Below, in pieces: positions 1 through 64,000 of a DNA stretch of 64,000 nucleotides. The notes below the pieces were generated by a model, which ran no database searches, was not told where the DNA came from, and worked only from the letters and a program-made list of their open reading frames with translations. Source of the stretch: a virus. How positions within the stretch are numbered: the stretch's first letter is position 1; every line of letters begins with the position of its first letter. The stretch lies in the IMG/VR virus record IMGVR_UViG_3300032294_003343, positions 96,001 through 160,000 of that record; one strand, given 5' to 3'. The position numbers and the translations under genes were made by a program.

Positions 1-51
1 AAGGCGCAGAGGGCTCAATCAAGAGAGTTTAGAAAGTTTAATCTAGACTGA
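1..51 (+). CDS. 3' end of an upstream gene (partial, ...KAQRAQSREFRKFNLD*)
   Basis: Frame 1 is open from base 1 to TGA at 49-51 and is directly followed by a terminator-like hairpin. Confidence 0.5.
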   Translation, partial: KAQRAQSREFRKFNLD

Positions 52-87
52 ATAAAGGCTATCCAGTCGGATGGCCTTTATTTTTTT
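51..87 (+). terminator. Intrinsic terminator-like hairpin
   Basis: aataaaggctatcc-agtc-ggatggcctttatt stem (one G-U pair) followed by a T run. Confidence 0.7.
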
Positions 88-97
88 GGGAGAAAAT

Positions 98-1207
98 ATG
101 GCAAACGATTTTTCAGCTCAATCTTTTACTAACAGCACATTAGTTTATTACAACACTCAACCATCATATCCAGGGATCTTTATTGAATGGGAAAGATCTG
201 GAGCACAAAATGTTGCCTTTTATAAAATTCAAAAAAGCTCTAACTTTGAAGGCACATACACAACACTTGCTACAGTTCCATTTCCAACTAACGAAGGAGT
301 AGACACTAATGGATCACCTTCAGATTATTACAGAATTCAAGAAGTAGATACCAACGGAAATGTACTTAATACATCGTCTCCAATGCTAGGGGATGAATTA
401 CTCGTAAAAAGTAGTTTAAGGTATGAATTAGAGCATCTTTTGAACATTCCTATATATGACGAAGAAGTAATTTTCAGAAGAAATAGAAGTGTAGGTTCTG
501 TAGCGTTCCCATTTTGGAATTCAGTACCAAAAGCAGAAGTAAGAATTTCAGGTCCATCAAACCAAGGTGATAGAGACCCATTAATTCAATTATCAGAAAC
601 AGACCCAATTTACTCAACAATTAATACAACATATGACCCAATCATTAAAAATAGAGATGGCTATGAATCACAATACACTAATGGAAACAATTACCCAAAT
701 GGTTTATTGGTGAAGTATGATTTTATGGGAAACATATATTTTATTGATGTAAATGGCAATCCAGTGGAAATTCATAGCTACGATAATGTTTTAGTTTCAT
801 ATAGCATAAAAATGATTACAAATGACCATATGAACAGTAGCTTGTACATGGCATTACAAGCAATAAATTCACAACCTGGTGCAAGTAAATACCCAACAGT
901 AGCAGCAGCTCCATACTTTTACGATCCAGCATTAGTTTTCGGTGCAGCATATTACATCTTGAGAAGCCTTCTTACAAGCTTGACAAATAGACAAAGAAGA
1001 TTACTTATTGAAGATCCTGATGCAAGGATTACTGATGACATAAGACAATCAGCAACTATGTACAAAGAAGAGTTTGAAAAGATGTTGGAAAAATTACCTA
1101 TTGCTACTTACCCAGGAATTAGATCTGTTGTTGTACCAGAGTTTAATATGCCAGGAGGAAGAAGTAGATTTTTCAGATATATCTGGAATATTGGTACTGG
1201 AGGATAA
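98..1207 (+). CDS. Virion neck/head-tail adaptor-like protein with N-terminal Ig/Fn3-like domain
   Basis: Start moved to ATG 98 (GGGAGA RBS). The N-terminus shows an Fn3-like pattern (IEW..YKIQKS..YYRIQEVD). The helical C-terminus (LYMALQAINSQP..ALVFGAAYYIL) resembles adaptors, and the gene sits in a structural context. Confidence 0.5.
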   Translation: MANDFSAQSFTNSTLVYYNTQPSYPGIFIEWERSGAQNVAFYKIQKSSNFEGTYTTLATVPFPTNEGVDTNGSPSDYYRIQEVDTNGNVLNTSSPMLGDELLVKSSLRYELEHLLNIPIYDEEVIFRRNRSVGSVAFPFWNSVPKAEVRISGPSNQGDRDPLIQLSETDPIYSTINTTYDPIIKNRDGYESQYTNGNNYPNGLLVKYDFMGNIYFIDVNGNPVEIHSYDNVLVSYSIKMITNDHMNSSLYMALQAINSQPGASKYPTVAAAPYFYDPALVFGAAYYILRSLLTSLTNRQRRLLIEDPDARITDDIRQSATMYKEEFEKMLEKLPIATYPGIRSVVVPEFNMPGGRSRFFRYIWNIGTGG

Positions 1208-1360
1208 ATTGTTCTGTTGCTTAATCTAGCAACAATTAAATTTAAAATTTTAAATGAACAATTTTCTTTTAAAGATTAACGTTAATATACATTTTAATAT
1301 TAAATCTTAATTCCCATTATTAATGGGTGTAAGAAAAGAGAAAACTATGAGGATGAAAAA

Positions 1361-1777
1361 ATGAACAGAGTGATTAGAGTTTTGGACGACATAAAGACTA
1401 GAGTAGCACAAGTCAACCCAGATTTGAGCAGTAAGATCAATGATGCTGTTTTTGATATGGGAAGCAACATGCCTATGGAAACTGAAGATTCCACAATTGA
1501 CACAGGGGTCAATCCAAAGATTGAATCTTTTGCTAGACCACGTCCAAATGTTAGTGTAGTGAGTGATGATGAAACAGTGCATAGCTTTGCTGTTGAGATT
1601 AAGGCTAAGCACAATGGGCCAATTCCAGACACTCAATTAATGAGCAAGATTTTGCAATCAATTGAAAGTCATTCTGATACAGCCAAAGAGTTTGCTGCTG
1701 GAGATGGTCCAGAATCAAATTCATTCGAGGTTGTTAGTTTCAAATACGAAAGAAGAGACGACAAAAAGAAACAATAA
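1361..1777 (+). CDS. Hypothetical protein, possible internal head protein (N-terminal TRVAQ motif)
   Basis: 138-aa ORF with a GAGGA RBS. Confidence 0.6.
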   Translation: MNRVIRVLDDIKTRVAQVNPDLSSKINDAVFDMGSNMPMETEDSTIDTGVNPKIESFARPRPNVSVVSDDETVHSFAVEIKAKHNGPIPDTQLMSKILQSIESHSDTAKEFAAGDGPESNSFEVVSFKYERRDDKKKQ

Positions 1778-1781
1778 ACTG

Positions 1782-1796
1782 TAAAATCAGTTTATG
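1782..1796 (+). promoter_or_regulatory. -10 box 6 nt before ATG (leaderless-type promoter)
   Basis: TG-TAAAAT-cagttt-ATG with no Shine-Dalgarno sequence. Confidence 0.55.
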
Positions 1797-2333
1797 AACG
1801 ACGATCAGATCAAGGCCTTAAGACACTCTTTCACAAACCCGCATAGAGAAGATCTCCCCAAGCCAAAAGTCAATAAATTTGGACATACAGTGCTTGGGGA
1901 TGAAATGGAAATGACTGATCGTGAAATTGACCTAAAAATCAATGAATTTGGTGATGTTAGCGCAGAACCAAAGCAAAGTCTTTTTGACAGCCCAGAATTT
2001 CAAAAATGGGCAGAAAAACAACCCATATTGAAGCCATCTGAATCTGAAATGGAAGAAGAAGTAGAACAACATTCAGCAATTACTCCAAATGCTGTCAATA
2101 TTGCAGATTTAATTTCTGAACTTGACGAGATGGATGGTACTACTGAACGCAAGCAAGTAGAAAAGCATCAAATGAAAAATTGCGCAAATGAACACTGCTT
2201 GTATGCTTTGCCAATTGATGCTAAATTTTGCTTAAAGTGTGGCACAGCTCAATTAGCAAAATTCTGCGTTGAATGTGGGTTTAAGTTTTCAGCTATGGAA
2301 AAGTTCTGTCCTGATTGCGGAAACAAAAGATAG
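1794..2333 (+). CDS. Double zinc-ribbon (DZR) domain protein
   Basis: C-terminal CANEHC, CLKCG, CVECG and CPDCG motifs after an acidic N-terminus. Confidence 0.8.
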   Translation: MNDDQIKALRHSFTNPHREDLPKPKVNKFGHTVLGDEMEMTDREIDLKINEFGDVSAEPKQSLFDSPEFQKWAEKQPILKPSESEMEEEVEQHSAITPNAVNIADLISELDEMDGTTERKQVEKHQMKNCANEHCLYALPIDAKFCLKCGTAQLAKFCVECGFKFSAMEKFCPDCGNKR

Positions 2334-2356
2334 GTAAAGAGGCTGGATACCTAGTA
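2330..2356 (+). promoter_or_regulatory. Putative late promoter variant (ATAGG-N17-TAGTA)
   Basis: Same spacing as the AAAGG-N17-TAGAA motif upstream of head genes, ending 11 nt before ATG 2368. Confidence 0.4.
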
Positions 2357-2367
2357 TTTTCTTTATT

Positions 2368-3048
2368 ATGGAACGCTCTTGGTATCATATAGCAAAAGAA
2401 TGCACTGCCCTTAGAAAAAATGTTTTAAGAGCTGATTTATGTGTGTTCATTGATAATGAAGAAGCTTTTTCTAACGAAGATTATTTGAACTCAACAATAA
2501 AGTCAATTCTGACAGCAGCCATCATTAATGGCTTAGATATTGTAGGTATTTTATCTCCAGACACACCATCTGTAGGTTTAAGAGCAAAGCAAATGGCTCA
2601 GCAACAACAAATGGATATTGTTGTTGCTCCCGGACAAACTTACATCTGTACTGGAAAAGAAGAATTGTATGTTTACAATTTATTAAAATCAGTGCCAAAA
2701 AATCTTTCTATTGATAAAGCTTGTGGTTTTGTTCATGATCATAATGGGTTTGTTTTAGCTACAAATGTTAATTCAAAGTTGGCTCAAACCTTGAATCGTT
2801 TGCAAGGAAGTAAATATGCCCCTGATGGAGTTGAAATTTTTAACGCTAAATCTGGAGGATATAGAGACGTTGATATTGATTTCCCTAGATTTGTAAACTC
2901 AGGTTCTACTTCAGCTAATGACCTTGACAACTCAAATGTTTTTACTTTAATGCACAGAGAAGATGCACAGAAAATGGGATTGATACAAGGTGACGAAGGT
3001 GTTGAATACACACCAAAATATTTAAAACCACAAACAGGAGTAGTATAA
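2368..3048 (+). CDS. PHP-fold protein with degenerate metal ligands
   Basis: PHP motif order (RADLCV, GLDIVGI, APGQ, GFVLAT, DGVEIFNAK, SGSTS) is retained, but the His/Asp ligands are absent. Confidence 0.6.
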   Translation: MERSWYHIAKECTALRKNVLRADLCVFIDNEEAFSNEDYLNSTIKSILTAAIINGLDIVGILSPDTPSVGLRAKQMAQQQQMDIVVAPGQTYICTGKEELYVYNLLKSVPKNLSIDKACGFVHDHNGFVLATNVNSKLAQTLNRLQGSKYAPDGVEIFNAKSGGYRDVDIDFPRFVNSGSTSANDLDNSNVFTLMHREDAQKMGLIQGDEGVEYTPKYLKPQTGVV

Positions 3049-3542
3049 TGCCACGTTCTTACTGCACAACAAACGATGTTAAGCAATATCTCCCACCCAA
3101 TGTTGTAACAGAGGGTGATAATCCAATTCCTAACTTTAGAAATCCTACTCCAGAATCAGCATCAAATATCGACTTAGATTTCTTTATCCAGCAAGCATCA
3201 GCAGAAATTGATGCTAATCTTGCAACAATGTATGATGTCCCTTTGAAGCAAGTAAATATAGGTGGTGATGTCTCTTATCCTCACCCAGTCCCCGTCATTT
3301 GTGCTATTCTTTCAGCTCAAATGTACTATATGCAAGCACTTCAAGGAGCAGATCCACAATATTCTGAAGCACAAAAAGTAAGGTTTGACTTCGCCCAAAA
3401 TGAAATTGTCAGAATTCAAAACGGTGAAATTAGACTGTTTGGTCAAAGAAATACCCGTGGAGACAGGTTTGTAAGATCTACCTTGAGAGGAGTGGTAAAT
3501 AACCCAACAGAGGGCAAGCGTTCAAAAGGCCAAAGTCAATAG
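3048..3542 (+). CDS. Head-tail connector, Mu gp36/DUF1320-like
   Basis: YCTxxDV start, QASAEIDANLATMYDVPL, and ~160 aa helical size typical of the family. Confidence 0.75.
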   Translation: MPRSYCTTNDVKQYLPPNVVTEGDNPIPNFRNPTPESASNIDLDFFIQQASAEIDANLATMYDVPLKQVNIGGDVSYPHPVPVICAILSAQMYYMQALQGADPQYSEAQKVRFDFAQNEIVRIQNGEIRLFGQRNTRGDRFVRSTLRGVVNNPTEGKRSKGQSQ

Positions 3543-3551
3543 GTGAAATAA

Positions 3552-4328
3552 ATGCTTGAACGAGTTTATGATACCTTAAGAGGCATTTTATTTTATGAAT
3601 TGCCAAAAAATGCAAAAGGTGAAGCAGTAATTTTTGACAGACCTGTTTCTGGATTTTATATTGGAGAAGCAGGGGTAAAGCCTAATGCAATTTCGATTGT
3701 TTTCAAGGGTGCTAGTTCTCCATTAAAAGATATATCATTTGGTTTACAAGAGTTTGAACATAATGTGTCGATTGAAATCAGTGTTGGAGCTGACAATATT
3801 GAAACCACCGAAAGAGTCACACAAGAAGCTACCAGAATAATATTGTCCATATTGAGAAAACATAGAAGAATCTGGGTTGTAGATATTTGCCCAATTTGTG
3901 AAAAGTTTTCTCTTTCACCAGCCCATTTTACTGTTGATCACAATGACATATTAAGTTCATATGCAACTACAGTTACTAATGAATTTAATAATCTTTGGGC
4001 AGAAACGCACCCAGCAAATTTAGCGCCACCAACTTTACCAGATTCAGGTAAAGCAGCAGAAGCATTTATCAGAATGTATAACGATGTAGGGGCTGGAACT
4101 ACAGTAACAAATTTACCAACTAAAGCTAGAAATAATATTTTAAGAATGCAAGCAGATAATGTTGAGCCTGTCAGAATGCTTTATGATGTGCTTTGCAATG
4201 ACAATAAATCTTCTGACGATGCTACAGGTAAACAACTTTTCAGAAGTGGCACTATTACAATTACAGCAAAAGAATTAATAAGACAAATTTACTTTGGTCC
4301 AGATAATGTACCAACAACTGCATATTAA
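3552..4328 (+). CDS. Putative tail-completion/neck protein with CxxC insertion
   Basis: Follows the connector gene. Beta-alpha pattern (FEHNVSIEISV..ATRIILSILRKH..SGTITITA) with an internal CPIC. Confidence 0.45.
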   Translation: MLERVYDTLRGILFYELPKNAKGEAVIFDRPVSGFYIGEAGVKPNAISIVFKGASSPLKDISFGLQEFEHNVSIEISVGADNIETTERVTQEATRIILSILRKHRRIWVVDICPICEKFSLSPAHFTVDHNDILSSYATTVTNEFNNLWAETHPANLAPPTLPDSGKAAEAFIRMYNDVGAGTTVTNLPTKARNNILRMQADNVEPVRMLYDVLCNDNKSSDDATGKQLFRSGTITITAKELIRQIYFGPDNVPTTAY

Positions 4329-4330
4329 CA

Positions 4331-7300
4331 ATGAGTCTCGTATCCAAAAAAGGTCTTGAGTTTATTATCAATCAAATCGGTAAAGCAAAATACGCTTACA
4401 AAGATTTGGTTGGTGATTTATCTTTGAATCGTGGATATTATTTAGATTATGAAAGAATTGTAATAAAGCTTAGAGGTTCAACAATTTTTCACGACTATGA
4501 TTTAGCTGGAAAAACACCTCAAGGACTTACAACAAAGCCATACCAAACTTTTGATACTGTTGAAGATATTTCTTTTGGTTTTCAGGGTGGACAATATACA
4601 GTAGATCAAAAAATTTCTAGCTTTGCAAATACAGGTGGATGGACCCCTCAATATTACAATCCGCCAGCACCAGAAGGATGGGGAGTTTGGGATTACAATG
4701 CTTGGCAATACTTTGTTCCACCTTATAATGCTGCTGGTAATGCAAACACGTCTTACATCATTTACAATATAAATTCTGAGCCTGGGGATGGTTCAGAAAG
4801 AGTTAATTATGACTATCCTGTGAGATGGGATGGTAGTTTATATAGAAGAGTAAATTTATTTAATTCTTCAAGATGGATATCACTTAAAAATACGGGGACA
4901 GTTTCAAATAACGAAGCACATATTATAATTCCTAAATCTTATTTTGAAGGTGCACAATTTATAAACCCGCTTACGAATACTCCAAAAGATTTAGGTATAG
5001 CTTCTCACATCTTTCTCAAAACGCAAGGCATAGGTTCTACTTTTTCACTTGGTGGAAGTATGGCAGGACTAGCTCTCACTTATCTTGCTTACAATTTATC
5101 AGAAGTTTCTTCTACTGGTTCAACAACCGAAAGAATCAAAGATCATTATTTGTTTAAGGTTAAGACACCATCAACTTGGACTGCAGATTATTGGTATCAT
5201 TTAGCATTTTATTGGGATACTCACGATACAAATTTCCTTTCATCGTATCCAACATACACATCTGGAACTGCTATAACCTTTAATTCAAACAATTTTTCAT
5301 CAGCCTGGAACATCTATCCAAGGAAAACTTATTTACAAAAAGATATTCAGAACTACATTACATTTGATAAGACAGGTGTAAATGATACAAATATTTATCT
5401 TTTTTCAAGAAGTAAAACTAATCAAAAATATTACGATGGCGATTATATTACAACAACAGAACCATTCAGATATTTATATCCAGAAACTTTTAGCGCATAT
5501 GGAGACACGAATTCTTTAGCAAACTATGTTTCATTAAGTTCATATGAATATTTACCTGTGTTGATAGCAACTAAGAATATAATATCTGGTAATCAATATG
5601 AAAATGGAGACATAGACTTTTACTTATTCTTTGGTAAAGCAATGCCCCAAGAATCTGTTCCTGTAGATTGGGAAGACTTTACAAATTACCCAATTATAGA
5701 CAAGGACTATGATATTGTTGCTAAAATAATTTTGTCTTATCCATCATTTAAAACATCTGGAACAATAAAAACAAAAACTAGTACAACTTACAATTTAAAT
5801 AATGCATCTATAGTTTATATAAAAAGAAGTGCTGACAATTTTGTTGTGCCTCCAATTGGTGATAGTGAATTAATTGATGAAACCTTATTGGATGTTATTT
5901 CAATGACTTCATTCACTAGAAATGATGATTATGAAGACATTTATGACCAACTGGGTGTAGATTTAGTAGCTCCATTCACTAATTTTAAATCATATGGAAC
6001 AAATAGTTATATAGATTTTAAGAACAACAGCTTCAAAAAAACAAAACTTTTACATAATTTGTTGAAATACCCAATAGCACCAGCATTAAAATCTAACTTC
6101 CAAACAACTAAAGGTTCAGGAAAAATTACAATATCATCTGGAAACAATGTTGTTGTGGGAAGCGCTTCAAAATTCACAAAAGAAGTTACTGAAGGTGATT
6201 ACCTTTATAGTTCTGATGGAACAATTTTATATGGGCAAGTTCTTTCAATCATTACAGATACATACTTGACACTTGAAGAAAATTATAAATCATCTGTTGA
6301 CAATCAAGGTTATGGTATTAAGAATAATCCATTAGAAACAGAACCAATTAATATTGAAGTTGAAGAAATTGGAGCAAATGCAATGATTTCTTGGCTTTCC
6401 ATTCCTCCAACTAAAATTATTTTCAAATATGATGAAAGTGGCATGCAACTTAATGACATCAATTTTGAAAGCGATACAGAATTTGAATTTTATCAAGAGG
6501 TATCAAACATTCCAGATTTGCTTGATCAAGAAACAACTGGTACCAAACTTACAAAAGATTATGCTTTTTCAATTGTATTTCAAAATACTAGCAGTGACAA
6601 ATTCATAAAAAATATCAAATTAAATTCTTCAAAGTTTTTTATTACTGATGATGAGTATCTAAATAGACAGAAAAAAAATCTAACAACTTCTGGCTACTTT
6701 AAGCAAGGTTCGCAAACTGAGCAAACTAATAATTCACCTGGCACTTTTAACTCAATGGAAGAATATAGAGTTTATGGAAGTGCTGCAATTATTCCAAATA
6801 TGCAAATGGGCGAAAGTAGAGCAATATTAACAAAACAAGTTCAGCCTACAGATTCTACAAAACAAACAGAATCAGACTTTATTGCTAATCTTAAGTCCTT
6901 AAATCCAAGCATTTCAGAAGCAGAGATTCAAGACAAAATTAGTGATTACGAACTAACTAATTCTTTTTACACTCCAGATTTGAATCAATTTCCAAATACT
7001 TTTTCTACTATTAAAGAAATGGGTATGACAGTTTCTAACTATGCATTCAACAGAAGTAAACATTGGGTTTCAAACTACGATGAAATTATTGGAGCTGAAA
7101 AAGATAGTAAAACTTTTACAGCACAGAATGTTTTAGATTTAAGGTCTGATTCTTTCATTATTTCAATTGCTGGATATTCAACTTCAGACGCTTCAATAAA
7201 TAGTCTTGAAAACATTTATAAACAACAAATATCAATAGTTGACGCTACAAATATAAACCAAACTTCTAAAGGTAGTTTCAAAAGTGTCAACTATGATAGA

Positions 7301-9034
7301 TTTGCTTTTAAGATTACACCAAATGATTATCAAGATATAAAATCCTTAAAAATAAGATTACAAAGTCTAGCTGTTTGTAATAATCCTAATGCTTATATTC
7401 AGGTGAGTATTTGGGATAATTATAATAGCCTCCCAAATGCAAAGCTAATTACTGGTTCAAAAGTGTTCTATACAACTATAAAGAACATTCTTGATGATGT
7501 TTATTTCTATGTGAATTACTCATTAACAAAAGGTAGAACTTATTGGATAGTTTTTGAATCAAATACAAATCCTCCAAATTATGATGCTAAAACACTTGGA
7601 TTAATTAGTGTAAGTGGAACAGCAGTAAGTGGACTTTATAATCCAGCTACAAATACAACAGCTGATTTTAATAAATATCAAAAGTATGCTTCTATTGGGT
7701 TTGGCAGTACTATGCCAAGTGATATTTCTACTTGGTATGAAATTGCTTCTATAGGCTCTTCTTCCATAATGACATTGTCAGGAAGTGCTGGAACAAGCGA
7801 CAATCAAAGTTATGTAATTAAGTACGACCTTAGATTACAGATACAAGAGTCATCCACTCCAACTGCTTCTAACATGGCCTTTTATGACGGATATTCTTGG
7901 ACAGTATCTACAGGTACACCATACGTTGAGTTCTTTGATCTGGATCACGAAATTTATGCTGCATTTAATAGGGATTTCAATTACTCTTCTCTTGTAATGC
8001 CAGCACCTAATAAATCAAGAGCAAACAATACTGATTATTATGTAGACGAATTTTGGACAATAAATAATCAAAACTTATTTACTCCATCACAACTAAGCAT
8101 TTACCCAAGATCGTTTGTATCAAGAGTGGTTGCAATTGGTGCCACTGGAACTTCTGGCACAAACTTACTCTACATGCCGGAAGAAAATTTTGATCCCTCT
8201 GTTATGGTTGGTATAGCAGTGACTTCAAATGTCATTGCAAGTGGCACAGCAATTACAAACTTGACTTATGATTCAACAAGTAGCTTATATAAAGTTTACT
8301 TGAGCAATAATTTATCAGGTACAGCAAATACTCATTACTTTGGGGACAATACAAATAGATATATAAAAAGAGCACATGACATTCATTTATATCTTAAGTA
8401 CAATGTAGACAACCATCTTCAAACAACATATATAAAACTTGAAAAATCTCCCACATGGATCACTCAGTGGTATAAAAAGTCTGACTGGAATTATCTTGAA
8501 TTAGATAATAATGAAATGAGTGATTTATCATCAGCGCACCATAATATTAATTTTGATAATTTTAGTGGATTGGGACAAACAAATTACTTCAATGGTTCTG
8601 CTATAGGAAATTTCACTTCTCTTTCATCAATTGGAGCAACTTTTGATTTTAGAATTACAACAAATGGTGGAATAAAATTCTTCATAAACAATGAAGAAAA
8701 ACCATATATAAGTGATTGGAATAACACTACTTCAACATCGTTCACAACTTCATATGTTGCTACAGGAAGTTCACAACCTATTTCTTTAGAATTACAATTT
8801 AATAATTATCAAAACTTACATAGTTTGAAATTAGAGTGGAGAGTAACTGGCACTTCATCATGGCAAGAAGTAAATAGCTCTTTTTACCAAGATGTTTCTG
8901 TTAGTCCAATTTTAATAGATAGCAATAAAATTGAAAATCTTACTTACTTAGTTGTTGGTAAAACTTTGGAAGAAATAAATGATCAATATTATGGTTTTCC
9001 AGTTACTGACAAGATTGTGATTAGGAACAAATAA
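4331..9034 (+). CDS. Large virion structural/receptor-binding protein with C-terminal PA14-like domain
   Basis: 1567 aa, rich in S/T/N/Y. Contains a tail-fibre-type repeat (GSGKITISSGNNVVVGSASKFT) and a PA14-like end (FDFRITTNGGIKFFIN..ISDW..ISLELQF..LKLEW). Confidence 0.65.
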   Translation: MSLVSKKGLEFIINQIGKAKYAYKDLVGDLSLNRGYYLDYERIVIKLRGSTIFHDYDLAGKTPQGLTTKPYQTFDTVEDISFGFQGGQYTVDQKISSFANTGGWTPQYYNPPAPEGWGVWDYNAWQYFVPPYNAAGNANTSYIIYNINSEPGDGSERVNYDYPVRWDGSLYRRVNLFNSSRWISLKNTGTVSNNEAHIIIPKSYFEGAQFINPLTNTPKDLGIASHIFLKTQGIGSTFSLGGSMAGLALTYLAYNLSEVSSTGSTTERIKDHYLFKVKTPSTWTADYWYHLAFYWDTHDTNFLSSYPTYTSGTAITFNSNNFSSAWNIYPRKTYLQKDIQNYITFDKTGVNDTNIYLFSRSKTNQKYYDGDYITTTEPFRYLYPETFSAYGDTNSLANYVSLSSYEYLPVLIATKNIISGNQYENGDIDFYLFFGKAMPQESVPVDWEDFTNYPIIDKDYDIVAKIILSYPSFKTSGTIKTKTSTTYNLNNASIVYIKRSADNFVVPPIGDSELIDETLLDVISMTSFTRNDDYEDIYDQLGVDLVAPFTNFKSYGTNSYIDFKNNSFKKTKLLHNLLKYPIAPALKSNFQTTKGSGKITISSGNNVVVGSASKFTKEVTEGDYLYSSDGTILYGQVLSIITDTYLTLEENYKSSVDNQGYGIKNNPLETEPINIEVEEIGANAMISWLSIPPTKIIFKYDESGMQLNDINFESDTEFEFYQEVSNIPDLLDQETTGTKLTKDYAFSIVFQNTSSDKFIKNIKLNSSKFFITDDEYLNRQKKNLTTSGYFKQGSQTEQTNNSPGTFNSMEEYRVYGSAAIIPNMQMGESRAILTKQVQPTDSTKQTESDFIANLKSLNPSISEAEIQDKISDYELTNSFYTPDLNQFPNTFSTIKEMGMTVSNYAFNRSKHWVSNYDEIIGAEKDSKTFTAQNVLDLRSDSFIISIAGYSTSDASINSLENIYKQQISIVDATNINQTSKGSFKSVNYDRFAFKITPNDYQDIKSLKIRLQSLAVCNNPNAYIQVSIWDNYNSLPNAKLITGSKVFYTTIKNILDDVYFYVNYSLTKGRTYWIVFESNTNPPNYDAKTLGLISVSGTAVSGLYNPATNTTADFNKYQKYASIGFGSTMPSDISTWYEIASIGSSSIMTLSGSAGTSDNQSYVIKYDLRLQIQESSTPTASNMAFYDGYSWTVSTGTPYVEFFDLDHEIYAAFNRDFNYSSLVMPAPNKSRANNTDYYVDEFWTINNQNLFTPSQLSIYPRSFVSRVVAIGATGTSGTNLLYMPEENFDPSVMVGIAVTSNVIASGTAITNLTYDSTSSLYKVYLSNNLSGTANTHYFGDNTNRYIKRAHDIHLYLKYNVDNHLQTTYIKLEKSPTWITQWYKKSDWNYLELDNNEMSDLSSAHHNINFDNFSGLGQTNYFNGSAIGNFTSLSSIGATFDFRITTNGGIKFFINNEEKPYISDWNNTTSTSFTTSYVATGSSQPISLELQFNNYQNLHSLKLEWRVTGTSSWQEVNSSFYQDVSVSPILIDSNKIENLTYLVVGKTLEEINDQYYGFPVTDKIVIRNK

Positions 9035-9888
9035 TGGCAATGAATTATGCTTCAGCAAACACAATGAATAATTTAGTGCTTGCTCTTGATCAAACAGCCA
9101 GAACAGTTGATATGGCATTAGCTTCTCAGGAATATGCCTTATCATATAATACTGCTGAGCGTAATTTACAATTGCTATATGGTTTATCAGCAATAAAATC
9201 TCAGAATTATAACATGGTTCTTGATGTCTTAAGTTTTGGTAAAGGTTTAGTAAAAACTGCTTTATCAACCACCAATATTGAACTACCTAGTGGAAATGAA
9301 CAAGGATACACAATTCAAGAAGTATTAGGAAATATTGACGTAATGTCAGATGGATATATTTTTGGGAAGATTTTTCTAACTTCTGATAGTGTTGATGGTG
9401 AGGAATTAGTATTTTCTTTAGCAAGACCAATAAATGATCCAAATGGCAGTCCTTTGATTATAAGTAAGGATATTGATATAGATACTGCTGAAGAAATTAT
9501 TAAAACGTCACAAGAGTTATCATTTACGACAGATAAATCTTATGCAATAGAAATATATAAATTTATAGCAGATATTTCTTATTATGATCAGACAATCAAA
9601 AACTCTAGAGTATTTTTCAAACTTATAGATGAAAGATTACCAAGAGGATACTTTGGGTACACAGAAGAGAATATTTCAAAAATAGTTATCTCATCAATCA
9701 TAAGAAATTATGCATTAATTTCAGAACAATATAATACACAGAAAAATTTAACTAAAAGCATCATCACAAATTGGGTAGGAAGTTCAACTTGGAACCCTGA
9801 CTTTGCATCATATTGGCAAAATTCAGATCAAACGTTACCTAGTAGGCTTTTATCTTACTTGTCATCAGAGTTGAGTATAAATATATAA
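9034..9888 (+). CDS. Hypothetical virion-associated protein
   Basis: 284-aa ORF coupled to the previous gene by a TAATG overlap. Confidence 0.6.
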   Translation: MAMNYASANTMNNLVLALDQTARTVDMALASQEYALSYNTAERNLQLLYGLSAIKSQNYNMVLDVLSFGKGLVKTALSTTNIELPSGNEQGYTIQEVLGNIDVMSDGYIFGKIFLTSDSVDGEELVFSLARPINDPNGSPLIISKDIDIDTAEEIIKTSQELSFTTDKSYAIEIYKFIADISYYDQTIKNSRVFFKLIDERLPRGYFGYTEENISKIVISSIIRNYALISEQYNTQKNLTKSIITNWVGSSTWNPDFASYWQNSDQTLPSRLLSYLSSELSINI

Positions 9889-9889
9889 A

Positions 9890-12340
9890 ATGGCAATTTC
9901 ATCAAAAGTAGAAGAGATAGTTTTAGAACTTACAAAAACGGTGGGTAATATTTACGATGCCTTGAATTATGGTATTGGCAATGTAGATATTCCTGGGTCT
10001 TCAATTTTTGAAATCAACAATTTGCTTTCTATGGCAAATACTGGCTTTCCTTACTTTGGTATTTTAGAAACTGCTCCTTTAGGCTGCGATACGACATATG
10101 ATATTGCTTTTGATCCTTATTATGTTACTGTTAGAAGCGGACAAGTTGCATACAATGGCTCTGTAATAAATTTACAACCACAAAAAATACCACTTAAAAA
10201 AGAATGGTCAAAAAACTACTCAACTGGTGGTTTTGGTGCAAGTTATAAATATGGGGTGACTTTAGGCTTACCAATTTCAGAAGTACAAAAAGCAACTCAA
10301 GTTTGGGCAACTACTGTTAGTGATACTTGTTTAGCTGGAACTTCTGTTCTTTTGGTCAAAGATACTTCAATTGCAATTAATTTGGGATTCCCTATTCAAG
10401 CATTTGTTGGCAATTATCTGATTACATTTTCAAACGTTACCGATGATCTTACTGGATTAATTGTTGACCCTTCATATTATAATGGTGCTTCATTTGGAAC
10501 ATTACCAGCAACATATTATCTTGACAACCCAGTGACATTTTTATTCCAACCAAGAGTTAAATACATAACAGGTTTTCCAATTTTAGAAACTTCTGAAAAT
10601 GTAAATACTTTTGATTATTTTCCACCATTACCTCAAAGCTGGATACCTATCAGTAAAGTTATGGTGAAAAATCCTGAGAATCCAGTAGTTGTTGATTCGG
10701 GCACAGGCTTAACTAGAACTATTGTAGATATGCCCACTGATATATCAACATATCAAATTTTAGGTGATTCTGCTGATAAAAACCTTATAATTCAAAGCTG
10801 TACAGAAGCTAACAATGCTTTGACATCATACAAGACAAACGATTATGTAAGAAATACTGTTTCAGCAGTTTATCGTTATATAAACACTGTGTCCGCAAAT
10901 TCTGGAATGTCAAACAGAGAGCTTTTATCAACACAGCCATTTAGAAAAACAGAATTTTATTCTAAAGGCACTTCTTTTAGTGGTTTAGAAAGATTTGAAC
11001 TTCCTTATAATTTTGCCAGAGCTTATTTTGAAACTATTGGGTCTGACGTGCAACACACCTTTGCAATTTTCAGAGGCGACTTGATTACTTACAACGCAGC
11101 AATAGGAAGCAATAATACAGCTGCTGCAACTGGATTGACTAATACTGTAATACCTTGTTCAAACTATGTTTCTTCATTATCATCAGGCACTCAAATTTAT
11201 GGTGTCACTATAGTTTACAATATTTCAACAGATGAATATGTTGAAAGTATACCAGTGTATAGTAATCTAGTTTCGTCTAATTTTACAAGTAGTAATTATT
11301 TGGTGGAATTAAATTGGTCAGGCGCTGGTATTACTAATCCGCTTTTTTATCATATTTATAAAAAACCACAATTAAGTAGTGATTTGATAGAAAGAAAAAT
11401 CACTAATATTAATGAAATTCAGTACCCGTCATATAATACAATGACAACTATTATAGACGACACTGATTTAGTTCTCAACAATGGTCTGACTGCTTTCAAA
11501 ATTACTCCAAATGAAGATTGTTTTATTGGCGGAGTAACTTTAAAATTAAAATATATTGCTGGTGGGCAATCGACAGGTTCAGGAACTTCAGGCATCTCTG
11601 TTTCAATTTATTCAGCAACTGGTTCTACTCCAACTCCAAATGGAATGATTACCACAGCATCATTAATAAGAAATTCGGATGTAATTCAAGGTACTAACGA
11701 ATATACAGTTAAGTTTAATACTGGAGCAAATTTAGAGCAAGGTACATCTTATTGGCTTATGATAAATAAGCCTTCAGATTTTACTACTGGATTAGGTTCA
11801 ACTAGTTTATTTACTAGAATTATAGCTGGTGGTTCAGGACAAGGATTAACATCTATCAATGATGGGTCGTCATGGACAGGTACAGGTGGAACTGCATATC
11901 ACAAATTCAGAGGCTACCTTGATGATGGTAATATTTCTGGAGAGATATTGAGAAGGGGTGTTAAGCTAACCAACAGAATTGCTTTACAGCCAAGTGCAAT
12001 TTCAGTTTATGTTCCTAATGTAGAAGATTTAACTTCTTCTAATGTTGTGTTCAATGGCTCTACTACTGGTATAGCAACAACAGATGACCAGACAATTAAG
12101 AATGATCTGATTGTTACTGTTATAGCTCAAAATGGCGATAATGGTGAACCAATCACATTAACTACTACAGTTCCAAAAGGTACACTTAGAAACCAAAGAT
12201 TTCCTCTTGGAAATGATTTACAAGTTTTTGATAGAGTCATTGATGCTTATGTTTCTCCAGGAGCTAACTTGACTAGAATAAATAATGGTCCAATTTTATG
12301 GGATATTTATGATCTTATAACTATTGAAACTACACCATAG
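9890..12340 (+). CDS. Virion structural protein (S/T/G-rich, beta-sandwich domains)
   Basis: 816 aa. Shares an AFKITPN..VSI..YW domain with the 4331-9034 protein. Confidence 0.65.
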   Translation: MAISSKVEEIVLELTKTVGNIYDALNYGIGNVDIPGSSIFEINNLLSMANTGFPYFGILETAPLGCDTTYDIAFDPYYVTVRSGQVAYNGSVINLQPQKIPLKKEWSKNYSTGGFGASYKYGVTLGLPISEVQKATQVWATTVSDTCLAGTSVLLVKDTSIAINLGFPIQAFVGNYLITFSNVTDDLTGLIVDPSYYNGASFGTLPATYYLDNPVTFLFQPRVKYITGFPILETSENVNTFDYFPPLPQSWIPISKVMVKNPENPVVVDSGTGLTRTIVDMPTDISTYQILGDSADKNLIIQSCTEANNALTSYKTNDYVRNTVSAVYRYINTVSANSGMSNRELLSTQPFRKTEFYSKGTSFSGLERFELPYNFARAYFETIGSDVQHTFAIFRGDLITYNAAIGSNNTAAATGLTNTVIPCSNYVSSLSSGTQIYGVTIVYNISTDEYVESIPVYSNLVSSNFTSSNYLVELNWSGAGITNPLFYHIYKKPQLSSDLIERKITNINEIQYPSYNTMTTIIDDTDLVLNNGLTAFKITPNEDCFIGGVTLKLKYIAGGQSTGSGTSGISVSIYSATGSTPTPNGMITTASLIRNSDVIQGTNEYTVKFNTGANLEQGTSYWLMINKPSDFTTGLGSTSLFTRIIAGGSGQGLTSINDGSSWTGTGGTAYHKFRGYLDDGNISGEILRRGVKLTNRIALQPSAISVYVPNVEDLTSSNVVFNGSTTGIATTDDQTIKNDLIVTVIAQNGDNGEPITLTTTVPKGTLRNQRFPLGNDLQVFDRVIDAYVSPGANLTRINNGPILWDIYDLITIETTP

Positions 12341-12350
12341 GTTTAGAGCT

Positions 12351-13823
12351 ATGAGAAAAGACATTCTTGCTAGTTCGCTACAAACAGATATTCATGCTTT
12401 TGGTGTTGATCAAACAATCATAGTACCTAGTATTGGAAGTTCAGAATCAGTCCCAAATCAGTACCTATATAAAGAAGCATACAATAATTTTAGTTCTCAC
12501 TTATATGCCCCAGCTTTTGAAACAGGTTATTACGATATCTTTGCCTTATCAAGAGAATTTGGAGAAGATCCTGATTTTAATTTGTCTTTTAATAATATAA
12601 ATACAAATTATCTTTTCTCTATCGATAATTTTAACATGCAAGGTGCTCAAGAATCTGACGCTGGAGAAAGATACGCAGGTGAAGGAGCAAACCCAAACAC
12701 TTTCCAACTAGGACCTAAAGAGTATAATGTTAGTTTTACATATCCTTTTAAAGTTGATAGTTGGGGGTATTTAGATTTTTCATTAGCAGCATTTTTCGAT
12801 TATTGCATACAAGCTTTTCAAGGTAGTCCAACTTCAATTATTGGAAGATTTACCTCAGATAATTCATCTACAATCGCAGCTGGAACTACTCAATTATATG
12901 TAGACAATATTGCAGAATTTATGGGTTTGACAGTTCCTTTTAATGCAAAAATAAAGTCTGATAATAATGCAAACTATGATTTAGTTGAAGTTACAGGGGT
13001 AAATAAAGCAAGTAGAATGCTCACTGTTGTAGCAGGAATCAATGCTGCTATAAGTAGAGATTCATCTTATATTTCAGTAAATCCTCAATCTTTAGGAAAA
13101 GAAGCATCATTCTCTTTGTTTACTTTGAAACAAGGATTATTAAGTGGTTGTTTGGTTGAAAAATTTGCAATAAATTTCAAGCCTGGCGAACAAATTATAG
13201 CATATATAGATTTGAAAGTGCTGAATGTAGACAGAACATATCAAGTTCAAATGTTTAATAATTTCACCTCAATAATTCAAAACTATTTTAAGAAAAAACC
13301 AAGTTATATACTCAATGGTTATAACGTTAGGGTTTATAAAAGTGCTCCAGAATATGGATTATTTGGCTTAGGTACTATGATTGATTCAAAATTATTCAGA
13401 GGCTTTCAACAATCACAATTAGATAGTATTTATGTCACAGAAATTGATATAAGTATTGAAAATAATTTGAAACCAATATTTACATTGAATTCCAAAGGGA
13501 GCGATCCAAAGCAAAATTTCTTTAAGAATTCTCTTCCTTATGGCTATTATTCGGAGGGACGTAAAATATCAGGTTCAATCACTTACACTGGCCCAATAAA
13601 ACCTTGGGCAATGGTTGAATTTTTATCTGGACCAAGCAGCATTAATAATGATGGTATAACTTTTGATATGGGCCCAATTAAGTTAGAATTGCCTGAAGTT
13701 GTATGGTCAACAGTTTCTCAAGAACATTCTAGAATGGATTATCAAAAGAATAAAGTTAATTTTTCAGTGGCAACTCAAAACTATACATTTGACCCAGTAT
13801 TAAAATCAACAGGAAGTTATTAA
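12351..13823 (+). CDS. Tail tube-like protein 1
   Basis: Start moved to ATG 12351. Tube-type motifs SGCLVEKFAINF, VTEIDISIENNL and GRKISGSITY. Confidence 0.55.
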   Translation: MRKDILASSLQTDIHAFGVDQTIIVPSIGSSESVPNQYLYKEAYNNFSSHLYAPAFETGYYDIFALSREFGEDPDFNLSFNNINTNYLFSIDNFNMQGAQESDAGERYAGEGANPNTFQLGPKEYNVSFTYPFKVDSWGYLDFSLAAFFDYCIQAFQGSPTSIIGRFTSDNSSTIAAGTTQLYVDNIAEFMGLTVPFNAKIKSDNNANYDLVEVTGVNKASRMLTVVAGINAAISRDSSYISVNPQSLGKEASFSLFTLKQGLLSGCLVEKFAINFKPGEQIIAYIDLKVLNVDRTYQVQMFNNFTSIIQNYFKKKPSYILNGYNVRVYKSAPEYGLFGLGTMIDSKLFRGFQQSQLDSIYVTEIDISIENNLKPIFTLNSKGSDPKQNFFKNSLPYGYYSEGRKISGSITYTGPIKPWAMVEFLSGPSSINNDGITFDMGPIKLELPEVVWSTVSQEHSRMDYQKNKVNFSVATQNYTFDPVLKSTGSY

Positions 13824-14209
13824 TGAGTATTTTTGTAGATGCTGGAAAAAGATTTGAATTGAAATTAAACTGCAATATCATAAAAAATGATAACGGGGAT
13901 GTTCTTTGCTACAAAATTGATCCAAACGGTGAATGCGAAATATCTTGTGATGTCAAAGGTAGAAACTTTGCTGATATGTCAAATATTATAGAAGACGCAA
14001 CCATCATCAATTCAGTAACAGGCAACCCGCTTCTTAGAACATCTGTGCTTTGCAAAAATATTATAACAAATTTCTTTTCTGTTATTAAGATCATAGATGG
14101 GGAAAATGTTGAAACTTATTATCCAGATCCACATAATGTAAGTATGATCAGATACGAATTGGTTAAAGCTTTATCAAAAAAATGGTTGGAAATGACAGGC
14201 GGAAAGTAA
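13823..14209 (+). CDS. Small protein, tail assembly chaperone-like
   Basis: 128 aa directly after a tube-like gene. The call is positional. Confidence 0.4.
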   Translation: MSIFVDAGKRFELKLNCNIIKNDNGDVLCYKIDPNGECEISCDVKGRNFADMSNIIEDATIINSVTGNPLLRTSVLCKNIITNFFSVIKIIDGENVETYYPDPHNVSMIRYELVKALSKKWLEMTGGK

Positions 14210-15448
14210 ATGCCAGATATTATAAACAATGTTATAAATGGGTTATATCCAGCATCAGGACATAATATTTATGTTAGTGAATTAGCCCCATTTAATAACC
14301 CAAGTTTATATGAACAACAGCTTAAATCATTTGGTGGATTTAGAATTGCTAAAAATGACACATGGTCAAGATCTCATTTATGGGATTTATATCTACTTAG
14401 CGCTAATATGACCAACAGAGTCACCCACTCTTCTAGAAACTTTTTCTATAAAAGATTTTCAAATGAATACAAACCATTATATTGCTCTACATTTAATGAC
14501 AATGCTGGACAAGATGTTTACCAACCCATACAGAATTTTTCTGGATTATCTGTCTTAAATCGTCCAACATTTAGTAATTACAAATACTCTGGAAGTTTTA
14601 CTTTCAACCCAATTTTATCTACAAACATAAATCAACAATATGCTGCTGAAAGTATAATTTATAGAGCATCATATTTTCCACTTTATCCTTTGATTTTTTG
14701 TTCAAGTATTCCTACTCATAAATCTTTTGGACCAGCCTTTTTGAGTAGTTTTCAAATTTCAGTTGATGGTATGGATCAACTTGGAGATGTTGAAATTTCT
14801 TGCGCACTTGTAGGTGGAAGATCCGTAATTTCACCTGATGGTGTAACAGTTTATAGACCTTTTTTGAACAATAATTTGATTTCAATGAAAAACTTAGGCG
14901 ACACAGATTTTGAAAACGAAATCAACAATTTTCAAGACAAATATAGAGTCATAAATTTATCTGACTGCGCATTTCATCCAGGATTATTCACAGGCAAAGA
15001 TGCATTTAAAAATTTTGGACTTGCTGTTCAAAGCGCATATAGTGCAAATACCATGCCCATCCACAAAATAGTAAGCATGTCATTGTCAATCCAACAATCT
15101 ATTGACTTTACATATACCTACCCTGGATATTCTATTGGAACCAATTTGACTGAATTTTTTGATGTTGCGGGACCAAGATTTGCTTCCTTAAGCAATAGAA
15201 AAGTAACGGGAACGATTAAGTTATTCAGTCCACAAAATTATCCATTTATAACTACTAATGCTTCTTCTCTAACATTGTATTTTGGTAGTGTGTTTTTCTA
15301 TACAATGAAAAATGTTGATTGGCAGCAACCAATAATCACCATCAATCCTGGAAGTGGATTCTTTATTGAGTATAATTTTTCCGCAAGGTTGAATGAATTT
15401 ACAGCTTTTAATGGATTGCTTAATTCAAGAGTATCAGAATTTTTATGA
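14210..15448 (+). CDS. Tail tube-like protein 2
   Basis: Motifs GPAFLSSFQISV, IVSMSLSIQQSI and RKVTGTIKL parallel those of 12351-13823. Confidence 0.5.
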   Translation: MPDIINNVINGLYPASGHNIYVSELAPFNNPSLYEQQLKSFGGFRIAKNDTWSRSHLWDLYLLSANMTNRVTHSSRNFFYKRFSNEYKPLYCSTFNDNAGQDVYQPIQNFSGLSVLNRPTFSNYKYSGSFTFNPILSTNINQQYAAESIIYRASYFPLYPLIFCSSIPTHKSFGPAFLSSFQISVDGMDQLGDVEISCALVGGRSVISPDGVTVYRPFLNNNLISMKNLGDTDFENEINNFQDKYRVINLSDCAFHPGLFTGKDAFKNFGLAVQSAYSANTMPIHKIVSMSLSIQQSIDFTYTYPGYSIGTNLTEFFDVAGPRFASLSNRKVTGTIKLFSPQNYPFITTNASSLTLYFGSVFFYTMKNVDWQQPIITINPGSGFFIEYNFSARLNEFTAFNGLLNSRVSEFL

Positions 15449-16035
15449 TGAAAGAATTTATAGAATTTTACGAAAAAGTTAAATCAAACAAAACACATAT
15501 TATTACAATCGATTCTGTAAAGTTTATTGTTCGTGAAATTACTTGGAAAGAAGGCTTACTGATTGATGCAAAATCGTTCAGAAAGAAAGACAATATTGTT
15601 TATCAAAATTCAGAATTTGAAAAAAGAGAAATTTTGAAGATTGCTATTCTGAGAGTATTTGACACCAATACTAATACTGATTACATACCTGATTTTGAAA
15701 CATCATTATTAGAAAAACTTGATTACACAATCATAGAAAAACTTTGGGTCGAATATCAAAATTATCTTTATCTTAACGCCGATGAAGCTAATTTTTACTA
15801 CATTGCAACAAAAAAATATTATAATCCAAATGATACAGAAACATACCCCGTGCCACCCTTAATCGTTGAAATTGATTATATGACACGAGGTTTAGTTTCT
15901 ATGAGTAAAGATGAATTTGCCAATCTTAGTATGAAAGAATTTGAAACAATTCAGTTAATTTTAGCTACTAAGAATGAAGCAAAGCCAGAAAGTGCAGCAG
16001 ATCTTGATATTGATTTAGAAAAAGAAATGCGCTAA
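15445..16035 (+). CDS. Tail assembly chaperone-like protein
   Basis: FIVREITWKE..ILKIAI..LLEKLDY pattern, located after the second tube-like gene. Confidence 0.45.
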   Translation: MMKEFIEFYEKVKSNKTHIITIDSVKFIVREITWKEGLLIDAKSFRKKDNIVYQNSEFEKREILKIAILRVFDTNTNTDYIPDFETSLLEKLDYTIIEKLWVEYQNYLYLNADEANFYYIATKKYYNPNDTETYPVPPLIVEIDYMTRGLVSMSKDEFANLSMKEFETIQLILATKNEAKPESAADLDIDLEKEMR

Positions 16036-16841
16036 AGAGTAAATGAAAGTGTGTTTTTGTATTTATTTCTAACCATTTCAGCAATTGCAGTTCTGTCCCA
16101 TTGATGGAATAAAAAATACTTCTCTCCACTTTCATTACAAACATCTGTTCCATCAAAAAATACATCAACATTATCTCTTTTTATTGCTTCACCTGTAGCA
16201 CAAAAAGTATCAGTATATGGATGGCATAGCATAATATTAGGATTTTGTTTAAATTGTCTGTATAGATATCCCAACATAGCCTGATCTGGAATTACATAGC
16301 TATATCTTCTATTTATTGCTGTGAGAATAAGTGTGCAATAATTTAGAAATGCACTAGTTTTTCCGCCATATGTTCCACCATTGATTACATAAGAATCATC
16401 ATATCTTTCTTTGTTAAAAACTAATGTATTCAAAGTCCATTCATGCCATGCAGCATTACAATCATTTTCTTTTATTTGCATGCCTTCACAAACTAAAAAT
16501 AACTCTTTTTCTGGATGGCTTGCCATAAACTCAAATGGATCTTTTTGAATAATTACATCTCGCATGTCCCATTGCATGCAGTAATCAAAATCTTTACCAT
16601 GTTCACAAATCCAATTGTAATATGCAACATATGTCAAGTTGAAAGGATTCATGTTTTCTTCAACTTCTACTATATAATCGTAGTATTTTCTAAGTTTCTC
16701 TATGTTGCTTTGTGAAACATCATGTACACAAATTAGTTTCTTGAAGTTTTTTTGTTTTGCTAAAGATTGAAGATAAATATCAGCATCAATAGAGTCTAAT
16801 ATTCGATCACCTTGCAAAAAATTAAGCATTAAGTTATTCAT
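16032..16841 (-). CDS. Putative GT-A glycosyltransferase
   Basis: WDMRDVIIQKDPF (DxxD-type motif), VINGGTYGG, PDQA and HQWDR motifs. Confidence 0.65.
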   Translation of the reverse strand: MNNLMLNFLQGDRILDSIDADIYLQSLAKQKNFKKLICVHDVSQSNIEKLRKYYDYIVEVEENMNPFNLTYVAYYNWICEHGKDFDYCMQWDMRDVIIQKDPFEFMASHPEKELFLVCEGMQIKENDCNAAWHEWTLNTLVFNKERYDDSYVINGGTYGGKTSAFLNYCTLILTAINRRYSYVIPDQAMLGYLYRQFKQNPNIMLCHPYTDTFCATGEAIKRDNVDVFFDGTDVCNESGEKYFLFHQWDRTAIAEMVRNKYKNTLSFTL

Positions 16842-16853
16842 AAAAACATTATA
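16839..16853 (-). promoter_or_regulatory. -10 box 6 nt before ATG (leaderless-type)
   Basis: G-TATAAT-gttttt-ATG on the minus strand. Confidence 0.6.
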
Positions 16854-16878
16854 CTCTTTAGAATCAAAAATTATTTTT

Positions 16879-17712
16879 CTATTTATTAAAATTACCAGAT
16901 ATCAATAATTCTTCATAAGTTTTCTTAATTCCAGAATGCAATCCAATCAAATTGATATCAAAAAGATGCAGATTATATTCACCATAATAACTTAATCCTA
17001 AATTTTCTTTTTCAATAATTGTTTCAACATTATAATCAGATAAGTTATTGATAATTGTTGCAATATCAGATAGTTTGTATTTTTGCTGATATGAACAATT
17101 TATAGTTTGTTGTTTTACACTAGCATCGATTGTGAACTTTACAACTTGACATAAATCATCCATATAGAAAAAGTCCATAAATTTATCTTGATGAATTTGT
17201 ATAGGTTTTCTATTTATGTAATTTATTATGTTAGCTTTGATCATTCTAGAAGTAAGTTCATCACTATTGAAAACATTAAATAGTCTTATATTATAAAAAC
17301 CTTTCAATAAAAGTCCAGATTTAGCAATTAAGTTCTTGCTCATTCCATATGGATCGATTGGATGTGCGCACTTCAAATCAGTTGAAAAGTCTATGTTATA
17401 TCTTCGGTCTAATTCTGCACCTGATCCAAATGAAATATATTTATCAAAAGACAAAGAATTATCTAAAATATTTTGATGCATAATACAGTTTTCGTAAAAA
17501 ACAGTATTTTCATCATCTTTAAGTCTACTTCCACCAGTTGTTGCAGTATGAATGACAACATCAAAATACTTGTCTTTAAAAAAATGTTTTACTTCTTCTG
17601 AATTTAATAAATTAAGATTTGATCTATTAGTCAGAGTCAAATTATAATCTTTAAGATTTTTTGCTAAATTTCTAGCTACAAATCCATTTGAACCTGTGAT
17701 CAGGATATTCAT
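16879..17712 (-). CDS. NAD-dependent epimerase/reductase (extended SDR)
   Basis: ILITGSNGFVA Rossmann motif and YGMSK catalytic motif. Confidence 0.85.
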   Translation of the reverse strand: MNILITGSNGFVARNLAKNLKDYNLTLTNRSNLNLLNSEEVKHFFKDKYFDVVIHTATTGGSRLKDDENTVFYENCIMHQNILDNSLSFDKYISFGSGAELDRRYNIDFSTDLKCAHPIDPYGMSKNLIAKSGLLLKGFYNIRLFNVFNSDELTSRMIKANIINYINRKPIQIHQDKFMDFFYMDDLCQVVKFTIDASVKQQTINCSYQQKYKLSDIATIINNLSDYNVETIIEKENLGLSYYGEYNLHLFDINLIGLHSGIKKTYEELLISGNFNK

Positions 17713-19430
17713 TTAATGTCTTCTAAACTTCCAGGAATAATTTTGCCATTTTCATCAATACCTTTTGCAGATACTTTTGGCTCATGAAGTTCCCAAGGAT
17801 CTGTCATCACTTCAATAATTTCAGGACCTGAATGTGAAAAAGTACTTTGTATTAAGTCAAGTTGATTATTGTTCAATATTTGACTGTACTTAATCCCAAA
17901 AGCATCAGATATTTTTTTGAAATTTGGAAGAGTAACTCCTGATGAAGGTTCAGAACCAACTAAATTTCCTTTGAAAAATGAATTTTGTGTAAGTTTGATT
18001 GATAAGTACCCATCATTATTCAGAATAAATATTTTGATTGGTAAATTATGATGAACGACAGTTTGCAATTCTTGCAAGTTCATCATAATACTCCCGTCGC
18101 CTTCTATGCAAATGATAGTTTTATTACATCCATAATAGGCTCCTATTGCTGCAGGAAGACCATAGCCCATTGGAGCAGTACCTTCATTAGAAAAAAGCTG
18201 TTGATTTGATCGCAGCCTTACAGTCTTGTGAAGAACAACATGAGCTGTTCCATCACTAGTAACTATAATGCTATCATCATCAAGAAATTCTTCTAACTTT
18301 TCAGAAAACACATAGGTACTTACATAGTTTTCTAACTTTCTATGTTTATCTAATACAAGTTGTTCTTCAGATCTTTTGAGCTTAATATAGTCCAGCCATT
18401 CTCTTATATCAAAGTTTGCTTCATATGTTTCAAAAAACTCAAAAAAATTCTTTAAATCTAAATTGATTCCAATGAAAGAATCATTTTGATCAAATTTTTT
18501 TATTTCAAAATTATCTACATCTATTACTATTTTTTTAGCATTTGGAGCAAACTTGTTAAGATCGTATCCAATTACTTTAGGATTTAATCTAGACCCTAAA
18601 GATATAATAAAATCAGCTTGTTGAATTATCTGGTTTGATGTTTTTTGCCCTAAGATTCCAATTTTACCAGTGTAAAATTCATAATCATAATTGATAATGT
18701 CTACTGCTGAATGAGGTCCTGATACAACTGGCAACTGATACTTTTGAATAAAATTCTTAAGCTCATTGATGGTGCCAGAAGATTTAATTCCATTGCCTAT
18801 AACAACAACTGGCTTTGATTTTTGAAAATTATCAAAACAACTTTTCAATAATTCTATTTGTTTTGAATTGTCACTTTCATCAAATATTTGAGCAGATTTA
18901 AGAGATTCAACATCAATTTCCGAGGCTTGAATATCAAGAGGTACATCCAACCATACGGGTCCTGGTCTCTTATTAACGCATTCATTCCATGCAGTTTCCA
19001 AATGATATTTAATTTCATTTTTATCATAAACTGTTTCTGCATACTTAGTCATAGTTTTTACTGTATTGACAATATCAAATTCTTGTTGTCCAATTTGTCT
19101 ACATCCAGTATTGATTGACATTTGCTCAGTAGGAACTTGACCAGATATAACTATCATTGGGATAGAATCTTGGTAAGCACACAAAACTCCAGTAATTGCA
19201 TTTGTTCCTCCTGGACCAGTAGTAACCAAAACACAACCAGGTTTACCAGAAGTTCTGAAATATGCTTCTGCTGCCATTGCACAGGCTTGTTCATGGTGAT
19301 TGCAAACGTATCTTAAGCCTGATTTACCAAGTGAATCAATTAAATGCATACAGCCTCCACCGGATACGGTGAAGACTGTGTCTATGCCTTTTTCTTTTAT
19401 AAATTCAAAAATATAGTCTGATAATTTCAT
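17709..19430 (-). CDS. ThDP-dependent acetolactate-synthase-like enzyme (YerE-like sugar branching enzyme)
   Basis: HHEQACAMAAEAY, TTGPGGTNAITG and GDGSIMMNLQEL..LNNDGY motifs, in a sugar-cluster context. Confidence 0.85.
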   Translation of the reverse strand: MKLSDYIFEFIKEKGIDTVFTVSGGGCMHLIDSLGKSGLRYVCNHHEQACAMAAEAYFRTSGKPGCVLVTTGPGGTNAITGVLCAYQDSIPMIVISGQVPTEQMSINTGCRQIGQQEFDIVNTVKTMTKYAETVYDKNEIKYHLETAWNECVNKRPGPVWLDVPLDIQASEIDVESLKSAQIFDESDNSKQIELLKSCFDNFQKSKPVVVIGNGIKSSGTINELKNFIQKYQLPVVSGPHSAVDIINYDYEFYTGKIGILGQKTSNQIIQQADFIISLGSRLNPKVIGYDLNKFAPNAKKIVIDVDNFEIKKFDQNDSFIGINLDLKNFFEFFETYEANFDIREWLDYIKLKRSEEQLVLDKHRKLENYVSTYVFSEKLEEFLDDDSIIVTSDGTAHVVLHKTVRLRSNQQLFSNEGTAPMGYGLPAAIGAYYGCNKTIICIEGDGSIMMNLQELQTVVHHNLPIKIFILNNDGYLSIKLTQNSFFKGNLVGSEPSSGVTLPNFKKISDAFGIKYSQILNNNQLDLIQSTFSHSGPEIIEVMTDPWELHEPKVSAKGIDENGKIIPGSLEDIK

Positions 19431-20500
19431 TGCAAATCATCTTTTGTTAATGGACTACCTTTTTTCAAATCTTTGTTTAGGATAAATTCATTATCCATAA
19501 ATTCTCTAGAAGTGATTTGATTTATGTCTGGTAAATAAGGTACAGCCGCATAAACATCCTTTAATGTTACAGTATACCCTTTTTTCAAATCCTTATTTAT
19601 ATAAAAGCCTCGGTAAAGAGCAGCTAAATATTCACTCTCTTTTTCATCAATAATTCTTCTTTGTGATGAGGATGTTCCACACATTTGGTTTGACTTATGA
19701 AATGCTTTGAACCATTCGTCAACTTGATGAGGTAAAGAACAATATTTACTTACTTCTTTCTGCTCATGGTTTTTTGGATAAGGTATATCAATGTGTCTCT
19801 CCCAAGTCCTTACTCCTTTTGCATAAGAAATGAACATTGAAGATTCCCAATCGTGATACTCATGAGTGGAAAAACCAATTGTATGATTTGGATATTTAGA
19901 TTTCAAATAGTCTATTTGATTTAACTCAAGTTCAGAGTCTTCGCTTGGATATTTAGAAACACAATGATTTATAGCTAATGGGATTTTTCTATTGTCAAAA
20001 AATCTAACGACATCATCAATTTGTTTTTCATTAGCCCCACCAGTAGAGATAATTACAGGTTTCTTAGTACTGGCAATTTTTTGAAGCAGAATCCAATCAT
20101 TGATATCTGCACTAGAAACTTTGATAATTGGTAAATCAAATTGCACACACCAATCAACAGACTTTTCGTCAAAAGGTGTAGCCATGGGTATGCAATTAGT
20201 TTTCTTGATGTATTCGACAAGTTCAGACATTTCGTCAAAACTTAGCTTTGTTTTTAAAGTTTTTTGAATGTATCTTTCTTTTTTGGGAAGAGTAAGTAAA
20301 TCTTGATTCTTCCCATTATCAACAAACTCACTATGAATGAAATTTTCAACATCTCTGAATTGCAACTTAATTGCAGCTTTGATTTTGTTATTTCGTACAA
20401 CAGAAGCAAATTCTTTAACTATTTGTTTGCCTCTTGACAAAGAGCCCCAATGGTTATTTGCAAGCTCTAAAACAAATAAATTATGGAAAATTTCGTTCAT
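19427..20500 (-). CDS. neuB: N-acetylneuraminate/nonulosonate synthase family protein (NeuB/SpsE) with SAF domain
   Basis: ELANNHWG, KLQ, TPFD, IISTG, HCVSKYP, GFSTH and ERH motifs. Confidence 0.85.
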   Translation of the reverse strand: MNEIFHNLFVLELANNHWGSLSRGKQIVKEFASVVRNNKIKAAIKLQFRDVENFIHSEFVDNGKNQDLLTLPKKERYIQKTLKTKLSFDEMSELVEYIKKTNCIPMATPFDEKSVDWCVQFDLPIIKVSSADINDWILLQKIASTKKPVIISTGGANEKQIDDVVRFFDNRKIPLAINHCVSKYPSEDSELELNQIDYLKSKYPNHTIGFSTHEYHDWESSMFISYAKGVRTWERHIDIPYPKNHEQKEVSKYCSLPHQVDEWFKAFHKSNQMCGTSSSQRRIIDEKESEYLAALYRGFYINKDLKKGYTVTLKDVYAAVPYLPDINQITSREFMDNEFILNKDLKKGSPLTKDDLQ

Positions 20501-20507
20501 AAAAATA

Positions 20508-21404
20508 TTATAGTGTAAATTGAACTAAAGGTAAAGTAATTCCAGTTTGATCAATAACTTCAGACTTGTATCCATATGATTCCAAAATCTTTGTAAATGT
20601 ATCAATGTTAAGTACTCCATTTACATTATGAGCTTCCACAATAATTTTGGGTTTATAATGATCAAAAAACTCTTTATTTTCAAAGATAAAAGATTCTGCA
20701 CCCTCAATATCACACTTAATAAAATCAACTCTATCAAGGTTATATTTTTGTACGATATCAAAAAGAGTGTAACATTTTACTTCAACAATCTCGCCTCTTT
20801 CTCCAACAAGATCAACTGCTGAAGATCCCATATTTTGTTCAAGCGAAAATTTCAGTGTTCCAGTATGTGTCCAAACTGCAGCATTTAATAATTCAATATT
20901 CTCTGATTGAAACAACGCAATATTTTTTTGCAAGCATTCGAAGTTTGTAAAATCAGGTTCCATAGCAATAACTTTTCCTGACTTTCCAACATTATTTGAA
21001 AAAGCTATTGACGTTAAGCCAGAATATGCACCAAGGTCAAACACTACATGTCCTTCTGACAAATTAGCAAAATCCAAATATTGCTCAATTGTTACAAATG
21101 GTTCAGCAAGTGATGGGCAAAAAGGCTCAAATAAATCAAATCCCTTGACCTTATGTTGTGCAGGTTTTGAAAAATCTACTACTTTTTTCCCATCTACAAT
21201 TTTGTAAGAAACTGAACTAAAATAATAGTCAAACCCATACATTATAGTTTTTATGTAAACATTTTGTCTTTTATTGATAATAACGATTTGATCATCATTA
21301 ATAATGTGGATATTGTCATCTACTTCTACCACTTGCATGTTCAGTTCTAACATTGCTTCATAAACTGTTTTCTTTTTTGGTAAAACATCAGTTTCAGTTA
21401 CCAT
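20508..21404 (-). CDS. FkbM-family SAM methyltransferase
   Basis: VFDLGAYSG, AMEPD and DFIKCDIEGAE motifs. Confidence 0.85.
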   Translation of the reverse strand: MVTETDVLPKKKTVYEAMLELNMQVVEVDDNIHIINDDQIVIINKRQNVYIKTIMYGFDYYFSSVSYKIVDGKKVVDFSKPAQHKVKGFDLFEPFCPSLAEPFVTIEQYLDFANLSEGHVVFDLGAYSGLTSIAFSNNVGKSGKVIAMEPDFTNFECLQKNIALFQSENIELLNAAVWTHTGTLKFSLEQNMGSSAVDLVGERGEIVEVKCYTLFDIVQKYNLDRVDFIKCDIEGAESFIFENKEFFDHYKPKIIVEAHNVNGVLNIDTFTKILESYGYKSEVIDQTGITLPLVQFTL

Positions 21405-22351
21405 ATAAAATTCTCCTTATAGTATTTGATAATTTCAATAATTTCATTATCAAAAATACACTTTGGTGTCCATCCAAGATTTCGCAATTTACTGTCATTG
21501 AGTGCATATCTGACATCTTGACCTGGTCTAACAATATTAAAATCGATGTACTCTCTCGGATCTTCAATATGTTTGTCAAAGTAGATATCTAATATTTTTT
21601 CAACTGTTCTTATATTTGATTGTTCAAATCCACCAGCAACATTAAATATCTCATTTTTACAATTGTTCTCAATTATAGTCAAAACAGCGCTGGCGGTATC
21701 TTTAGCATGCAACCAATTTCTTACAGGTTTGCCTTCTGCATGTAAAGGTATTCTTCTGCCAAGTTTAAGGAATTTACACGCTTTTGGGATAAGTTTTTCT
21801 ACATATTGACCTATGCCATAATTATTTGTTGGTCTGATTATAATATAGGGTATGTTGTAAGTTCTTGACCATGCTGTAATCAATTGATCTGCAGCAGCCT
21901 TGGTTGCTGAATAAGGGTTAGATGGCTTAAGAACGTCAGTTTCAATATGTTCACCATCTGATATATCACCATAAACTTCATCAGTGCTAAAATGAATAAA
22001 TGTAGGAACAATATATCCCTCTTTTTGATAAGCCCTCAAAAGTTCAAGAATGTTATAAACACCATCAATGTTTGAATGTAAAAAATCATCACTTTTACGT
22101 ATTGAATTATCTACATGTGTTTCGGCTGCAGTATTGATAAAATAATCGCAGTCAACCAATCTATCTAAATCACATATATCTTTTTCTTCAAACTTAAACT
22201 TTGGATTAGATTTAAATTCTTCCAATTTAGAAATTCTTGATGCATATGTACATTTATCAATTCCGAAAACATACCAGCCTTTATCAAGACAAGCTTGAGT
22301 TACATATGACCCAATAAATCCTAAGCATCCTGTCACGTATACTACTTTCAT
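21398..22351 (-). CDS. rmlB: dTDP/NDP-glucose 4,6-dehydratase
   Basis: GCLGFIG, AAETHVDNS, STDEVYG, YSATK and RPGQDVRY motifs. Start moved to ATG 22351 (ATGA overlap). Confidence 0.85.
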   Translation of the reverse strand: MKVVYVTGCLGFIGSYVTQACLDKGWYVFGIDKCTYASRISKLEEFKSNPKFKFEEKDICDLDRLVDCDYFINTAAETHVDNSIRKSDDFLHSNIDGVYNILELLRAYQKEGYIVPTFIHFSTDEVYGDISDGEHIETDVLKPSNPYSATKAAADQLITAWSRTYNIPYIIIRPTNNYGIGQYVEKLIPKACKFLKLGRRIPLHAEGKPVRNWLHAKDTASAVLTIIENNCKNEIFNVAGGFEQSNIRTVEKILDIYFDKHIEDPREYIDFNIVRPGQDVRYALNDSKLRNLGWTPKCIFDNEIIEIIKYYKENFIW

Positions 22352-23223
22352 GATGTTTTCTTTTTCTTTTTGCAAGCTAGCATATATAAGTTTGTGAAAT
22401 GAACATAATCTAAAGCTGCCTGATAATTCAAAACTTGCTCCTTGATAATTTCAAGTCCACAAGATTCAATTAAGCAATGCAAAGATTTATTAGAATAAAA
22501 ATTTATATGTTCATGCCAATGTTTTTTAGTTTTATATAGATCTAATGACTCATTATTTTTTGCCATAAGATCTTCACAAGGAACCTCTAGATATAAAACC
22601 GTATTTTCGCTCATGGATTCAATTATATCCATAAGTAATTGCTTTGGATAAGAGACATGTTCAAGAACATTGCTACAAACTACCAAATCATAAGCATGAT
22701 TTTTAATCATAGATGGTTCTATTTTTTCACAATTTGGAAACAATGTTTTGTCTGTCCATTCATAGATGTAAACTTTGCTAGCTGTTTCTAAAAATGGAGT
22801 GTTTTTACCATCATCTCCTCCCCAATCCAATACGAGTGGTTTAATGCTGATAAAGTCAAGAAAACTTTCAATTTCTTTTTTATATCCAATAGCTACATCC
22901 AAATTTTTCTGTTTATCTTTATAACCTGGTTCATAAGAATCTCTGACATCTATATATTTTGATTCTCTGTAATTCTCATATAAGTTTTTTAATTCATGAT
23001 CTTCAAATCTGAAATCACTGAATAAAAAACCACAATCTTGGCATTGCACAGACTTGCAAGGCATATAAATAGTGCCATTTGGTACTCCATACAAATTCCA
23101 TGTGTCATCTATTTCAAATAAATCATAATCGAATATCATTTTTGACATAAATGGCATCAAAATAGCAGAAGATTTTTCTAGTTTTTTACTTTCACAACAA
23201 GGGCAGGATAAAGCTAAATTCAT
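22348..23223 (-). CDS. Class I SAM-dependent methyltransferase with N-terminal Zn ribbon
   Basis: CPCC..CQDC, VLDWGGDDG, SNVLEHV, YLEVP and HEHINFY motifs. Confidence 0.8.
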   Translation of the reverse strand: MNLALSCPCCESKKLEKSSAILMPFMSKMIFDYDLFEIDDTWNLYGVPNGTIYMPCKSVQCQDCGFLFSDFRFEDHELKNLYENYRESKYIDVRDSYEPGYKDKQKNLDVAIGYKKEIESFLDFISIKPLVLDWGGDDGKNTPFLETASKVYIYEWTDKTLFPNCEKIEPSMIKNHAYDLVVCSNVLEHVSYPKQLLMDIIESMSENTVLYLEVPCEDLMAKNNESLDLYKTKKHWHEHINFYSNKSLHCLIESCGLEIIKEQVLNYQAALDYVHFTNLYMLACKKKKKTS

Positions 23224-23350
23224 TTTGCATTCTCAAAAAAATATTATACATTCATAATTAACAAACGTAAAAACTTGACCAACATAATCTCTATAGTTAT
23301 TGAAAATTGATTTTTTTATAAGTAGGTATAATTAAATTAGGATTATTTAT
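23224..23350. promoter_or_regulatory. Divergent promoter region of the sugar island
   Basis: AT-rich gap between divergent operons, with TGTATAAT on the minus strand (23243-23250) and GGTATAAT on the plus strand (23325-23332). No well-spaced -35 box. Confidence 0.55.
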
Positions 23351-23752
23351 ATGAATAGAAAATATTTACCAACTCTTTCAGAACTCGTTGATCGTCTTTC
23401 AATTGTGCAGCTTAAAGAAGTTTTTATAACTGAACATAAGGCTGAATATGCAGAGGAAATTGCTGCAATTGTTCATGATATCCAGGCACATCTTGATGAA
23501 AATGATGCTGTTGTAGATGCAGAGGTAATTCGTGCAATAGTTGTTCTTTCGCAAATGAATTTACATATTTGGCATAATGAAACTAATTATCGTAAGGGTA
23601 TCAAGGATGGAAACAATCTTGAACTAACTCATGGATTGAATGGAATTAGAAATACTGCTAAAAACAAAATTCAAGAAGTTTGTGGTGGTAGAAAAGATTA
23701 TAAGATCGATTGTCTTGCTGCTGATTTCAAAGATTGGGAGATTAGCTGGTAA
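23351..23752 (+). CDS. Small helical protein (DUF6165-like)
   Basis: SELVDRLSIVQLKE..NLHIWHNE..RNTAKNKI pattern. Confidence 0.55.
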   Translation: MNRKYLPTLSELVDRLSIVQLKEVFITEHKAEYAEEIAAIVHDIQAHLDENDAVVDAEVIRAIVVLSQMNLHIWHNETNYRKGIKDGNNLELTHGLNGIRNTAKNKIQEVCGGRKDYKIDCLAADFKDWEISW

Positions 23753-24690
23753 TGGAAAAAGTCTTAATTACTGGTGGAGCTGGATATTTAGGTTCTACCC
23801 TTACTGAAGTGTTGTTGTCTAAAGGCTATGCAGTTACTGTATTAGACAATTTAACTTATAAGCAACTTTCTCTCACGTCTTTCTGTCATAATAAAAACTT
23901 CAATCTTATTGTTGGAGATGTACGGGATACCAAACTTCTTACAAGTCTGGTGGAAACTCATGACATCATCATTCCATTAGCTGCAATTGTAGGTATGCCA
24001 GCTTGTAAAAAAGATCCAGATCTAACAGTAGCTGTAAATTATCAACAAATTAAAAACATTGTTGAGGTAATTCAGCCAAGTCAGAAATTGTTAGTTCCTA
24101 ATACAAACTCTCAATATGGAAGTTCTGAAACAATCATTACAGAAGAAAGTCCATTCAATCCTCTTTCTCTTTATGCGCAAACAAAATGCGATGCTGAAAA
24201 GCGTGTTTTAGAATGGGGTAATGGTATTTCTTTAAGGCTTGCAACAGTATTTGGAGTTTCTTACAGACAAAGAATGGATTTGCTTGTAAATGATTTTGTT
24301 TATCGAGCTTTCACTGATGAGTTTTTAGTTTTATTCGAATCTCATTTCTTACGAAACTATGTGCATGTAAGAGATGTTGCTAAAGCTTTTGTTCATTTGA
24401 TTGAAAATTATGAAACCTGCAATAACAATGCATTCAATGTAGGTCTTACTTCTGCAAACATGTCAAAACTTCAACTTGCTCAAAAGGTCAAAGAATATGT
24501 GCCAAGCTTAGTCATTATTGAAGAACAATTTAAAGAAGATTTTGATAAGAGAAACTATGTTGTTTCTAATGAGAAACTTGAAAAAACAGGTTGGTCATGT
24601 GATTTTTCATTGGACGCTGGAATTCAAGAATTGCTTATGGCATATCAAATGATAGCGAATTTCAAGAATAAAGATTTTACAAATTTATAG
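23752..24690 (+). CDS. NAD-dependent epimerase/dehydratase
   Basis: GGAGYLG, YAQTK and LRLATVFG motifs. Confidence 0.88.
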   Translation: MEKVLITGGAGYLGSTLTEVLLSKGYAVTVLDNLTYKQLSLTSFCHNKNFNLIVGDVRDTKLLTSLVETHDIIIPLAAIVGMPACKKDPDLTVAVNYQQIKNIVEVIQPSQKLLVPNTNSQYGSSETIITEESPFNPLSLYAQTKCDAEKRVLEWGNGISLRLATVFGVSYRQRMDLLVNDFVYRAFTDEFLVLFESHFLRNYVHVRDVAKAFVHLIENYETCNNNAFNVGLTSANMSKLQLAQKVKEYVPSLVIIEEQFKEDFDKRNYVVSNEKLEKTGWSCDFSLDAGIQELLMAYQMIANFKNKDFTNL

Positions 24691-24697
24691 GAATATT

Positions 24698-25717
24698 ATG
24701 AAAGTACTCTTCGTTTACAAACCTTTTTATCAACATGATACAAAATCAGAAAACCATCAAGAAAAGCTTAGAGGTTCATTTCATGCAGCTTTTGGTGAAG
24801 ATAACCCAGATTATCAAATGGAAGTTTTACATTTCGGTAATGCTCCTGGATTAATTAGAACCCCCAAAGAAATGAATGAAGAAATGCTCAAGAGAGATTT
24901 CGATATTTGTATTGTATGCGAAGAACTTCATTTTGCGGTTGAGCTAGATACTATCAAAAAACTTGGTAAGAAGTTATTTCTTACTAATTGGGACTTGTTT
25001 ATTGGAACAGCTCCGAGCATACATGTCAACTTCAGATTAATGATTAAGAAGCCTAGAATCTGGGGTGAGCACAAATTTCCAGTTCCAATGATTGAAGCAA
25101 CTCAATATTGTAAGTTTTTAGTTGGTGACTATGGTTACGATGAAATTCTTCCAAATATGTATGCTATTGATCAGCCTATAGATTCACGAGTTTTTAATAC
25201 TGAAGGATGCACTGAAGAAAGTAGAACTACAGATGTTGGCTTCAATGGAATGATTTATATTCAAGAAAGAGCTAGATATTATGAACTCTTTCGAAAAGCT
25301 AATCTGCCTATCACATATACCGGAAGCGTCAACAAAGATATTTTCCCAGCTCAAGTTTTGTCAACTAAAGACTATGCTGAGATTTATAAGAAAACCAAAA
25401 TCTCTTTGTGTTTTACAGAAGCAATTTTTAGTCCAAACAATCATACAAGAAAAGGCAGAATTTCAGAAGTAGCATCTTGTGGAAGTTTTTTACTTACTAC
25501 TCATCCTGACTGTATGAAGTATCGTGATAAGTCTTGGTACAAAATTGGGGAGCATTTTGACTCTATGGATGAATCTGACTGTGTAGATAAAGTTAGATAT
25601 TATTTGAATAATCCTGAAAAAAGAATTCAAATGGCTGATGCAATGCATAAACATTGGCAAGAAAATTATTCTCCAGTCAAATGGTGGGGAAATGTCTTTA
25701 GATGGGCAAAATTATAA
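24698..25717 (+). CDS. GT-B glycosyltransferase, CgeB/Glyco_trans_1_2-like (paralogue 1)
   Basis: C-terminal KTKISL..KGRISEVASCGSFLLT..DKVRYYLNNPEKR. Confidence 0.75.
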   Translation: MKVLFVYKPFYQHDTKSENHQEKLRGSFHAAFGEDNPDYQMEVLHFGNAPGLIRTPKEMNEEMLKRDFDICIVCEELHFAVELDTIKKLGKKLFLTNWDLFIGTAPSIHVNFRLMIKKPRIWGEHKFPVPMIEATQYCKFLVGDYGYDEILPNMYAIDQPIDSRVFNTEGCTEESRTTDVGFNGMIYIQERARYYELFRKANLPITYTGSVNKDIFPAQVLSTKDYAEIYKKTKISLCFTEAIFSPNNHTRKGRISEVASCGSFLLTTHPDCMKYRDKSWYKIGEHFDSMDESDCVDKVRYYLNNPEKRIQMADAMHKHWQENYSPVKWWGNVFRWAKL

Positions 25718-25751
25718 ACTGTTAGTATAATGAGAATAAGGTAAAAAATAT

Positions 25752-27260
25752 ATGCGAAAACTAGATATTTTGTTTGTACACCCCAATGCTTCTGAAATTA
25801 TTTACCAGGATTTGAGCAAAAAAAGTGCTGCAATTGAACCACCAATTTGGGCAGGCATGTTGGCAAATCACGTAAGGACTAGAAATTTTTCAGCTGCTAT
25901 CTTAGATTGTGAAGCTGAGAGATTGAATTGGGAAGATGCTAGTAAAACTATTGTTGATTATAATGCAAAAGTAATTTGTTTTGTAGTTTATGGCCAACAA
26001 CCTTCTGCTTCTTCACAAAACATGACTGGAGCAGTTGGTATTGCTAGATTAGTAAAGCAACTTACAGATACTCCTATTGTCTTTGTTGGTGGCCATGTTG
26101 CTGCATTACCAGATGAAGTTCTTGCTGAAGATTGTGTTGATATCGTACTTCTTAACGAAGGTGTGTATGCAATCTCAAACTTGCTTTCTACAGATTTGTC
26201 TGTCGAGCAGCTTAAAAACTGCACTGGAATTGGATTCAAATTAGATGGACAAATTTACAAAAATGAACCAGAAAGAATTGTTCCTAAATCCTTATTAGAG
26301 CAAGATTTACCTGGAATGGCTTGGGATTTACTTCCATCATTCAATAAATACAGAACTGCAGGATGGCATTCATGGAGTAATAATACGGAAAATGCTCCTT
26401 TTGCTGCTCTTTACACAAGTTTAGGTTGTCCTTACAAGTGCTCGTTTTGTATGATCAACATCATCAATAGAACAAGTAATCTCCCATTGATTACTTCTGA
26501 AGATTCTAATATGTTCAGATGGTGGACCCCAGAATTTATTATCAAGCAGTTTGATTATTTTGCTGAAAACAATGTTAGAAATATCAAGATTGCTGATGAA
26601 TTATTTGTATTGAATCCAAATCATTTTCAAAAAATATGTAACTTAATTATTGAGCGTGGATATGATTTTAACATCTGGGCATATTCTCGTGTAGATACTT
26701 GTAAACCACAATTTTTAGATACATTAAAGAAAGCTGGTGTTAATTGGCTTGGACTTGGAATTGAAAACCCAAATCAAACTTTGAGACAAGAGATTCACAA
26801 AGATCACTTTGTTGATGTAAAAATTACTGATTTGATGCAAAATATGAGAGATGCTGGAATAAGCATTGGTGGAAATTATATTTTTGGATTGCCAATGGAT
26901 ACTCATGAATCTATGCAAAATACTTTAGATTTTGCTATGGCTAATAAAACCGAAATGGCAAATTTTTACTGTGCTATGGCATATCCAGGAAGCCCACTTT
27001 ATAAAACAGCAGTTGCAAAGGGTTGGAAGCTTCCAGAAACATATTCAGGATATAGCCAACATTCATATGACATGTTGAATTTGTCAAATGATTTTCTTTC
27101 TGCCAAAGACATCGTAGCATTCCGAGATAAAGCTTTTGTAACTTATCATTCTGATGAAAACTACTTAAACTTGTTAGAAAATAAATTTGGCGTTCATGCA
27201 AAACACAATGTTGAAGATGTGTTGAAGATTAAACTTAAGAGAAAGTTATTAGGTGATTAA
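25752..27260 (+). CDS. Cobalamin-binding radical SAM protein
   Basis: N-terminal B12-binding region (EPPIW..VGGH..NEG) and CPYKCSFC cluster motif. Confidence 0.9.
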   Translation: MRKLDILFVHPNASEIIYQDLSKKSAAIEPPIWAGMLANHVRTRNFSAAILDCEAERLNWEDASKTIVDYNAKVICFVVYGQQPSASSQNMTGAVGIARLVKQLTDTPIVFVGGHVAALPDEVLAEDCVDIVLLNEGVYAISNLLSTDLSVEQLKNCTGIGFKLDGQIYKNEPERIVPKSLLEQDLPGMAWDLLPSFNKYRTAGWHSWSNNTENAPFAALYTSLGCPYKCSFCMINIINRTSNLPLITSEDSNMFRWWTPEFIIKQFDYFAENNVRNIKIADELFVLNPNHFQKICNLIIERGYDFNIWAYSRVDTCKPQFLDTLKKAGVNWLGLGIENPNQTLRQEIHKDHFVDVKITDLMQNMRDAGISIGGNYIFGLPMDTHESMQNTLDFAMANKTEMANFYCAMAYPGSPLYKTAVAKGWKLPETYSGYSQHSYDMLNLSNDFLSAKDIVAFRDKAFVTYHSDENYLNLLENKFGVHAKHNVEDVLKIKLKRKLLGD

Positions 27261-27803
27261 ATGAAAAAGGCACTCATTATTACTTGGGAAAAGTATCAAG
27301 ACCACGAACTAATTTATCCATATTATTCATTAAAAGAACATGGGTATGAAGTGACTTTGATGGCTAATCAAGTTGGAAAAATTTGGGGCAGCTTGGGAAC
27401 TCATATGCCTTGTGATGTTGAGACTAAAGTTTTTGAAGATGAAAATATTCGTCAAGAATTTTTAAAAGATTACGAAATTCTAGTAGTTCCTGGTGGTGTC
27501 AAAGCACTTGAAAAATTGCGACAAGAAAAGGGTGTTTTGGAATTTATTCGTCAGTGGAATTCACAAAATAAAACAATTTTCTGTATTTGCAATGGTGCTC
27601 AGTTATTAATTTCAGCAAAAATCTTAAATGGTAGAGTGATGTCTGGTTATTACTCTATTGATGTTGACATCGAAAATGCTGGTGCTACTTATGATAGAAG
27701 CCCAGTAGTAGTTGATGAAAATATCATTTCTTGCCCACATTATGACTTTATGGGCTTGTGGCTTAAGACTGCTTTTGAAGTACATGAAAACAGGAACATA
27801 TAG
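27261..27803 (+). CDS. DJ-1/PfpI family protein
   Basis: YQDHELIYP, VVPGG, CICNGAQLL and VVVDENIIS motifs. Confidence 0.85.
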   Translation: MKKALIITWEKYQDHELIYPYYSLKEHGYEVTLMANQVGKIWGSLGTHMPCDVETKVFEDENIRQEFLKDYEILVVPGGVKALEKLRQEKGVLEFIRQWNSQNKTIFCICNGAQLLISAKILNGRVMSGYYSIDVDIENAGATYDRSPVVVDENIISCPHYDFMGLWLKTAFEVHENRNI

Positions 27804-28458
27804 CAATAATATTGTCAAGAAACCTTGGGGTTATGAATATTTAGTATTTGAAAATTCCCAAGTGGCTTTATGGGCTTTATTTATTGCAAAAAATCACCAA
27901 ACATCAATGCACTGTCATCCCAATAAAACAACTGGGCTGATAGTGCTTGATGGAGCTTGTGAGATAAGTTTTTTTTCTAACTCTTTTGTTGTAGATGAGC
28001 TGGACAAAATTATGATTAGAAAAGGCTTATTTCATTCAACTAAATCAATAAGCGAAAATGGATCAGTAGTTTTTGAAATTGAAACACCAAATAACAAGCA
28101 AGATTTAGTTCGATTCGATGATTCTTATGGTAGAAAAGGTTTACCTTATGAGGGCAAAGAATTTGAACAACCCAAATCTGACAGTTGTTTGTGGATCAAT
28201 GAAGATTTTCAATTAAATTTTTCAAAATTTGCAAATTGTGAGTTAGAAATTCACACAGTTGATGATATTTCATTTTTTGACAATTACGATGATTCAGTCA
28301 ATTTTATATTTTTAAGTGGCGGTGTTATGACAAACTATGACGTAACACTTGTTAATCCTGGCGACATCATCAACAATATTATTGCAAAAAAAATTACTAG
28401 TATTTTTAAAAATATCATTCCAAATACAAAATTATTGATTATCAAAAAGGCAAAATAA
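27784..28458 (+). CDS. Cupin (mannose-6-phosphate isomerase type II-like) protein
   Basis: KKPWGYE, SMHCHPNK, FH and EIETP..DLVRFDDSYGR motifs. Start moved to ATG 27784. Confidence 0.75.
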   Translation: MKTGTYSNNIVKKPWGYEYLVFENSQVALWALFIAKNHQTSMHCHPNKTTGLIVLDGACEISFFSNSFVVDELDKIMIRKGLFHSTKSISENGSVVFEIETPNNKQDLVRFDDSYGRKGLPYEGKEFEQPKSDSCLWINEDFQLNFSKFANCELEIHTVDDISFFDNYDDSVNFIFLSGGVMTNYDVTLVNPGDIINNIIAKKITSIFKNIIPNTKLLIIKKAK

Positions 28459-28484
28459 GCATATAATTATTTAGAGGTTTTAAT

Positions 28485-29405
28485 ATGTCTACTTATCCAG
28501 AAAGAAAACAAAGATTTGAAAATTTAAAAGAAGCATGGTCATTGAATCAATTGAATGATTTGATGTTACAATACAATCCTCCTCAAAATTTATTGTCTGA
28601 TTTCAAGTTTGCTGTAATGCTTTATATTTCAAAAGCATTTGATTTTGAATTTACAGCTGATGAAACTGAATTTATTAACAGGCTTGATAGCAAGAGATAT
28701 TTTAAGGATAATGTCACGCCAAATGGAGCTGTCGTTCCAAAAAAAGAATATCAATTAGAATTTAATATGGTCTTGAGGGCATGGTCTAAATTAGTTCAAA
28801 ATATGATATCAGGCCAACCAAGTTTACTTAATAAAATTAGAATGACACCTAATGTAAGAATTAAGTTTGGTGTTGAGCTTGAAGAAAATTATGGTAGGCC
28901 ATTAAATACTAGTATTCCACATTCTGATGCCTGGATTGATGGTCCTTGGGGAATAATTTGTTTCACACCATTGCTAGGCGATGTTGAAAACAACAATTTA
29001 TATCATTATAAGCCAAAAAATCCTGATCAATTTAACGATGATTGGTTAGCATTATCGCCAACTTTCGGAGATATGCAATGGGTTTTAGAGTATTACGAGC
29101 AATCTGATGAAATAACTCCAGTGAAAGGCAAAATTCATTTAGTTGATTATGCTCTTATTCACGAAACACATAGAAATGAAAATTGTGGAACAAGAATTTC
29201 TATCGACACTACTATTTATGTGGGAGATTATGATATTCACGAAGATCGACAATCTGAATATCTTGATGAAATGAAGATTTTTGGAGAAGATCTGTTTATT
29301 ACAACAAATAGATCAGTGCATGAAAATCAAATAGTAGATAAAAAAACTTCTTTTTCTCATTACACATCAGGTACGTTAAAAATCCATAATTGCAATGACA
29401 ACTGA
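28485..29405 (+). CDS. Putative Fe(II)/2OG-type dioxygenase (DSBH fold)
   Basis: PHSDAW (HxD) followed by LIHET and TRISID. Confidence 0.55.
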   Translation: MSTYPERKQRFENLKEAWSLNQLNDLMLQYNPPQNLLSDFKFAVMLYISKAFDFEFTADETEFINRLDSKRYFKDNVTPNGAVVPKKEYQLEFNMVLRAWSKLVQNMISGQPSLLNKIRMTPNVRIKFGVELEENYGRPLNTSIPHSDAWIDGPWGIICFTPLLGDVENNNLYHYKPKNPDQFNDDWLALSPTFGDMQWVLEYYEQSDEITPVKGKIHLVDYALIHETHRNENCGTRISIDTTIYVGDYDIHEDRQSEYLDEMKIFGEDLFITTNRSVHENQIVDKKTSFSHYTSGTLKIHNCNDN

Positions 29406-30228
29406 TTATCTTACAGATGTATTTACTAAAATTTCATTATGCAGACATTTTGAAAACGTAGTTTATGAAAAAATACAAGATAAATCTATAAGAGCACCAA
29501 CTTATTTATCAGCTGGTCAGGAAAGCATTCCATGTTCAATTGCCTCTTATCTTCAAGCTAAAAATATTGACCCGAATATTTTTATTCAGCATAGGGGGCA
29601 TTCAACTTATTTGGCTTTTGATGCTTCGCCTGAAAAGCTTGTTGATGAGTTGCTCGGCCTAGAATCAGGTTGCTCTTTTGGTATGGGTGGATCAGCATCA
29701 ATTCAATCATTTGAAAAAAATATTTTTGGACATGATGGTTTGATGGGTTCACAAGTGCCCATAGCTGTTGGTCATTGTTATGAAACTAGAAGTCCGACAA
29801 TTGTTTTTATGGGAGATGCTTCTGCCGAAGAAGACTATGTAGGATCTGCAATAGGTTGGGCATCTACTAAAAATTTACCCATACTTTTTATCGTTGAAGA
29901 TAATAATTTATCAATACTAACAGAGAAAAAAGTAAGAAGAAATTGGGCTATGCACGATTTGGCAATAGCCTACAAAATGAATGCTTATGATATCAGTGAT
30001 GATCCTACAATAATTGCTGAACATCTTAAGGACGTATTTAATGGGCCATTGTTATTAAATATAAGAACTGTCAGAAAGTATTGGCATGCTGGTGCTGGCA
30101 TAGATGGAGATTATTTTGATAGATATGAATGGCTCAAAAAAATTATGCCACTTGAAGTATTGAATATTGATGAAGAAAATAAAAATAGGGTAGAGGCATT
30201 ATGGCAATCACGCTTAGAGAAACTATAA
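29395..30228 (+). CDS. ThDP-dependent E1 alpha-like subunit
   Basis: YLSAGQE, QHRGH, GMGGS and GDA..EDNN ThDP motif. Confidence 0.85.
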   Translation: MTTDYLTDVFTKISLCRHFENVVYEKIQDKSIRAPTYLSAGQESIPCSIASYLQAKNIDPNIFIQHRGHSTYLAFDASPEKLVDELLGLESGCSFGMGGSASIQSFEKNIFGHDGLMGSQVPIAVGHCYETRSPTIVFMGDASAEEDYVGSAIGWASTKNLPILFIVEDNNLSILTEKKVRRNWAMHDLAIAYKMNAYDISDDPTIIAEHLKDVFNGPLLLNIRTVRKYWHAGAGIDGDYFDRYEWLKKIMPLEVLNIDEENKNRVEALWQSRLEKL

Positions 30229-31112
30229 AATCTTTAGTCAAAAATCATTTGCTTGAAAAAAAGGGCAAAGTTTATGGGCAATGTTTATCAGCTGTTGGAT
30301 GGGTAGGCGGAACATTGCCAGAACTCTTTGAAGAAGATGGCATGGTTGATTTATCAATGGCTGATGTTGCTAATGGTGCAATAACTGTTGGTGCTGCACT
30401 TGCAAACACAAGACCAATTTATGTCGTCCGATATCAAGGATTTCAATGGTACAACTGTGTTTCAATATTAAATTACGCAGCTAAAAGTAAGGATATTTGG
30501 AAAAGATCTTGTCCTGTATTAGTGAGAAGTGTTGCTATGGAAGGTGCAATTGGACCAGTTGCAGGTTCATCTCATCACTCTTTATTTTATAGAATGCCAG
30601 GAATAAAAATTGTTTCTCCTATGACTCCAAATGAATACGAACATGCATACAATGAATTTATGAATGATGATGTTCCATATTATTTTTCAGAACATAGAAA
30701 AAGTTTTGATAATGACAAAGACTTAGAAAACATCATTTATGAAGACGCTGACGTTGTGCTGATTCCATTTTCAGTGACAAGATTTTCAGCTCAAAAAGCA
30801 TCTGAAATTTTATTCAATCAAGGTATTAAATGCAATGTCTTGCACCAATTGTGGATAAAGCCATTGAAGTTTGATGATAATTTTTATAAAAATGCTTCTA
30901 ACTGCAAATATGGTTGCATTGTGCTAGATGACGATTATACGTCAGGCATAATTGAATCTGTGGCATACAAATTAAGTAAAAAAATAAATAAGCCTATAGA
31001 ATGTATGGGTTTAGATGATAAAACTGCTGGTTTTGCTAAAGAACATGATAATTTGCCTCCAGATGAACATCAAATAGTAAAAAAAGTGATTGAAATGATT
31101 GGTAAAAGATAA
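30201..31112 (+). CDS. ThDP-dependent E1 beta-like subunit (transketolase pyrimidine-binding plus C-terminal domain)
   Basis: Follows the alpha subunit. NYAAK..PVLVR, MPGIKIVSPMTP and WIKPL motifs. Confidence 0.8.
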   Translation: MAITLRETIKSLVKNHLLEKKGKVYGQCLSAVGWVGGTLPELFEEDGMVDLSMADVANGAITVGAALANTRPIYVVRYQGFQWYNCVSILNYAAKSKDIWKRSCPVLVRSVAMEGAIGPVAGSSHHSLFYRMPGIKIVSPMTPNEYEHAYNEFMNDDVPYYFSEHRKSFDNDKDLENIIYEDADVVLIPFSVTRFSAQKASEILFNQGIKCNVLHQLWIKPLKFDDNFYKNASNCKYGCIVLDDDYTSGIIESVAYKLSKKINKPIECMGLDDKTAGFAKEHDNLPPDEHQIVKKVIEMIGKR

Positions 31113-31121
31113 AATAAAGTT

Positions 31122-32117
31122 ATGAAAATATTAATTATTACCACAAAATGGGCTGCTGGTACAATGAAAAATGTATATTGTGCTACGCATAGATCTTTAG
31201 TTAGACCAGCTCAAGAGTTATTTAAGAATAATCCAGATGTAGATTTAGCAATCGAATATATCGAAGTAAATGAAATTTGGTCTGCAAAGCAGTTAAATGA
31301 GAGATTGCTCAGAAATGACTTTGATATTTGTGTTTTTTCGCCTTTTGAGAGCATAGTTCCATCTTTAGATACTACAAAAAAACTTGGTAAAAAATTGTTC
31401 ATTTGTGTATGGGATCAACTCAATGGAGCAACAAATAACAGAGCAGTTAACATGCGATTGTTCTTAAAAAATCCATACAATAATGGTGTTGTCAATTTTG
31501 AACATTCTATGTGTGCATACTCGCAATATTGCAACATTTTAGTAGGCGGAAACTTATATGGACAAAAGTTTCCTAATATTTACGCAGTTTACGAACCCAT
31601 GGATACTACCGTTTTGTATCCTGTGCCAGAAGAAGAAAAATCACATGAATTAGCTTTCATTGGATCACTTTATGAATTTGAAAGACAGTGGTTTGTCAAT
31701 AAACTTTTAGAGAAAAAATTTCCATTGCATGTGCTAGGTGGCAAAGGTGAATCAGAACAAAAACTCTCTTATAATGATTGGGCAAAGGTTAATAGAGAAA
31801 CAAAAATCTCACTGAATTTCAATGGTAATTTTTGCATGGGCTGCCTTAAAGGAAGAGTGTGGGAAATTGCTGCTTGCAACAATCTTATGATAGCAACTAT
31901 ACCTGATGTATACAAATTTCCCAATGGATCATGGTTTACAGAGGATGTTCACTATGTAAGTATTGATAAAGTCAATTACTTAGATAAGATTAGATATTAC
32001 CTTAATAATCCACAAAAAAGAATAGCTATTGCAAATGCTATGCATGAACACTGGAAGAATAATTACACAGCTGAAATTTGGTGGAATAATATATTCAATT
32101 GGTCCAAAAATGTTTAA
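31122..32117 (+). CDS. GT-B glycosyltransferase, CgeB-like (paralogue 2)
   Basis: KKLGKKLF..WD, ETKISLN, KGRVWEIAAC and DKIRYYLNNPQKR motifs. Confidence 0.75.
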   Translation: MKILIITTKWAAGTMKNVYCATHRSLVRPAQELFKNNPDVDLAIEYIEVNEIWSAKQLNERLLRNDFDICVFSPFESIVPSLDTTKKLGKKLFICVWDQLNGATNNRAVNMRLFLKNPYNNGVVNFEHSMCAYSQYCNILVGGNLYGQKFPNIYAVYEPMDTTVLYPVPEEEKSHELAFIGSLYEFERQWFVNKLLEKKFPLHVLGGKGESEQKLSYNDWAKVNRETKISLNFNGNFCMGCLKGRVWEIAACNNLMIATIPDVYKFPNGSWFTEDVHYVSIDKVNYLDKIRYYLNNPQKRIAIANAMHEHWKNNYTAEIWWNNIFNWSKNV

Positions 32118-32180
32118 TTATAATATTTAATAATTATTGATAACTCGGATTTCCAACCAGACTTAAGAGACATATATAAA

Positions 32181-32786
32181 ATGAAAAACTATACTGAGCA
32201 AGAATTGATCGATTTTGAAACTGATATTGCAAACTGTTTCAACAATTTAATGATAAAGGCTGTAATCCATTTATCAAATGGAAATGAAAAACAACTTATT
32301 GATATATTCAAAAATATCAATGAAGATGACTGGGTATTCTGTTCATGGAGATCACACTATCAGTGTTTATTGAAAGGTGTTCCTAGCGAAAAACTTAAGC
32401 AAGACATTATAGACGGTAAATCTATGGCTTTAAATTACCCAGAATATAAAGTGTATTCTTCTGCAATTGTAACAGGCAATATACCAATTTCAGTTGGAGT
32501 GGCATTAGATATTAAGCGCAAAAATTTATCCAACCACGTTTGGTGTTTTGTTGGCGACATGACTTCAGAAACTGGCACATTTTTTGAAAATTGGAAGTTT
32601 GCTGTCAATCACGATTTACCAATCACCTTTGTTATAGAAGATAATAATAAATCTGTGTGTTCTGACACTAGAAAAGTATGGAACACTGAAAAGTTATTCT
32701 TTGAAGAACCTAAACCAAAAGTTATATTCTTCAAATATGAATCAAAATATCCACATGCTGGAGCTGGAAAAAGGATACAGTTTTAA
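32181..32786 (+). CDS. Short ThDP-dependent E1 alpha-like subunit
   Basis: IHLSNGNE, SWRSHY and GDM..EDNN motifs in 201 aa. Confidence 0.8.
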   Translation: MKNYTEQELIDFETDIANCFNNLMIKAVIHLSNGNEKQLIDIFKNINEDDWVFCSWRSHYQCLLKGVPSEKLKQDIIDGKSMALNYPEYKVYSSAIVTGNIPISVGVALDIKRKNLSNHVWCFVGDMTSETGTFFENWKFAVNHDLPITFVIEDNNKSVCSDTRKVWNTEKLFFEEPKPKVIFFKYESKYPHAGAGKRIQF

Positions 32787-33322
32787 TGAAATACGCAGAT
32801 GAATTAAAAAGATCAATGGATTGGCTTGCTTCTAAAGAAGATACATTATTCTTGGGACAGGCAGTAGAATATCCAGGCACAGCGATGTCAAACACATTGA
32901 AAGATGTAAATCCAGAAAAATTATTAGAAGTACCAGTAGCTGAAGACATGCAAATGGGAATGACTCTAGGTTTAGCTTTAAATGGCACTTTTCCTATTTC
33001 TTTTTTCCCCAGATGGAATTTCTTAATATTAGCAGCAAATCAATTAGTAAACCACATTGATAAAATCAAGATTATGTCTGATGGAAATTTTAAACCAAAA
33101 ATTATCATTAGAACATCTATTGGTGCACAAAGACCACTTCACCCACAGCATCAACATATAGCTGATTACACAGCTGGTTTCAAGGCTATGTGTGACTTTG
33201 TTGATATCATCAGATTAGAAGAAGCACATCAAATTTTTGATGCTTATAAATATGCATATGAAAGAACTGATGGTAGACCAACAATCTTGGTTGAATGGGG
33301 AGATTTCCTTAACGAAAAATGA
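32786..33322 (+). CDS. Short E1 beta-like subunit (pyrimidine-binding domain only)
   Basis: FLGQ, EVPVAEDMQMG, NQLVNH and PQH motifs in 178 aa, with no C-terminal domain. Confidence 0.8.
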   Translation: MKYADELKRSMDWLASKEDTLFLGQAVEYPGTAMSNTLKDVNPEKLLEVPVAEDMQMGMTLGLALNGTFPISFFPRWNFLILAANQLVNHIDKIKIMSDGNFKPKIIIRTSIGAQRPLHPQHQHIADYTAGFKAMCDFVDIIRLEEAHQIFDAYKYAYERTDGRPTILVEWGDFLNEK

Positions 33323-34290
33323 AAGTTTTAATCGTTGCTGATCATTTTAGAAACATTGAATCTCATGCTTATGCCTTTTTAGTAAGAAGCTTTGAGGGTG
33401 CTTTTATTGGCAATAATGAATATGAATTGCTGGTAAGACATATTGCACCTAATGAAATTTGGTCAGCTGAAGCATTGTCTAAAGTTTTATTAGAAACAGA
33501 TTTTGATATTGCTGTTGTAAGTCCACTTTGGCACGTTCATGTTCAGCTTCATGTTGCCAAAAAGTTAGGCAAAAAACTTTTTATTCAGTATTGGGATACA
33601 CATTCTCCAATACATACTTCTTCTAGACTTACAAATTTTAAGATATTCTTGAAATCTATAACAGAATGCGGACATACATTTGTTCACACATGCAAAGAAT
33701 ATTCACAATATTGTAATGTATTAATAGCTGACTATGGAGATGGAGAATTTGAACCAAACATTTATTGTGTACCAACTCCTATAGATCCAAGAAAATTTTA
33801 TCCAGTTCCTGAAGATGAAAAACAATATGATCTTTTATTTTTTGGACAGCTTTCTACCAATGAAAGAAAATTTTTTCTACCTGGCATTAAAAAAGCCAAC
33901 CTGCCAATTACCATAAAAGGTGTTGACTCACAGCCAGATTGGGATGAATTTGCTGAAATTAACAGAAAAGCAAAAATTAGTTTAGTTCTTAATGCAAAAG
34001 CTTCAGGTGAGGGCCAAAGAAAAGGTAAAATTTATGAGGCAGCTGCTTGTAAAAATTTAGCTATTGTAACTCATCCCGAGGCCTACTATGATAGAGGAAA
34101 GCACATTTTTAAAGAAAATGTTCACTATGTTTCAATTGATAAACAAAACTATCGAGATAAAATTAAATACTATTTAGATAATCCTGAAGAAAGATTGAAG
34201 ATTTCACAACAGTTATATGATTATTACATAGAAAATTACTCTGCTAAAGCATTTTGGTATAATATATTTAAGTACTCGAAAGATAAATAA
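33319..34290 (+). CDS. GT-B glycosyltransferase, CgeB-like (paralogue 3)
   Basis: KKLGKKLF..WD, KAKISL, KGKIYEAAAC and DKIKYYLDNPEER motifs. Confidence 0.75.
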   Translation: MKVLIVADHFRNIESHAYAFLVRSFEGAFIGNNEYELLVRHIAPNEIWSAEALSKVLLETDFDIAVVSPLWHVHVQLHVAKKLGKKLFIQYWDTHSPIHTSSRLTNFKIFLKSITECGHTFVHTCKEYSQYCNVLIADYGDGEFEPNIYCVPTPIDPRKFYPVPEDEKQYDLLFFGQLSTNERKFFLPGIKKANLPITIKGVDSQPDWDEFAEINRKAKISLVLNAKASGEGQRKGKIYEAAACKNLAIVTHPEAYYDRGKHIFKENVHYVSIDKQNYRDKIKYYLDNPEERLKISQQLYDYYIENYSAKAFWYNIFKYSKDK

Positions 34291-34291
34291 A

Positions 34292-35461
34292 ATGAATAAA
34301 TTTTTCCTACCATTGATGAATGATAATATCGACAAAGAAGATGTAAATTCAGTGATTGAGTTTTTATCTCAAGATAATATTCCAAAGCTGACTAATGGAC
34401 CAAAAGTTGTGGAATTTGAAAATGCATGGGGACAATGGTTAGGTACAAAATACAATTTGTTTGTAAATTCAGGTGCTTCTGCTAATGAATTAACAATGTT
34501 AGCTTTAGCTCACATTGTTGGTGAAGGCGAAATTATTGTCCCACCCTTAACTTGGATATCAGACATTTCTTCAGTTCTTTTTGCTGGTCATAAACTTGTA
34601 TTTGTTGATGTCAATTTTACTAACTTATCATTTGATATAGATAAACTTAAAGAAGCAATTACACCAAATACAAAAGCCATATTTTTAACACACGTTTTGG
34701 GAATCAATGGCTTAACAGATGAGCTTATTGATATTTGCGAAAAGAATAATATCTTATTAATTGAAGATGTTTGTGAGTCCCATGGTACAACCTTCCAAGG
34801 CTGCAAGGTTGGTAATTTTGGGTTTGCCAGTAATTTTAGTTTTTATTTTGCTCACCATATGTCAACAATTGAAGGTGGGATGATTAGTACAAACAATTGG
34901 GAATTTTATCAAGTTTGTCGTGCCCTAAGATCTCATGGGATGACTAGAGAAATGACAAGTGATTCTATGAAAGTTTCTATTGCAATGGATAACCCTGATT
35001 TAAATCCTGATTTTATATTTTTACGTCCAGCTCACAATTTTAGAAGTACTGAAATTAATGCGGTTATAGGTTTATCGCAATTGCCAAAACTTGATGCAAA
35101 AAATCAAGAAAGAATTGATAATTTTGATTTATTTATATCGAATTTGGATTCTGAAAAGTATCATGTTGCTCTAAACACTGAAGGTAATTGTAATTACGCT
35201 TTTATTGTAATTCTAAAAGATGCTGATTTTTCAAAAAGAAATGAATTAGAGAAAAAATTACAAAACAACGGCATAGAATTTAGAAGAGGATTATCTGGTG
35301 GTGGTAATCAAATGAGACAGCCTTTTTTCAAGTCTGTTTACACTGATTTTTCAAATTTTCCAAATATTGAACATATTCATAATTATTCATGGTATATCGG
35401 AAATTATCCAGGCTTAGAAAAAGAAAAAATTATAAAACTTCTTGAGGTTTTGAATGGCTAA
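34292..35461 (+). CDS. DegT/DnrJ-fold PLP enzyme, ColD-like NDP-4-keto-6-deoxysugar 3-dehydratase
   Basis: VNSGASAN, IEDVCESHG and SFYFAHHMSTIEGG (His at the Schiff-base Lys position). No Fe-S Cys cluster. Confidence 0.8.
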   Translation: MNKFFLPLMNDNIDKEDVNSVIEFLSQDNIPKLTNGPKVVEFENAWGQWLGTKYNLFVNSGASANELTMLALAHIVGEGEIIVPPLTWISDISSVLFAGHKLVFVDVNFTNLSFDIDKLKEAITPNTKAIFLTHVLGINGLTDELIDICEKNNILLIEDVCESHGTTFQGCKVGNFGFASNFSFYFAHHMSTIEGGMISTNNWEFYQVCRALRSHGMTREMTSDSMKVSIAMDNPDLNPDFIFLRPAHNFRSTEINAVIGLSQLPKLDAKNQERIDNFDLFISNLDSEKYHVALNTEGNCNYAFIVILKDADFSKRNELEKKLQNNGIEFRRGLSGGGNQMRQPFFKSVYTDFSNFPNIEHIHNYSWYIGNYPGLEKEKIIKLLEVLNG

Positions 35462-35963
35462 GGTTGAAGCTTTATCCAATGTTATAATCAAACAAGTCGA
35501 TAGCTTCCATGATCACAGAGGGCAGCTTTTTACTTTATGGGAAAAATCTGACTTTGACTTTTTAAATTTCAACCATGATAAAGTTGCAATTTCGCACAAA
35601 AATGTACTAAGGGGACTTCATACTGATAAATCTTGGAAGCTTATCACTTGCATTCATGGATCAATACAGTTAGTAGTTGCAAATATTGATAAAAACAGTC
35701 AGGAATATTTAGACCATATAGATATCATCATAAATTCTGATGACAAAATTAAAACTTTTGTTCTTGTTCCACCTGGTTATGTAAATGGGCATCTCGTACT
35801 AAGTGATGAAGCTGTGTTTTATTACAAATGGTGTTACGAAGGTGAATACCCAGACATGAAAGATCAGTTGTCAGTAAATTGGGCAGATCCAAAGTTAGAC
35901 ATAAATTGGCTTACAGATGACCCAATACTTTCTGACAGAGATAAAAAGACCCGATTATTATGA
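35454..35963 (+). CDS. rmlC: dTDP-4-dehydrorhamnose 3,5-epimerase family
   Basis: FHDHRG, NVLRGLH, KLITCIHG, VPPGYVNG and PILSDRD motifs. Confidence 0.88.
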   Translation: MAKVEALSNVIIKQVDSFHDHRGQLFTLWEKSDFDFLNFNHDKVAISHKNVLRGLHTDKSWKLITCIHGSIQLVVANIDKNSQEYLDHIDIIINSDDKIKTFVLVPPGYVNGHLVLSDEAVFYYKWCYEGEYPDMKDQLSVNWADPKLDINWLTDDPILSDRDKKTRLL

Positions 35964-36730
35964 AAGAACTATATAAAGATATCAAAATATTAGTAATTGG
36001 CGACTCTTGTACTGATATTTTCACCTATGGAAATGTACTAAGACTTGCTCCAGAAGGGCCAGCTCCTGTTTTCAACCCTTTATTTACTACAAATAATGGT
36101 GGTATGGCATTAAACGTAGCTGCAAATATTTCTGCTATTGGAGCTAATGTCAAGCTAATTACCCAAGATGAAAATATAACTAAAACTAGATATATAGACC
36201 AAAGAACTAATTCACTATTATTGAGGATAGATGAAAATGATACATCATCTAAAATTTCAAAACATATACTCAATAATTTAATAGATAATGTATATGAAGA
36301 TGTCAAATATGATGCAATTATTGTAAGTGATTATTGTAAGGGTTTTTTATCAGAAGAAGATATAGAAACTATAGCTACTAGGAATTCGAAAGTATTTTTA
36401 GATACAAAAAAGATCTTAGGCGAATGGTGCAATGATGTAACATTCATAAAAATTAATCATACTGAATATGATAAGACAAAGCATACTATCGATTATTTAG
36501 GTTTGTACGGGAAGATGATTATAACAAGATCTGATGAAGGTTGTGAGTATGATCATTCAATTTTTCCAGTTGAAAAAGTAAATATCAAAGATGTTTCCGG
36601 CGCAGGAGATACATTTATTTCTGGACTTGTATGTGAATTTATCAGAACAAATAATATTGTTGAGGCGATAAAGTTTGCCCAAGAATGTGCTACTCAAGTA
36701 GTTCAAAAGAAGGGAGTTTGTACTATATGA
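35960..36730 (+). CDS. PfkB-family sugar kinase, RfaE/HldE kinase-domain-like
   Basis: ILVIGD, RLAPEGPAPV, GGMALNVAAN, VSDYCKG and DVSGAGDT motifs. Confidence 0.85.
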   Translation: MKELYKDIKILVIGDSCTDIFTYGNVLRLAPEGPAPVFNPLFTTNNGGMALNVAANISAIGANVKLITQDENITKTRYIDQRTNSLLLRIDENDTSSKISKHILNNLIDNVYEDVKYDAIIVSDYCKGFLSEEDIETIATRNSKVFLDTKKILGEWCNDVTFIKINHTEYDKTKHTIDYLGLYGKMIITRSDEGCEYDHSIFPVEKVNIKDVSGAGDTFISGLVCEFIRTNNIVEAIKFAQECATQVVQKKGVCTI

Positions 36731-37017
36731 ACATGAAAGAATATTATGCAATGTACTTAACTTTGCATCAAAACAAAATTTGCAGACGATTGCATGTCTT
36801 AGGACAGTTTATGACAATTATGTGGGTTGTAGGCTGTTTTCGTTTTGAATATTATTGGTTTTTATTATTGACACCATTTATTGTTTATCCGTTTGCTTGG
36901 TCTGGTCATTATTTCTTTGAGAAAAATAAGCCAGCTGCATTTAAGGATCCAGTTAAGGCTAAAATTAGCGATTGGATTATGCTATTTGATATTCTTCGAG
37001 GCAAAGTACCATTCTAA
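36727..37017 (+). CDS. DUF962/Mpo1-like small membrane protein
   Basis: YLTLHQNKICRRLHVLG..YPFAWSGHYFFEKNKPAAF. Start at ATG 36727 (ATGA overlap). Confidence 0.8.
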   Translation: MNMKEYYAMYLTLHQNKICRRLHVLGQFMTIMWVVGCFRFEYYWFLLLTPFIVYPFAWSGHYFFEKNKPAAFKDPVKAKISDWIMLFDILRGKVPF

Positions 37018-37044
37018 AAAAAAGAGGCTTGTAGCCTCTTTTTT
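37016..37044. terminator. Bidirectional intrinsic terminator
   Basis: aaaaaaaagaggct-tgt-agcctctttttt between convergent genes. Confidence 0.85.
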
Positions 37045-38353
37045 ATTTGTCAAAAAAACTATCTAGAACTTCACCTATATAATCAATTTGTTCTTCTGTT
37101 ATAACTGGAGACGTTCCTAAAAAGAAAGTATCAGTGGTGACTTTTTTAGCAACTGGAAAGTCATTAAGATCCATATCGGCAACTAAATGACTATAAGCTG
37201 GTTGCATCAAAATGTTTCCAGCAAAATATGGTCTAGTTTGAATTTTTTTAGATTCTAAATACTGACAAATATCACTTCTCTTAAAAGGTGCGTTATCTTT
37301 GACAGTTATTGGGAATGCAAACCAATTTACATCTGCATTCTTTTGTGCTACTGGAAGAACAAAATATTCTTCATACTTAGAAAACTTTTCTGTTAATAAT
37401 TTGTGATTTCTTTGACGTAAATTTTTAATTTCAGCAAGTTTATCAATTTGAGCTAACAACATACTGGCTTGAACTTCGATTGGTTTTAAGTTATAACCAA
37501 TTTCTTCATAGACATATTTATGGTCAAATACTTCTCCTGGCATACTAGGTAGCCATTCTGAAAATCTTTGATTGCAAGCTCCACATTCTGTAATATTTTG
37601 TTTACCAATACAAAAACATCCACGACCCCAATCACGAATAGAACGGATCACTCTTTCTAAATTATCATCATTACAAACAACTAACCCGCCTTCTCCACAA
37701 GTAATATGATGAGCAGGATAGAAAGAACAAGAAGCCATAGTGCCGAAGCTGCCCAAAGGATTACCGTCGAATGATGAACCTAAAGCATCACAACAATCCT
37801 CAAGTAATATTAATCCATAATGATCAATAATATCTAATAATCTGTACATGTCAGGAGGATTTCCTAACACATGAGCAAATGTTATGATTTTTATTTCTGG
37901 ATCTGCCTGTAAAGTAGCTTCTACATCATCTAAATTTAAGTTTAAACCATCTAAAGAAATATCTACAAAAACAGGCTTGAAACCACATTGAAAAATCGGG
38001 TTTATAGTAGTTGGAAAACCAGCAATAGGAGTAAGTACTTTAGTTCCTTCAGGTAAATTAAGATATCTTTTTGACTTCAAAGCTGACATCATGAGAAGAT
38101 TTGAGCTACTACCTGAGTTAGTCAATAAAGCGTGGTTTTTACCGAATAGAGAGGCTAATTTTCTCTCTGCTTTATATGCTTCAGCTCCTAAAACTAACCA
38201 ACCATCTAACAACGTAGAGACTGATCTAACAATTTCAGTATGATCAAAATAAGGACCAGCATAATGAACATGATCTTTGCCAGGTCTCCATTTTTTATTT
38301 GGTTCGCTTTTGATATAATCTTCAACTATTTTGAGCAATTCTTCTTTAGTCAT
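37043..38353 (-). CDS. rfbH: CDP-4-keto-6-deoxy-D-glucose 3-dehydrase (E1, RfbH/DdhC)
   Basis: TNSGSSSNL, FPTTINP, SFYPAHHITCGEGG, RDWGRGCFC..C (Fe-S) and DHKYVY..IGYNLK motifs. Confidence 0.9.
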   Translation of the reverse strand: MTKEELLKIVEDYIKSEPNKKWRPGKDHVHYAGPYFDHTEIVRSVSTLLDGWLVLGAEAYKAERKLASLFGKNHALLTNSGSSSNLLMMSALKSKRYLNLPEGTKVLTPIAGFPTTINPIFQCGFKPVFVDISLDGLNLNLDDVEATLQADPEIKIITFAHVLGNPPDMYRLLDIIDHYGLILLEDCCDALGSSFDGNPLGSFGTMASCSFYPAHHITCGEGGLVVCNDDNLERVIRSIRDWGRGCFCIGKQNITECGACNQRFSEWLPSMPGEVFDHKYVYEEIGYNLKPIEVQASMLLAQIDKLAEIKNLRQRNHKLLTEKFSKYEEYFVLPVAQKNADVNWFAFPITVKDNAPFKRSDICQYLESKKIQTRPYFAGNILMQPAYSHLVADMDLNDFPVAKKVTTDTFFLGTSPVITEEQIDYIGEVLDSFFDK

Positions 38354-38365
38354 ACTATAATTTTA
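38351..38365 (-). promoter_or_regulatory. -10 box 6 nt before rfbH ATG (leaderless-type)
   Basis: GG-TAAAAT-tatagt-ATG directly downstream of the capsid-gene terminator. Confidence 0.55.
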
Positions 38366-38378
38366 CCACCATTAAAAT

Positions 38379-38412
38379 AAAAAAAGGAGAGGTATTTCTA
38401 CCTCTCCTTTTT
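38379..38412 (-). terminator. Intrinsic terminator after major capsid gene
   Basis: aaaaaggagaggta-tttc-tacctctccttttt perfect stem with A/T runs. Confidence 0.9.
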
Positions 38413-38427
38413 ATGACTAGTTTAGAA

Positions 38428-39282
38428 TTAGCTTACGGTAATTCTTGAAACTGCATAGTCATTGATGAGAGCAAAACCGAGCTCTTCGTAAACAACCCAT
38501 CCGAGTCTAAGTCTCTTTGGATCGTCTGCTGGGAGGACAGTGATGTCTTGGCGAACTGGCATTGCACCAACAAATTGAGCAGGTGCGAGAACGTAAACAC
38601 TGTTCTTAGGAACCATTGTGGAAACGTGGATGTCAGCGGAATAGATGTGTCCGTAGAGACCAGTCATAAGGATGTCTCTTTGAGTTGCCTCATCGAAGAA
38701 TTCCTTACCCCAGTTTCTGATATCCTTGTATCTTTGTGGGTGAAGAACAACCTTAGCACCGATCAACTCGTGCTCTTCAATGAGGGTCAACGCAAGGTTG
38801 ACATTCTCAGGTTGGAGAGTACCAGAGACGGAAATTGCTTGGTCAGTTGGAACACCAGCGTTGATGACCTTGAAGACTTCTGTATCTTCTTGTCTTTGGA
38901 GGGAGTCCTTAGCACGGACTTGAGCTCTATCGACAATGTAGAATCTTCTTTGGCGAATTTCGTTCAAGCGGATTTGTGGGTGTGCAGCTAATTCAACTGT
39001 AGGAACGAGAAGCTCTTCAGCCTCAACCTCAGCTGTTGGAACAGCACCACGCTTAGGAATGACGTATGACTTGACAGCAACGTCTCTCTCATAGCGAGCA
39101 AGAGCACCTTGTGGGAGCTCATCAACCATCAAAAGCTTGCGACCGATGGCTTGGTACATGAGGGAAGTCTTGATTGGCTCAACCATTGCTTGTGCAAGAG
39201 CTGTGCGTCCCTCTGGAGTCTCGAGAGCCATTGCAATAATGGATTCTCTTTGCTCATTTGTGTTTCTCTTAATCATTGACAT
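38428..39282 (-). CDS. Major capsid protein (HK97 fold)
   Basis: GRTALAQAMVEPI..YQAIGRKLL, QRQEDTEVF and GWVVYEELG motifs. Last gene of the portal-protease-scaffold-decoration run, with a strong AAGGAG RBS and a terminator. Confidence 0.85.
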   Translation of the reverse strand: MSMIKRNTNEQRESIIAMALETPEGRTALAQAMVEPIKTSLMYQAIGRKLLMVDELPQGALARYERDVAVKSYVIPKRGAVPTAEVEAEELLVPTVELAAHPQIRLNEIRQRRFYIVDRAQVRAKDSLQRQEDTEVFKVINAGVPTDQAISVSGTLQPENVNLALTLIEEHELIGAKVVLHPQRYKDIRNWGKEFFDEATQRDILMTGLYGHIYSADIHVSTMVPKNSVYVLAPAQFVGAMPVRQDITVLPADDPKRLRLGWVVYEELGFALINDYAVSRITVS

Positions 39283-39315
39283 TTGAATAATTCTCCTTTA
39301 AAAATTCTTTACCGA

Positions 39316-39966
39316 TTAGACGCCACTAAGTTGGGTGAAGTAGAGAAGGCCAGCAGCAGAGTCATAATTGTCAACTCTACCAACGATAACACCATGTGTT
39401 CCAACAGTCTCTAACTTAACAAGCTTACCAGCGTTTGCAACACCACCAGCAACGGTAAGAAGGTCGCCAACAGCAGGTGTCCAAGCACTAGCGCCATCTT
39501 GAGTTACAGATGTTGAAGCAACAGCTGCAAATCTATCAGTAATAAATTGTGCACCTGGGGTGTTGAAAACGCCAACACCTCTTCTTGGACCTTCATATCC
39601 TGAAGAACCTGCAGTTGGGTTTGTAACACCATTGACGTTCTCAGCTAAGAAGTCGCCAATAGCTCTCTTTGATACAACATAGAAACCATTGTTGTTTGCG
39701 ACAAGTTCACCTGAAGCGTTGGTAAATGAAGAACCAACTGGATCGGCAAGAATCATAGTATTGCCAGTTCTTGCTGTATCATCAGCAGAGAATCCAACAA
39801 ATTTACCTAATTGTTGTTGAAGTGTTGTAAAACCAGTTGCTGATCTGTATGCAGCTGCAACAGTTCCATCAGATTGAAGGAAAAGAGCATCGCCTGCATA
39901 CCATGAAGCAGAAGCAGCTGTATTGTAGTTAGCAACTACGAGTGTGTTTAATGCACGAATAGCCAT
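39316..39966 (-). CDS. Head decoration/cement protein
   Basis: 216 aa, G/A/T-rich, immediately upstream of the capsid gene, with an AGGAG RBS. Confidence 0.6.
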   Translation of the reverse strand: MAIRALNTLVVANYNTAASASWYAGDALFLQSDGTVAAAYRSATGFTTLQQQLGKFVGFSADDTARTGNTMILADPVGSSFTNASGELVANNNGFYVVSKRAIGDFLAENVNGVTNPTAGSSGYEGPRRGVGVFNTPGAQFITDRFAAVASTSVTQDGASAWTPAVGDLLTVAGGVANAGKLVKLETVGTHGVIVGRVDNYDSAAGLLYFTQLSGV

Positions 39967-39998
39967 TGTTTATTTCTCCTAATTATTTGTTGAGGAAA

Positions 39999-41666
39999 TT
40001 AGTCCTCGATTATTGGCATTGTCCAGGTACCCTTAAGAGCACCTTGGATGTCAAGAGCTGCACTATTGTTGGATAAACCACCACTTAATGCAGGAGATGT
40101 AGATACGCCTAATGTTGAAGCGGTTCTAGTACTCATTCTTTCAGCTGCAGCAGCTGCAACTCTTTCGGTTGAAGACTGTGCGGACTTAAGTAAGAGTTTG
40201 GTTTGTCTGATCATTGAGTCAGACTTAAGACCATCATTGATCATTTGCTCTGCATATGAATCAACTTCATCGGAAGTAATAATTCCAGCTAAAGCTAATT
40301 TTGTTGCACAGCTGTAAGAAGTTTTAATTCTTGCTACATCAACGGAAGATTTCTTGAGTTCATTAACAGTTTGGTATGCACTATCCAATTCTACTTGAGT
40401 GTCGTTAATCTTCTTTTGAGTATTGACGTGTTGTCTTGTGTCAACATTTTGTGCTTCAACTTCTTTGTCTTTGGACTCAGCGTTTGTTGGGCAATCCTTG
40501 TTAGCACATCTAGTGTTTGGATCTTCCATAGCTGCCTCAGACATTCTCATTGATGTACCACATGAAGTACATTCAACGTCATGCTCTGCGGAAGCACCAA
40601 CTGTTCTAGTGGTCTTGTGTGGCATAGAAGGCATTTGAGTTGGGATGCTAGGTTGATCAGCATCTTCAAGTCCTTCAGATGGGGTTTCTAAATGATCCCA
40701 ATCTACAGTGTATTCTAATGAACCATCACCTGAACCGTCAAATTTACCTGGCTTTGTGACTGATGGAAATTGTAATGAATCAGGGTTCATGGTAGGAACT
40801 CTTTGATCGGCCCAAGTTGGGTTTTGTTCCTTAAGTGAATTTCCCTCACTACCTTCCATAGTCATAGAAGGATATTCAATTTCACCCTTCATATCAACCA
40901 TATCTTCGTTATACTTAAATGAGGCTGACGCTGGATAAGTCTCTTCTTCTGAAGCAATCTTCATGAGAATTTCTTCTCTTTCGGCTCTTCTTAAGAGAGC
41001 TTCTCTCTGTGCTTTGCGCTCAGCCAATGCTTGTTTAGTCATTGATCTAACCTCGTTGCTGTTTTTCATAAATTGTGTTTCATTGTCTTCGTCATCATCT
41101 GACTCATCTTCTGAATCCATATCATCTTCATCATCATTAAAATGGGTGATATCTTCATCATCATCTTCGTCAGAATCATCATCTCCGCCAAGAAGATTAT
41201 CTAGCGCCTCTTGCACAGCTTTTTGTGCTTGGTCAACCATATCAGCGGGAACTTCAATTTCAAAAGTGGCGACATCATCACTATCTTCTACTTCGTCTTC
41301 GTCTTCCATATCTTCATCAGACATGTCATCGTCATCTACATCTTCTGAATCTTCATCACTCATAAAGTGATGAAATTCAACATCGTCTTCATCATCTTCA
41401 GATTCATCGTTTGCGAAGTCAACAGTCTCTTTGCCATGATCAAGGTCTAAATTTGAAACATCAAGACCAGCTTGTCTAGCAATGTTAGGGAGATACTTTG
41501 CTCTGATTGCTTTTGCGACAACAACAGCTTCATTGGCATCCAAAGACGCTGTCTTTTCCATGTCGGAAGCGCAGTTCATAAGATCTTCCTTATCAGTTGC
41601 ATTGATTTCAGCTAATCTCATTGCTGCAAATCTTTCCTGATTGGCTTTATTCGAATTTTTATTCAT
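39999..41666 (-). CDS. Putative capsid scaffolding protein (very acidic)
   Basis: Lies between the protease and decoration genes. D/E-rich tracts, a coiled coil and CTSC..CANKDC. Start moved to ATG 41666 (AAGGGA RBS). Confidence 0.6.
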   Translation of the reverse strand: MNKNSNKANQERFAAMRLAEINATDKEDLMNCASDMEKTASLDANEAVVVAKAIRAKYLPNIARQAGLDVSNLDLDHGKETVDFANDESEDDEDDVEFHHFMSDEDSEDVDDDDMSDEDMEDEDEVEDSDDVATFEIEVPADMVDQAQKAVQEALDNLLGGDDDSDEDDDEDITHFNDDEDDMDSEDESDDDEDNETQFMKNSNEVRSMTKQALAERKAQREALLRRAEREEILMKIASEEETYPASASFKYNEDMVDMKGEIEYPSMTMEGSEGNSLKEQNPTWADQRVPTMNPDSLQFPSVTKPGKFDGSGDGSLEYTVDWDHLETPSEGLEDADQPSIPTQMPSMPHKTTRTVGASAEHDVECTSCGTSMRMSEAAMEDPNTRCANKDCPTNAESKDKEVEAQNVDTRQHVNTQKKINDTQVELDSAYQTVNELKKSSVDVARIKTSYSCATKLALAGIITSDEVDSYAEQMINDGLKSDSMIRQTKLLLKSAQSSTERVAAAAAERMSTRTASTLGVSTSPALSGGLSNNSAALDIQGALKGTWTMPIIED

Positions 41667-41747
41667 TTTTATGCTGCTTCCCTTAATAAAAATAAAATCT
41701 TTTATCAAAGAATCTATAAATTAGTTATTTATAAACTTTTTTTTAAC

Positions 41748-41774
41748 TTCTAGATAAGTTGTTTTTACACCTTT
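41748..41774 (-). promoter_or_regulatory. Putative late promoter AAAGG-N17-TAGAA
   Basis: Exact motif located between a terminator and the scaffold gene. Confidence 0.6.
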
Positions 41775-41781
41775 TTTAAAG

Positions 41782-41815
41782 AAAATAGTGGAGGAGTAAA
41801 TCCCCCACTATTTTT
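41782..41815. terminator. Intrinsic terminator after protease gene
   Basis: aaaatagtggagga-gtaaa-tcccccactatttt stem-loop. Confidence 0.75.
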
Positions 41816-41820
41816 ATTTA

Positions 41821-44800
41821 TTAATCTATCCAAGTAATGGATACATCGAGTTTTGATGGATCTTTCTTGGAAGCTTGTACAGTTGTTCTTGAATAATTTC
41901 CACACTTGTAGCAGAATGTATTATTCTTGACTTTATGTGCTTCTCTATCTCCACATGAAGGGCAAACCATACCCACTGGAAGCATTGATTCTGCTGTTCT
42001 GTCAAAAGACGGTAATGCAGTCTTCAAGTAGATATCTGAATCAACTGTAGCTGATAATCTGACCATTGTTTTGATAGTGTCTGCAACAGGTCCCATACCA
42101 GGTGCAGCTGGGTTAGCAGCTGGCATTTCTGTTGGTGCAGTTGCAGCACCTAATCCAGTATCAGGTCCAAGACCAAGTGGTTCTTCTTCTGGTGAAGATT
42201 TGCCCTTATCACCCATTGAAATTAATTCAAGGGATTGCATAATCTTGTAAGTAGTGCCACAGCTTTGACAATCTGCATTTGATTCAGAGATGTTTACATC
42301 GTCGGAACCACAAACTGGACAAACTGAACCCCATGGTTTCTTTTCACCTGGTTCTGAAATTGCATCCATATCACCAGATTCATTCATATCAGATCCACCA
42401 GTAAGTGAAGAAATACCTAAATCACCACCAGCAGGTGCACCACCACCCAAACCTGGATCAACTGGACCAGCTGCAGGGCCTTGAGGAGCTTGAGCACCAC
42501 CAGCAGGAGCTCCCATGCCTGGTGCAATTTGTGCATATTTAGCTAAAATATTGTCTCTTCTGGCTTTTCTAGCTAATCTAGCACCTTCAGTCATTATTAC
42601 TGGCATTTCCATGCTATCTTCAGCATTCATTTCGGCATCTACATCATCAGTCTTGAATGTTTTTGAAGATGCAGTAGAAACAGTTGCAGTAACATCGCCG
42701 TTTTCAGATACAATCAAGTCTGTGAATGAGAATGTACCTGGATCAACTTGGAATCCATGACCTTGAAGAACTTCAATTGCTTTTTGCTTGAATGATTCAT
42801 CAAAATTGCTATCACTTGGTTGTACGCCATCTAAATCTTCAGCTCTGCACATAAATCTAATGCAGTCAGATTTGCTTTGAGTAACTGTCATACCAGCTGT
42901 TCTTTCAGAAGCTAAAACAGCCTTGGCTACTAACTTTTCTGCAACTTCGAATTCTTCACAAAGTCTCTTTGCAGCTTTAGCAATTCTTCTTGTGCTGATA
43001 CCAAAGTTTGTTGAATAATCTGCCAACCAACCAATGACATTTTCAGAAATATTCTTTGTGGATGCAGTTTTTACACCCCAGAATTCTCTTCTTGCTCTAG
43101 CTCTCAATCTGCCATCAGTTGCAGTAGCTGTCTTTGCTCTATCAATAGCTGCCATCAATTGTTTTTCTGGCATTGCTTCAACAGAATCAACAACTTCATC
43201 AGGAGTTGTTCCAGTTTCTTTTGATGACATTGCCATTGCAGAAATTGCAGACTTAAGGTCTTCCTTTGAAATTAGATCAGCATCAGCATCTACAGCTGAC
43301 ATGAGTGCAGACTTAAGTTCTTCTGATTTTGAAGGGGTTGTATCAACATCTAAACCTTCTGTAGGAACATTTGCTTGACCCATGAGAAGCTCTGCAATTC
43401 TTGAAACGCCTTCTTTAGTCATTTCACCTTCTTCAACTGCAACTGAAAGAGCATCAGCAAGATCCATAGCAGTAATCTCAGAAGTAACAGCAGCACCTAA
43501 TTGCTTAATAACAGCAGAAACTGAATTTTCTGGTTCAGCACTACCACCAAAGAATTCTGCTTTTTCTGCTTTGTCTGCTTCCATGTCTGTTCCAGCAGCA
43601 GCAGTGCCAATCATTTCAGGAAGCATTGGTTCTTCAGCTAAAGTTTGTGCAACACGAATGATAGTTTTAGGTGTTTCAAGTGAAGAAATTACAGCCTTGC
43701 CTAACGCAGTGATTGTGGCTGTCATAATTTCAGTAGCACTTGCAGAACCTTCAGCACGATGGTTTGATAATTGCTTTTCTAAAACTTCAGTTGGGACACC
43801 ATGAGTAACTTCATCAACAAGTTGTGTTAAGGATTTACGGACTTCGTCATCTTTTACTCTTCTTCCATAAAGACCAGCATCTCCAAGAAGAATTTCTGTT
43901 ACAGCGTCTTGGCTTGCACCAGTTTGCTTTGATTGTAATTGTTTTTCTTTGACTTCATTCACAAAACCAGTATTTTTGGACTTAATGCCATCGACTAAAT
44001 TATCATACGATTCACCGCTTCTAACTTCGTCAAGCTGTCTTTCTCTATCGTCAAGTCTTTCTTTGACATCAAGCAAAGCAGTCTTGACAAATTGTGAATA
44101 ATCCTTGAGCAATTCAGCAGCAACTCTTGTCCCTTGTCCATTTTCCATCAAACCAAGTTGATTTTCATTTAGGATAGGTTCCCAAGCAGTTCTTTTTCCA
44201 TTTGTGTAACCTGTGATTGAACCATCAGTAGAAAGAACAACTCTATTACCTGCATTGTCCTCGACTTTAAAATCGATTGTAACTGCAGCAGCAAGTTTTT
44301 TTCTTTGCTCTGATGCAATCTTTGCAAAGTGATCCATTTGATTTCTGCTCCCCGCCACGAAAGGCGTATTTGTTTTTATATTTTTGCTTCTTTCATTAGC
44401 AATTCTAATGACATTATCAATACTTTTTTGAGTTTGAGCATCATTATTTAAATTAAGTTTCAAACTTAAAATACTTTTTGTCAAATTCAAAATTTTATTG
44501 GAAGATGAACCGTTTTGAGCGCTAGCAAAAACTTCTCTTTTACCATCTCTTGAAGCCCATACCAAATTGTGAATGCTAGAGGCTAATGCAACACCGCCTC
44601 CAACTTGGGTACCTTGATCTCCAGAATAAGTAAGGTCCATTACTTTTCCTACAGATTCAGTTGGTGCATAATTTGCCAGACCAATATTGGCATTCATAGG
44701 AGAAGCTTGTGCAGCTTGTCCTTGTTGCATACTTTGAGGTTGATTGATTTGTTGAGGTCTTTGGCCAGAACCAACGTCAATTCCATCATCAATCATGTCC

Positions 44801-45972
44801 TGCATAGTTGATTGAAGTTCAGCCATAGATTTGGTTACTTTACCTACATGACCTAAATCAACATTATCTTTTCTAGCAAACATATTCATCACTGCAACTT
44901 CCAAGAAGTTTAATGATAAGTTGATTAAATCTAGGATGTTCAACCCAGCAGCAGGATCAATTCCTAAAGCCGTCAAAACTGCTTGAACAGTTGAATTTTG
45001 ATTAGCCCCAGCCCCAGCCAATAAAGGGCCACCTACAAGAGTTCCAGCTTGTTGAGCAAGTCTTATTGCAGTTTTAGCTGTAGAATTAGCTACTCTTAAA
45101 CAATTCTCGTATTCTGATCTTGCAGAAGATTCTTGTGGAGATCCTTGTAATGCTAGTACGATATTTGCAGAAAGCTCATTTGCTTTCTTTTCCAAATTCA
45201 TTGCTGCATCTAAAACATCATCAACATCATAAATTTCTTGAATTTCACAAGATTCAAAAGCACCATCACCAACGCAGCTTAACTCAATAAACTTAACGCC
45301 ATAGTTCTTTTCGTATGCTTTTTTGCCAGATTCAGGATAAATTTTGCCTTTATACTTCTTGAGGTGATCACAATAATCTCTCTCTGTGTATGCTTTATTG
45401 CCACAAATTGAACAAACACCCCATTCAACACTAGCACCCATTGAAACATCGTGAATTACACCAGTACGTATGTTTCTTGCAATATCAGGATAAGCTTCTT
45501 CATCTACAAAGAAAGTACAGTAAACACAATCTTCTTCTTCATCCCATTCAGCATAAACAACCATTCCTTTGGCTTGTTCAATATCATCATTCTTATGGTT
45601 TGTGTAAATTGGCACACCTTCGAATGTTTTATATGATGGGATTTTCTTGCCCTTAATCTCAACTTCTTTGAGTAATTCTTCTTTAGAAAACAAGTCACCA
45701 TTAGCATTTACAACATCTGCGTCGATTGCTCTGGCTCTAACCCATAAAAGCTTTGCACCTTTACGAGCTTGCATTTCCTTAACAATGTCGAAATCTTTGT
45801 ATTTTTCTAGGACTTCTTTTGGATCAGCGTAGAGAGATTGAAGACCAATTTTTGCAGCTTCTCTCATATTAGATGAAGCAGTCTTAATAATATAATCTCT
45901 AGCTATATTTCGGTCATTTTCGTTGAGAAAACTATTAATTGTAATAGCTCCTCCTTTTGCAACCTTGTACAT
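41821..45972 (-). CDS. Prohead maturation protease with very long C-terminal scaffold-like/Zn-ribbon extension
   Basis: N-terminal NANGDLF, YTNH, DVSMG, CSICG..CDH and FIELSCV motifs (HK97/herpes-type protease). Start moved to ATG 45972 (GAGGA RBS). Confidence 0.75.
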   Translation of the reverse strand: MYKVAKGGAITINSFLNENDRNIARDYIIKTASSNMREAAKIGLQSLYADPKEVLEKYKDFDIVKEMQARKGAKLLWVRARAIDADVVNANGDLFSKEELLKEVEIKGKKIPSYKTFEGVPIYTNHKNDDIEQAKGMVVYAEWDEEEDCVYCTFFVDEEAYPDIARNIRTGVIHDVSMGASVEWGVCSICGNKAYTERDYCDHLKKYKGKIYPESGKKAYEKNYGVKFIELSCVGDGAFESCEIQEIYDVDDVLDAAMNLEKKANELSANIVLALQGSPQESSARSEYENCLRVANSTAKTAIRLAQQAGTLVGGPLLAGAGANQNSTVQAVLTALGIDPAAGLNILDLINLSLNFLEVAVMNMFARKDNVDLGHVGKVTKSMAELQSTMQDMIDDGIDVGSGQRPQQINQPQSMQQGQAAQASPMNANIGLANYAPTESVGKVMDLTYSGDQGTQVGGGVALASSIHNLVWASRDGKREVFASAQNGSSSNKILNLTKSILSLKLNLNNDAQTQKSIDNVIRIANERSKNIKTNTPFVAGSRNQMDHFAKIASEQRKKLAAAVTIDFKVEDNAGNRVVLSTDGSITGYTNGKRTAWEPILNENQLGLMENGQGTRVAAELLKDYSQFVKTALLDVKERLDDRERQLDEVRSGESYDNLVDGIKSKNTGFVNEVKEKQLQSKQTGASQDAVTEILLGDAGLYGRRVKDDEVRKSLTQLVDEVTHGVPTEVLEKQLSNHRAEGSASATEIMTATITALGKAVISSLETPKTIIRVAQTLAEEPMLPEMIGTAAAGTDMEADKAEKAEFFGGSAEPENSVSAVIKQLGAAVTSEITAMDLADALSVAVEEGEMTKEGVSRIAELLMGQANVPTEGLDVDTTPSKSEELKSALMSAVDADADLISKEDLKSAISAMAMSSKETGTTPDEVVDSVEAMPEKQLMAAIDRAKTATATDGRLRARARREFWGVKTASTKNISENVIGWLADYSTNFGISTRRIAKAAKRLCEEFEVAEKLVAKAVLASERTAGMTVTQSKSDCIRFMCRAEDLDGVQPSDSNFDESFKQKAIEVLQGHGFQVDPGTFSFTDLIVSENGDVTATVSTASSKTFKTDDVDAEMNAEDSMEMPVIMTEGARLARKARRDNILAKYAQIAPGMGAPAGGAQAPQGPAAGPVDPGLGGGAPAGGDLGISSLTGGSDMNESGDMDAISEPGEKKPWGSVCPVCGSDDVNISESNADCQSCGTTYKIMQSLELISMGDKGKSSPEEEPLGLGPDTGLGAATAPTEMPAANPAAPGMGPVADTIKTMVRLSATVDSDIYLKTALPSFDRTAESMLPVGMVCPSCGDREAHKVKNNTFCYKCGNYSRTTVQASKKDPSKLDVSITWID

Positions 45973-46012
45973 ATATTCAATCCTCAAAAAATAAAGTTAT
46001 CAATAGGATTTG

Positions 46013-46039
46013 TTCTATTTTCAACATATAAAAACCTGT
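46013..46039 (-). promoter_or_regulatory. Putative late promoter ACAGG-N17-TAGAA
   Basis: Same motif and spacing, between a terminator and the protease gene. Confidence 0.6.
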
Positions 46040-46045
46040 AAAATT

Positions 46046-46071
46046 TAAACCCGTCGATTTCGACGGGTTTA
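46046..46071. terminator. Intrinsic terminator after portal gene
   Basis: taaacccgtcga-tt-tcgacgggttta inverted repeat. Confidence 0.75.
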
Positions 46072-46097
46072 TTGTACAGTGACAAACTATTCTTCAA

Positions 46098-48470
46098 TTA
46101 CAAATATTCCGAATTACCCTCACCCATACCTGTTCGTTTTTTGATTGCTTTGATCAAAACATTTAGACAATCTTGAGGATGATCATTGATTTCTTTGTCT
46201 GTAAATCTAACAATAATCCATCCATTTGCAGCTAATTCTGAATCTCTTCGTTTATCTTTTGCAATTTTATCTGGATTGTTATGCCAAATTTCTCCATCTG
46301 CTTCAATACCAATTTTAAGATTTGGAATTGCAGCATCTAATTGATAATCCATTGTAGGCCCAGCAGAATATTGAGCATAAAGAGGAAATGGCATATTTAA
46401 TGACATTGTTAAACCATATAGTTTCTTCTCTAAACTAGTAAACATTTTTGGTTGTTGGGAAACATCTATTTTCTTTTTAGCATATCTTTTGATAGATTCA
46501 TTCTCATTTGATGCAAATTGATATATCTCTTCCAAAGCATAATTATTCAATGGATGAGAATTATCTCCTCCACAGAGAGGGGTTTGCAATGATCCAAACA
46601 AACCATCATATTCACTTGGGAGTGGCCCAAGAGATCCTCTTCCTGTTACTGGGGTCAAAGACATCAAGAAGCCTTCATGAGCAGCAGACTTTATTCTTTT
46701 ACTTGCAGTTCTGACACCTGAATTTTTAGCATTAATTCTTTCATCATAAATTTCGTTTATTAAATTACTAGCTAATTTGTAATTTTTTGTCATAACTGAA
46801 GCTGTTGGAGCTGGTGCACCACCGGGTGCAGGAGCTGCAGGAGGAGCTCCAACAGGAGGCGGAGGAGCCCCACCAACTGCTAAATCTGCTGGGGGAGGAG
46901 CTCCCATACCACCAGATGCATCTGGTGCTCCAGCACCAAATCCCTGCCCTGTCACTCCTCCACTTTGAAAACTCAATGAAATATTGGGAGTTCCAAATGA
47001 TTGATCATTGACAAAGTTTGCTCCCTGTTCAAATCTCAATCTTTCAATTTCTTGATCAGAATCTAATCCAAATGCTTCAATGAGAGAAACATTTGAAATC
47101 ACACCGTTTTGGTTTGCAGTTACAAGCATTTGAAGCTTGCCAGTATCATCACGTAATTGAAGATCATCAAATTTGATTTTAGGATAAACTAATTCATCCT
47201 GACCTCTTTCGCCTTCAATTACAAAACCATTCCATTTTGCAACTGGCATGAAAACATTTTGTTCAATCCAGTGTGCAACTTCTCTTCTAAAAGTCTCTAA
47301 TCTTTGAGCCATTGCAAGAAGACCAACTTGAGCATTACCATAAGTTGGACCCTCGCCATTCAATAGAGCTTTATTGAGCATGACACCATCTAAAATTTCT
47401 TGTTCAATTAATTCAAATTCACCAGTAAGAGGATGAATTTTGCCCGTAGCTCCGTACCATTCAAGATCAAAATTATGGTGAGTTACAAGAGTTAAGTTTG
47501 GATCATTAGCAATAGAAGCTAACTCATCTTGAACATTGTCAATATCTTCTTGTGATGCTGGTCTTGTATCACTACCAATTTTTACAACCTTAATAGGCAA
47601 AATAAGACGTTCAGCAATCATATATTGAGCTTGACGTAATTTATCCTTGTAAGTCAAGATTGGAAACAACGGTCTGATCATGGAAATTCCATAATCTTCC
47701 CAAGGGTTTGAGCCATACTTAAAATGATGAATAGAAATAGGATTAAGCTTGATAGGATTTCCTTGCATAATCATCTTTTTTATATCATCAGGAATTTTGT
47801 CATAGACTTCCTTAGGATGTCTTTCATTTACAATTCTAATTTCTTCTGCAGATGGTCTGTAAGCATAACTACCTGGTTGATCAATCATGCCTGGACTTTT
47901 AATTACAGAGTCTGGATTTAAAATCGAAATTGATTTCCAGGTAGCTCCATCATGTTCACACTCTTTATTTTTGTCATCATCCCAATTTGAACCGTGGCAG
48001 TGAGGACAATCAAGAGAAAGCAAAACAAATGAATCACCTAACAAGTGATATGTTTTGGAAATTTCAGGAAGCCATTTTTGAAAATTGAGAGATTCTACTA
48101 ACTTTTCAAAATAGTCTTTCACGTAAGAAGAAGAACATTCTAGCTTCCAGCCAGAAAATGGATAGTTGGTGTAAAAATTGACAGCTGCAGCAATTTTTGG
48201 TTCGTTATTTCTCCACCAGTTAGCCCAAAGATAAACTTCACGACGAGCATTTGGGATTTGAAAAGATGATGGAGTTAAAAAAGGCGAATAGAAATTTGGA
48301 GATGTAGTTACTGTGTTTACACTAGCAGTTCTTGTAACACTGGGTCCTAAACCTAGACCAATTCTACTGCTTGCATAATTTCTATCTACAGTTGATGAAG
48401 TTGTGGGTGCTCCTGATACTTGTGTTGCTGCTGTTCTGATAGCAGAAGCCAATGATGTTCTATTTGCCAT
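46098..48470 (-). CDS. Portal protein fused to C-terminal DUF559/Vsr-like endonuclease domain
   Basis: Portal-type core (EPKIAAAVNFYTNYP, ILNPDSV, WEDYGISMI, LPIKVVKIG). C-terminal LDAAIPNLKIGIEADGEIWH..DKRRDSELAANGWIIVRF. Located between terminase and protease. Confidence 0.8.
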   Translation of the reverse strand: MANRTSLASAIRTAATQVSGAPTTSSTVDRNYASSRIGLGLGPSVTRTASVNTVTTSPNFYSPFLTPSSFQIPNARREVYLWANWWRNNEPKIAAAVNFYTNYPFSGWKLECSSSYVKDYFEKLVESLNFQKWLPEISKTYHLLGDSFVLLSLDCPHCHGSNWDDDKNKECEHDGATWKSISILNPDSVIKSPGMIDQPGSYAYRPSAEEIRIVNERHPKEVYDKIPDDIKKMIMQGNPIKLNPISIHHFKYGSNPWEDYGISMIRPLFPILTYKDKLRQAQYMIAERLILPIKVVKIGSDTRPASQEDIDNVQDELASIANDPNLTLVTHHNFDLEWYGATGKIHPLTGEFELIEQEILDGVMLNKALLNGEGPTYGNAQVGLLAMAQRLETFRREVAHWIEQNVFMPVAKWNGFVIEGERGQDELVYPKIKFDDLQLRDDTGKLQMLVTANQNGVISNVSLIEAFGLDSDQEIERLRFEQGANFVNDQSFGTPNISLSFQSGGVTGQGFGAGAPDASGGMGAPPPADLAVGGAPPPPVGAPPAAPAPGGAPAPTASVMTKNYKLASNLINEIYDERINAKNSGVRTASKRIKSAAHEGFLMSLTPVTGRGSLGPLPSEYDGLFGSLQTPLCGGDNSHPLNNYALEEIYQFASNENESIKRYAKKKIDVSQQPKMFTSLEKKLYGLTMSLNMPFPLYAQYSAGPTMDYQLDAAIPNLKIGIEADGEIWHNNPDKIAKDKRRDSELAANGWIIVRFTDKEINDHPQDCLNVLIKAIKKRTGMGEGNSEYL

Positions 48471-48483
48471 AACATATATTATA
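48468..48483 (-). promoter_or_regulatory. -10 box 7 nt before portal ATG (leaderless-type)
   Basis: GG-TATAAT-atatgtt-ATG with no SD. Confidence 0.6.
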
Positions 48484-48503
48484 CCGTTCTATAAATTGAG
48501 AAC

Positions 48504-49037
48504 TTAGTACCAAGTTTGATTGGAAGGTTTGTTTCCGAAAAGAATAGGATCTTGTTTGCCTTTAAGTGCTTGATAGTATCCTTCACCATTCTTAAAATGT
48601 TGAAAACTATTACCTCTTTCTGTTGAAGCCATACTTTGAGGATCTCTATTGTTATTTTGTTGTCTAGATCCTTCTAATTGATCTTCAATAGTAGTATTTT
48701 CTGGCGCTTCATGATAAGGTGAATGTCTACGAGCTTCATTTGCTGCTGATTGTGGAGACTTGATAAAGTTTCCAGTATTATCCATAGTCATTCTATGAGG
48801 TCTTTCAACAAGTAAATCCCAAATTTCTTTTTGTTGCACTTGATTCATACTGTAATATTCATCAAGAGTTTTGCCCATTTTTTCAAGAATGCCTGATAAT
48901 TCGTCATATAATCCAGCAGGTTGATTATCTACATCTCTAATCTTATCAATCTCAGAAGGATTTTTAGTGTCAAATTTCTCTATTCCCTCTAAATTGACTC
49001 CACCACCAATTTGAGATAAAACTTGCTTATACCACAT
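48504..49037 (-). CDS. Hypothetical head-associated protein (starts MWYKQVLSQ)
   Basis: Likely start at ATG 49037, overlapping the upstream gene end. Carries an IEDQLE motif. Confidence 0.6.
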   Translation of the reverse strand: MWYKQVLSQIGGGVNLEGIEKFDTKNPSEIDKIRDVDNQPAGLYDELSGILEKMGKTLDEYYSMNQVQQKEIWDLLVERPHRMTMDNTGNFIKSPQSAANEARRHSPYHEAPENTTIEDQLEGSRQQNNNRDPQSMASTERGNSFQHFKNGEGYYQALKGKQDPILFGNKPSNQTWY

Positions 49038-50688
49038 CGTCGTATTCTTCTCTTTTAGATTCCATGACATAATCTAAACCAAGTTCTTCTGCAAATACTT
49101 TGAGATCATCTTCAGAGAATTGATGACCAAAACTATCTTCATCATCTTCGTCTAATAAAGCTTCGATATTTTTGGTTATTTTTGTGTGATGTCTTTTATC
49201 TTTCAATTGCTCTTCTTGAGAAACATCAACAATATTTTTTCTTCTTGTTTCGCTAAGAAGTTGTTCTTGATTCATTTCTTTTTTAGAAGCAGTGATATTT
49301 TTGTCTAGTTGATGAATAATAGATTCTTTTGGCTCATCTTTATCTTTGTTTAATTCATCTCTATAATTGATTGGATCTTTACCGTTCACATTCAATTGAT
49401 CAGCATAAGATTCTTCCATTTCACCACGATGATTGTAAAGTCCATCAGATTCTAATTGAGTTTCTCTAACTTCATCTGTCACAGATTCTTTATTGTTCAA
49501 TCTTCTAAGAAGCATTTCAAGATAATCTGTGCCTTTTTGATCTTTTCTTGGTAATTGTGAATCTATAGTTTTGCTTGAATCAGTTTGAGCTTGTTTTGGG
49601 CGCATAACTGGCTTTTCGCCTTGTTGATGTCCATAGCTTGATTGTTTTGCATCAGATAGTTGTTTCTCTCTAGAATCATCAACATTTTGCTTGCCTCTGA
49701 TTTTATTAGCACCTCTATCTGAATTGTCAAATCTAGCTTCAAATCCAATTTCACCTTCAGTAAGTTTTTTGGATCTTTCGCCCTCTTTAAGTTCAAGAGC
49801 ATTTGCTTCATTGTCAGGATGTCTATGAACATCTAATCTTGCCATAACTTCGTCGTGTGATTGGAAAGCTACCTTAAGCCAATCTTGATAAGCACAAGTT
49901 ACCTGACCATTTTTATCTATTCTTGAGTCAATGCAGTTCTCACGACACTTTGAAATTTCCATTGGAATTGGAGAACTATAACCATTGAATTTACCTTTAG
50001 GGCAAAGCAAATAAGGTTCATTTGCTTGAGTAAATAATGTTGTGTATGCTATTCTTCTGTTTTCTTTTGGTGTAACTTCTGAGTACCAGTTGTGTAAATA
50101 ATTAGCAACTTTGGTTGCTTGTAATTTATTTCCAGATAAAATAACTTTTCTAGCACTTTCAAGTTTAGAAAATCTCAATGATGTTGAAGCAAAGTTATTA
50201 AGTTTATCTAAAGCATTGATAGCTTCAATTTGCCAATAACCAGCAGATCTATCTGTAGTTTTATATGCCACTCTTTCTAATCTTGCTGCTTCATTATCTT
50301 TGTTTAAAAAGTTTTGAATTGCCATATAAGCATAACGAAGAGTATTTCTTTCTTCTGCTAACTTAATATTATTAAGTTTGCTAAATGCTTCATGCAAATG
50401 GTGATGTGCTTCTTTTTCAGGAAGTGCAATTACCTTGACAATATTCTCAGGTCCGCCCATATTTTTAAATGCTGAAATTACTGGATCATCACCAAAATCA
50501 TTCATATCTAAAACGTGGAAAGGAGAAGACATTGGCATAGAATCACCGTCTCCAAGTCCAGCAATTGTGTCTTGAAGCATACTGAGTAATCCAGTTCCGC
50601 CAATCAATGGTTTCTTTTCCATAATCTCGTGAATTTTTTTAGGATCGTGAGTCTCGTATGTTGCTTTGATTTTATATCCCTTGTCCAT
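49027..50688 (-). CDS. Hypothetical head-associated protein with Cys cluster and E-x-Q-L repeats
   Basis: 553 aa with CPK..CRENC..C and about nine E-x-Q-L-like repeats in the C-terminal third. Confidence 0.7.
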   Translation of the reverse strand: MDKGYKIKATYETHDPKKIHEIMEKKPLIGGTGLLSMLQDTIAGLGDGDSMPMSSPFHVLDMNDFGDDPVISAFKNMGGPENIVKVIALPEKEAHHHLHEAFSKLNNIKLAEERNTLRYAYMAIQNFLNKDNEAARLERVAYKTTDRSAGYWQIEAINALDKLNNFASTSLRFSKLESARKVILSGNKLQATKVANYLHNWYSEVTPKENRRIAYTTLFTQANEPYLLCPKGKFNGYSSPIPMEISKCRENCIDSRIDKNGQVTCAYQDWLKVAFQSHDEVMARLDVHRHPDNEANALELKEGERSKKLTEGEIGFEARFDNSDRGANKIRGKQNVDDSREKQLSDAKQSSYGHQQGEKPVMRPKQAQTDSSKTIDSQLPRKDQKGTDYLEMLLRRLNNKESVTDEVRETQLESDGLYNHRGEMEESYADQLNVNGKDPINYRDELNKDKDEPKESIIHQLDKNITASKKEMNQEQLLSETRRKNIVDVSQEEQLKDKRHHTKITKNIEALLDEDDEDSFGHQFSEDDLKVFAEELGLDYVMESKREEYDDVV

Positions 50689-50690
50689 AA

Positions 50691-51695
50691 TTATTTACCC
50701 AATCCTAAATTCGATAATTCTTCTTTATCAAAACCTCTATTGGTAAGTGCTGCTCTAATTTGTTTTAGCTCTTCACTAACACCTTTTTTGTCAGCAGCAT
50801 CTTTAAAATCACCCTGTTTAGTAGTTTTAGAATAATCTTGCAAATCCATAAGGAAACAAGCTCTCATAATTAATTCAGGAGTAGATCTTTTTTCGAAATT
50901 AGGTTTTGAATCATAGTTTAAGGCAGCAGTTTTGACTTTGGTATCTTTTTTAGATTCTATAGTTTCTTCAGTATCATTGATCATTTCTATAGTTTCTTCA
51001 ACATCTTTAGTTTTTCTTTCAACTTCTTCTTTGTCTTTAACTAATTTATTGAGATCAACAGTATCTGCAGTTTTTTCTGACTTTTCTGATTTTTTTGGAT
51101 TCTCGTCTTTATCTTTGCCTTGCTCTAATTTTTTATTATATTCTTTAACAATATCAACAGCACGTTCAATTGTTTCTTTATTCCAATACTTAAGCTTTGA
51201 GATGTATCTGACAATATCGTTCTTTTCGACACCGTGATCAAGCAATTTACCCACTTTACCCATTAAAACACGGAATGGATTGCCTCTAGTTTTCTTTTTC
51301 TTTTTGACCTGTGCTGTTTTGGAATTGTTGTACACGTTCTTAGCCTCGGATAAATAAGTTTGTTCAATCTTATTTGCTATATCAGAATAGCTTGGATCCA
51401 ACTCTTGAGTAATTGGATCTTTTGTTCTTGTTCTATTGTTATTTGACATAATAAGTGCTTTAGATAATTTATCTAGTTGATGTTTCAAGTTATTATCTTG
51501 CACTTTGTCTGCTATGACAGTGACTTCGTTAGAAAGTTCACCAAAGTTGTCATTAGCAGACTTGACTTTATTCATCAACTGTCTCATTTCATCTTTAGTC
51601 ACACCTTCAACACTATCGCCATTCAAGGGGATATTATTTATTCCATTAGCTGGATTTGATGCTAAGGGTGGAGCTATTTGAGACAGTTTATTCAT
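50691..51695 (-). CDS. Hypothetical head-associated protein
   Basis: 334 aa, highly charged, with GNPFRVLMG and three KTA motifs. Confidence 0.7.
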   Translation of the reverse strand: MNKLSQIAPPLASNPANGINNIPLNGDSVEGVTKDEMRQLMNKVKSANDNFGELSNEVTVIADKVQDNNLKHQLDKLSKALIMSNNNRTRTKDPITQELDPSYSDIANKIEQTYLSEAKNVYNNSKTAQVKKKKKTRGNPFRVLMGKVGKLLDHGVEKNDIVRYISKLKYWNKETIERAVDIVKEYNKKLEQGKDKDENPKKSEKSEKTADTVDLNKLVKDKEEVERKTKDVEETIEMINDTEETIESKKDTKVKTAALNYDSKPNFEKRSTPELIMRACFLMDLQDYSKTTKQGDFKDAADKKGVSEELKQIRAALTNRGFDKEELSNLGLGK

Positions 51696-52510
51696 TAGTC
51701 AATATCATCAAAGTTGATGTCAATACTATTATAAATTTCATTGACAGTTTTTGCTCTTGATTGAGCCTTGTTATTCATATCGCTTTGAATATTCTTCTTA
51801 ATTGCCATTCTTTCGTTTCTATTCTTCTCTTGATTGGCAATTCTCATTGATTCACGATTGTCCAGAGCAGATGGATCAATCATTCCGAATGTTGAATTAA
51901 ATTCATTGTCTGAAGATGTTCTTAAGATAGAATGTGCTCTTGAAGAAACTACAGAAGATTGTCTCAAGTTATTAATTTGACTTTCTTCCCAAGCCTTATG
52001 GCGAGTTGCTTTTGCTTCTCTAGCTCTTTGATTCTCAACGATAGATTGTTCACTGGTAGAAGCTTGTGAATTTAAAAATTCTTCTGAAATTGAAATCATA
52101 TCTGGATTAAAAATAGATGCTGATCTAGAAAGCATAGCATTCATATATTCGTCAGCTGAAAATGCTTTTAAACCACTAGTTGTAGTTCTTGCAGTCTCAC
52201 CTTGGTCAAATTGTGAACCAGCTCTTCTAATAGCACCAAAATCTTGTGAGAGAATTCTATCTTCAAGTGTGGTGTCTCTTAAGTCTTGGTAAGTTGATGC
52301 ACCTTGGATCTTCTCCCAAGATTTATTAATTGTGTTTGCTTCTTTTGTGAAACCAATATTTTGTTTAGAAATTGATTGTCTATTTGCAGTTGAATTTCTC
52401 TTTAACTCAGCGTAAGGATCTTCTTCAACTTCAACTTGAGCGCCAATAAATCTCTTTTCCAAAAATGATGGAATATTTTCGATTTCTGATACTTTTCTAA
52501 ATCTGCTCAT
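51695..52510 (-). CDS. Hypothetical head-associated protein
   Basis: 271-aa ORF with an AGGA RBS and a TAATG overlap with the next gene. Confidence 0.7.
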   Translation of the reverse strand: MSRFRKVSEIENIPSFLEKRFIGAQVEVEEDPYAELKRNSTANRQSISKQNIGFTKEANTINKSWEKIQGASTYQDLRDTTLEDRILSQDFGAIRRAGSQFDQGETARTTTSGLKAFSADEYMNAMLSRSASIFNPDMISISEEFLNSQASTSEQSIVENQRAREAKATRHKAWEESQINNLRQSSVVSSRAHSILRTSSDNEFNSTFGMIDPSALDNRESMRIANQEKNRNERMAIKKNIQSDMNNKAQSRAKTVNEIYNSIDINFDDID

Positions 52511-52534
52511 GTTTATATTTCCTGCTCTTACTTT

Positions 52535-52576
52535 TCAAGAATGTCCCAGGGCTGAGCCCTGGGACTATCATCTTGA
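52535..52576. other. GC-rich intergenic hairpin without an adjacent U tract
   Basis: tcaaga-at-gtcccagggc-tga-gccctgggac-tatca-tcttga. Confidence 0.7.
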
Positions 52577-52589
52577 GGAGTGTAATTTT

Positions 52590-53669
52590 TTACTTGTCGT
52601 ATTTCTTGGTGAAGAGTGCATCAATCCACTCTTGATCACCATAACCGAGTTCATTCTTCCAGTAATCAATAATTCTGGAATAGTCTGCATCTGAGAGAGT
52701 TGCAACTTTGATCATTGAAGATGCTGCAGCAACCTTTACATTAGTTTCGAGGCCAGATGCAAGGACATTCTTGATATCGGACAACTTGTCAACTGCAGGA
52801 GCTGATGTTTCGCCTAATCTAGCATTTACATACTCAATTGGGAAACCTTCCGCAATTGCCTTTGCAGCAAATGCTCTTCTTGCAGCAGATGAGAATGCTT
52901 TAACTTCCTTCATTTCTGAATCTTTTTCGCATTCACATTTTTTACCAGCATAAACTCCGCCACACTTTTCGCAAGATTTGTCCATAGCTGCTTCTTTTTC
53001 GTCTTCCATCTTTGCAGCAACTTTTTGAACCAATGCTTCTCTGTAAGCTCTTCTTTGTGCAAGCTTTAAATTGGTTTCTTGTTGCGCTTGAACTTGGCGC
53101 TCAATTTTGCCAGCTAAGCGAACTCTTCTCTCATGGCGAGCAGCAAGAATTGCATTCTTAAGATCTTCATCACCAGCAGCAATTGCAGCTTCTACTGCTT
53201 CAGCTGATAATTGTGATGCATGATTGAAATGAAAAGCTTTCTTTTCAGTCTTGGACTTAGGACCTTTTCTCTTCATAGGGCCTTTGCCTTCCATTTCTTC
53301 TTCATCTTCATGATCTTCATCTTCATGATCTTCATCTTCATGATCGTCATCAGACTCGGATTTCTTACCCTTGCCATTCTCTTCCATCCACTTCTTCAAG
53401 CCTTCTGGAAGACCTTTCTTGGCTTCTTTCATATAACCTGATTTGTGATCCATACCAGCTTCATCATGATCATCATGATCTTCGCCTTGTAATCTATCCA
53501 CTTCTTCATCGCCAATAGCATCAATAAGAGCTTTGAGACCCTTGTTCTCTTTTGGCTCTTTTGCTTCGGCTAATCTTTGGTTAAAGTTGTCCCAGTCAAT
53601 TCCTTGGAAAACCAAGTCAGAATCAAGAGGATCTTCTTGAAATCTGTTTGGGAAAATTCTATCTGCCAT
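52590..53669 (-). CDS. Hypothetical head-associated (scaffold/internal) protein
   Basis: 359 aa with a GAGGAG RBS, acidic/His tracts, CEKC..CEC and many [KR]-x-A motifs. Confidence 0.7.
   Translation of the reverse strand: MADRIFPNRFQEDPLDSDLVFQGIDWDNFNQRLAEAKEPKENKGLKALIDAIGDEEVDRLQGEDHDDHDEAGMDHKSGYMKEAKKGLPEGLKKWMEENGKGKKSESDDDHEDEDHEDEDHEDEEEMEGKGPMKRKGPKSKTEKKAFHFNHASQLSAEAVEAAIAAGDEDLKNAILAARHERRVRLAGKIERQVQAQQETNLKLAQRRAYREALVQKVAAKMEDEKEAAMDKSCEKCGGVYAGKKCECEKDSEMKEVKAFSSAARRAFAAKAIAEGFPIEYVNARLGETSAPAVDKLSDIKNVLASGLETNVKVAAASSMIKVATLSDADYSRIIDYWKNELGYGDQEWIDALFTKKYDK
53301..53345. repeat. 3 x 15-bp tandem repeat encoding (DHEDE)3
   Basis: ttcatcttcatgatc occurs three times in tandem. 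Confidence 0.9.
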
Positions 53670-53709
53670 AATTAATTTTTCTCCTCAAGAAAAAATACAT
53701 TAAGAAAAT

Positions 53710-53736
53710 TTCTAATTTTAATGCTCAAATTCCTTT
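53710..53736 (-). promoter_or_regulatory. Putative late promoter AAAGG-N17-TAGAA
   Basis: Exact motif upstream of 52590-53669. Confidence 0.6.
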
Positions 53737-53747
53737 AATGCATCCAT

Positions 53748-54128
53748 TTATGTTTTTTTACTGAAAATTACTTTCTTGCCCTTCAAAAACAATTTATCTC
53801 CAACACCGATGCCTAATTTTTTGAACAATCCTTTCTTTGCTTCTACAACAAATACAACATTGTTCGAATCTGGAGATACAGATTTAGGGTCGTCTGCTTC
53901 CATATCCTTAATATCCACAATCTTATAATTTTTATCTAAAAAAGCTAAAGATAATGGAAAAGAAACATTCTTATTCCAAAATGAATAGCAATCAGGATAA
54001 TCAAAAGTAAAAAAAACTACTTCGTAATCATCTAAAGGCTCAGCATTCATTAAGCCTTTAGTGCGTAATTTATCTGAATCTGCTACAAATCTGACATCGA
54101 ATTCATCACGGAATTCTTTACTAGCGAG
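53748..54128 (-). CDS. DUF192-family domain; its N-terminal part lies upstream of the first ATG (54050) and is in frame with the preceding gene
   Basis: FVADSDKLRTKGLM..VVFFTF..SFWNKNVSFPLSLAFLD..FVVEAKKG..IGVGD matches the DUF192 pattern. Confidence 0.7.
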   Translation of the reverse strand, partial: LASKEFRDEFDVRFVADSDKLRTKGLMNAEPLDDYEVVFFTFDYPDCYSFWNKNVSFPLSLAFLDKNYKIVDIKDMEADDPKSVSPDSNNVVFVVEAKKGLFKKLGIGVGDKLFLKGKKVIFSKKT

Positions 54129-54620
54129 TCAAGAACCAACTTTCTTAAATTTATTTGTAGATGCTTTTACGCTTCTAGCTTCTTCAAGATCAAATCTATC
54201 TTTGGTTCTTTGCTTTCTAAATTCATTAACATTATCAGTGCTCAAATAATGGTCACGTAATGCTAATTTTGCTCTTTCAGTAAGTTCTACAGATCTTCCA
54301 TATCCAGTGAGTAATCCTGCTGTTTTAAGAGCTAAAAGATCATTATCAGAAATTTCTGTTGGTACACCACAAATTTTGCTGTCTTTATGTAAAGCAACAT
54401 AGCTAGCTGCAGTAACTAAAGCATCGGTGTTAGCATCAATTGACTTGAGCATACCAAGATATTTTTCGCTTAATTTAGCTGCTTCAATTTTCTTTGGAGC
54501 TTGTGAAACACCAAGAAGTTGAATTTGGATATCTGAAAGTCCAAGACCTTCCATTGATGGTCCGTCAAATAATTCTGCGTGTAAATCTAAAGAATGAACT
54601 GGTTTAATTGGTATAGGCAT
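54129..54620 (-). CDS. Hypothetical protein (possible winged-helix), ending in a TGA in frame with the DUF192 domain
   Basis: 163 aa with LLALKTAGLLTG..VELTERAK and an AAGGA RBS. Confidence 0.65.
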   Translation of the reverse strand: MPIPIKPVHSLDLHAELFDGPSMEGLGLSDIQIQLLGVSQAPKKIEAAKLSEKYLGMLKSIDANTDALVTAASYVALHKDSKICGVPTEISDNDLLALKTAGLLTGYGRSVELTERAKLALRDHYLSTDNVNEFRKQRTKDRFDLEEARSVKASTNKFKKVGS

Positions 54621-54631
54621 AATTTAATTCC

Positions 54632-55090
54632 TTATCTGTATGGTATTCTGTTTTTCCAAGCATTTCCTTCATCAACATTTTTCTCATATGTTTCTTCCCA
54701 GGAAAATTTATCGCACAAATCCTCACCACTATGAATTGCCATAGATGGACTAGAAGCTGGGTTGCCCGGATCGACGTAAGCTGGTCCAGGTACATTGTCA
54801 GGACCATGTAATTGTCCTTCAATATTTTGACCATCGGCTTCACCACCTAAGTCTCTGTATTCTGGAACTCTTTTCCTCGGGTTAATTTTTTGACGCCAGA
54901 AATCGTTTTGTTTAGTTTCTTCTTCTATTTCTTCATAAGGAACTAAAGATACGTTTGGTGATTGGGTGACAGATTGTTGAGGATAATATTGAGCAATTTT
55001 TTCAAACAAAATGTCAGCCTTTGAATAATGCCCAGATTTATCTAATCTTGAGCAAACTTTGATTATTGTTTGAATTGATTTTGCATTCAT
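54632..55090 (-). CDS. Hypothetical internal head protein with leader-like N-terminus
   Basis: IIKVCSRLDKSGHYSKADILFEKIAQ N-terminus followed by low-complexity sequence. Confidence 0.65.
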   Translation of the reverse strand: MNAKSIQTIIKVCSRLDKSGHYSKADILFEKIAQYYPQQSVTQSPNVSLVPYEEIEEETKQNDFWRQKINPRKRVPEYRDLGGEADGQNIEGQLHGPDNVPGPAYVDPGNPASSPSMAIHSGEDLCDKFSWEETYEKNVDEGNAWKNRIPYR

Positions 55091-55124
55091 AATTTGTTCT
55101 TATTAAATAAAACTCAACTAACCT

Positions 55125-56117
55125 TTAAAAAGTATGACCACTAATTCCAAAAAAGGCAGAACCATCATAAACTTCTTCTGTGCCTTTATCTTCTTTATTT
55201 GTAGGATCAATATAGTCTAAATATGATGTATCTTTTTTCTTTGGATTCAATGCTTGCTCTGTAGTGATATATGGATTTGATTCTTTGGTCGCTTGTGATT
55301 GTGGGGCTATATCTTTTGGAGCGTGAACATTTGCTTTGGTATCAGGATCAGGATAAGAAAGCACAGTATCCTTCAGTTCGTATTCTTGAAATCCATCATG
55401 ATCTGGAGTATTGACAGTCATCAAGCCTTGAATATATCCATCAAATTCTTCACCATGAGTAAGAATAGGAGTCTTGCCTATTGGAGCATATGAAAATTGT
55501 TTTTCATCAAACTGATTTCTATTTTCAGGATATTCATCAGTAATTCTATTTCTTCTTCTAACTGCATAATCTTCAGCTACACGATTAATTGCTTGGTCAG
55601 AAATAGCAAAATGTAATCTTTCTGGCTTATCAGGATCTTTATACTCTTCTCTATCGTATTTATGATCTTTGTTGTATTTATGGCGTCCTTCTAAAGATTG
55701 TTCCATAGTCATCATATGTTCATCTTTTGGACGATAATGTTCTTTGATATATGCTGGGCTGTTTTTCATTAAATCAGAAGCAGCATTTTCGAGTGATTTT
55801 TTATAATTATGAAGTTGAGCTCTGAATTTTGCTCTCATTCTTTCTTCAGGTGTTAATTCATAAGGAATTAATTCTTCGTAATTTTTATGTTGAGGAGTAA
55901 GTCTCGACTCAATATTTACATCTCTTGTGTCAGGTTCAATGTGTGTTCTTCGTAACAATTTATCAAAACTTGCATCTTCATCTACATAAAGATTAATTTC
56001 GTGTCCACCCCTATTAGATCCACCACGACCTATAGGACTGCCACCAGGCTGAAATGGAGCACCATTCCCTCCACCGCCTACACCACCAAATTGAGCTGTT
56101 CTGATATTGTTAGACAT
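55125..56117 (-). CDS. Hypothetical head-associated protein
   Basis: 330 aa with an MSNNIRTAQ start, a Gly-rich segment and E-x-x-L repeats. Confidence 0.7.
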   Translation of the reverse strand: MSNNIRTAQFGGVGGGGNGAPFQPGGSPIGRGGSNRGGHEINLYVDEDASFDKLLRRTHIEPDTRDVNIESRLTPQHKNYEELIPYELTPEERMRAKFRAQLHNYKKSLENAASDLMKNSPAYIKEHYRPKDEHMMTMEQSLEGRHKYNKDHKYDREEYKDPDKPERLHFAISDQAINRVAEDYAVRRRNRITDEYPENRNQFDEKQFSYAPIGKTPILTHGEEFDGYIQGLMTVNTPDHDGFQEYELKDTVLSYPDPDTKANVHAPKDIAPQSQATKESNPYITTEQALNPKKKDTSYLDYIDPTNKEDKGTEEVYDGSAFFGISGHTF

Positions 56118-56126
56118 AATGATTTG

Positions 56127-56153
56127 TTCTTATTAATTAAAAAAATTACCTTT
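56127..56153 (-). promoter_or_regulatory. Putative late promoter AAAGG-N17-AAGAA
   Basis: Motif with conserved spacing. TAATAAGAACAAAT is repeated upstream of the next gene (55092-55105). Confidence 0.55.
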
Positions 56154-58263
56154 ATCGTCTATTTAGATTAACCATTTTTGATCTTGGCAATCTGACCATA
56201 ATTTTAGATGTAAGGCATTCATAAGCTACAGCAGCTACAGCATCACAAATATCATCTTTATATCCAGAAAGAGCTTCTATGTAATATCTTTTACCTTTCC
56301 ACTTCTTTTGTAAGAATAAAAATTGAATTTTTGCTTCTTGAATTTCATTTAGCGAAATTAATTTTTTATCTTGATCGTAATATTCACCACCAGATAAATC
56401 ATATATATCAATTCGATCATCACGAATTAATTGAGATAATTCTGTGTAAATATTTTCTTTATATTCTTTATTAAATTGACGCTCTACAATTGGAATTCTC
56501 ATTGATTGCAATTTTATGATAGAAGATTGCGAATTCCATTGGTCTATTGATACTTGCTTAAATTTAAATTTATTATGTAAATCAATTACATAATCTTCAA
56601 CTTCACTTTCTTTAACTGGTTGATTTTTCGATTTAGGATTCCAGAAATGAATATGGTCTATCACTACTCTTTTTAATGGTTTAAAGTCAGGGCCAATTTG
56701 TCCATACATATTTTCAGTATGAGCAATGACAAGAGCATAATAGTCAGAGGTACGAGCTGGATCTAAATGGCAGAAATACTCAAAGTTTCCTTCGGCTCTT
56801 TCTTTTCTCTTAACCATTGACATAGATGAGAACATTCTGTCTATATCATCAGAAACAAACATAGGGTCAGATGAAGAAGCTCCAAATTCTGCTCCATATT
56901 GCATTTGGAATTCTTGTGGATCTTTTTTCTTTTGACCATCTAACCATTCTTTATCAATGTTAGGATTTGTAAGCCAAGTTGGAAGTCTCATTACAAGTGT
57001 AGTAGGATCTTCTTGTCTATTTTCATGCAAATCATAAAGTAATCCAATTGGACCTTTGGGGTTGGAAAGAAGCATCATTTTTCCATCTTTACCAAATGTA
57101 GCAAGAGATGGCTTCAAATCATCATAAAGAGCATAGTCAACACCAGAATCAGGATTATCTCCTGCCATAGCTGCAACTTCGTCCATGATGATTGTCCAAC
57201 AAGTTAAACCAACAAGACCTGAAGCATTACTGGAACCACATCTTAATACCAAAGAACCCGCAAAAAGATTGATATTTTGCTCTTTTCTTCTTACATTCTC
57301 TTCTCGGTCATGTTCAGTGTAAAATCGCATTTCAAGCTCTGTATCTTTGCCAATATAAGGTGCAAAAAATGGAGAAGCTAAAACTGTTTGCTTGATTTTA
57401 GAGAAGATTGCTTTCTTAGCCTGTTCTTCATTACGAGCAACGTTGAGAATAACAACTTCATCAAATTCCATCAAGCCATATCTTGCTTGAGGATGACCCA
57501 TAGAAATCAATCTATATAATTCATAAAGAGCCATAGCAGAAACAAGGAATGATTTTCCTGAACGTCTACCAAGTACTAAAACTAATTCTTCAAATTTGTA
57601 TCTTTTAGTACATTTGTCTTGAACTTGCATCCTTAGCTTTGGATCAAATTCTTCAGAGTAAAGTAAATCAAATTCACTTTGAAATCCATCAATTATAGGT
57701 CTTGCTTCTAATACTTCTACTTGTCTTTCTGCATCAGGATTGGTAGCTTCGTCTTTAGCAAATTTATATCTTTCATCTCTAACACTACCGTCAAGACGTT
57801 TGCATTGTAGGCAAGGTGAATTAACAACATTGAAGATTGTCTTAAATTGTTTACCTTCTGAACGAGCTTTTAAGAAATCATTTTCATTCTTGTGAACATA
57901 ATCCCATACACATCCCTTACAATCTTCTTGATTATCAGATTCATCTATAACAAGATTGGTATTACCTTCTTGTCCCATATAAAAACATTTTAGTATAAGT
58001 TTTTGCCAGGGATATGGTTTTAGATTACAAAAATAAGGATGCTCAATAAATGTAATAATATCTACAATTTGATCAGGATTAAATCTATCTTTGCTTGGTT
58101 TAAGAGGAGGGGAAACTTCTGATCTTGTGGCAGGAGCAATTTCATCAACAAAATCATCTGCATATTCAGTACCCTTAAATAATTCTGTTACTGAATTGGC
58201 TTGCTGAAGTAATTGTGTTCGTAATTCTGCGGGAGATTTAGGAACTTGGGTTTGTTTTCTCAT
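56152..58263 (-). CDS. terL: Terminase large subunit
   Basis: PYPWQ, Walker A LGRRSGKS, Walker B IIMDE, LLSNP, and nuclease motifs HLDPARTSD and KDDICDA. Confidence 0.92.
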   Translation of the reverse strand: MRKQTQVPKSPAELRTQLLQQANSVTELFKGTEYADDFVDEIAPATRSEVSPPLKPSKDRFNPDQIVDIITFIEHPYFCNLKPYPWQKLILKCFYMGQEGNTNLVIDESDNQEDCKGCVWDYVHKNENDFLKARSEGKQFKTIFNVVNSPCLQCKRLDGSVRDERYKFAKDEATNPDAERQVEVLEARPIIDGFQSEFDLLYSEEFDPKLRMQVQDKCTKRYKFEELVLVLGRRSGKSFLVSAMALYELYRLISMGHPQARYGLMEFDEVVILNVARNEEQAKKAIFSKIKQTVLASPFFAPYIGKDTELEMRFYTEHDREENVRRKEQNINLFAGSLVLRCGSSNASGLVGLTCWTIIMDEVAAMAGDNPDSGVDYALYDDLKPSLATFGKDGKMMLLSNPKGPIGLLYDLHENRQEDPTTLVMRLPTWLTNPNIDKEWLDGQKKKDPQEFQMQYGAEFGASSSDPMFVSDDIDRMFSSMSMVKRKERAEGNFEYFCHLDPARTSDYYALVIAHTENMYGQIGPDFKPLKRVVIDHIHFWNPKSKNQPVKESEVEDYVIDLHNKFKFKQVSIDQWNSQSSIIKLQSMRIPIVERQFNKEYKENIYTELSQLIRDDRIDIYDLSGGEYYDQDKKLISLNEIQEAKIQFLFLQKKWKGKRYYIEALSGYKDDICDAVAAVAYECLTSKIMVRLPRSKMVNLNRR

Positions 58264-58943
58264 TAATTATCTTGTTGAATTTTTTCTCTTAATGCAACAA
58301 TTTCTTCTCTGATGATTCTTTTGTCATTTTCAGAATCCATCTTTTCGTGCAATTTAGCAAGAATTTCAAAAATGTTGATATTATAAATACCTTGATTATC
58401 TCTAACTTCTTTAAGATGCAAAATTTTAGAAATTAACTTTTCTACCATTGCTGCTCTCTTAAGTTTCATATCATTATTTTTAGAGCAGTCAATTCCTCTT
58501 ACATCATCAAGCTCTACAAGTAAAGCGGTAAGGGCAAGATGGTGTTCTCGGAAAATCCAAGGGGCAATCAGTTCTTCTCGTTGTTCGTAATTCTTAAGAC
58601 CTGAAGTAGAAATCTTTTTAAAATCACAGTGTTGTTCCATATGAGTATTAATCTGCATCCAGTTCATCTGTGCATCAAAATACTGTTGGAAAAATCTAAT
58701 TACTGATTGATTTTTACGTCCTGAATCAAGATATACATGTTCTACCAAATCTCTAAAAGGCGAAGTACAAATTGCGCATCTTGGTTCCATAAATTGAGGA
58801 TAAGATATATCACTCATATTATCAGGGGGAAGAGGCATTAATGGTTTGTCCCCTTCTTTCAAATCCCTGAACATTTTAGATGGCTTTTTTGGCCCTTCAT
58901 CGGGAACAATTAGTGCATCTACAGTTTCTTTTTTTGATTCCAT
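58263..58943 (-). CDS. Putative terminase small subunit (Zn finger plus helical)
   Basis: Directly upstream of and overlapping terL, with CAIC..HMEQHC. Start moved to ATG 58943, preceded by TGTATAAC-N7. Confidence 0.5.
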   Translation of the reverse strand: MESKKETVDALIVPDEGPKKPSKMFRDLKEGDKPLMPLPPDNMSDISYPQFMEPRCAICTSPFRDLVEHVYLDSGRKNQSVIRFFQQYFDAQMNWMQINTHMEQHCDFKKISTSGLKNYEQREELIAPWIFREHHLALTALLVELDDVRGIDCSKNNDMKLKRAAMVEKLISKILHLKEVRDNQGIYNINIFEILAKLHEKMDSENDKRIIREEIVALREKIQQDN

Positions 58944-58959
58944 TTTTATAGTTATACAA

Positions 58960-58991
58960 AACAAACAAGCCGCTGGAAAGCGGCTTGTTTG
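58960..58991 (-). terminator. Intrinsic terminator
   Basis: caaacaagccgct-ggaa-agcggcttgtttg stem with a T-rich tail on the minus strand. Confidence 0.8.
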
Positions 58992-59008
58992 AGAGTTTAG
59001 AGTGTAAG

Positions 59009-59722
59009 TTAGTCTTTGAGGGCTCTTTTTAATCTTTGATACGGAGAAACTGTATCAGCAGCTTTCACCATATATTCATCAGCGAGTCCGAAATCAACAT
59101 AATTTCCACCAATAAATTTGTCGCTTGATGAAGTTGCATTAGATAAATCAACTTCAGCGGTTCCCTTCTTCATAGATACAACAAATTTAGTTTTAGAAGC
59201 GGTCTTAATTTGTGCTTCTTGAGATTGTGCTAAAAGAACATTGTTTAGTAATGTTTCTTCAACAAAAGGCTTCAAGGATGCGTGAAGATTACCTTTGCCA
59301 GTTCTACTTTCCTTAGCAGCCTCAGTAAGTCTTACCCAATAAGCCAAGCCCTTTTCATCTGTCTTTACAATAGAATGTGGACCAGTGCAAAGTCTCTTGA
59401 CAAATTCCTTAGCAGATAATTTAGTCAATGATCTTTCAATAACAGGAGCACAGTCAGAATACTTTGTTGGAACGACAGCAACTTCGACAGCAGTGTTTTG
59501 TTCTACTTCTTCAGTAGAATCAAACAACTTGGAAGCAACTCTATTAGCAATGTCCAAATCAAAATTATCAGCTGCAAGCAATTCTACAACTTCGGACTTA
59601 TCGAAACCTTGATTTTTATATTTTTGAGCTTGACTATTAGCTACAACGAGAACGCCATCATGATGTGAACGTAATTCATTGCGCCAGTTATAAATCATGT
59701 CATTTGTGTTGTTTTCAGACAC
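59009..59722 (-). CDS. Hypothetical protein, possibly head-associated
   Basis: 237 aa, GTG start with an AAGGGAG RBS, and RVAS/KTAS motifs. Confidence 0.65.
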   Translation of the reverse strand: MSENNTNDMIYNWRNELRSHHDGVLVVANSQAQKYKNQGFDKSEVVELLAADNFDLDIANRVASKLFDSTEEVEQNTAVEVAVVPTKYSDCAPVIERSLTKLSAKEFVKRLCTGPHSIVKTDEKGLAYWVRLTEAAKESRTGKGNLHASLKPFVEETLLNNVLLAQSQEAQIKTASKTKFVVSMKKGTAEVDLSNATSSSDKFIGGNYVDFGLADEYMVKAADTVSPYQRLKRALKD

Positions 59723-59782
59723 TTCTCTAATCTCCCTTAGATTTTTTTGATCCCCACCAGTAAAAGGACTTAATTAAATAAT

Positions 59783-59821
59783 AAAACCTCCAGACGCACT
59801 TATAATGTCTTAGAGGTTTTT
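59783..59821. terminator. Possible terminator hairpin downstream of the sigma gene
   Basis: aaaacctc-cagac..gtct-ta-gaggtttt imperfect inverted repeat. Confidence 0.45.
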
Positions 59822-59866
59822 GTGGAACATAATTATATAATACGAGAAATCAAAAAATATATTCCA

Positions 59867-60433
59867 TTAATCAAAAAGGAAATCTTTTCCCAATATATTT
59901 TTCATTTGTTCAAGAGCTTTAGATAATCTTTTTGAAAATGCACCTTGGGTTATTCCAAGCTTTTCAGATGCTTCTTTCTGATCTAATTGCTCAAAGAAAT
60001 AAACTTGAATCACTTCTTTGCTCTTATCATTTAATTTTTCAAATGCTTGATGGATACAAATTACATTGTCAATCTTGTTAAATGGATCATCATATTGTTC
60101 AGTAAATTCAACCTCTTCAACTGATTCTTCTTTTGGAAAATACTTATCAGAAATATATCTAAATAAATTAATATCAATTCTTGTTGATAAAAAATAAGAA
60201 AAATAAGAAAGTTTAGGATCGTATTGGTCTATTAGCTTGATAAAAACAAATAGAGTGTCGCCCAAAATATCTTCTCTGTAAGGAGACAGTCTTGGTTCTT
60301 TATAGAGAATTCTTTTTACCGATGAAATAAATAAAGGTTTATAAAATTCATAAAGCTCATATAAAGCCGAATCATCACCAGCTTTGTATTTAAATAATAA
60401 CTTATTGATTTCGTCGTAGTTCTGATCGGCCAT
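59867..60433 (-). CDS. Phage-encoded sigma-70 family RNA polymerase sigma factor
   Basis: Region 2 (GDDSALYELY..YDPK..FSYF) and region 4 HTH (KLNDKSKEVI..QKEASEKLGITQGAFSKRLSKAL). Confidence 0.85.
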   Translation of the reverse strand: MADQNYDEINKLLFKYKAGDDSALYELYEFYKPLFISSVKRILYKEPRLSPYREDILGDTLFVFIKLIDQYDPKLSYFSYFLSTRIDINLFRYISDKYFPKEESVEEVEFTEQYDDPFNKIDNVICIHQAFEKLNDKSKEVIQVYFFEQLDQKEASEKLGITQGAFSKRLSKALEQMKNILGKDFLFD

Positions 60434-60440
60434 ATAAAAA

Positions 60441-61442
60441 TTATACAGATGCCAGTTTTGAAATTAATATAGGAACAGAATGATTTACAGAACCATTAGT
60501 TCGTAGGTCAACTATTGAATCAACCACCATTGTAATCATTTTAGAAAACTGGGCTGGACTATATAAATTCTCTTTGCTCGATTGTATACGAATTCTTATT
60601 GGATTTTGAGCTTTGACAGTGAATGTAGGCTCTTTGTATTCTTCGTCTAAATATTTGCCTAAAATATCACGTAATTCGACAATCTCTTGCACTTTGGTCA
60701 ATGGAAGATTTGTCTTATTAGTTTCTGATATCACAAGCATAAAGTTTAATTGACTTAAGAGAACTAATAAAAAGCCTTGTTCACCCATAGAATCGATAAG
60801 AAGATCTATCTTTGTTAGGCAGTAGTCCAAATCTTTATTCATCAGTTTGTCGATAAATTCGAATATGTCGCATTCTTCATTAAAAGAAGCATTTGTAATG
60901 TCACGCAGAAATATTTTATCTGTGTAGGAAATGATCTTTTCTAATTCTTTAAATAAAATATCAATGTCATAGCATAAGATTTCTTTCTTACTACCAGATT
61001 GCTTTGATTTAATGCGTAAAATAGGACATATTTCAACAAGATGATTTAGTGTCTCACCATTTATATTAGCATTATTCTTCATAACAAAATTATTGATATG
61101 GCGCTTTAACGAATTAGAGTCTCCCGCAAGTGGATAACTACAATCAAAAACTAAGTTATTCTTTTTAGCTTTAGCAATAAGAGATAATCTACCATCAAAG
61201 CTATCATCCTCATATAAAATGATGTGTTTGATTCCTAGCCTTTCACTCTTCTCTTGAATGAGCTTTATGTCTTCATTAGAAATATTTGTATGGATGTATA
61301 TGTTGTTATTATCAAAGAATTTAGAATAACTATTGATAATTTTTTCAACATTGTTGTCGAAACAAAGAATAAGACCAGGGAATTCTTCCTTGATCTTATT
61401 CAATGCTAAAGTGGTTGATCCGTAGTAAATTCTTGGAAACAT
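60441..61442 (-). CDS. DNA polymerase III delta (HolA)-like clamp-loader subunit
   Basis: 333 aa with ELEKIISY..I..DI..DIFEFIDKL pattern, adjacent to the sliding clamp gene. Confidence 0.6.
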   Translation of the reverse strand: MFPRIYYGSTTLALNKIKEEFPGLILCFDNNVEKIINSYSKFFDNNNIYIHTNISNEDIKLIQEKSERLGIKHIILYEDDSFDGRLSLIAKAKKNNLVFDCSYPLAGDSNSLKRHINNFVMKNNANINGETLNHLVEICPILRIKSKQSGSKKEILCYDIDILFKELEKIISYTDKIFLRDITNASFNEECDIFEFIDKLMNKDLDYCLTKIDLLIDSMGEQGFLLVLLSQLNFMLVISETNKTNLPLTKVQEIVELRDILGKYLDEEYKEPTFTVKAQNPIRIRIQSSKENLYSPAQFSKMITMVVDSIVDLRTNGSVNHSVPILISKLASV

Positions 61443-61443
61443 G

Positions 61444-62541
61444 TTAATCCATTGGGAACAGTAAATGCTTAAAGTTTTCTGCTTCTAACATCAATAAAAT
61501 AAAATCATTGTGCTTGATAAAATTAAGCTTAATTTTTCTACCATCTAGCAAATCTAAAACTCTTATCAAGTGAGCTGATACATATGACACGGAAAATATA
61601 TCATAATTATCAACATCAATTGTATCTACCACTGCATTTTTTTCGTTGCTATTGCCAGAAATGACAAGTTTATTTATTTCTAAATTCAAACTTATCATGT
61701 GAGAATTTGCAATGTTGGAGACAAACTTAACAGACTTGACTAGCGCATCTTTTTCTAATTCAAGAGATAAGAAAAATTCATCACTAAAGAATTGATTAAA
61801 ATTGGAGAATATTTTTTCAAAAGTATTCTTCTCAAGATTACAAAATAATTCTCCACCATCCCAAGTCAGAAAAAGCTTACTGTTATGAAGAGAAAAGACA
61901 ACTCCTGATACTTTTTCAACATAATACAAAACGATATCAGAAATGTTTTTTGAAATTAGATATGATGGTTGTAATTCATATTTCTTACCAAATACACTAA
62001 TTCTATGTTTGTCTGATGATTGAGTGTTGATTTTGCCATCTTCAATAAACCAGAGAATAGAAGTGTAAGGATGCTCATCAAAATCAGGCGCACAAGAAAA
62101 TGAAGTCATCTTAATGCTGTGAACAAAATCATCAACAGTTATATCTAATGGCTCTAAATTGCTAGAAAAATCCACTGTAAAGTTATCGACAGGAGCAGAA
62201 GCCAAAGACACTCTGGTTTTCTTATTGCCAAAGATAAGCATGTTTTCTTCAACATTATAAATAAATTGAATCTCTTCGGTTGGGAAATTGTTGACTGCAT
62301 TGTAGAAAGAAGAGATGTCCAAACCAAAAGTGCCATCTTCTGTGGGTTCGACATTCTTAAGTAAAAATTTAGAGCAGCAAAAATTGTTCTCTGATTGCAC
62401 ATAAAGTTTGCCATCAGAAGAATGAAAAATAAGACTACTCGATGATGTTTTATTTTCACGCATCGACAGTTTAGATTTCTCAATTTTATTAAGTAAGGCA
62501 AAACATACAAGATGCTCTGCCTTATTCAACTTAAATTTCAA
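61444..62541 (-). CDS. dnaN: DNA polymerase III beta sliding clamp
   Basis: ~365 aa three-domain pattern (VEPTEDG, SSDKHRIS, C-terminal LLFPM). Likely TTG start at 62541 overlapping the purA stop. Confidence 0.75.
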   Translation of the reverse strand: MKFKLNKAEHLVCFALLNKIEKSKLSMRENKTSSSSLIFHSSDGKLYVQSENNFCCSKFLLKNVEPTEDGTFGLDISSFYNAVNNFPTEEIQFIYNVEENMLIFGNKKTRVSLASAPVDNFTVDFSSNLEPLDITVDDFVHSIKMTSFSCAPDFDEHPYTSILWFIEDGKINTQSSDKHRISVFGKKYELQPSYLISKNISDIVLYYVEKVSGVVFSLHNSKLFLTWDGGELFCNLEKNTFEKIFSNFNQFFSDEFFLSLELEKDALVKSVKFVSNIANSHMISLNLEINKLVISGNSNEKNAVVDTIDVDNYDIFSVSYVSAHLIRVLDLLDGRKIKLNFIKHNDFILLMLEAENFKHLLFPMD

Positions 62542-63533
62542 TGTAGTTGCCCTTGGAATTGGATATATACACCAGGAAGTACCATTCCAACTTCTTTCCA
62601 AATATTAGAAACAAATGTATCTTCATTTGCACAAGAAATCAACATATTGTTTTCATAATAATTCCAAGCACTGTCAACTTGTCGAAGAACATCCATTTTG
62701 TTGACAATAAGCTTTGTGACACCATTCATTTGACAAGCAGTTATAACTTCTTGGATGTTTAGCCAGTCGATTTGTCTTGGTCGTCCGGTCGTGGCTCCAT
62801 ACTCTTGACCAATTTCTCTGAGTTGTTCAAATCGCTCGTCATCTTTTTGGTATCCTTTAGCTCCAACATAGGTAGAATAACACTTGATGACCCCGACAAC
62901 ATCCCGTACTTGCATAAAATTGAAACCATTATTTAATAATGCTCCTACTCCAGTGTTTGAAGAAGTGACATAAGGATAATCACCAAAGTCAACATCAAGC
63001 CAATATCCTTGAGCACCTTCAGCTAAAAACTTCTTCGGTTCTGAATGAATTAAATCGTGCATATTGACAAGAAAAGGTGCTAATTCAGGTACATCTTTAG
63101 CACGAAGCCCTGTGCGACCAACTTTGTCTTTATAACAAGGGCCATTCCCAGTGCGAGTTGTTCCAATAGTTGTATCTTTGGAATCTTCTTCGATATGTTC
63201 TAGGGTAATAATATGGGCGTTTTCTGCAATCTTTAAAAGCGATGTGTCAAATCCAAATCCTTCAAGATACTCAAGTTCGTCAAATAATTTTTGCGTATTG
63301 ATAACACAACCATTACCGATGACACTAGGAACACCATGCAGAATGCCGCAAGGAACAAGGTGTGTAACAATTTTCTCTCCATTGAGGTAAATTGTATGAC
63401 CAGCATTGCCTCCACCATTGAAGCGGACAACATAATCATAATTACCAGTACTTACTAGTTGATTGGCAATTTTACCTTTGCCTTCATCTCCATACTGCAT
63501 ACCAATAACTACATCTACAATCGAAGTTTCCAT
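62538..63533 (-). CDS. purA: Adenylosuccinate synthetase (short form)
   Basis: QYGDEGKGK, GGGNAGHT, IGTTRTGNGP, EGAQG, YPYVTSS, EYGATTGRPR and NKMDVL motifs. Confidence 0.93.
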   Translation of the reverse strand: METSIVDVVIGMQYGDEGKGKIANQLVSTGNYDYVVRFNGGGNAGHTIYLNGEKIVTHLVPCGILHGVPSVIGNGCVINTQKLFDELEYLEGFGFDTSLLKIAENAHIITLEHIEEDSKDTTIGTTRTGNGPCYKDKVGRTGLRAKDVPELAPFLVNMHDLIHSEPKKFLAEGAQGYWLDVDFGDYPYVTSSNTGVGALLNNGFNFMQVRDVVGVIKCYSTYVGAKGYQKDDERFEQLREIGQEYGATTGRPRQIDWLNIQEVITACQMNGVTKLIVNKMDVLRQVDSAWNYYENNMLISCANEDTFVSNIWKEVGMVLPGVYIQFQGQLH

Positions 63534-63565
63534 AAAAGAATATTACCAAGCTACCCATTCAAAAT

Positions 63566-63592
63566 CAAGGGCTTATGGGGATAAATGTAAAA
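63566..63592 (+). promoter_or_regulatory. Putative late promoter variant CAAGG-N17-TAAAA
   Basis: Spacing matches the head-gene motif, and it precedes an MWY-starting ORF. Confidence 0.4.
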
Positions 63593-63602
63593 TAAAGTAA
63601 AT

Positions 63603-64000
63603 ATGTGGTACTCAAGAATTATCGAATCAGCAACTGCCTGGGATGTCCTTTCAACTAAAGAAGTTGTTTGGAGTGGCTCTTTTTCTAGAACATTTAAAGA
63701 TTTTTCATTTTATAGCTCAACTAATATGCCTACTATGACTGCTATGCTTAAATTCTTAGCTGAAATAGAAAAAGGTAAAAATAACGATTCTATACTTGAT
63801 AAATATTTTGAAAAAGCTAAAGATGATCGAGTTGCAATGGCTGACATAATGAGTTTTGCTAGTGGATTATCAAAATTTATCGATACTGAAATGAAAAAGC
63901 AAGGTAGTTCTGCCAATACAGATATGATGAAAGTTCTTGATTTTTTGGGGAAATTAAATAGTTTCGCAAAATCTCAAGGTCAAAAAGGCAACAAATTAGG
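63603..64000 (+). CDS. Partial ORF not in the supplied track (MWYSRIIESATAWDVLSTK...), runs off the window
   Basis: Open from ATG 63603 to the window end without a stop, divergent from purA. Confidence 0.75.
   Translation, partial: MWYSRIIESATAWDVLSTKEVVWSGSFSRTFKDFSFYSSTNMPTMTAMLKFLAEIEKGKNNDSILDKYFEKAKDDRVAMADIMSFASGLSKFIDTEMKKQGSSANTDMMKVLDFLGKLNSFAKSQGQKGNKL

Follow-up and report, generated by a model that had tools for sequence, protein, structure and literature searches.

Clade-specific clusters of rare-sugar genes are known for the fibrils of the Megavirinae (PMC10117803), and mycobacteriophages carry their own glycosyltransferases in the structural gene region and, as PMC12619734 summarises (Freeman et al. 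2023, Cell Host Microbe 31:1216), glycosylate their capsid and tail-tube subunits while these are in the cytoplasm. Both are precedents for the reading favoured below, in which virion proteins accept the sugars. The locus described here lies in a window of 64,000 nucleotides from a very large uncultured freshwater phage whose family has genomes of roughly 300-490 kb; the source contig is 169 kb, about 47% of a phage genome of roughly 360 kb. Positions 16032-38353 of the window do hold the sugar and glycosylation island that a sequence-only reading had placed there, with 25 tightly packed ORFs rather than the 23 genes claimed. The island covers ~22 kb (22.3 kb for the slot from the capsid gene to t196), with seven ORFs on the minus strand (16032-23223), 17 on the plus strand (23351-37017) and one more on the minus strand (37043-38353), and domain-level support for a role in sugar chemistry or glycosyl transfer was obtained for ~20 of the 25. 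The features at its edges, and the only spacer longer than 100 nt within it, are the following.

15445 to 16035, plus strand: t196, left boundary gene; no Pfam, PHROG or PDB match
16032 to 16841, minus strand: GT-A fold (GT6/GT8/A64R-like) retaining-type glycosyltransferase, conserved anchor gene; predicted structure and Foldseek
23224 to 23350, no strand assigned: spacer separating the two divergent island operons, with presumed promoters
38381 to 38412, minus strand: intrinsic terminator closing the capsid gene before the island; 14-bp stem, then a T run
38428 to 39282, minus strand: major head protein, right boundary gene; phrog_2522, E 3.6e-68

The island had been described as lying between tail and capsid genes. 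The capsid side of this description stands, and the major head protein has 156 relatives in IMG/VR; the tail side is only tentative, the left flank having given weak matches only, to a head-tail adaptor at 3048-3542 (E 4.6e-5) and a minor tail protein at 12324-13823 (E 0.014). Profile searches of this flank against PDB sequences returned no match, and no sheath or gp25 families were found on the contig. The left boundary gene is the last of a conserved t196-t412-t128-499aa-816aa block, putatively tail or fibre genes with chaperones. It is convergent with the GT-A gene, which it overlaps by 4 nt, and this adjacency is kept in every family locus reaching that far. The internal spacer carries a AGGTATAAT-like element common to three other upstream regions. 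No integrase or transposase was found in the window, in agreement with the earlier description of the edges; two relatives carry LAGLIDADG homing endonucleases at the capsid-proximal edge.

The sugar-building and tailoring genes of the island are as follows.

16879 to 17712, minus strand: short-chain dehydrogenase/reductase (SDR), candidate YerF-like ketoreductase; PF01370, 2.7e-19
17709 to 19430, minus strand: YerE/JanthE-like ThDP-dependent carboligase (keto-sugar C-branching); PDB match
19427 to 20500, minus strand: NeuB-family PEP-condensing enzyme, SpsE-like, substrate uncertain; PF03102, 5.8e-39
20508 to 21404, minus strand: FkbM-family methyltransferase; TIGR01444, 101 bits, above cut-off
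21398 to 22375, minus strand: NDP-glucose 4,6-dehydratase, RmlB-like; TIGR01181, 302 bits (cut-off 365)
22348 to 23223, minus strand: class I SAM methyltransferase; PF13489, 3.4e-14
23752 to 24690, plus strand: extended SDR (epimerase/dehydratase/reductase); PF01370, 7.1e-35
25752 to 27260, plus strand: B12-binding radical SAM enzyme, HpnJ-like (methylation or rearrangement); PF02310 and PF04055
27784 to 28458, plus strand: cupin, mannose-6-phosphate-isomerase-like C-terminal fold; PF01050, 2.4e-4
29395 to 31112, plus strand: ThDP E1 alpha (277 aa) and E1 beta (303 aa), pair 1; PF00676, and PF02779 with PF02780
32181 to 33322, plus strand: short ThDP E1 alpha (201 aa) and E1 beta (178 aa), pair 2; PF00676, PF02779
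34292 to 35461, plus strand: ColD-type PMP-dependent NDP-4-keto-6-deoxyhexose 3-dehydratase; PDB match
35454 to 35963, plus strand: RmlC-like cupin (3,5-epimerase or ketoisomerase); PF00908, 4.6e-32
35960 to 36730, plus strand: PfkB-family sugar(-phosphate) kinase, RfaE domain I-like; TIGR02198, 123 bits, below cut-off
37043 to 38353, minus strand: RfbH/E1, Fe-S PMP-dependent NDP-4-keto-6-deoxyglucose 3-dehydrase; NF011936

These genes make up a set of soluble enzymes, native to the phage, whose starting material is an NDP-hexose made by the host; no nucleotidyltransferase is encoded on the contig. The set comprises a 4,6-dehydratase, two 3-dehydratases (RfbH/E1 and ColD types), reductases/epimerases, three units for ThDP-dependent carbon transfer (a YerE/JanthE-like enzyme plus the two E1 alpha/beta pairs), two SAM methyltransferases and one B12 radical SAM enzyme, bearing out the dideoxy, branching and methylation chemistry that had been proposed. 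The RfbH protein scores 443 bits against NF011936, above the NCBIfam equivalog cut-off of 423, and 323 bits against PDB 3bcx with its His and Cys cluster conserved, while the ColD-type protein has ColD itself as its best PDB match (2gms, 175 bits). Both had been called aminotransferases. For the first, that assignment is rejected in favour of an RfbH/E1-type 3-dehydratase on the evidence just given, and for the second it is ruled out by a His at the position of ColD His188, where aminotransferases have Lys; the island contains no aminotransferases. The best PDB match of the ThDP carboligase is JanthE (8rph) at 364 bits, against at most 223 bits for acetolactate synthases, and JanthE is a YerE-like enzyme (PMC12188165). 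Its gene is translationally coupled to that of the SDR at 16879-17712, which lies beside the GT-A gene in relatives too. E1 pair 1 has no E2 or E3 partners, and pair 2 adjoins the ColD-like gene in relatives also. The 4,6-dehydratase reaches only 63 bits against the CDP-type profile and is 65-74% identical to its relatives, and the extended SDR is 86-96% identical to its own. Scores below cut-off were obtained for the B12 radical SAM enzyme (HpnJ profile, 125 bits) and the RmlC-like cupin (rmlC profile, 93 bits). Inspection of start codons indicates that the other cupin likely starts at ATG 27784 rather than TTG 27712.

Two further proposals are not supported. A nonulosonate product had been suggested, but the NeuB-like protein scores 125 bits against PseI (cut-off 340) and 114 bits against NeuB (cut-off 400), and its best PDB match is an SpsE-like protein (3g8r, 173 bits). 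Nor can the pathway be called unusually complete, as no sugar-1-phosphate nucleotidyltransferase, CMP-transferase (the activating step for a nonulosonate) or E3-type reductase was found on the contig or in the 89%-complete relative G003. From the enzymes present, we infer that its products include two or more 3,6-dideoxy sugars, C-branched (yersiniose-like) and methylated.

Four ORFs have no clear sugar role.

23351 to 23752, plus strand: 133-aa helical protein, the most conserved island gene; 81-94% identical in relatives
27261 to 27803, plus strand: DJ-1/PfpI family protein; PF01965, 4.5e-33
28485 to 29405, plus strand: 306-aa protein, possibly a 2OG-Fe(II) oxygenase; only TIGR04324, E 0.0019
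36685 to 37017, plus strand: Mpo1-like (DUF962) protein; PF06127, 1e-28

The 133-aa protein gave no Pfam, NCBIfam or PDB match, and at least 8000 90%-identity clusters match it in the protein collection. The genes for the cupin, DJ-1 and radical SAM proteins accompany the 306-aa gene in three relatives (L015, L100 and L106), and among relatives the Mpo1-like gene is always paired with the PfkB-family kinase gene.

The island encodes four glycosyltransferases, the conserved GT-A enzyme at its edge and three GT-B enzymes.

24698 to 25717, plus strand: GT-B (GT4-like) glycosyltransferase 1; PF13524
31122 to 32117, plus strand: GT-B glycosyltransferase 2; PF13524, 1e-14
33319 to 34290, plus strand: GT-B glycosyltransferase 3; PF13524, 5.4e-10

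The GT-A gene had been listed as an unknown edge gene, and it lies beside t196 in every relative checked. Its AF2 model (pLDDT 88.2) matched BoGT6a (8.6e-9) and PBCV-1 A64R (8e-8), and also glycogenin and alpha3GalT, in a Foldseek search against the PDB; the matches in BFVD were viral glycosyltransferases, with giant-virus GT-A proteins among the top structural neighbours. Residues D92, R94 and D95 are nearly invariant, and the G002 island holds three GT-A copies. The AF2 model of GT-B glycosyltransferase 1 (pLDDT 90.9) gave VIA Z values of 17-20, tied across PimA, MshA, BshA, PglA, T4 AGT, SdgB and AviGT4. As modelled, both glycosyltransferase folds are generic, and the GT-B model scores about equally against enzymes that act on lipids, small molecules, DNA, teichoic acid and proteins.

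DNA had been named as a possible acceptor. In such DNA hypermodification the GT-B enzymes would put rare sugars on modified phage bases, to evade restriction. The GT-B fold is also that of the T4 alpha- and beta-glucosyltransferases. With Z 18.6, T4 AGT is one of the structural matches tied at the top for the GT-B model, and the protein-atlas neighbours of the 339-aa glycosyltransferase include a cluster with PF09198, the T4 beta-glucosyltransferase family. Variable glycans on phage DNA are known (PMC13326640; Pyle et al. 2024), and the known glycosylated bases begin as 5-hmC, 5-hmU or 5-hoC, all made through a thymidylate-synthase homologue (PMC13326640). A search for PF00303 found no such homologue, and hence no base hydroxylase or hydroxymethylase of that type, on the contig or in 88-89% complete relatives, and because of this absence a DNA acceptor is disfavoured and very improbable. 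In addition, the islands of G002, G004 and G005 contain no PF13524 glycosyltransferase, the GT-B fold match is generic, and the locus lies among virion genes rather than replication or nucleotide-metabolism genes.

The same slot was found in more than 20 independent relatives, with shuffled sugar genes and lengths from 0.9 to 22 kb (7.7 kb in G005, 8 kb in L017, 12.5 kb in G004, 17.7 kb in G003 and 20.8 kb in G002). Despite this variation, these phages share a capsid protein of 94-100% identity. The flanks align continuously with those of G002 and G004 at 81-88% nucleotide identity, whereas the island aligns only in patches. The slot of L013 contains the GT-A gene alone, with no sugar genes, and L024 has no island, with ~0.9 kb from capsid gene to t196; its capsid protein is 95% identical, so assembly does not depend on the glycan. 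This shows a cassette slot, hypervariable and dispensable, that the whole phage family has in common and in which relatives swap their set of sugar genes, or go without, at one spot, much like bacterial surface-sugar variation. Slot variation in so many relatives around a constant capsid also excludes an assembly chimera. The genes have a bacterial look, as they would if host O-antigen DNA had been joined to the phage by mis-assembly or mis-binning, but this explanation is refuted by both junctions (capsid gene/island and island/t196), which recur in more than 20 IMG/VR contigs from different metagenomes, and by contigs of up to 358 kb on which the flanks run unbroken into the island. Composition is phage-like, as the sequence-only reading had held, with an RSCU correlation of 0.988 (control blocks 0.961-0.993), GC3 of 0.218 versus 0.211 and a tetranucleotide correlation of 0.980. 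The pathway is resident in the phage.

Export genes had been reported as absent, and this was confirmed: PF02397, PF00953 and PF01943 were found neither on the contig nor in the 88-89% complete relatives, the 169 kb contig encodes no polytopic membrane protein, and island ORFs have no TM-like segment except two artefactual ones. The cytoplasmic acceptor deduced from this absence does not follow from it alone, because soluble glycosyltransferases can act on host lipid-linked intermediates. Bacterial O-antigen glycosyltransferases are also soluble, so the absence is compatible with remodelling of the host envelope, in which soluble enzymes would add phage NDP-sugars to the lipid-linked intermediates from which the host makes its O-antigen, capsule, S-layer or flagellin glycans, and an initiating transferase, a flippase and a ligase of the host would finish the job; the outcome could be an altered surface of the infected cell, for instance as a superinfection block or for grazer escape, or the locus could act as an auxiliary metabolic island. 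This reading ranks second and is unlikely. It draws on a gene content like that of bacterial O-antigen/deoxysugar clusters (RfbH, 4,6-dehydratase, YerE-like, GT4-like), on RfbH homologues whose nearest cellular members (62-76%) are in freshwater MAGs, on variation that mirrors host serotype diversity and on the dispensability seen in L024, but it has to contend with a position fixed inside the virion gene region family-wide, fully phage-like codon usage and no membrane-associated component, even in the 88-89% complete relatives. The lone GT-A gene of L013 also speaks against it, and the one glycosyltransferase and one-sugar pathway of G004 are a better fit to simple protein modification than to a host polymer.

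Enzymes typical of antibiotic deoxysugar tailoring (YerE-like, E1 alpha/beta, B12 radical SAM, ColD/RfbH-type) could also serve another soluble product, such as a small molecule, a non-virion protein (phage effector or host protein), or a free glycoside or cyclitol-type metabolite made during infection. The AviGT4-like fold is also seen in antibiotic pathways, and enzymes that act on small molecules (MshA, BshA and a tetrahydrobiopterin glycosyltransferase) are found among the GT4-like folds. Additional genes in relatives encode DHQ-synthase-like cyclases, HpcH aldolases and a RuBisCO-like protein. We consider such a product improbable, as an aglycone pathway, carrier protein and exporter are all absent and the fixed capsid/tail-side position and conserved GT-A gene would be left unexplained.

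Virion proteins are the acceptor that we favour, as a best guess rather than a result, and one that falls somewhat short of an even chance. The GT-A enzyme encoded beside the t196 block would place the first sugar, in the cytoplasm, on a conserved virion protein, and the GT-B enzymes would extend it; candidates are the capsid protein, which hardly varies, and head or tail proteins encoded nearby. The particle would gain a glycan coat. Recombination between related phages would exchange the composition of this coat and leave the underlying proteins constant, and the coat could alter adsorption or protect the virion against being recognised or degraded. This is consistent with a GT-A fold matching protein- or capsid-glycan-directed enzymes (glycogenin, PBCV-1 A64R), with the convergent GT-A/t196 arrangement in every covering family locus, with GT-A as the sole recognisable glycosyltransferase in G004, with the missing lipid-carrier, export and base-modification genes, and with an island native to the phage in a hypervariable slot between conserved flanks. 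GT-A identity does not track t412 identity (GT-A 70% with t412 43%; GT-A 47% with t412 77%), which fits a conserved acceptor and a variable donor. Several points weigh against virion proteins: a search for a Ser/Thr-rich extension or a structural protein that co-varies with the island found neither, both folds are generic, a strong terminator separates capsid gene and island, L024 does without the island, the left-flank genes are only putative tail genes, soluble glycosyltransferases could equally use host undecaprenyl-linked intermediates, and the contig covers less than half of the genome.

Like the island, the clusters of the Megavirinae (Mimivirus, Moumouvirus, Megavirus; PMC10117803, PMC9614988) combine a virus-encoded soluble rare-sugar pathway and glycosyltransferases in one cluster, vary in content by clade and do not rely on membrane export. 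Their hosts are eukaryotes, and their glycans and fibril acceptors have been shown chemically. Megavirinae sugars are amino sugars such as viosamine, bacillosamine and quinovosamine; the island, in contrast, is limited to 3-deoxygenation and C-branching. Mycobacteriophage cassettes reportedly consist of a few glycosyltransferase or methyltransferase genes that use host sugar nucleotides, whereas the island has up to 25 genes, including a long sugar-tailoring pathway, no C-terminal acceptor extension was found, and the host is probably Gram-negative. T4-like cyanophages carry large sugar or "LPS" clusters, with soluble glycosyltransferase and sugar genes in a variable slot, from which the island differs in lineage and enzyme chemistry. 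The yersiniose A pathway of the Yersinia pseudotuberculosis O-antigen (DdhA-D, YerE, YerF) shares with the island an RfbH/E1 3-dehydrase, a YerE-like ThDP enzyme with an adjacent SDR, and a 4,6-dehydratase. The island differs from it in having no CDP-glucose synthase, E3 (DdhD/AscD) reductase or Wzx/Wzy genes, in a dehydratase that looks dTDP-type rather than CDP-type, in having further modules (ColD-type, E1 alpha/beta, radical SAM, methylation), and in being virus-encoded. Bacterial O-antigen, capsule and flagellin-glycosylation islands differ in their initiating transferase, flippase, polymerase or Maf-type transferase, none of which the phage island has, and in lacking its virion-gene flanks, but they share with it a fixed slot, conserved flanks and the modular shuffling of sugar and glycosyltransferase genes among close relatives.

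The window lies on a single contig of 169,183 bp with a completeness of 47% (CheckV), and as the genomes of relatives reach 300-490 kb, this contig represents only part of the genome of a very large phage. Between positions 16032 and 38353, 25 closely spaced open reading frames were counted, organized together with the adjoining head genes as follows:

23223 down to 16032, minus strand: operon of seven genes
23351 to 37017, plus strand: operon of 17 genes, starting divergently from a 127-nt spacer
38353 down to 37043, minus strand: lone island gene, behind the strong terminator that closes the major head protein gene
38381-38412, minus strand: intrinsic terminator with a 14-bp stem, directly after the capsid gene
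right flank: major head protein (phrog_2522, E 3.6e-68)
beyond the major head protein: scaffold-like acidic protein; 1388-aa protein with a prohead-protease domain; portal

Just three terminator-like sites, the one at 38381-38412 among them, were detected in the 20 kb scanned, compared with about eight expected by chance. Four glycosyltransferases adjoin the major head protein gene directly, an arrangement that is kept in relatives, and with up to 22 kb the island represents about 6% of a genome put at 360 kb. The sugar and glycosylation island described in the sequence-only reading was borne out with corrections, and its interpretation is supported in part: a phage-native pathway lacking export genes stands, the proposed nonulosonate sugars are unsupported, and DNA is an unlikely acceptor. 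In the right flank, the head-maturation-protease domain of the 1388-aa protein (41821-45987, minus strand) occupies residues 57-247 (phrog_18299, E 9.7e-21) and is followed by more than 1,100 residues without assigned function.

The left flank is a conserved block of five genes encoding proteins of 816, 499, 128, 412 and 196 aa, the last of which (t196) borders the island. Searches for a tail identity of this block using PHROGs (E up to 1), Pfam, PDB with single sequences and profiles, and sheath and gp25 families returned two weak hints only, and the "tail" label is a guess from position. Among phages with capsid proteins at least 95% identical, the 412-aa and 499-aa proteins (within 12324-16035) share 24-78% identity with their counterparts in L017, L018, L024, L093 and L105, loci of relatives. 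With these two proteins being hypervariable, the island sits inside a broader variable region, where host-range determinants may be found. Further left, in the head-tail-joining region, a 179-aa protein (1794-2333, plus strand) carries a C-terminal double zinc ribbon (PF12773, 2.6e-8). Promoter scans were uninformative for both sigma-70-like sites (109 compared with 94 +/- 10 expected) and the T4-late-like TATAAATA (13 occurrences compared with 7.4 +/- 3 expected), and the sole yield of a k-mer scan of upstream regions was a AGGTATAA motif in four regions. One AGGTATAA(T) element is located at 23310-23330 (plus strand), upstream of the island plus-strand operon, and the other copies precede three genes within the first 35 kb of the contig; this element is a candidate -10 element of a phage promoter.

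Compared with the remainder of the contig, the codon usage of the island gives a correlation of r = 0.988 (control blocks 0.961-0.993), GC3 is 0.218 compared with 0.211, and the tetranucleotide profile falls within range, in agreement with the similar composition noted from the sequence. As this match is accompanied by junctions that recur in independent metagenomes, a chimera with host DNA, a concern already named in the sequence-only reading, is ruled out, and the probability that host DNA was mis-joined to the phage is negligible. The same evidence shows that the phage lineage has carried the island genes for a long time. The window contains no integrase or transposase gene, as had been stated for the island edges, and an island borne by either was rejected. 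A megablast search of the island against 50,697 GenBank phage records returned no match, and a search of genome contigs with the island RfbH protein, conducted for host assignment, yielded only five matches of mixed phyla, which give no host assignment. A 7.4 kb contig binned as a Bacteriovoracaceae MAG (L089, JBBARF010000157.1) encodes at one end an RfbH fragment that shares 76% identity with the phage protein; because this fragment is closer than any other cellular match, the contig may be a phage contig mis-binned into the MAG.

In IMG/VR, 156 relatives of the capsid protein were found, and among those with at least 94% capsid protein identity the interval from the capsid gene to t196 differs widely.

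Interval from the capsid gene to t196 in the window and in IMG/VR relatives (G and L handles) with capsid proteins at least 94% identical
L024: about 0.9 kb; three small ORFs, no sugar gene
L013: GT-A glycosyltransferase gene alone
G005: 7.7 kb; very different set, with HAD-nucleotidyltransferase fusion, RuBisCO-like protein and GHMP kinase
L017: about 8 kb
G004: 12.5 kb
G003: 17.7 kb
G002: 20.8 kb
Window: 22.3 kb; largest among the fully bounded cases in the comparison

Capsid protein identity is 94-100% whether the island is present or absent. Island genes that occur in several relatives are 40-95% identical, compared with 97-100% for the capsid protein. At the nucleotide level both flanks are continuous with G002 and G004 at 81-88%, and inside 16-38 kb the alignment is patchy only, with 25-32 kb having no counterpart in G002, G003 or G004. 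The genes travel in five modules: the kinase, Mpo1-like, RmlC-like and ColD-like genes with the short E1 pair; radical SAM, DJ-1, cupin and the 306-aa protein with the long E1 pair; FkbM, NeuB-like and YerE-like; the 4,6-dehydratase, the 133-aa protein and SDR312; and SDR277 with GT-A. Additional genes in relatives encode HpcH aldolases, a 4Fe-4S protein, DHQ-synthase-like enzymes, PhyH dioxygenases and an acetaldehyde dehydrogenase. The slot of G005 (L085: 1848-3023, plus; 3027-4391, plus; 5287-6267, minus) is a wholly different sugar pathway, encoding a type III / OiaX-like RuBisCO-like protein (155 bits), a beta-phosphoglucomutase-like HAD fused to a nucleotidyltransferase, and a heptose-7-phosphate-kinase-like GHMP kinase. 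In two relatives, G004 (L084: 11603-12748, minus) and G001 (L086: 17509-18714, minus), the capsid gene is separated from the island by LAGLIDADG homing endonuclease genes, which may promote cassette exchange at the slot.

Enzyme identities were assigned using domain and equivalog searches together with comparison to solved structures. The 4,6-dehydratase is of the dTDP-glucose type (302 bits, with just 63 bits to the CDP-type model). The RfbH/E1 3-dehydrase scores 443 bits to NF011936, over the NCBIfam equivalog cut-off of 423, and 323 bits to Yersinia E1 (3bcx), with the His and Fe-S Cys residues aligning. A second DegT-fold protein has ColD as its top solved relative (175 bits) and a His at the position of ColD His188, and is for these reasons a 3-dehydratase and not an aminotransferase. 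As His replaces the catalytic Lys in both DegT-fold proteins, aminosugar synthesis was rejected, and no aminotransferase is encoded in the island. A 573-aa ThDP enzyme matches JanthE (8rph), a characterised YerE-like ketone carboligase (PMC12188165), at 364 bits compared with at most 223 bits to acetolactate synthases, and two E1 alpha/beta pairs, one of normal size and one shortened, occur without E2 or E3 partners. Further tailoring enzymes include a B12-binding radical SAM enzyme, FkbM and class I methyltransferases, two SDRs, an RmlC-like cupin, a second cupin and an RfaE-like kinase. The DJ-1/PfpI, DUF962/Mpo1-like, 133-aa and 306-aa proteins have no clear sugar role. The nonulosonate sugars proposed from the sequence are not supported: the NeuB-like protein reaches 125 bits to PseI (cut-off 340) and 114 bits to NeuB (cut-off 400), its closest solved structure is an SpsE-like protein, and a CMP-sugar synthetase (PF02348) is absent. 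With these low scores and this absence, a sugar of the sialic-acid type was rejected.

On the most economical reading, the pathway would start from a host NDP-hexose, which would be 4,6-dehydrated and then 3-deoxygenated, for which there are two routes; the 4-keto-3,6-dideoxy sugars so formed could be C-branched by the ThDP enzymes, as in yersiniose, followed by reduction, epimerisation and methylation. An E3-type reductase (PF00175), the DdhD/AscD partner of E1, is absent from all five records searched, and the reductase for E1 would have to come from the host. The nucleotidyltransferase PF00483 is likewise absent from the window's contig (G000) and from the 89%-complete G003, and occurs solely in the G001 and G005 islands. 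With PF00483 and PF00175 both missing here and in G003, the pathway is not self-sufficient.

The first gene of the plus-strand operon encodes a 133-aa helical protein (23351-23752, plus strand), the most conserved island gene product, with 81-94% identity in relatives. Searches of Pfam, NCBIfam and PDB yielded no relative, and its sequence relatives form at least 8,000 clusters at 90% identity, the best 120 of which are 88-95% identical. It is a very abundant family of uncharacterised type, tied to a 4,6-dehydratase and an SDR.

The left-edge open reading frame of 269 aa (16032-16841, minus strand), whose transferase nature had escaped the sequence-only reading, has no Pfam family. Its model (pLDDT 88.2) is a predicted GT-A fold resembling GT6, glycogenin (GT8) and the chlorovirus capsid-glycan enzyme A64R (Foldseek E ~1e-8, probability 1.00), with many giant-virus glycosyltransferases also among its structural likenesses, and the motif D92-x-R94-D95 (D-x-R-D) is nearly invariant. 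In both modelled fold and acidic motif the protein agrees with a retaining GT6/GT8-like GT-A enzyme, the activity predicted for it. In other phages, more distant relatives of this GT-A protein are likewise often encoded near 4,6-dehydratase or DegT-fold genes. Three further paralogues of 323-339 aa belong to PF13524, and the AlphaFold model of the first (pLDDT 90.9) has a predicted GT4-like GT-B fold. Matches to this model are tied at Z 17-20 across enzymes acting on lipids, small molecules, teichoic acid, oligosaccharides, protein (SdgB) and DNA (T4 AGT), and because they span so many acceptor types, the GT-B acceptor is unreadable from the fold; for purposes of acceptor deduction both the GT-A and GT-B folds are generic.

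Modification of virion proteins is the function that we favour for the island, if tentatively. The island position is fixed between virion genes throughout the family, and wherever a family locus spans the junction, the GT-A gene lies next to t196 in convergent orientation. The modelled fold relatives of this conserved enzyme include protein- and capsid-glycan-directed enzymes. Some members carry one glycosyltransferase with one sugar pathway, or a single glycosyltransferase alone, which fits simple protein modification; in G004 the GT-A is the sole recognisable glycosyltransferase, and G002 holds three copies of it. GT-A divergence tracks the island and not the identity of the neighbouring hypervariable 412-aa protein (t412), a sequence pattern that suggests a constant acceptor with a changing donor. 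Counting against virion modification, some relatives lack the island, and the search for an acceptor motif or a co-varying protein gave none. Precedents come from mycobacteriophages, as cited in PMC12619734, and from Megavirinae (PMC10117803).

Remodelling of the host envelope appears doubtful as an alternative. Even without exporters, soluble glycosyltransferases could act on lipid-linked intermediates of the host; against this, no island open reading frame has a real membrane segment, and TM-like segments number four at most in any protein of the contig. PF02397, PF00953 and PF01943 are absent from G000, G003 (89% complete) and G005 (88% complete), so that the lack of export and initiating-transferase genes reported from the sequence was confirmed, down to the want of any polytopic membrane protein. 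DNA, also proposed as an acceptor, is unlikely, and we give glycosylation of DNA very little weight. T4 AGT matches the GT-B model at Z 18.6, level with many non-DNA GT4 enzymes, and a protein-atlas neighbour of an island glycosyltransferase carries PF09198. In the known phage DNA glycosylations (T4 hmC, hmU, 5hoC), a thymidylate-synthase homologue makes the starting base (PMC13326640), and such a homologue (PF00303) is absent from G000, G003 and G005, while the islands of three relatives have no GT-B at all. Some other soluble acceptor has a small probability, and the remainder is assigned to no particular reading.

Returning to virion proteins as acceptor, a broader and more speculative proposal, which is possible but has the balance against it, is that huge freshwater phages keep a near-invariant capsid shell and vary their surface through a recombining "serotype" locus that coats the particle with 3,6-dideoxy, C-branched and methylated sugars. 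The fixed-edge GT-A would be the protein-priming transferase, and the island-less relatives would be naked variants. To our knowledge, such sugars have so far been found only in bacterial O-antigens and antibiotics. If true, phages would have in this locus their own equivalent of O-antigen diversity, and it would bear on adsorption, grazing, particle stability or defence evasion.

The very large aquatic phages of this widespread family spend up to 22 kb on deoxysugar chemistry and exchange their sugar genes at one fixed slot, next to a capsid protein that hardly changes. This provides a concrete system for asking what phage glycans target, why they diversify and how new enzymes work, with compact E1 alpha/beta pairs, the conserved 133-aa protein with its thousands of relatives, and a viral GT-A family as candidates of interest. 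If the acceptor proves to be the host envelope or DNA, the island would remain exceptionally rich among systems of that type. Virus-made rare sugars have been shown mainly for giant viruses of eukaryotes. We know of virion glycosylation by a phage's own enzymes in mycobacteriophages only, and of no virus for which RfbH- or ColD-type 3-deoxygenation, YerE-type branching or a B12 radical SAM enzyme has been described. Literature searches returned no description of such a sugar locus in huge phages, and a 2025 paper on large aquatic "moraphages" does no more than list glycosyltransferases among core genes.

Finally, the island is a virus-encoded glycan synthesis system that is native to the phage and may serve the particle. 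With no initiating transferase or flippase it does not qualify as an O-antigen cluster (Wzx/Wzy or ABC), nor does it qualify as a nonulosonate pathway, as T4-type DNA glycosylation or as a complete yersiniose pathway. Within 3,6-dideoxyhexose synthesis, its chemistry comes closest to the branches that lead to yersiniose and colitose; compared with the yersiniose pathway, the E1 3-dehydrase and YerE-type carboligase are present, whereas the E3 reductase and a nucleotidyltransferase of its own are absent. Virus-encoded glycosyltransferase genes in or next to the virion module, of the mycobacteriophage or giant-virus type, are present here, and the island works in like manner to the clade-specific sugar clusters of giant viruses and to bacterial O-antigen or flagellin-glycosylation islands.

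Follow-up and report, generated by a model that had tools for sequence, protein, structure and literature searches.

A predicted phage pathway to a nucleotide-activated 3,6-dideoxy sugar with a C-4 branch

Background

Does a viral gene that annotation pipelines call acetolactate synthase serve amino-acid synthesis, or does it belong, together with the sugar enzymes encoded around it, to the making of a branched sugar? To our knowledge, C-branched sugars formed by YerE-like enzymes are known from bacterial surface polysaccharides only, and no paper on YerE-like C-branched sugar genes in a virus was found in the literature searched. The gene in question lies in the IMG/VR viral record IMGVR_UViG_3300032294_003343 (169,183 bp, linear, 47% complete by CheckV), from which a stretch of 64,000 nt, here called the window, was analysed. 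A portal protein, a large terminase and a prohead protease are all encoded within the window, which bears out the viral origin named in an earlier reading made from the sequence alone; the record is a 169-kb fragment of the genome of an uncultured giant phage. No tRNA genes were found in the window. The sequence-only reading had proposed a CDP-based, yersiniose-type route, in which an acetolactate-synthase-like enzyme would add a two-carbon branch from pyruvate to a 3,6-dideoxy sugar.

Results

The glycan island of the window contains a minus-strand operon of seven genes, running from 23223 down to 16032 (Table 1). The stop codon of the NeuB-family gene overlaps the start of the thiamine diphosphate (ThDP) gene as ATGA, and the stop of the ThDP gene shares the same four-letter arrangement with the start of the short-chain dehydrogenase/reductase (SDR) gene, in keeping with the translational coupling of the latter pair claimed before. 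Two members of the operon were absent from the sequence-only reading: the NeuB-family gene coupled upstream of the ThDP gene, and a glycosyltransferase-fold gene downstream of the SDR gene. The rfbH gene, reported there as well, is an intact open reading frame that scores above its family cut-off; it lies at the far edge of the island, 18 kb from the ThDP gene and beyond a second, plus-strand operon with a DegT aminotransferase, an RmlC-like epimerase and two E1 alpha/beta pairs of its own.

Table 1. Genes assigned to the proposed sugar module (window coordinates)
Coordinates	Strand	Assignment	Length	Basis and remarks
22348..23223	-	Class I SAM-dependent methyltransferase		Pfam Methyltransf_23, 53 bits; first gene of the operon
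21398..22375	-	NDP-glucose 4,6-dehydratase, dTDP (RmlB) type		TIGR01181 and PDB matches
20508..21404	-	FkbM-family methyltransferase		Pfam Methyltransf_21, 67 bits; TIGR01444, 101 bits, above cut-off
19427..20500	-	NeuB-family PEP-dependent synthase, non-sialic subfamily		Pfam NeuB, 134 bits
17709..19430	-	YerE-like ThDP-dependent carboligase	573 aa	Pfam TPP_enzyme_N/M/C; labelled 'acetolactate synthase' by pipelines
16879..17712	-	Extended SDR	277 aa	Pfam Epimerase (70 bits), RmlD_sub_bind
16032..16841	-	GT-A-fold glycosyltransferase		AlphaFold2 and Foldseek; last gene of the operon
37043..38353	-	RfbH / E1-type PMP- and [2Fe-2S]-dependent NDP-4-keto-6-deoxyhexose 3-dehydratase	436 aa	Outside the operon

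The best PDB match of the ThDP protein, extending over its full length, is JanthE of Janthinobacterium sp. HH01 (8rph, 364 bits; PDB 8RPH/8RPI/8RPJ), a characterised YerE-like enzyme (PMC12188165) and the closest relative of solved structure, compared with 223 bits for the best acetohydroxyacid synthase (AHAS), 125 for glyoxylate carboligase and 102 for pyruvate oxidase. The three-domain ThDP fold is shared with the AHAS structures (IlvB/IlvG/IlvI) at 27-31% identity. The catalytic motifs E47, G444-D445-G446 and N471-N472 are present and are invariant or nearly so among 21 relatives, and the JanthE active-site residues Y297 and K567 are aligned to Y289 (invariant) and K552 (nearly invariant) in A1. 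JanthE differs in having CDG where the phage protein has the canonical GDG of the ThDP motif, and its Y268 aligns with a leucine. For the phylogenetic comparison with AHAS called for by the sequence-only reading, true AHAS were taken to be those with ilvN/M/H, ilvC and ilvD neighbours. Five such proteins split from the ThDP protein with 100% support both in a FastTree phylogeny of 166 rows and in an IQ-TREE LG+C20 phylogeny of 50 rows; as the trees contain no YpYerE, ErwE, MMAR_2332 or JanthE, the YerE-like side of the assignment is anchored by the JanthE score and by gene context.

That context consists of sugar enzymes, the NeuB-like gene, the SDR, methyltransferases and the dehydratase, with no AHAS small subunit or ilv genes near the ThDP gene. 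The closest bacterial relatives reside in RfbF-RfbG-RfbH-SDR-glycosyltransferase clusters, which are full in Muribaculaceae and Campylobacter concisus. No cellular relative exceeds 42% identity among the 80 loci kept from the matches listed, and the phage collection has nothing closely related, its matches being AHAS with about 30% identity that come for the most part from contigs of bacteria catalogued as phage. The reading of the gene as a true acetolactate synthase, an auxiliary metabolic gene serving the synthesis of branched-chain amino acids, would agree with the pipeline annotation and with the E-values near 1e-100 given by the NCBIfam AHAS models. Every one of the AHAS equivalogs is nevertheless under its cut-off (NF006524, 336 against 738; TIGR00118, 331 against 538), and with the separate clade and the lack of ilv context this identity was rejected as exceedingly improbable. 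The PDB scores, the two trees and the gene context support the assignment of the protein as a YerE-like sugar-branching enzyme rather than a biosynthetic AHAS, as had been suspected from the sequence.

The RfbH protein scores 443 bits with the NCBIfam RfbH model (cut-off 423), and among structures it matches Yersinia E1 (3bcx) at 322 bits versus 164 for ColD. Its H215 replaces the aminotransferase lysine and aligns with H220 of E1, and the positions of the E1 cluster ligands C193, C251, C253 and C261 are taken in the alignment by C188, C246, C248 and C260 (PMC8987622). The equivalog score, the histidine and the four Fe-S cysteines support its identification as an E1-type 3-dehydratase, on which the two analyses agree. 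A search of the 169-kb record (47% complete) for the E3 reductase detected neither Fer2 nor NAD_binding_1 domains, and NAD_binding_1 is also absent from relatives that are 89-100% complete. A known precedent is SpnQ of the spinosyn pathway. This dTDP-4-keto-2,6-dideoxyglucose 3-dehydratase is like the phage RfbH an E1 homologue with histidine for lysine and a [2Fe-2S] cluster, and it acts on a dTDP-sugar with general ferredoxin or flavodoxin reductase pairs and no dedicated E3 (PMC8987622). The two are set side by side here on these described features; SpnQ differs from the phage case in its 2,6-dideoxy substrate and in belonging to an antibiotic pathway.

The evidence on the nucleotide points away from CDP. 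The 4,6-dehydratase reaches 302 bits with the dTDP model TIGR01181 (cut-off 365) versus 63 with the CDP-type model, and its PDB matches at E<=1e-30 are dTDP-glucose 4,6-dehydratases in ten cases out of ten, the best being 2hun at 235 bits. Most of the closer viral loci have a relative of this dehydratase, 57-74% identical, next to the ThDP gene. No NTP_transferase domain (the nucleotidyltransferase, RfbF) was detected in the 169-kb record or in the records G003, G005 and G013. The sequence-only reading had already noted no sign of RfbF, RfbG or E3 in the window, and none of them turned up when the search was widened to the whole record and near-complete relatives; since the phage record is 47% complete, the absence of RfbF and E3 is read from the relatives with 89-100% completeness. 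Because neither the nucleotidyltransferase nor E3 was found even there, the host probably supplies both steps. The dehydratase is of the RmlB (dTDP) type and the route, contrary to what had been proposed, is probably not CDP-based.

The NeuB-family protein is far under the equivalog cut-offs for PseI (125 against 340) and NeuB (114 against 400). Its best PDB match is the uncharacterised 3g8r (173 bits, compared with 72 for PseI), with which two histidine-containing motifs, NHC and STHE, align, and no CMP-sugar synthetase (CTP_transf_3) was found in the 169-kb record. Of 80 viral and 80 bacterial loci, 21 and 15 respectively have a NeuB-like gene no more than 6 kb from the ThDP gene and in most cases adjacent to it; the bacterial ones come from several phyla. 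In sibling phages with the same terminase family, the position beside the YerE-like gene is occupied by HpcH/HpaI aldolases, which DHQS-like and SDR genes accompany in some cases; nothing in the 169-kb record corresponds to the HpcH, DHQS-like, adh_short and Fer4 proteins of the siblings. Across all 160 loci, NeuB-like genes are present in 36, HpcH-like genes in 27 and both together in none (Fisher p = 5e-4, with no correction for kinship), and 51 of the 80 viral loci have neither within 6 kb. The HpcH/HpaI family includes the caryophyllose aldolase MMAR_2331 and the HpaI used for ErwE donors, and in the published scheme the donor for the long branches of erwiniose, caryophyllose and gastriose is a gamma-hydroxy-alpha-keto acid (PMC9306805). 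We propose that the NeuB-family enzyme probably makes such a donor, a 3-deoxy-2-ulosonic acid. The ATGA coupling of its gene, the HpcH/HpaI aldolases of the siblings and the lack of any locus with both types make it probable that the branch has more carbons than the C2 unit of yersiniose, which tells against the pyruvate-derived branch of the sequence-only reading.

The SDR, with a GSNGF Rossmann motif and Y122xxxK126, occupies the place of the YerF-type reductase in bacterial clusters, a position that supports its proposed role, also suggested earlier, as the reductase of the branch ketone. The protein encoded at the end of the operon has no Pfam or NCBIfam match. Its AlphaFold2 model (mean pLDDT 86, pTM 0.85) retrieves retaining GT-A transferases as all of the Foldseek PDB matches listed to rank 50 (probability 1.00, TM 0.45-0.56), BoGT6a, glycogenin, alpha-1,3-GalT and ABO among them; relatives at 46-74% identity close the same module in sibling phages, and an invariant D92-x-R94-D95 is a candidate DXD motif. 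Judged by its modelled fold, the protein is a GT-A glycosyltransferase, and it is probably the transferase for the finished sugar. A tailoring role for the methyltransferase that opens the operon is suggested by the position of its gene.

The conservation of the arrangement was followed by tblastn within +-10 kb in 80 viral contigs that carry a gene related to the ThDP gene. Of these contigs, 68 have an RfbH related to that of the window, 55 an SDR of the type found here and 51 an RmlB-type gene, and the usual viral order is RfbH, RmlB, (NeuB), ThDP, SDR, all on one strand. Among 80 bacterial loci, an RfbH-type gene lies within 10 kb of the ThDP relative in 46, and SDR relatives adjoin the ThDP gene or RfbH in 12. 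The RfbH/RmlB/ThDP/SDR arrangement is beyond chance. RfbH relatives at about 60% identity adjoin RmlB and ThDP genes in other viral contigs, and the sibling phage G016 has a 94%-identical copy of RfbH with a YerE-like gene directly after it. The nearest cassette-bearing contigs gave no NCLDV capsid match above cut-off, and none of them matches the terminase of the phage under study.

Discussion

We consider it somewhat probable, at roughly 0.6, that the seven-gene operon and rfbH together make and transfer an NDP-activated 3,6-dideoxyhexose with a side branch at C-4. The RmlB-type dehydratase would convert host NDP-glucose, probably dTDP-glucose, to a 4-keto-6-deoxy sugar, from which the E1-type RfbH would take off the 3-hydroxyl, the electrons being supplied, as in the case of SpnQ, by general ferredoxin or flavodoxin reductases, here those of the host. 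The NeuB-family enzyme would condense PEP with an aldehyde to a 3-deoxy-2-ulosonic acid; the YerE-like enzyme would decarboxylate this acid and add the acyl anion to the C-4 ketone, giving a tertiary alcohol with a hydroxyacyl branch, the ketone of which the coupled SDR would reduce. The methyltransferases may then tailor the sugar, and the GT-A protein may transfer it to an acceptor such as a virion protein or the host envelope. Directly established are the family assignments, the catalytic motifs, the gene coupling, the conserved gene order and, for the records searched, a lack of RfbF- and E3-type genes; we infer all substrates, which nucleotide is used, the sequence of the reactions and the acceptor.

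Two other accounts of the same genes have to be weighed. The ThDP enzyme could add a C2 acetyl unit from pyruvate, which the SDR would reduce to a hydroxyethyl group, with the NeuB-like protein serving a separate ulosonic-acid pathway. YerE does use pyruvate, and JanthE and MyGE accept it too (PMC12247030, PMC9306805); moreover, ThDP, SDR and RfbH genes occur in many viral loci that lack both NeuB-like and HpcH-like genes, which makes it probable that C2 branches are formed within the YerE-like family. For the phage studied here we regard this account as unlikely, as the NeuB-like gene is coupled to the ThDP gene and recurs near it in viruses and bacteria, aldolases replace it in siblings, its low PseI and NeuB scores and the missing CMP-sugar synthetase speak against a separate pathway, and pyruvate is not accepted by ErwE, an enzyme with an aldolase as its partner (PMC9306805). 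The other account does without a 3,6-dideoxy sugar: the ThDP enzyme would branch a 4-keto-6-deoxy sugar, or merely decarboxylate the NeuB product, while rfbH would serve the sugar of the plus-strand operon. The distance of rfbH, the separate enzyme set of that operon and the failure to find an E3 partner in the 169-kb record fit such a division, but the RfbH relatives that adjoin RmlB and ThDP genes elsewhere, the gene order in G016 and the 4-keto-3,6-dideoxyhexose acceptor used by the characterised YerE and ErwE, and proposed for their relatives (PMC9306805), make it more doubtful still. The branched 3,6-dideoxyhexose thus remains our preferred reading.

This preferred reading has its nearest counterparts in the acyl-branched clusters for erwiniose (ErwI/ErwJ, ErwE, ErwF), caryophyllose (MMAR_2331/2332) and gastriose (MygI, MyGE, MygF), brought together in a 'unifying scheme' (PMC9306805). 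Like the phage module, these have a donor-making enzyme adjacent to one of the YerE-like ThDP type and to a reductase dependent on NAD(P)H, along with 4-keto-3,6-dideoxyhexose genes and a glycosyltransferase, and their aldolase family, HpcH/HpaI, is the one found in the sibling phages. The phage under study differs from them in that its proposed donor maker is a PEP-dependent NeuB-family enzyme instead of a pyruvate aldolase, its dehydratase is of the dTDP type, neither a cytidylyltransferase nor an E3 was found, and the carrier is a phage rather than a bacterial O-antigen or lipooligosaccharide (LOS) locus. The CDP-yersiniose A pathway of Yersinia pseudotuberculosis (RfbF, RfbG, E1/E3, YerE, YerF) has in common with it the E1-type 3-dehydratase, the YerE-like enzyme and the coupled reductase, whereas in the phage a C2 pyruvate donor is unlikely, RfbF, RfbG and E3 were not found and the nucleotide is probably not CDP.

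The YerE-like enzymes of this phage family belong to two deep clades. More tentatively, the position shared by NeuB and HpcH could be a swappable slot, through which the phage family may diversify long-branched sugars in the manner of bacterial O-antigens, by an E3-free dTDP route and PEP-dependent donors; the literature searched contained no description of the PEP-dependent making of donor acids for ThDP enzymes. If the proposed pathway is correct, the NeuB/HpcH swap among siblings would offer a clean natural test of branch-length control, and the enzymes could broaden the donor range of ThDP biocatalysts for chiral tertiary alcohols. Viral genes that go by the names 'acetolactate synthase', 'aminotransferase' and 'sialic acid synthase', of a kind that the prasinovirus literature places under amino-acid synthesis (PMC5454428), would then be sugar genes and not amino-acid genes. 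Tailed phages would be able to make some of the most elaborate monosaccharides known and to attach these to a glycan that they choose themselves.

The YerE-like enzyme and its gene neighborhood

The window belongs to a linear IMG/VR virus record of 169,183 bp (CheckV 47% complete, GC 33.6%) that represents a tailed phage, since a portal, a large terminase and a prohead-protease fusion are encoded in the window. Relatives of the terminase are present on 182 IMG/VR contigs (73–99% identity among the 80 loci kept), the longest of which reach 316 and 358 kb, so that the family is one of giant phages. The glycan island spans ~16.0–38.4 kb and includes a minus-strand gene series with ATGA overlaps at both the NeuB/ThDP and the ThDP/SDR junctions. 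The sequence-only reading correctly recorded the ThDP–SDR coupling and the position of rfbH, and missed the NeuB-like gene coupled on the upstream side as well as the gene that follows the SDR.

Genes of the glycan island (window coordinates)
Gene	Position	Strand	Remark
Methyltransferase	22348-23223	-	first in minus-strand series running 23223 down to 16032
RmlB-type dehydratase	21398-22375	-	
FkbM methyltransferase	20508-21404	-	
NeuB-family synthase	19427-20500	-	
ThDP enzyme	17709-19430	-	
SDR	16879-17712	-	
269-aa protein without family match	16032-16841	-	last in minus-strand series
B12-binding radical SAM enzyme	25752-27260	+	
PDH-E1-like alpha/beta pair	29395-31112	+	277+303 aa
PDH-E1-like alpha/beta pair	32181-33322	+	minimal, 201+178 aa
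PfkB-family kinase	35960-36730	+	
Mpo1-like protein	36685-37017	+	end of plus-strand sugar operon
rfbH	37043-38353		opposite edge of island from ThDP series

The ThDP protein scores far under every cut-off of the NCBIfam acetolactate synthase (AHAS) equivalogs (e.g. 336 vs 738), and a PDB search places JanthE (8rph), the YerE-like enzyme of Janthinobacterium sp. HH01, on top by a wide margin (364 bits over the full length; best AHAS, 223). It possesses the catalytic glutamate (E47) and the GDG (444–446) and NN (471–472) motifs, and its Y289 and K552 align with JanthE active-site residues Y297 and K567. Phylogenies of 80 viral and 80 bacterial relatives, together with five true AHAS large subunits chosen by their ilvM/N/H, ilvC, ilvD or ilvE neighbors, were built with FastTree (166 rows) and IQ-TREE (LG+C20 PMSF, 50 rows), YpYerE itself not being among the rows. 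Both trees set AHAS apart on a long branch with 100% support, and the window protein falls inside a clade of viral rows only; its closest bacterial neighbors come from Campylobacter concisus and an Arcobacteraceae MAG, with Victivallis vadensis and Bacteroidales next. Biosynthetic AHAS is thus rejected by equivalog scores, PDB ranking and tree position alike, and, as the protein does not group with these enzymes, its earlier assignment as YerE-like stands. In two bacterial relatives, C. concisus and Muribaculaceae, the homologue is surrounded by a textbook sugar cluster, consisting of a glucose-1-phosphate cytidylyltransferase (372–413 bits), a CDP-glucose 4,6-dehydratase (about 500 bits), RfbH (726 bits in Muribaculaceae; in C. 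concisus seen by tblastn only) and an SDR, to which Muribaculaceae adds a glycosyltransferase.

The window RfbH passes the NCBIfam RfbH equivalog cut-off (443 vs 423) and is closer to Yersinia E1 (3bcx, 322 bits) than to ColD (164 bits). The aminotransferase lysine position is occupied by H215, and the four cluster cysteines of E1 align with C188, C246, C248 and C260; these features, histidine for lysine and the cluster cysteines, separate E1 and SpnQ from ColD (PMC8987622). Here rfbH and the ThDP gene are 18 kb apart, but on other viral contigs RfbH relatives with ~60% identity directly adjoin RmlB and ThDP genes, and in G016, a sibling phage (terminase 96% identical), a 94% identical RfbH copy is immediately followed by a YerE-like gene.

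Donor and branch length

NeuB-family enzymes convert PEP and an aldehyde to a 3-deoxy-2-keto acid, the kind of donor required by the "unifying scheme" of sugar branching. In this scheme, an aldolase generates a gamma-hydroxy-alpha-keto acid, a YerE-like enzyme grafts it onto a 4-keto-3,6-dideoxy sugar, and the branch is completed by a YerF-like reductase; ErwE, an enzyme with an aldolase partner, rejects pyruvate (PMC9306805). By score, the window NeuB-like protein is neither a sialic nor a pseudaminic acid synthase, and no CMP-sugar synthetase was found in the 169-kb record. Members of its subfamily lie within 6 kb of YerE-like genes, mostly adjacent, in 21/80 viral and 15/80 bacterial loci, the latter spanning several phyla. 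In other phages of the family, HpcH/HpaI aldolases occupy the position of the NeuB-like gene: the order is RmlB, HpcH, adh_short, DHQS-like, ThDP, SDR, GT in the sibling G013 and RfbH, ThDP, HpcH, HpcH, Fe-S protein in G016. Among the 160 loci, 36 contain a NeuB-like and 27 an HpcH-like gene, and no locus contains both (Fisher p = 5e-4, kinship ignored). Because of the ThDP coupling, the non-sialic scores, the missing CMP-sugar synthetase, the exchange with HpcH/HpaI and the zero co-occurrence, we read the NeuB-like enzyme as a putative donor synthase, which would supply a 3-deoxy-2-keto acid to the YerE-like enzyme. The yersiniose-type C2 branch proposed from the sequence alone is disfavored by the coupled NeuB-like gene and by the aldolases at the matching position in siblings, and a branch longer than the two carbons of yersiniose would be expected.

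Many loci also contain an adh_short and 3-dehydroquinate-synthase-like pair beside the ThDP gene (L013 11739–14321; L251 14094–15751), which keeps company with a NeuB-like or HpcH gene (15 loci combine a DHQS-like with a NeuB-like gene, 3 with an HpcH-like one) and is absent from the window. The pair may point to a side chain that is carbocyclic or undergoes further processing.

The 269-aa protein at the end of the module has no Pfam or NCBIfam match and more than 120 relatives, and most of its look-alike clusters in the ESM Atlas come from viruses. Its AlphaFold2 model is confident (pLDDT 86), and every Foldseek match listed, down to rank 50, is a retaining GT-A glycosyltransferase. The homologue likewise ends the module in sibling phages; a glycosyltransferase closes the erwiniose cluster, as a GT-A-fold gene does here.

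Nucleotide and electron supply

The CDP route of the sequence-only reading does not agree with the dehydratase, which is of RmlB type (dTDP model 302 bits vs CDP model 63; 10/10 PDB matches at E<=1e-30 are dTDP enzymes); the clusters of bacterial relatives use RfbG instead. A domain search of the 169-kb record for the suggested rfbF and ferredoxin reductase returned no NTP_transferase, NAD_binding_1 or Fer2 domain, and the first two were likewise not found in cassette-bearing viral records rated 95–100% complete or in the 358-kb sibling (89% complete). NDP-glucose and electrons are probably supplied by the host. SpnQ, a dTDP-sugar E1 homologue, operates with general reductase pairs of ferredoxin or flavodoxin (PMC8987622). 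In G016, RfbH, ThDP, HpcH and HpcH are followed by a protein of 390 aa (L252 12431–13603) that has two 4Fe-4S motifs and matches LdpA_C faintly; this protein may be a phage electron donor in place of E3, and has no counterpart in the 169-kb record.

Variation and accessory genes

Between siblings, the module flanks are 74–100% identical and the ThDP and SDR genes only 38–53%. The intact ThDP copy of G016 falls in another deep clade, G014 has none, and in G015 and G016 a copy is split at the middle/C-terminal domain boundary into adjacent ORFs of ~345 and 251 aa (L253 3686–5459; G015:C1:1224–2922); the two ORFs represent a two-subunit form or else a gene in decay. In this island, cassettes appear to be swapped.

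Two stand-alone PDH-E1-like pairs, without E2 or E3 and each followed by a Glyco_trans_1_2 gene, resemble the aKADH2 (alpha-keto acid dehydrogenase type) sugar-branching enzymes AviB1/B2 and KbDH, so that the island may contain three ThDP systems for C–C bond formation. The small pair recurs in an RmlB...SDR cassette (L026, 48–51% identity) and in G016 (69–79%). The radical SAM enzyme, HpnJ/PhpK-like and well under cut-offs, possibly performs C-methylation or rearrangement of a sugar; downstream are DJ-1/PfpI, cupin and a 306-aa protein without assigned family. The PfkB-family kinase is closest to the HldE/RfaE heptose-7-phosphate kinase domain (123 bits, sub-cut-off), and relatives (34–38% identity) are near ThDP and SDR genes in nine viral loci. 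The 110-aa Mpo1-like protein (2-hydroxy fatty acid dioxygenase family), kept in G016 at 88% identity, is an odd companion to sugar genes.

Branch length, nucleotide, aldehyde and glycosyltransferase acceptor are all inferred. Keyword searches of the literature yielded no publication dealing with YerE-like enzymes or with branched sugars in viruses. In prasinoviruses, "acetolactate synthase" and "aminotransferase" have been filed under amino-acid synthesis, with "dTDP-glucose 4,6-dehydratase" also listed, and Micromonas viruses are reported to carry in addition an acetaldehyde dehydrogenase (amino-acid synthesis) and two transketolase-related genes (PMC5454428); taken together, these Micromonas-virus genes resemble a branched-sugar cassette.
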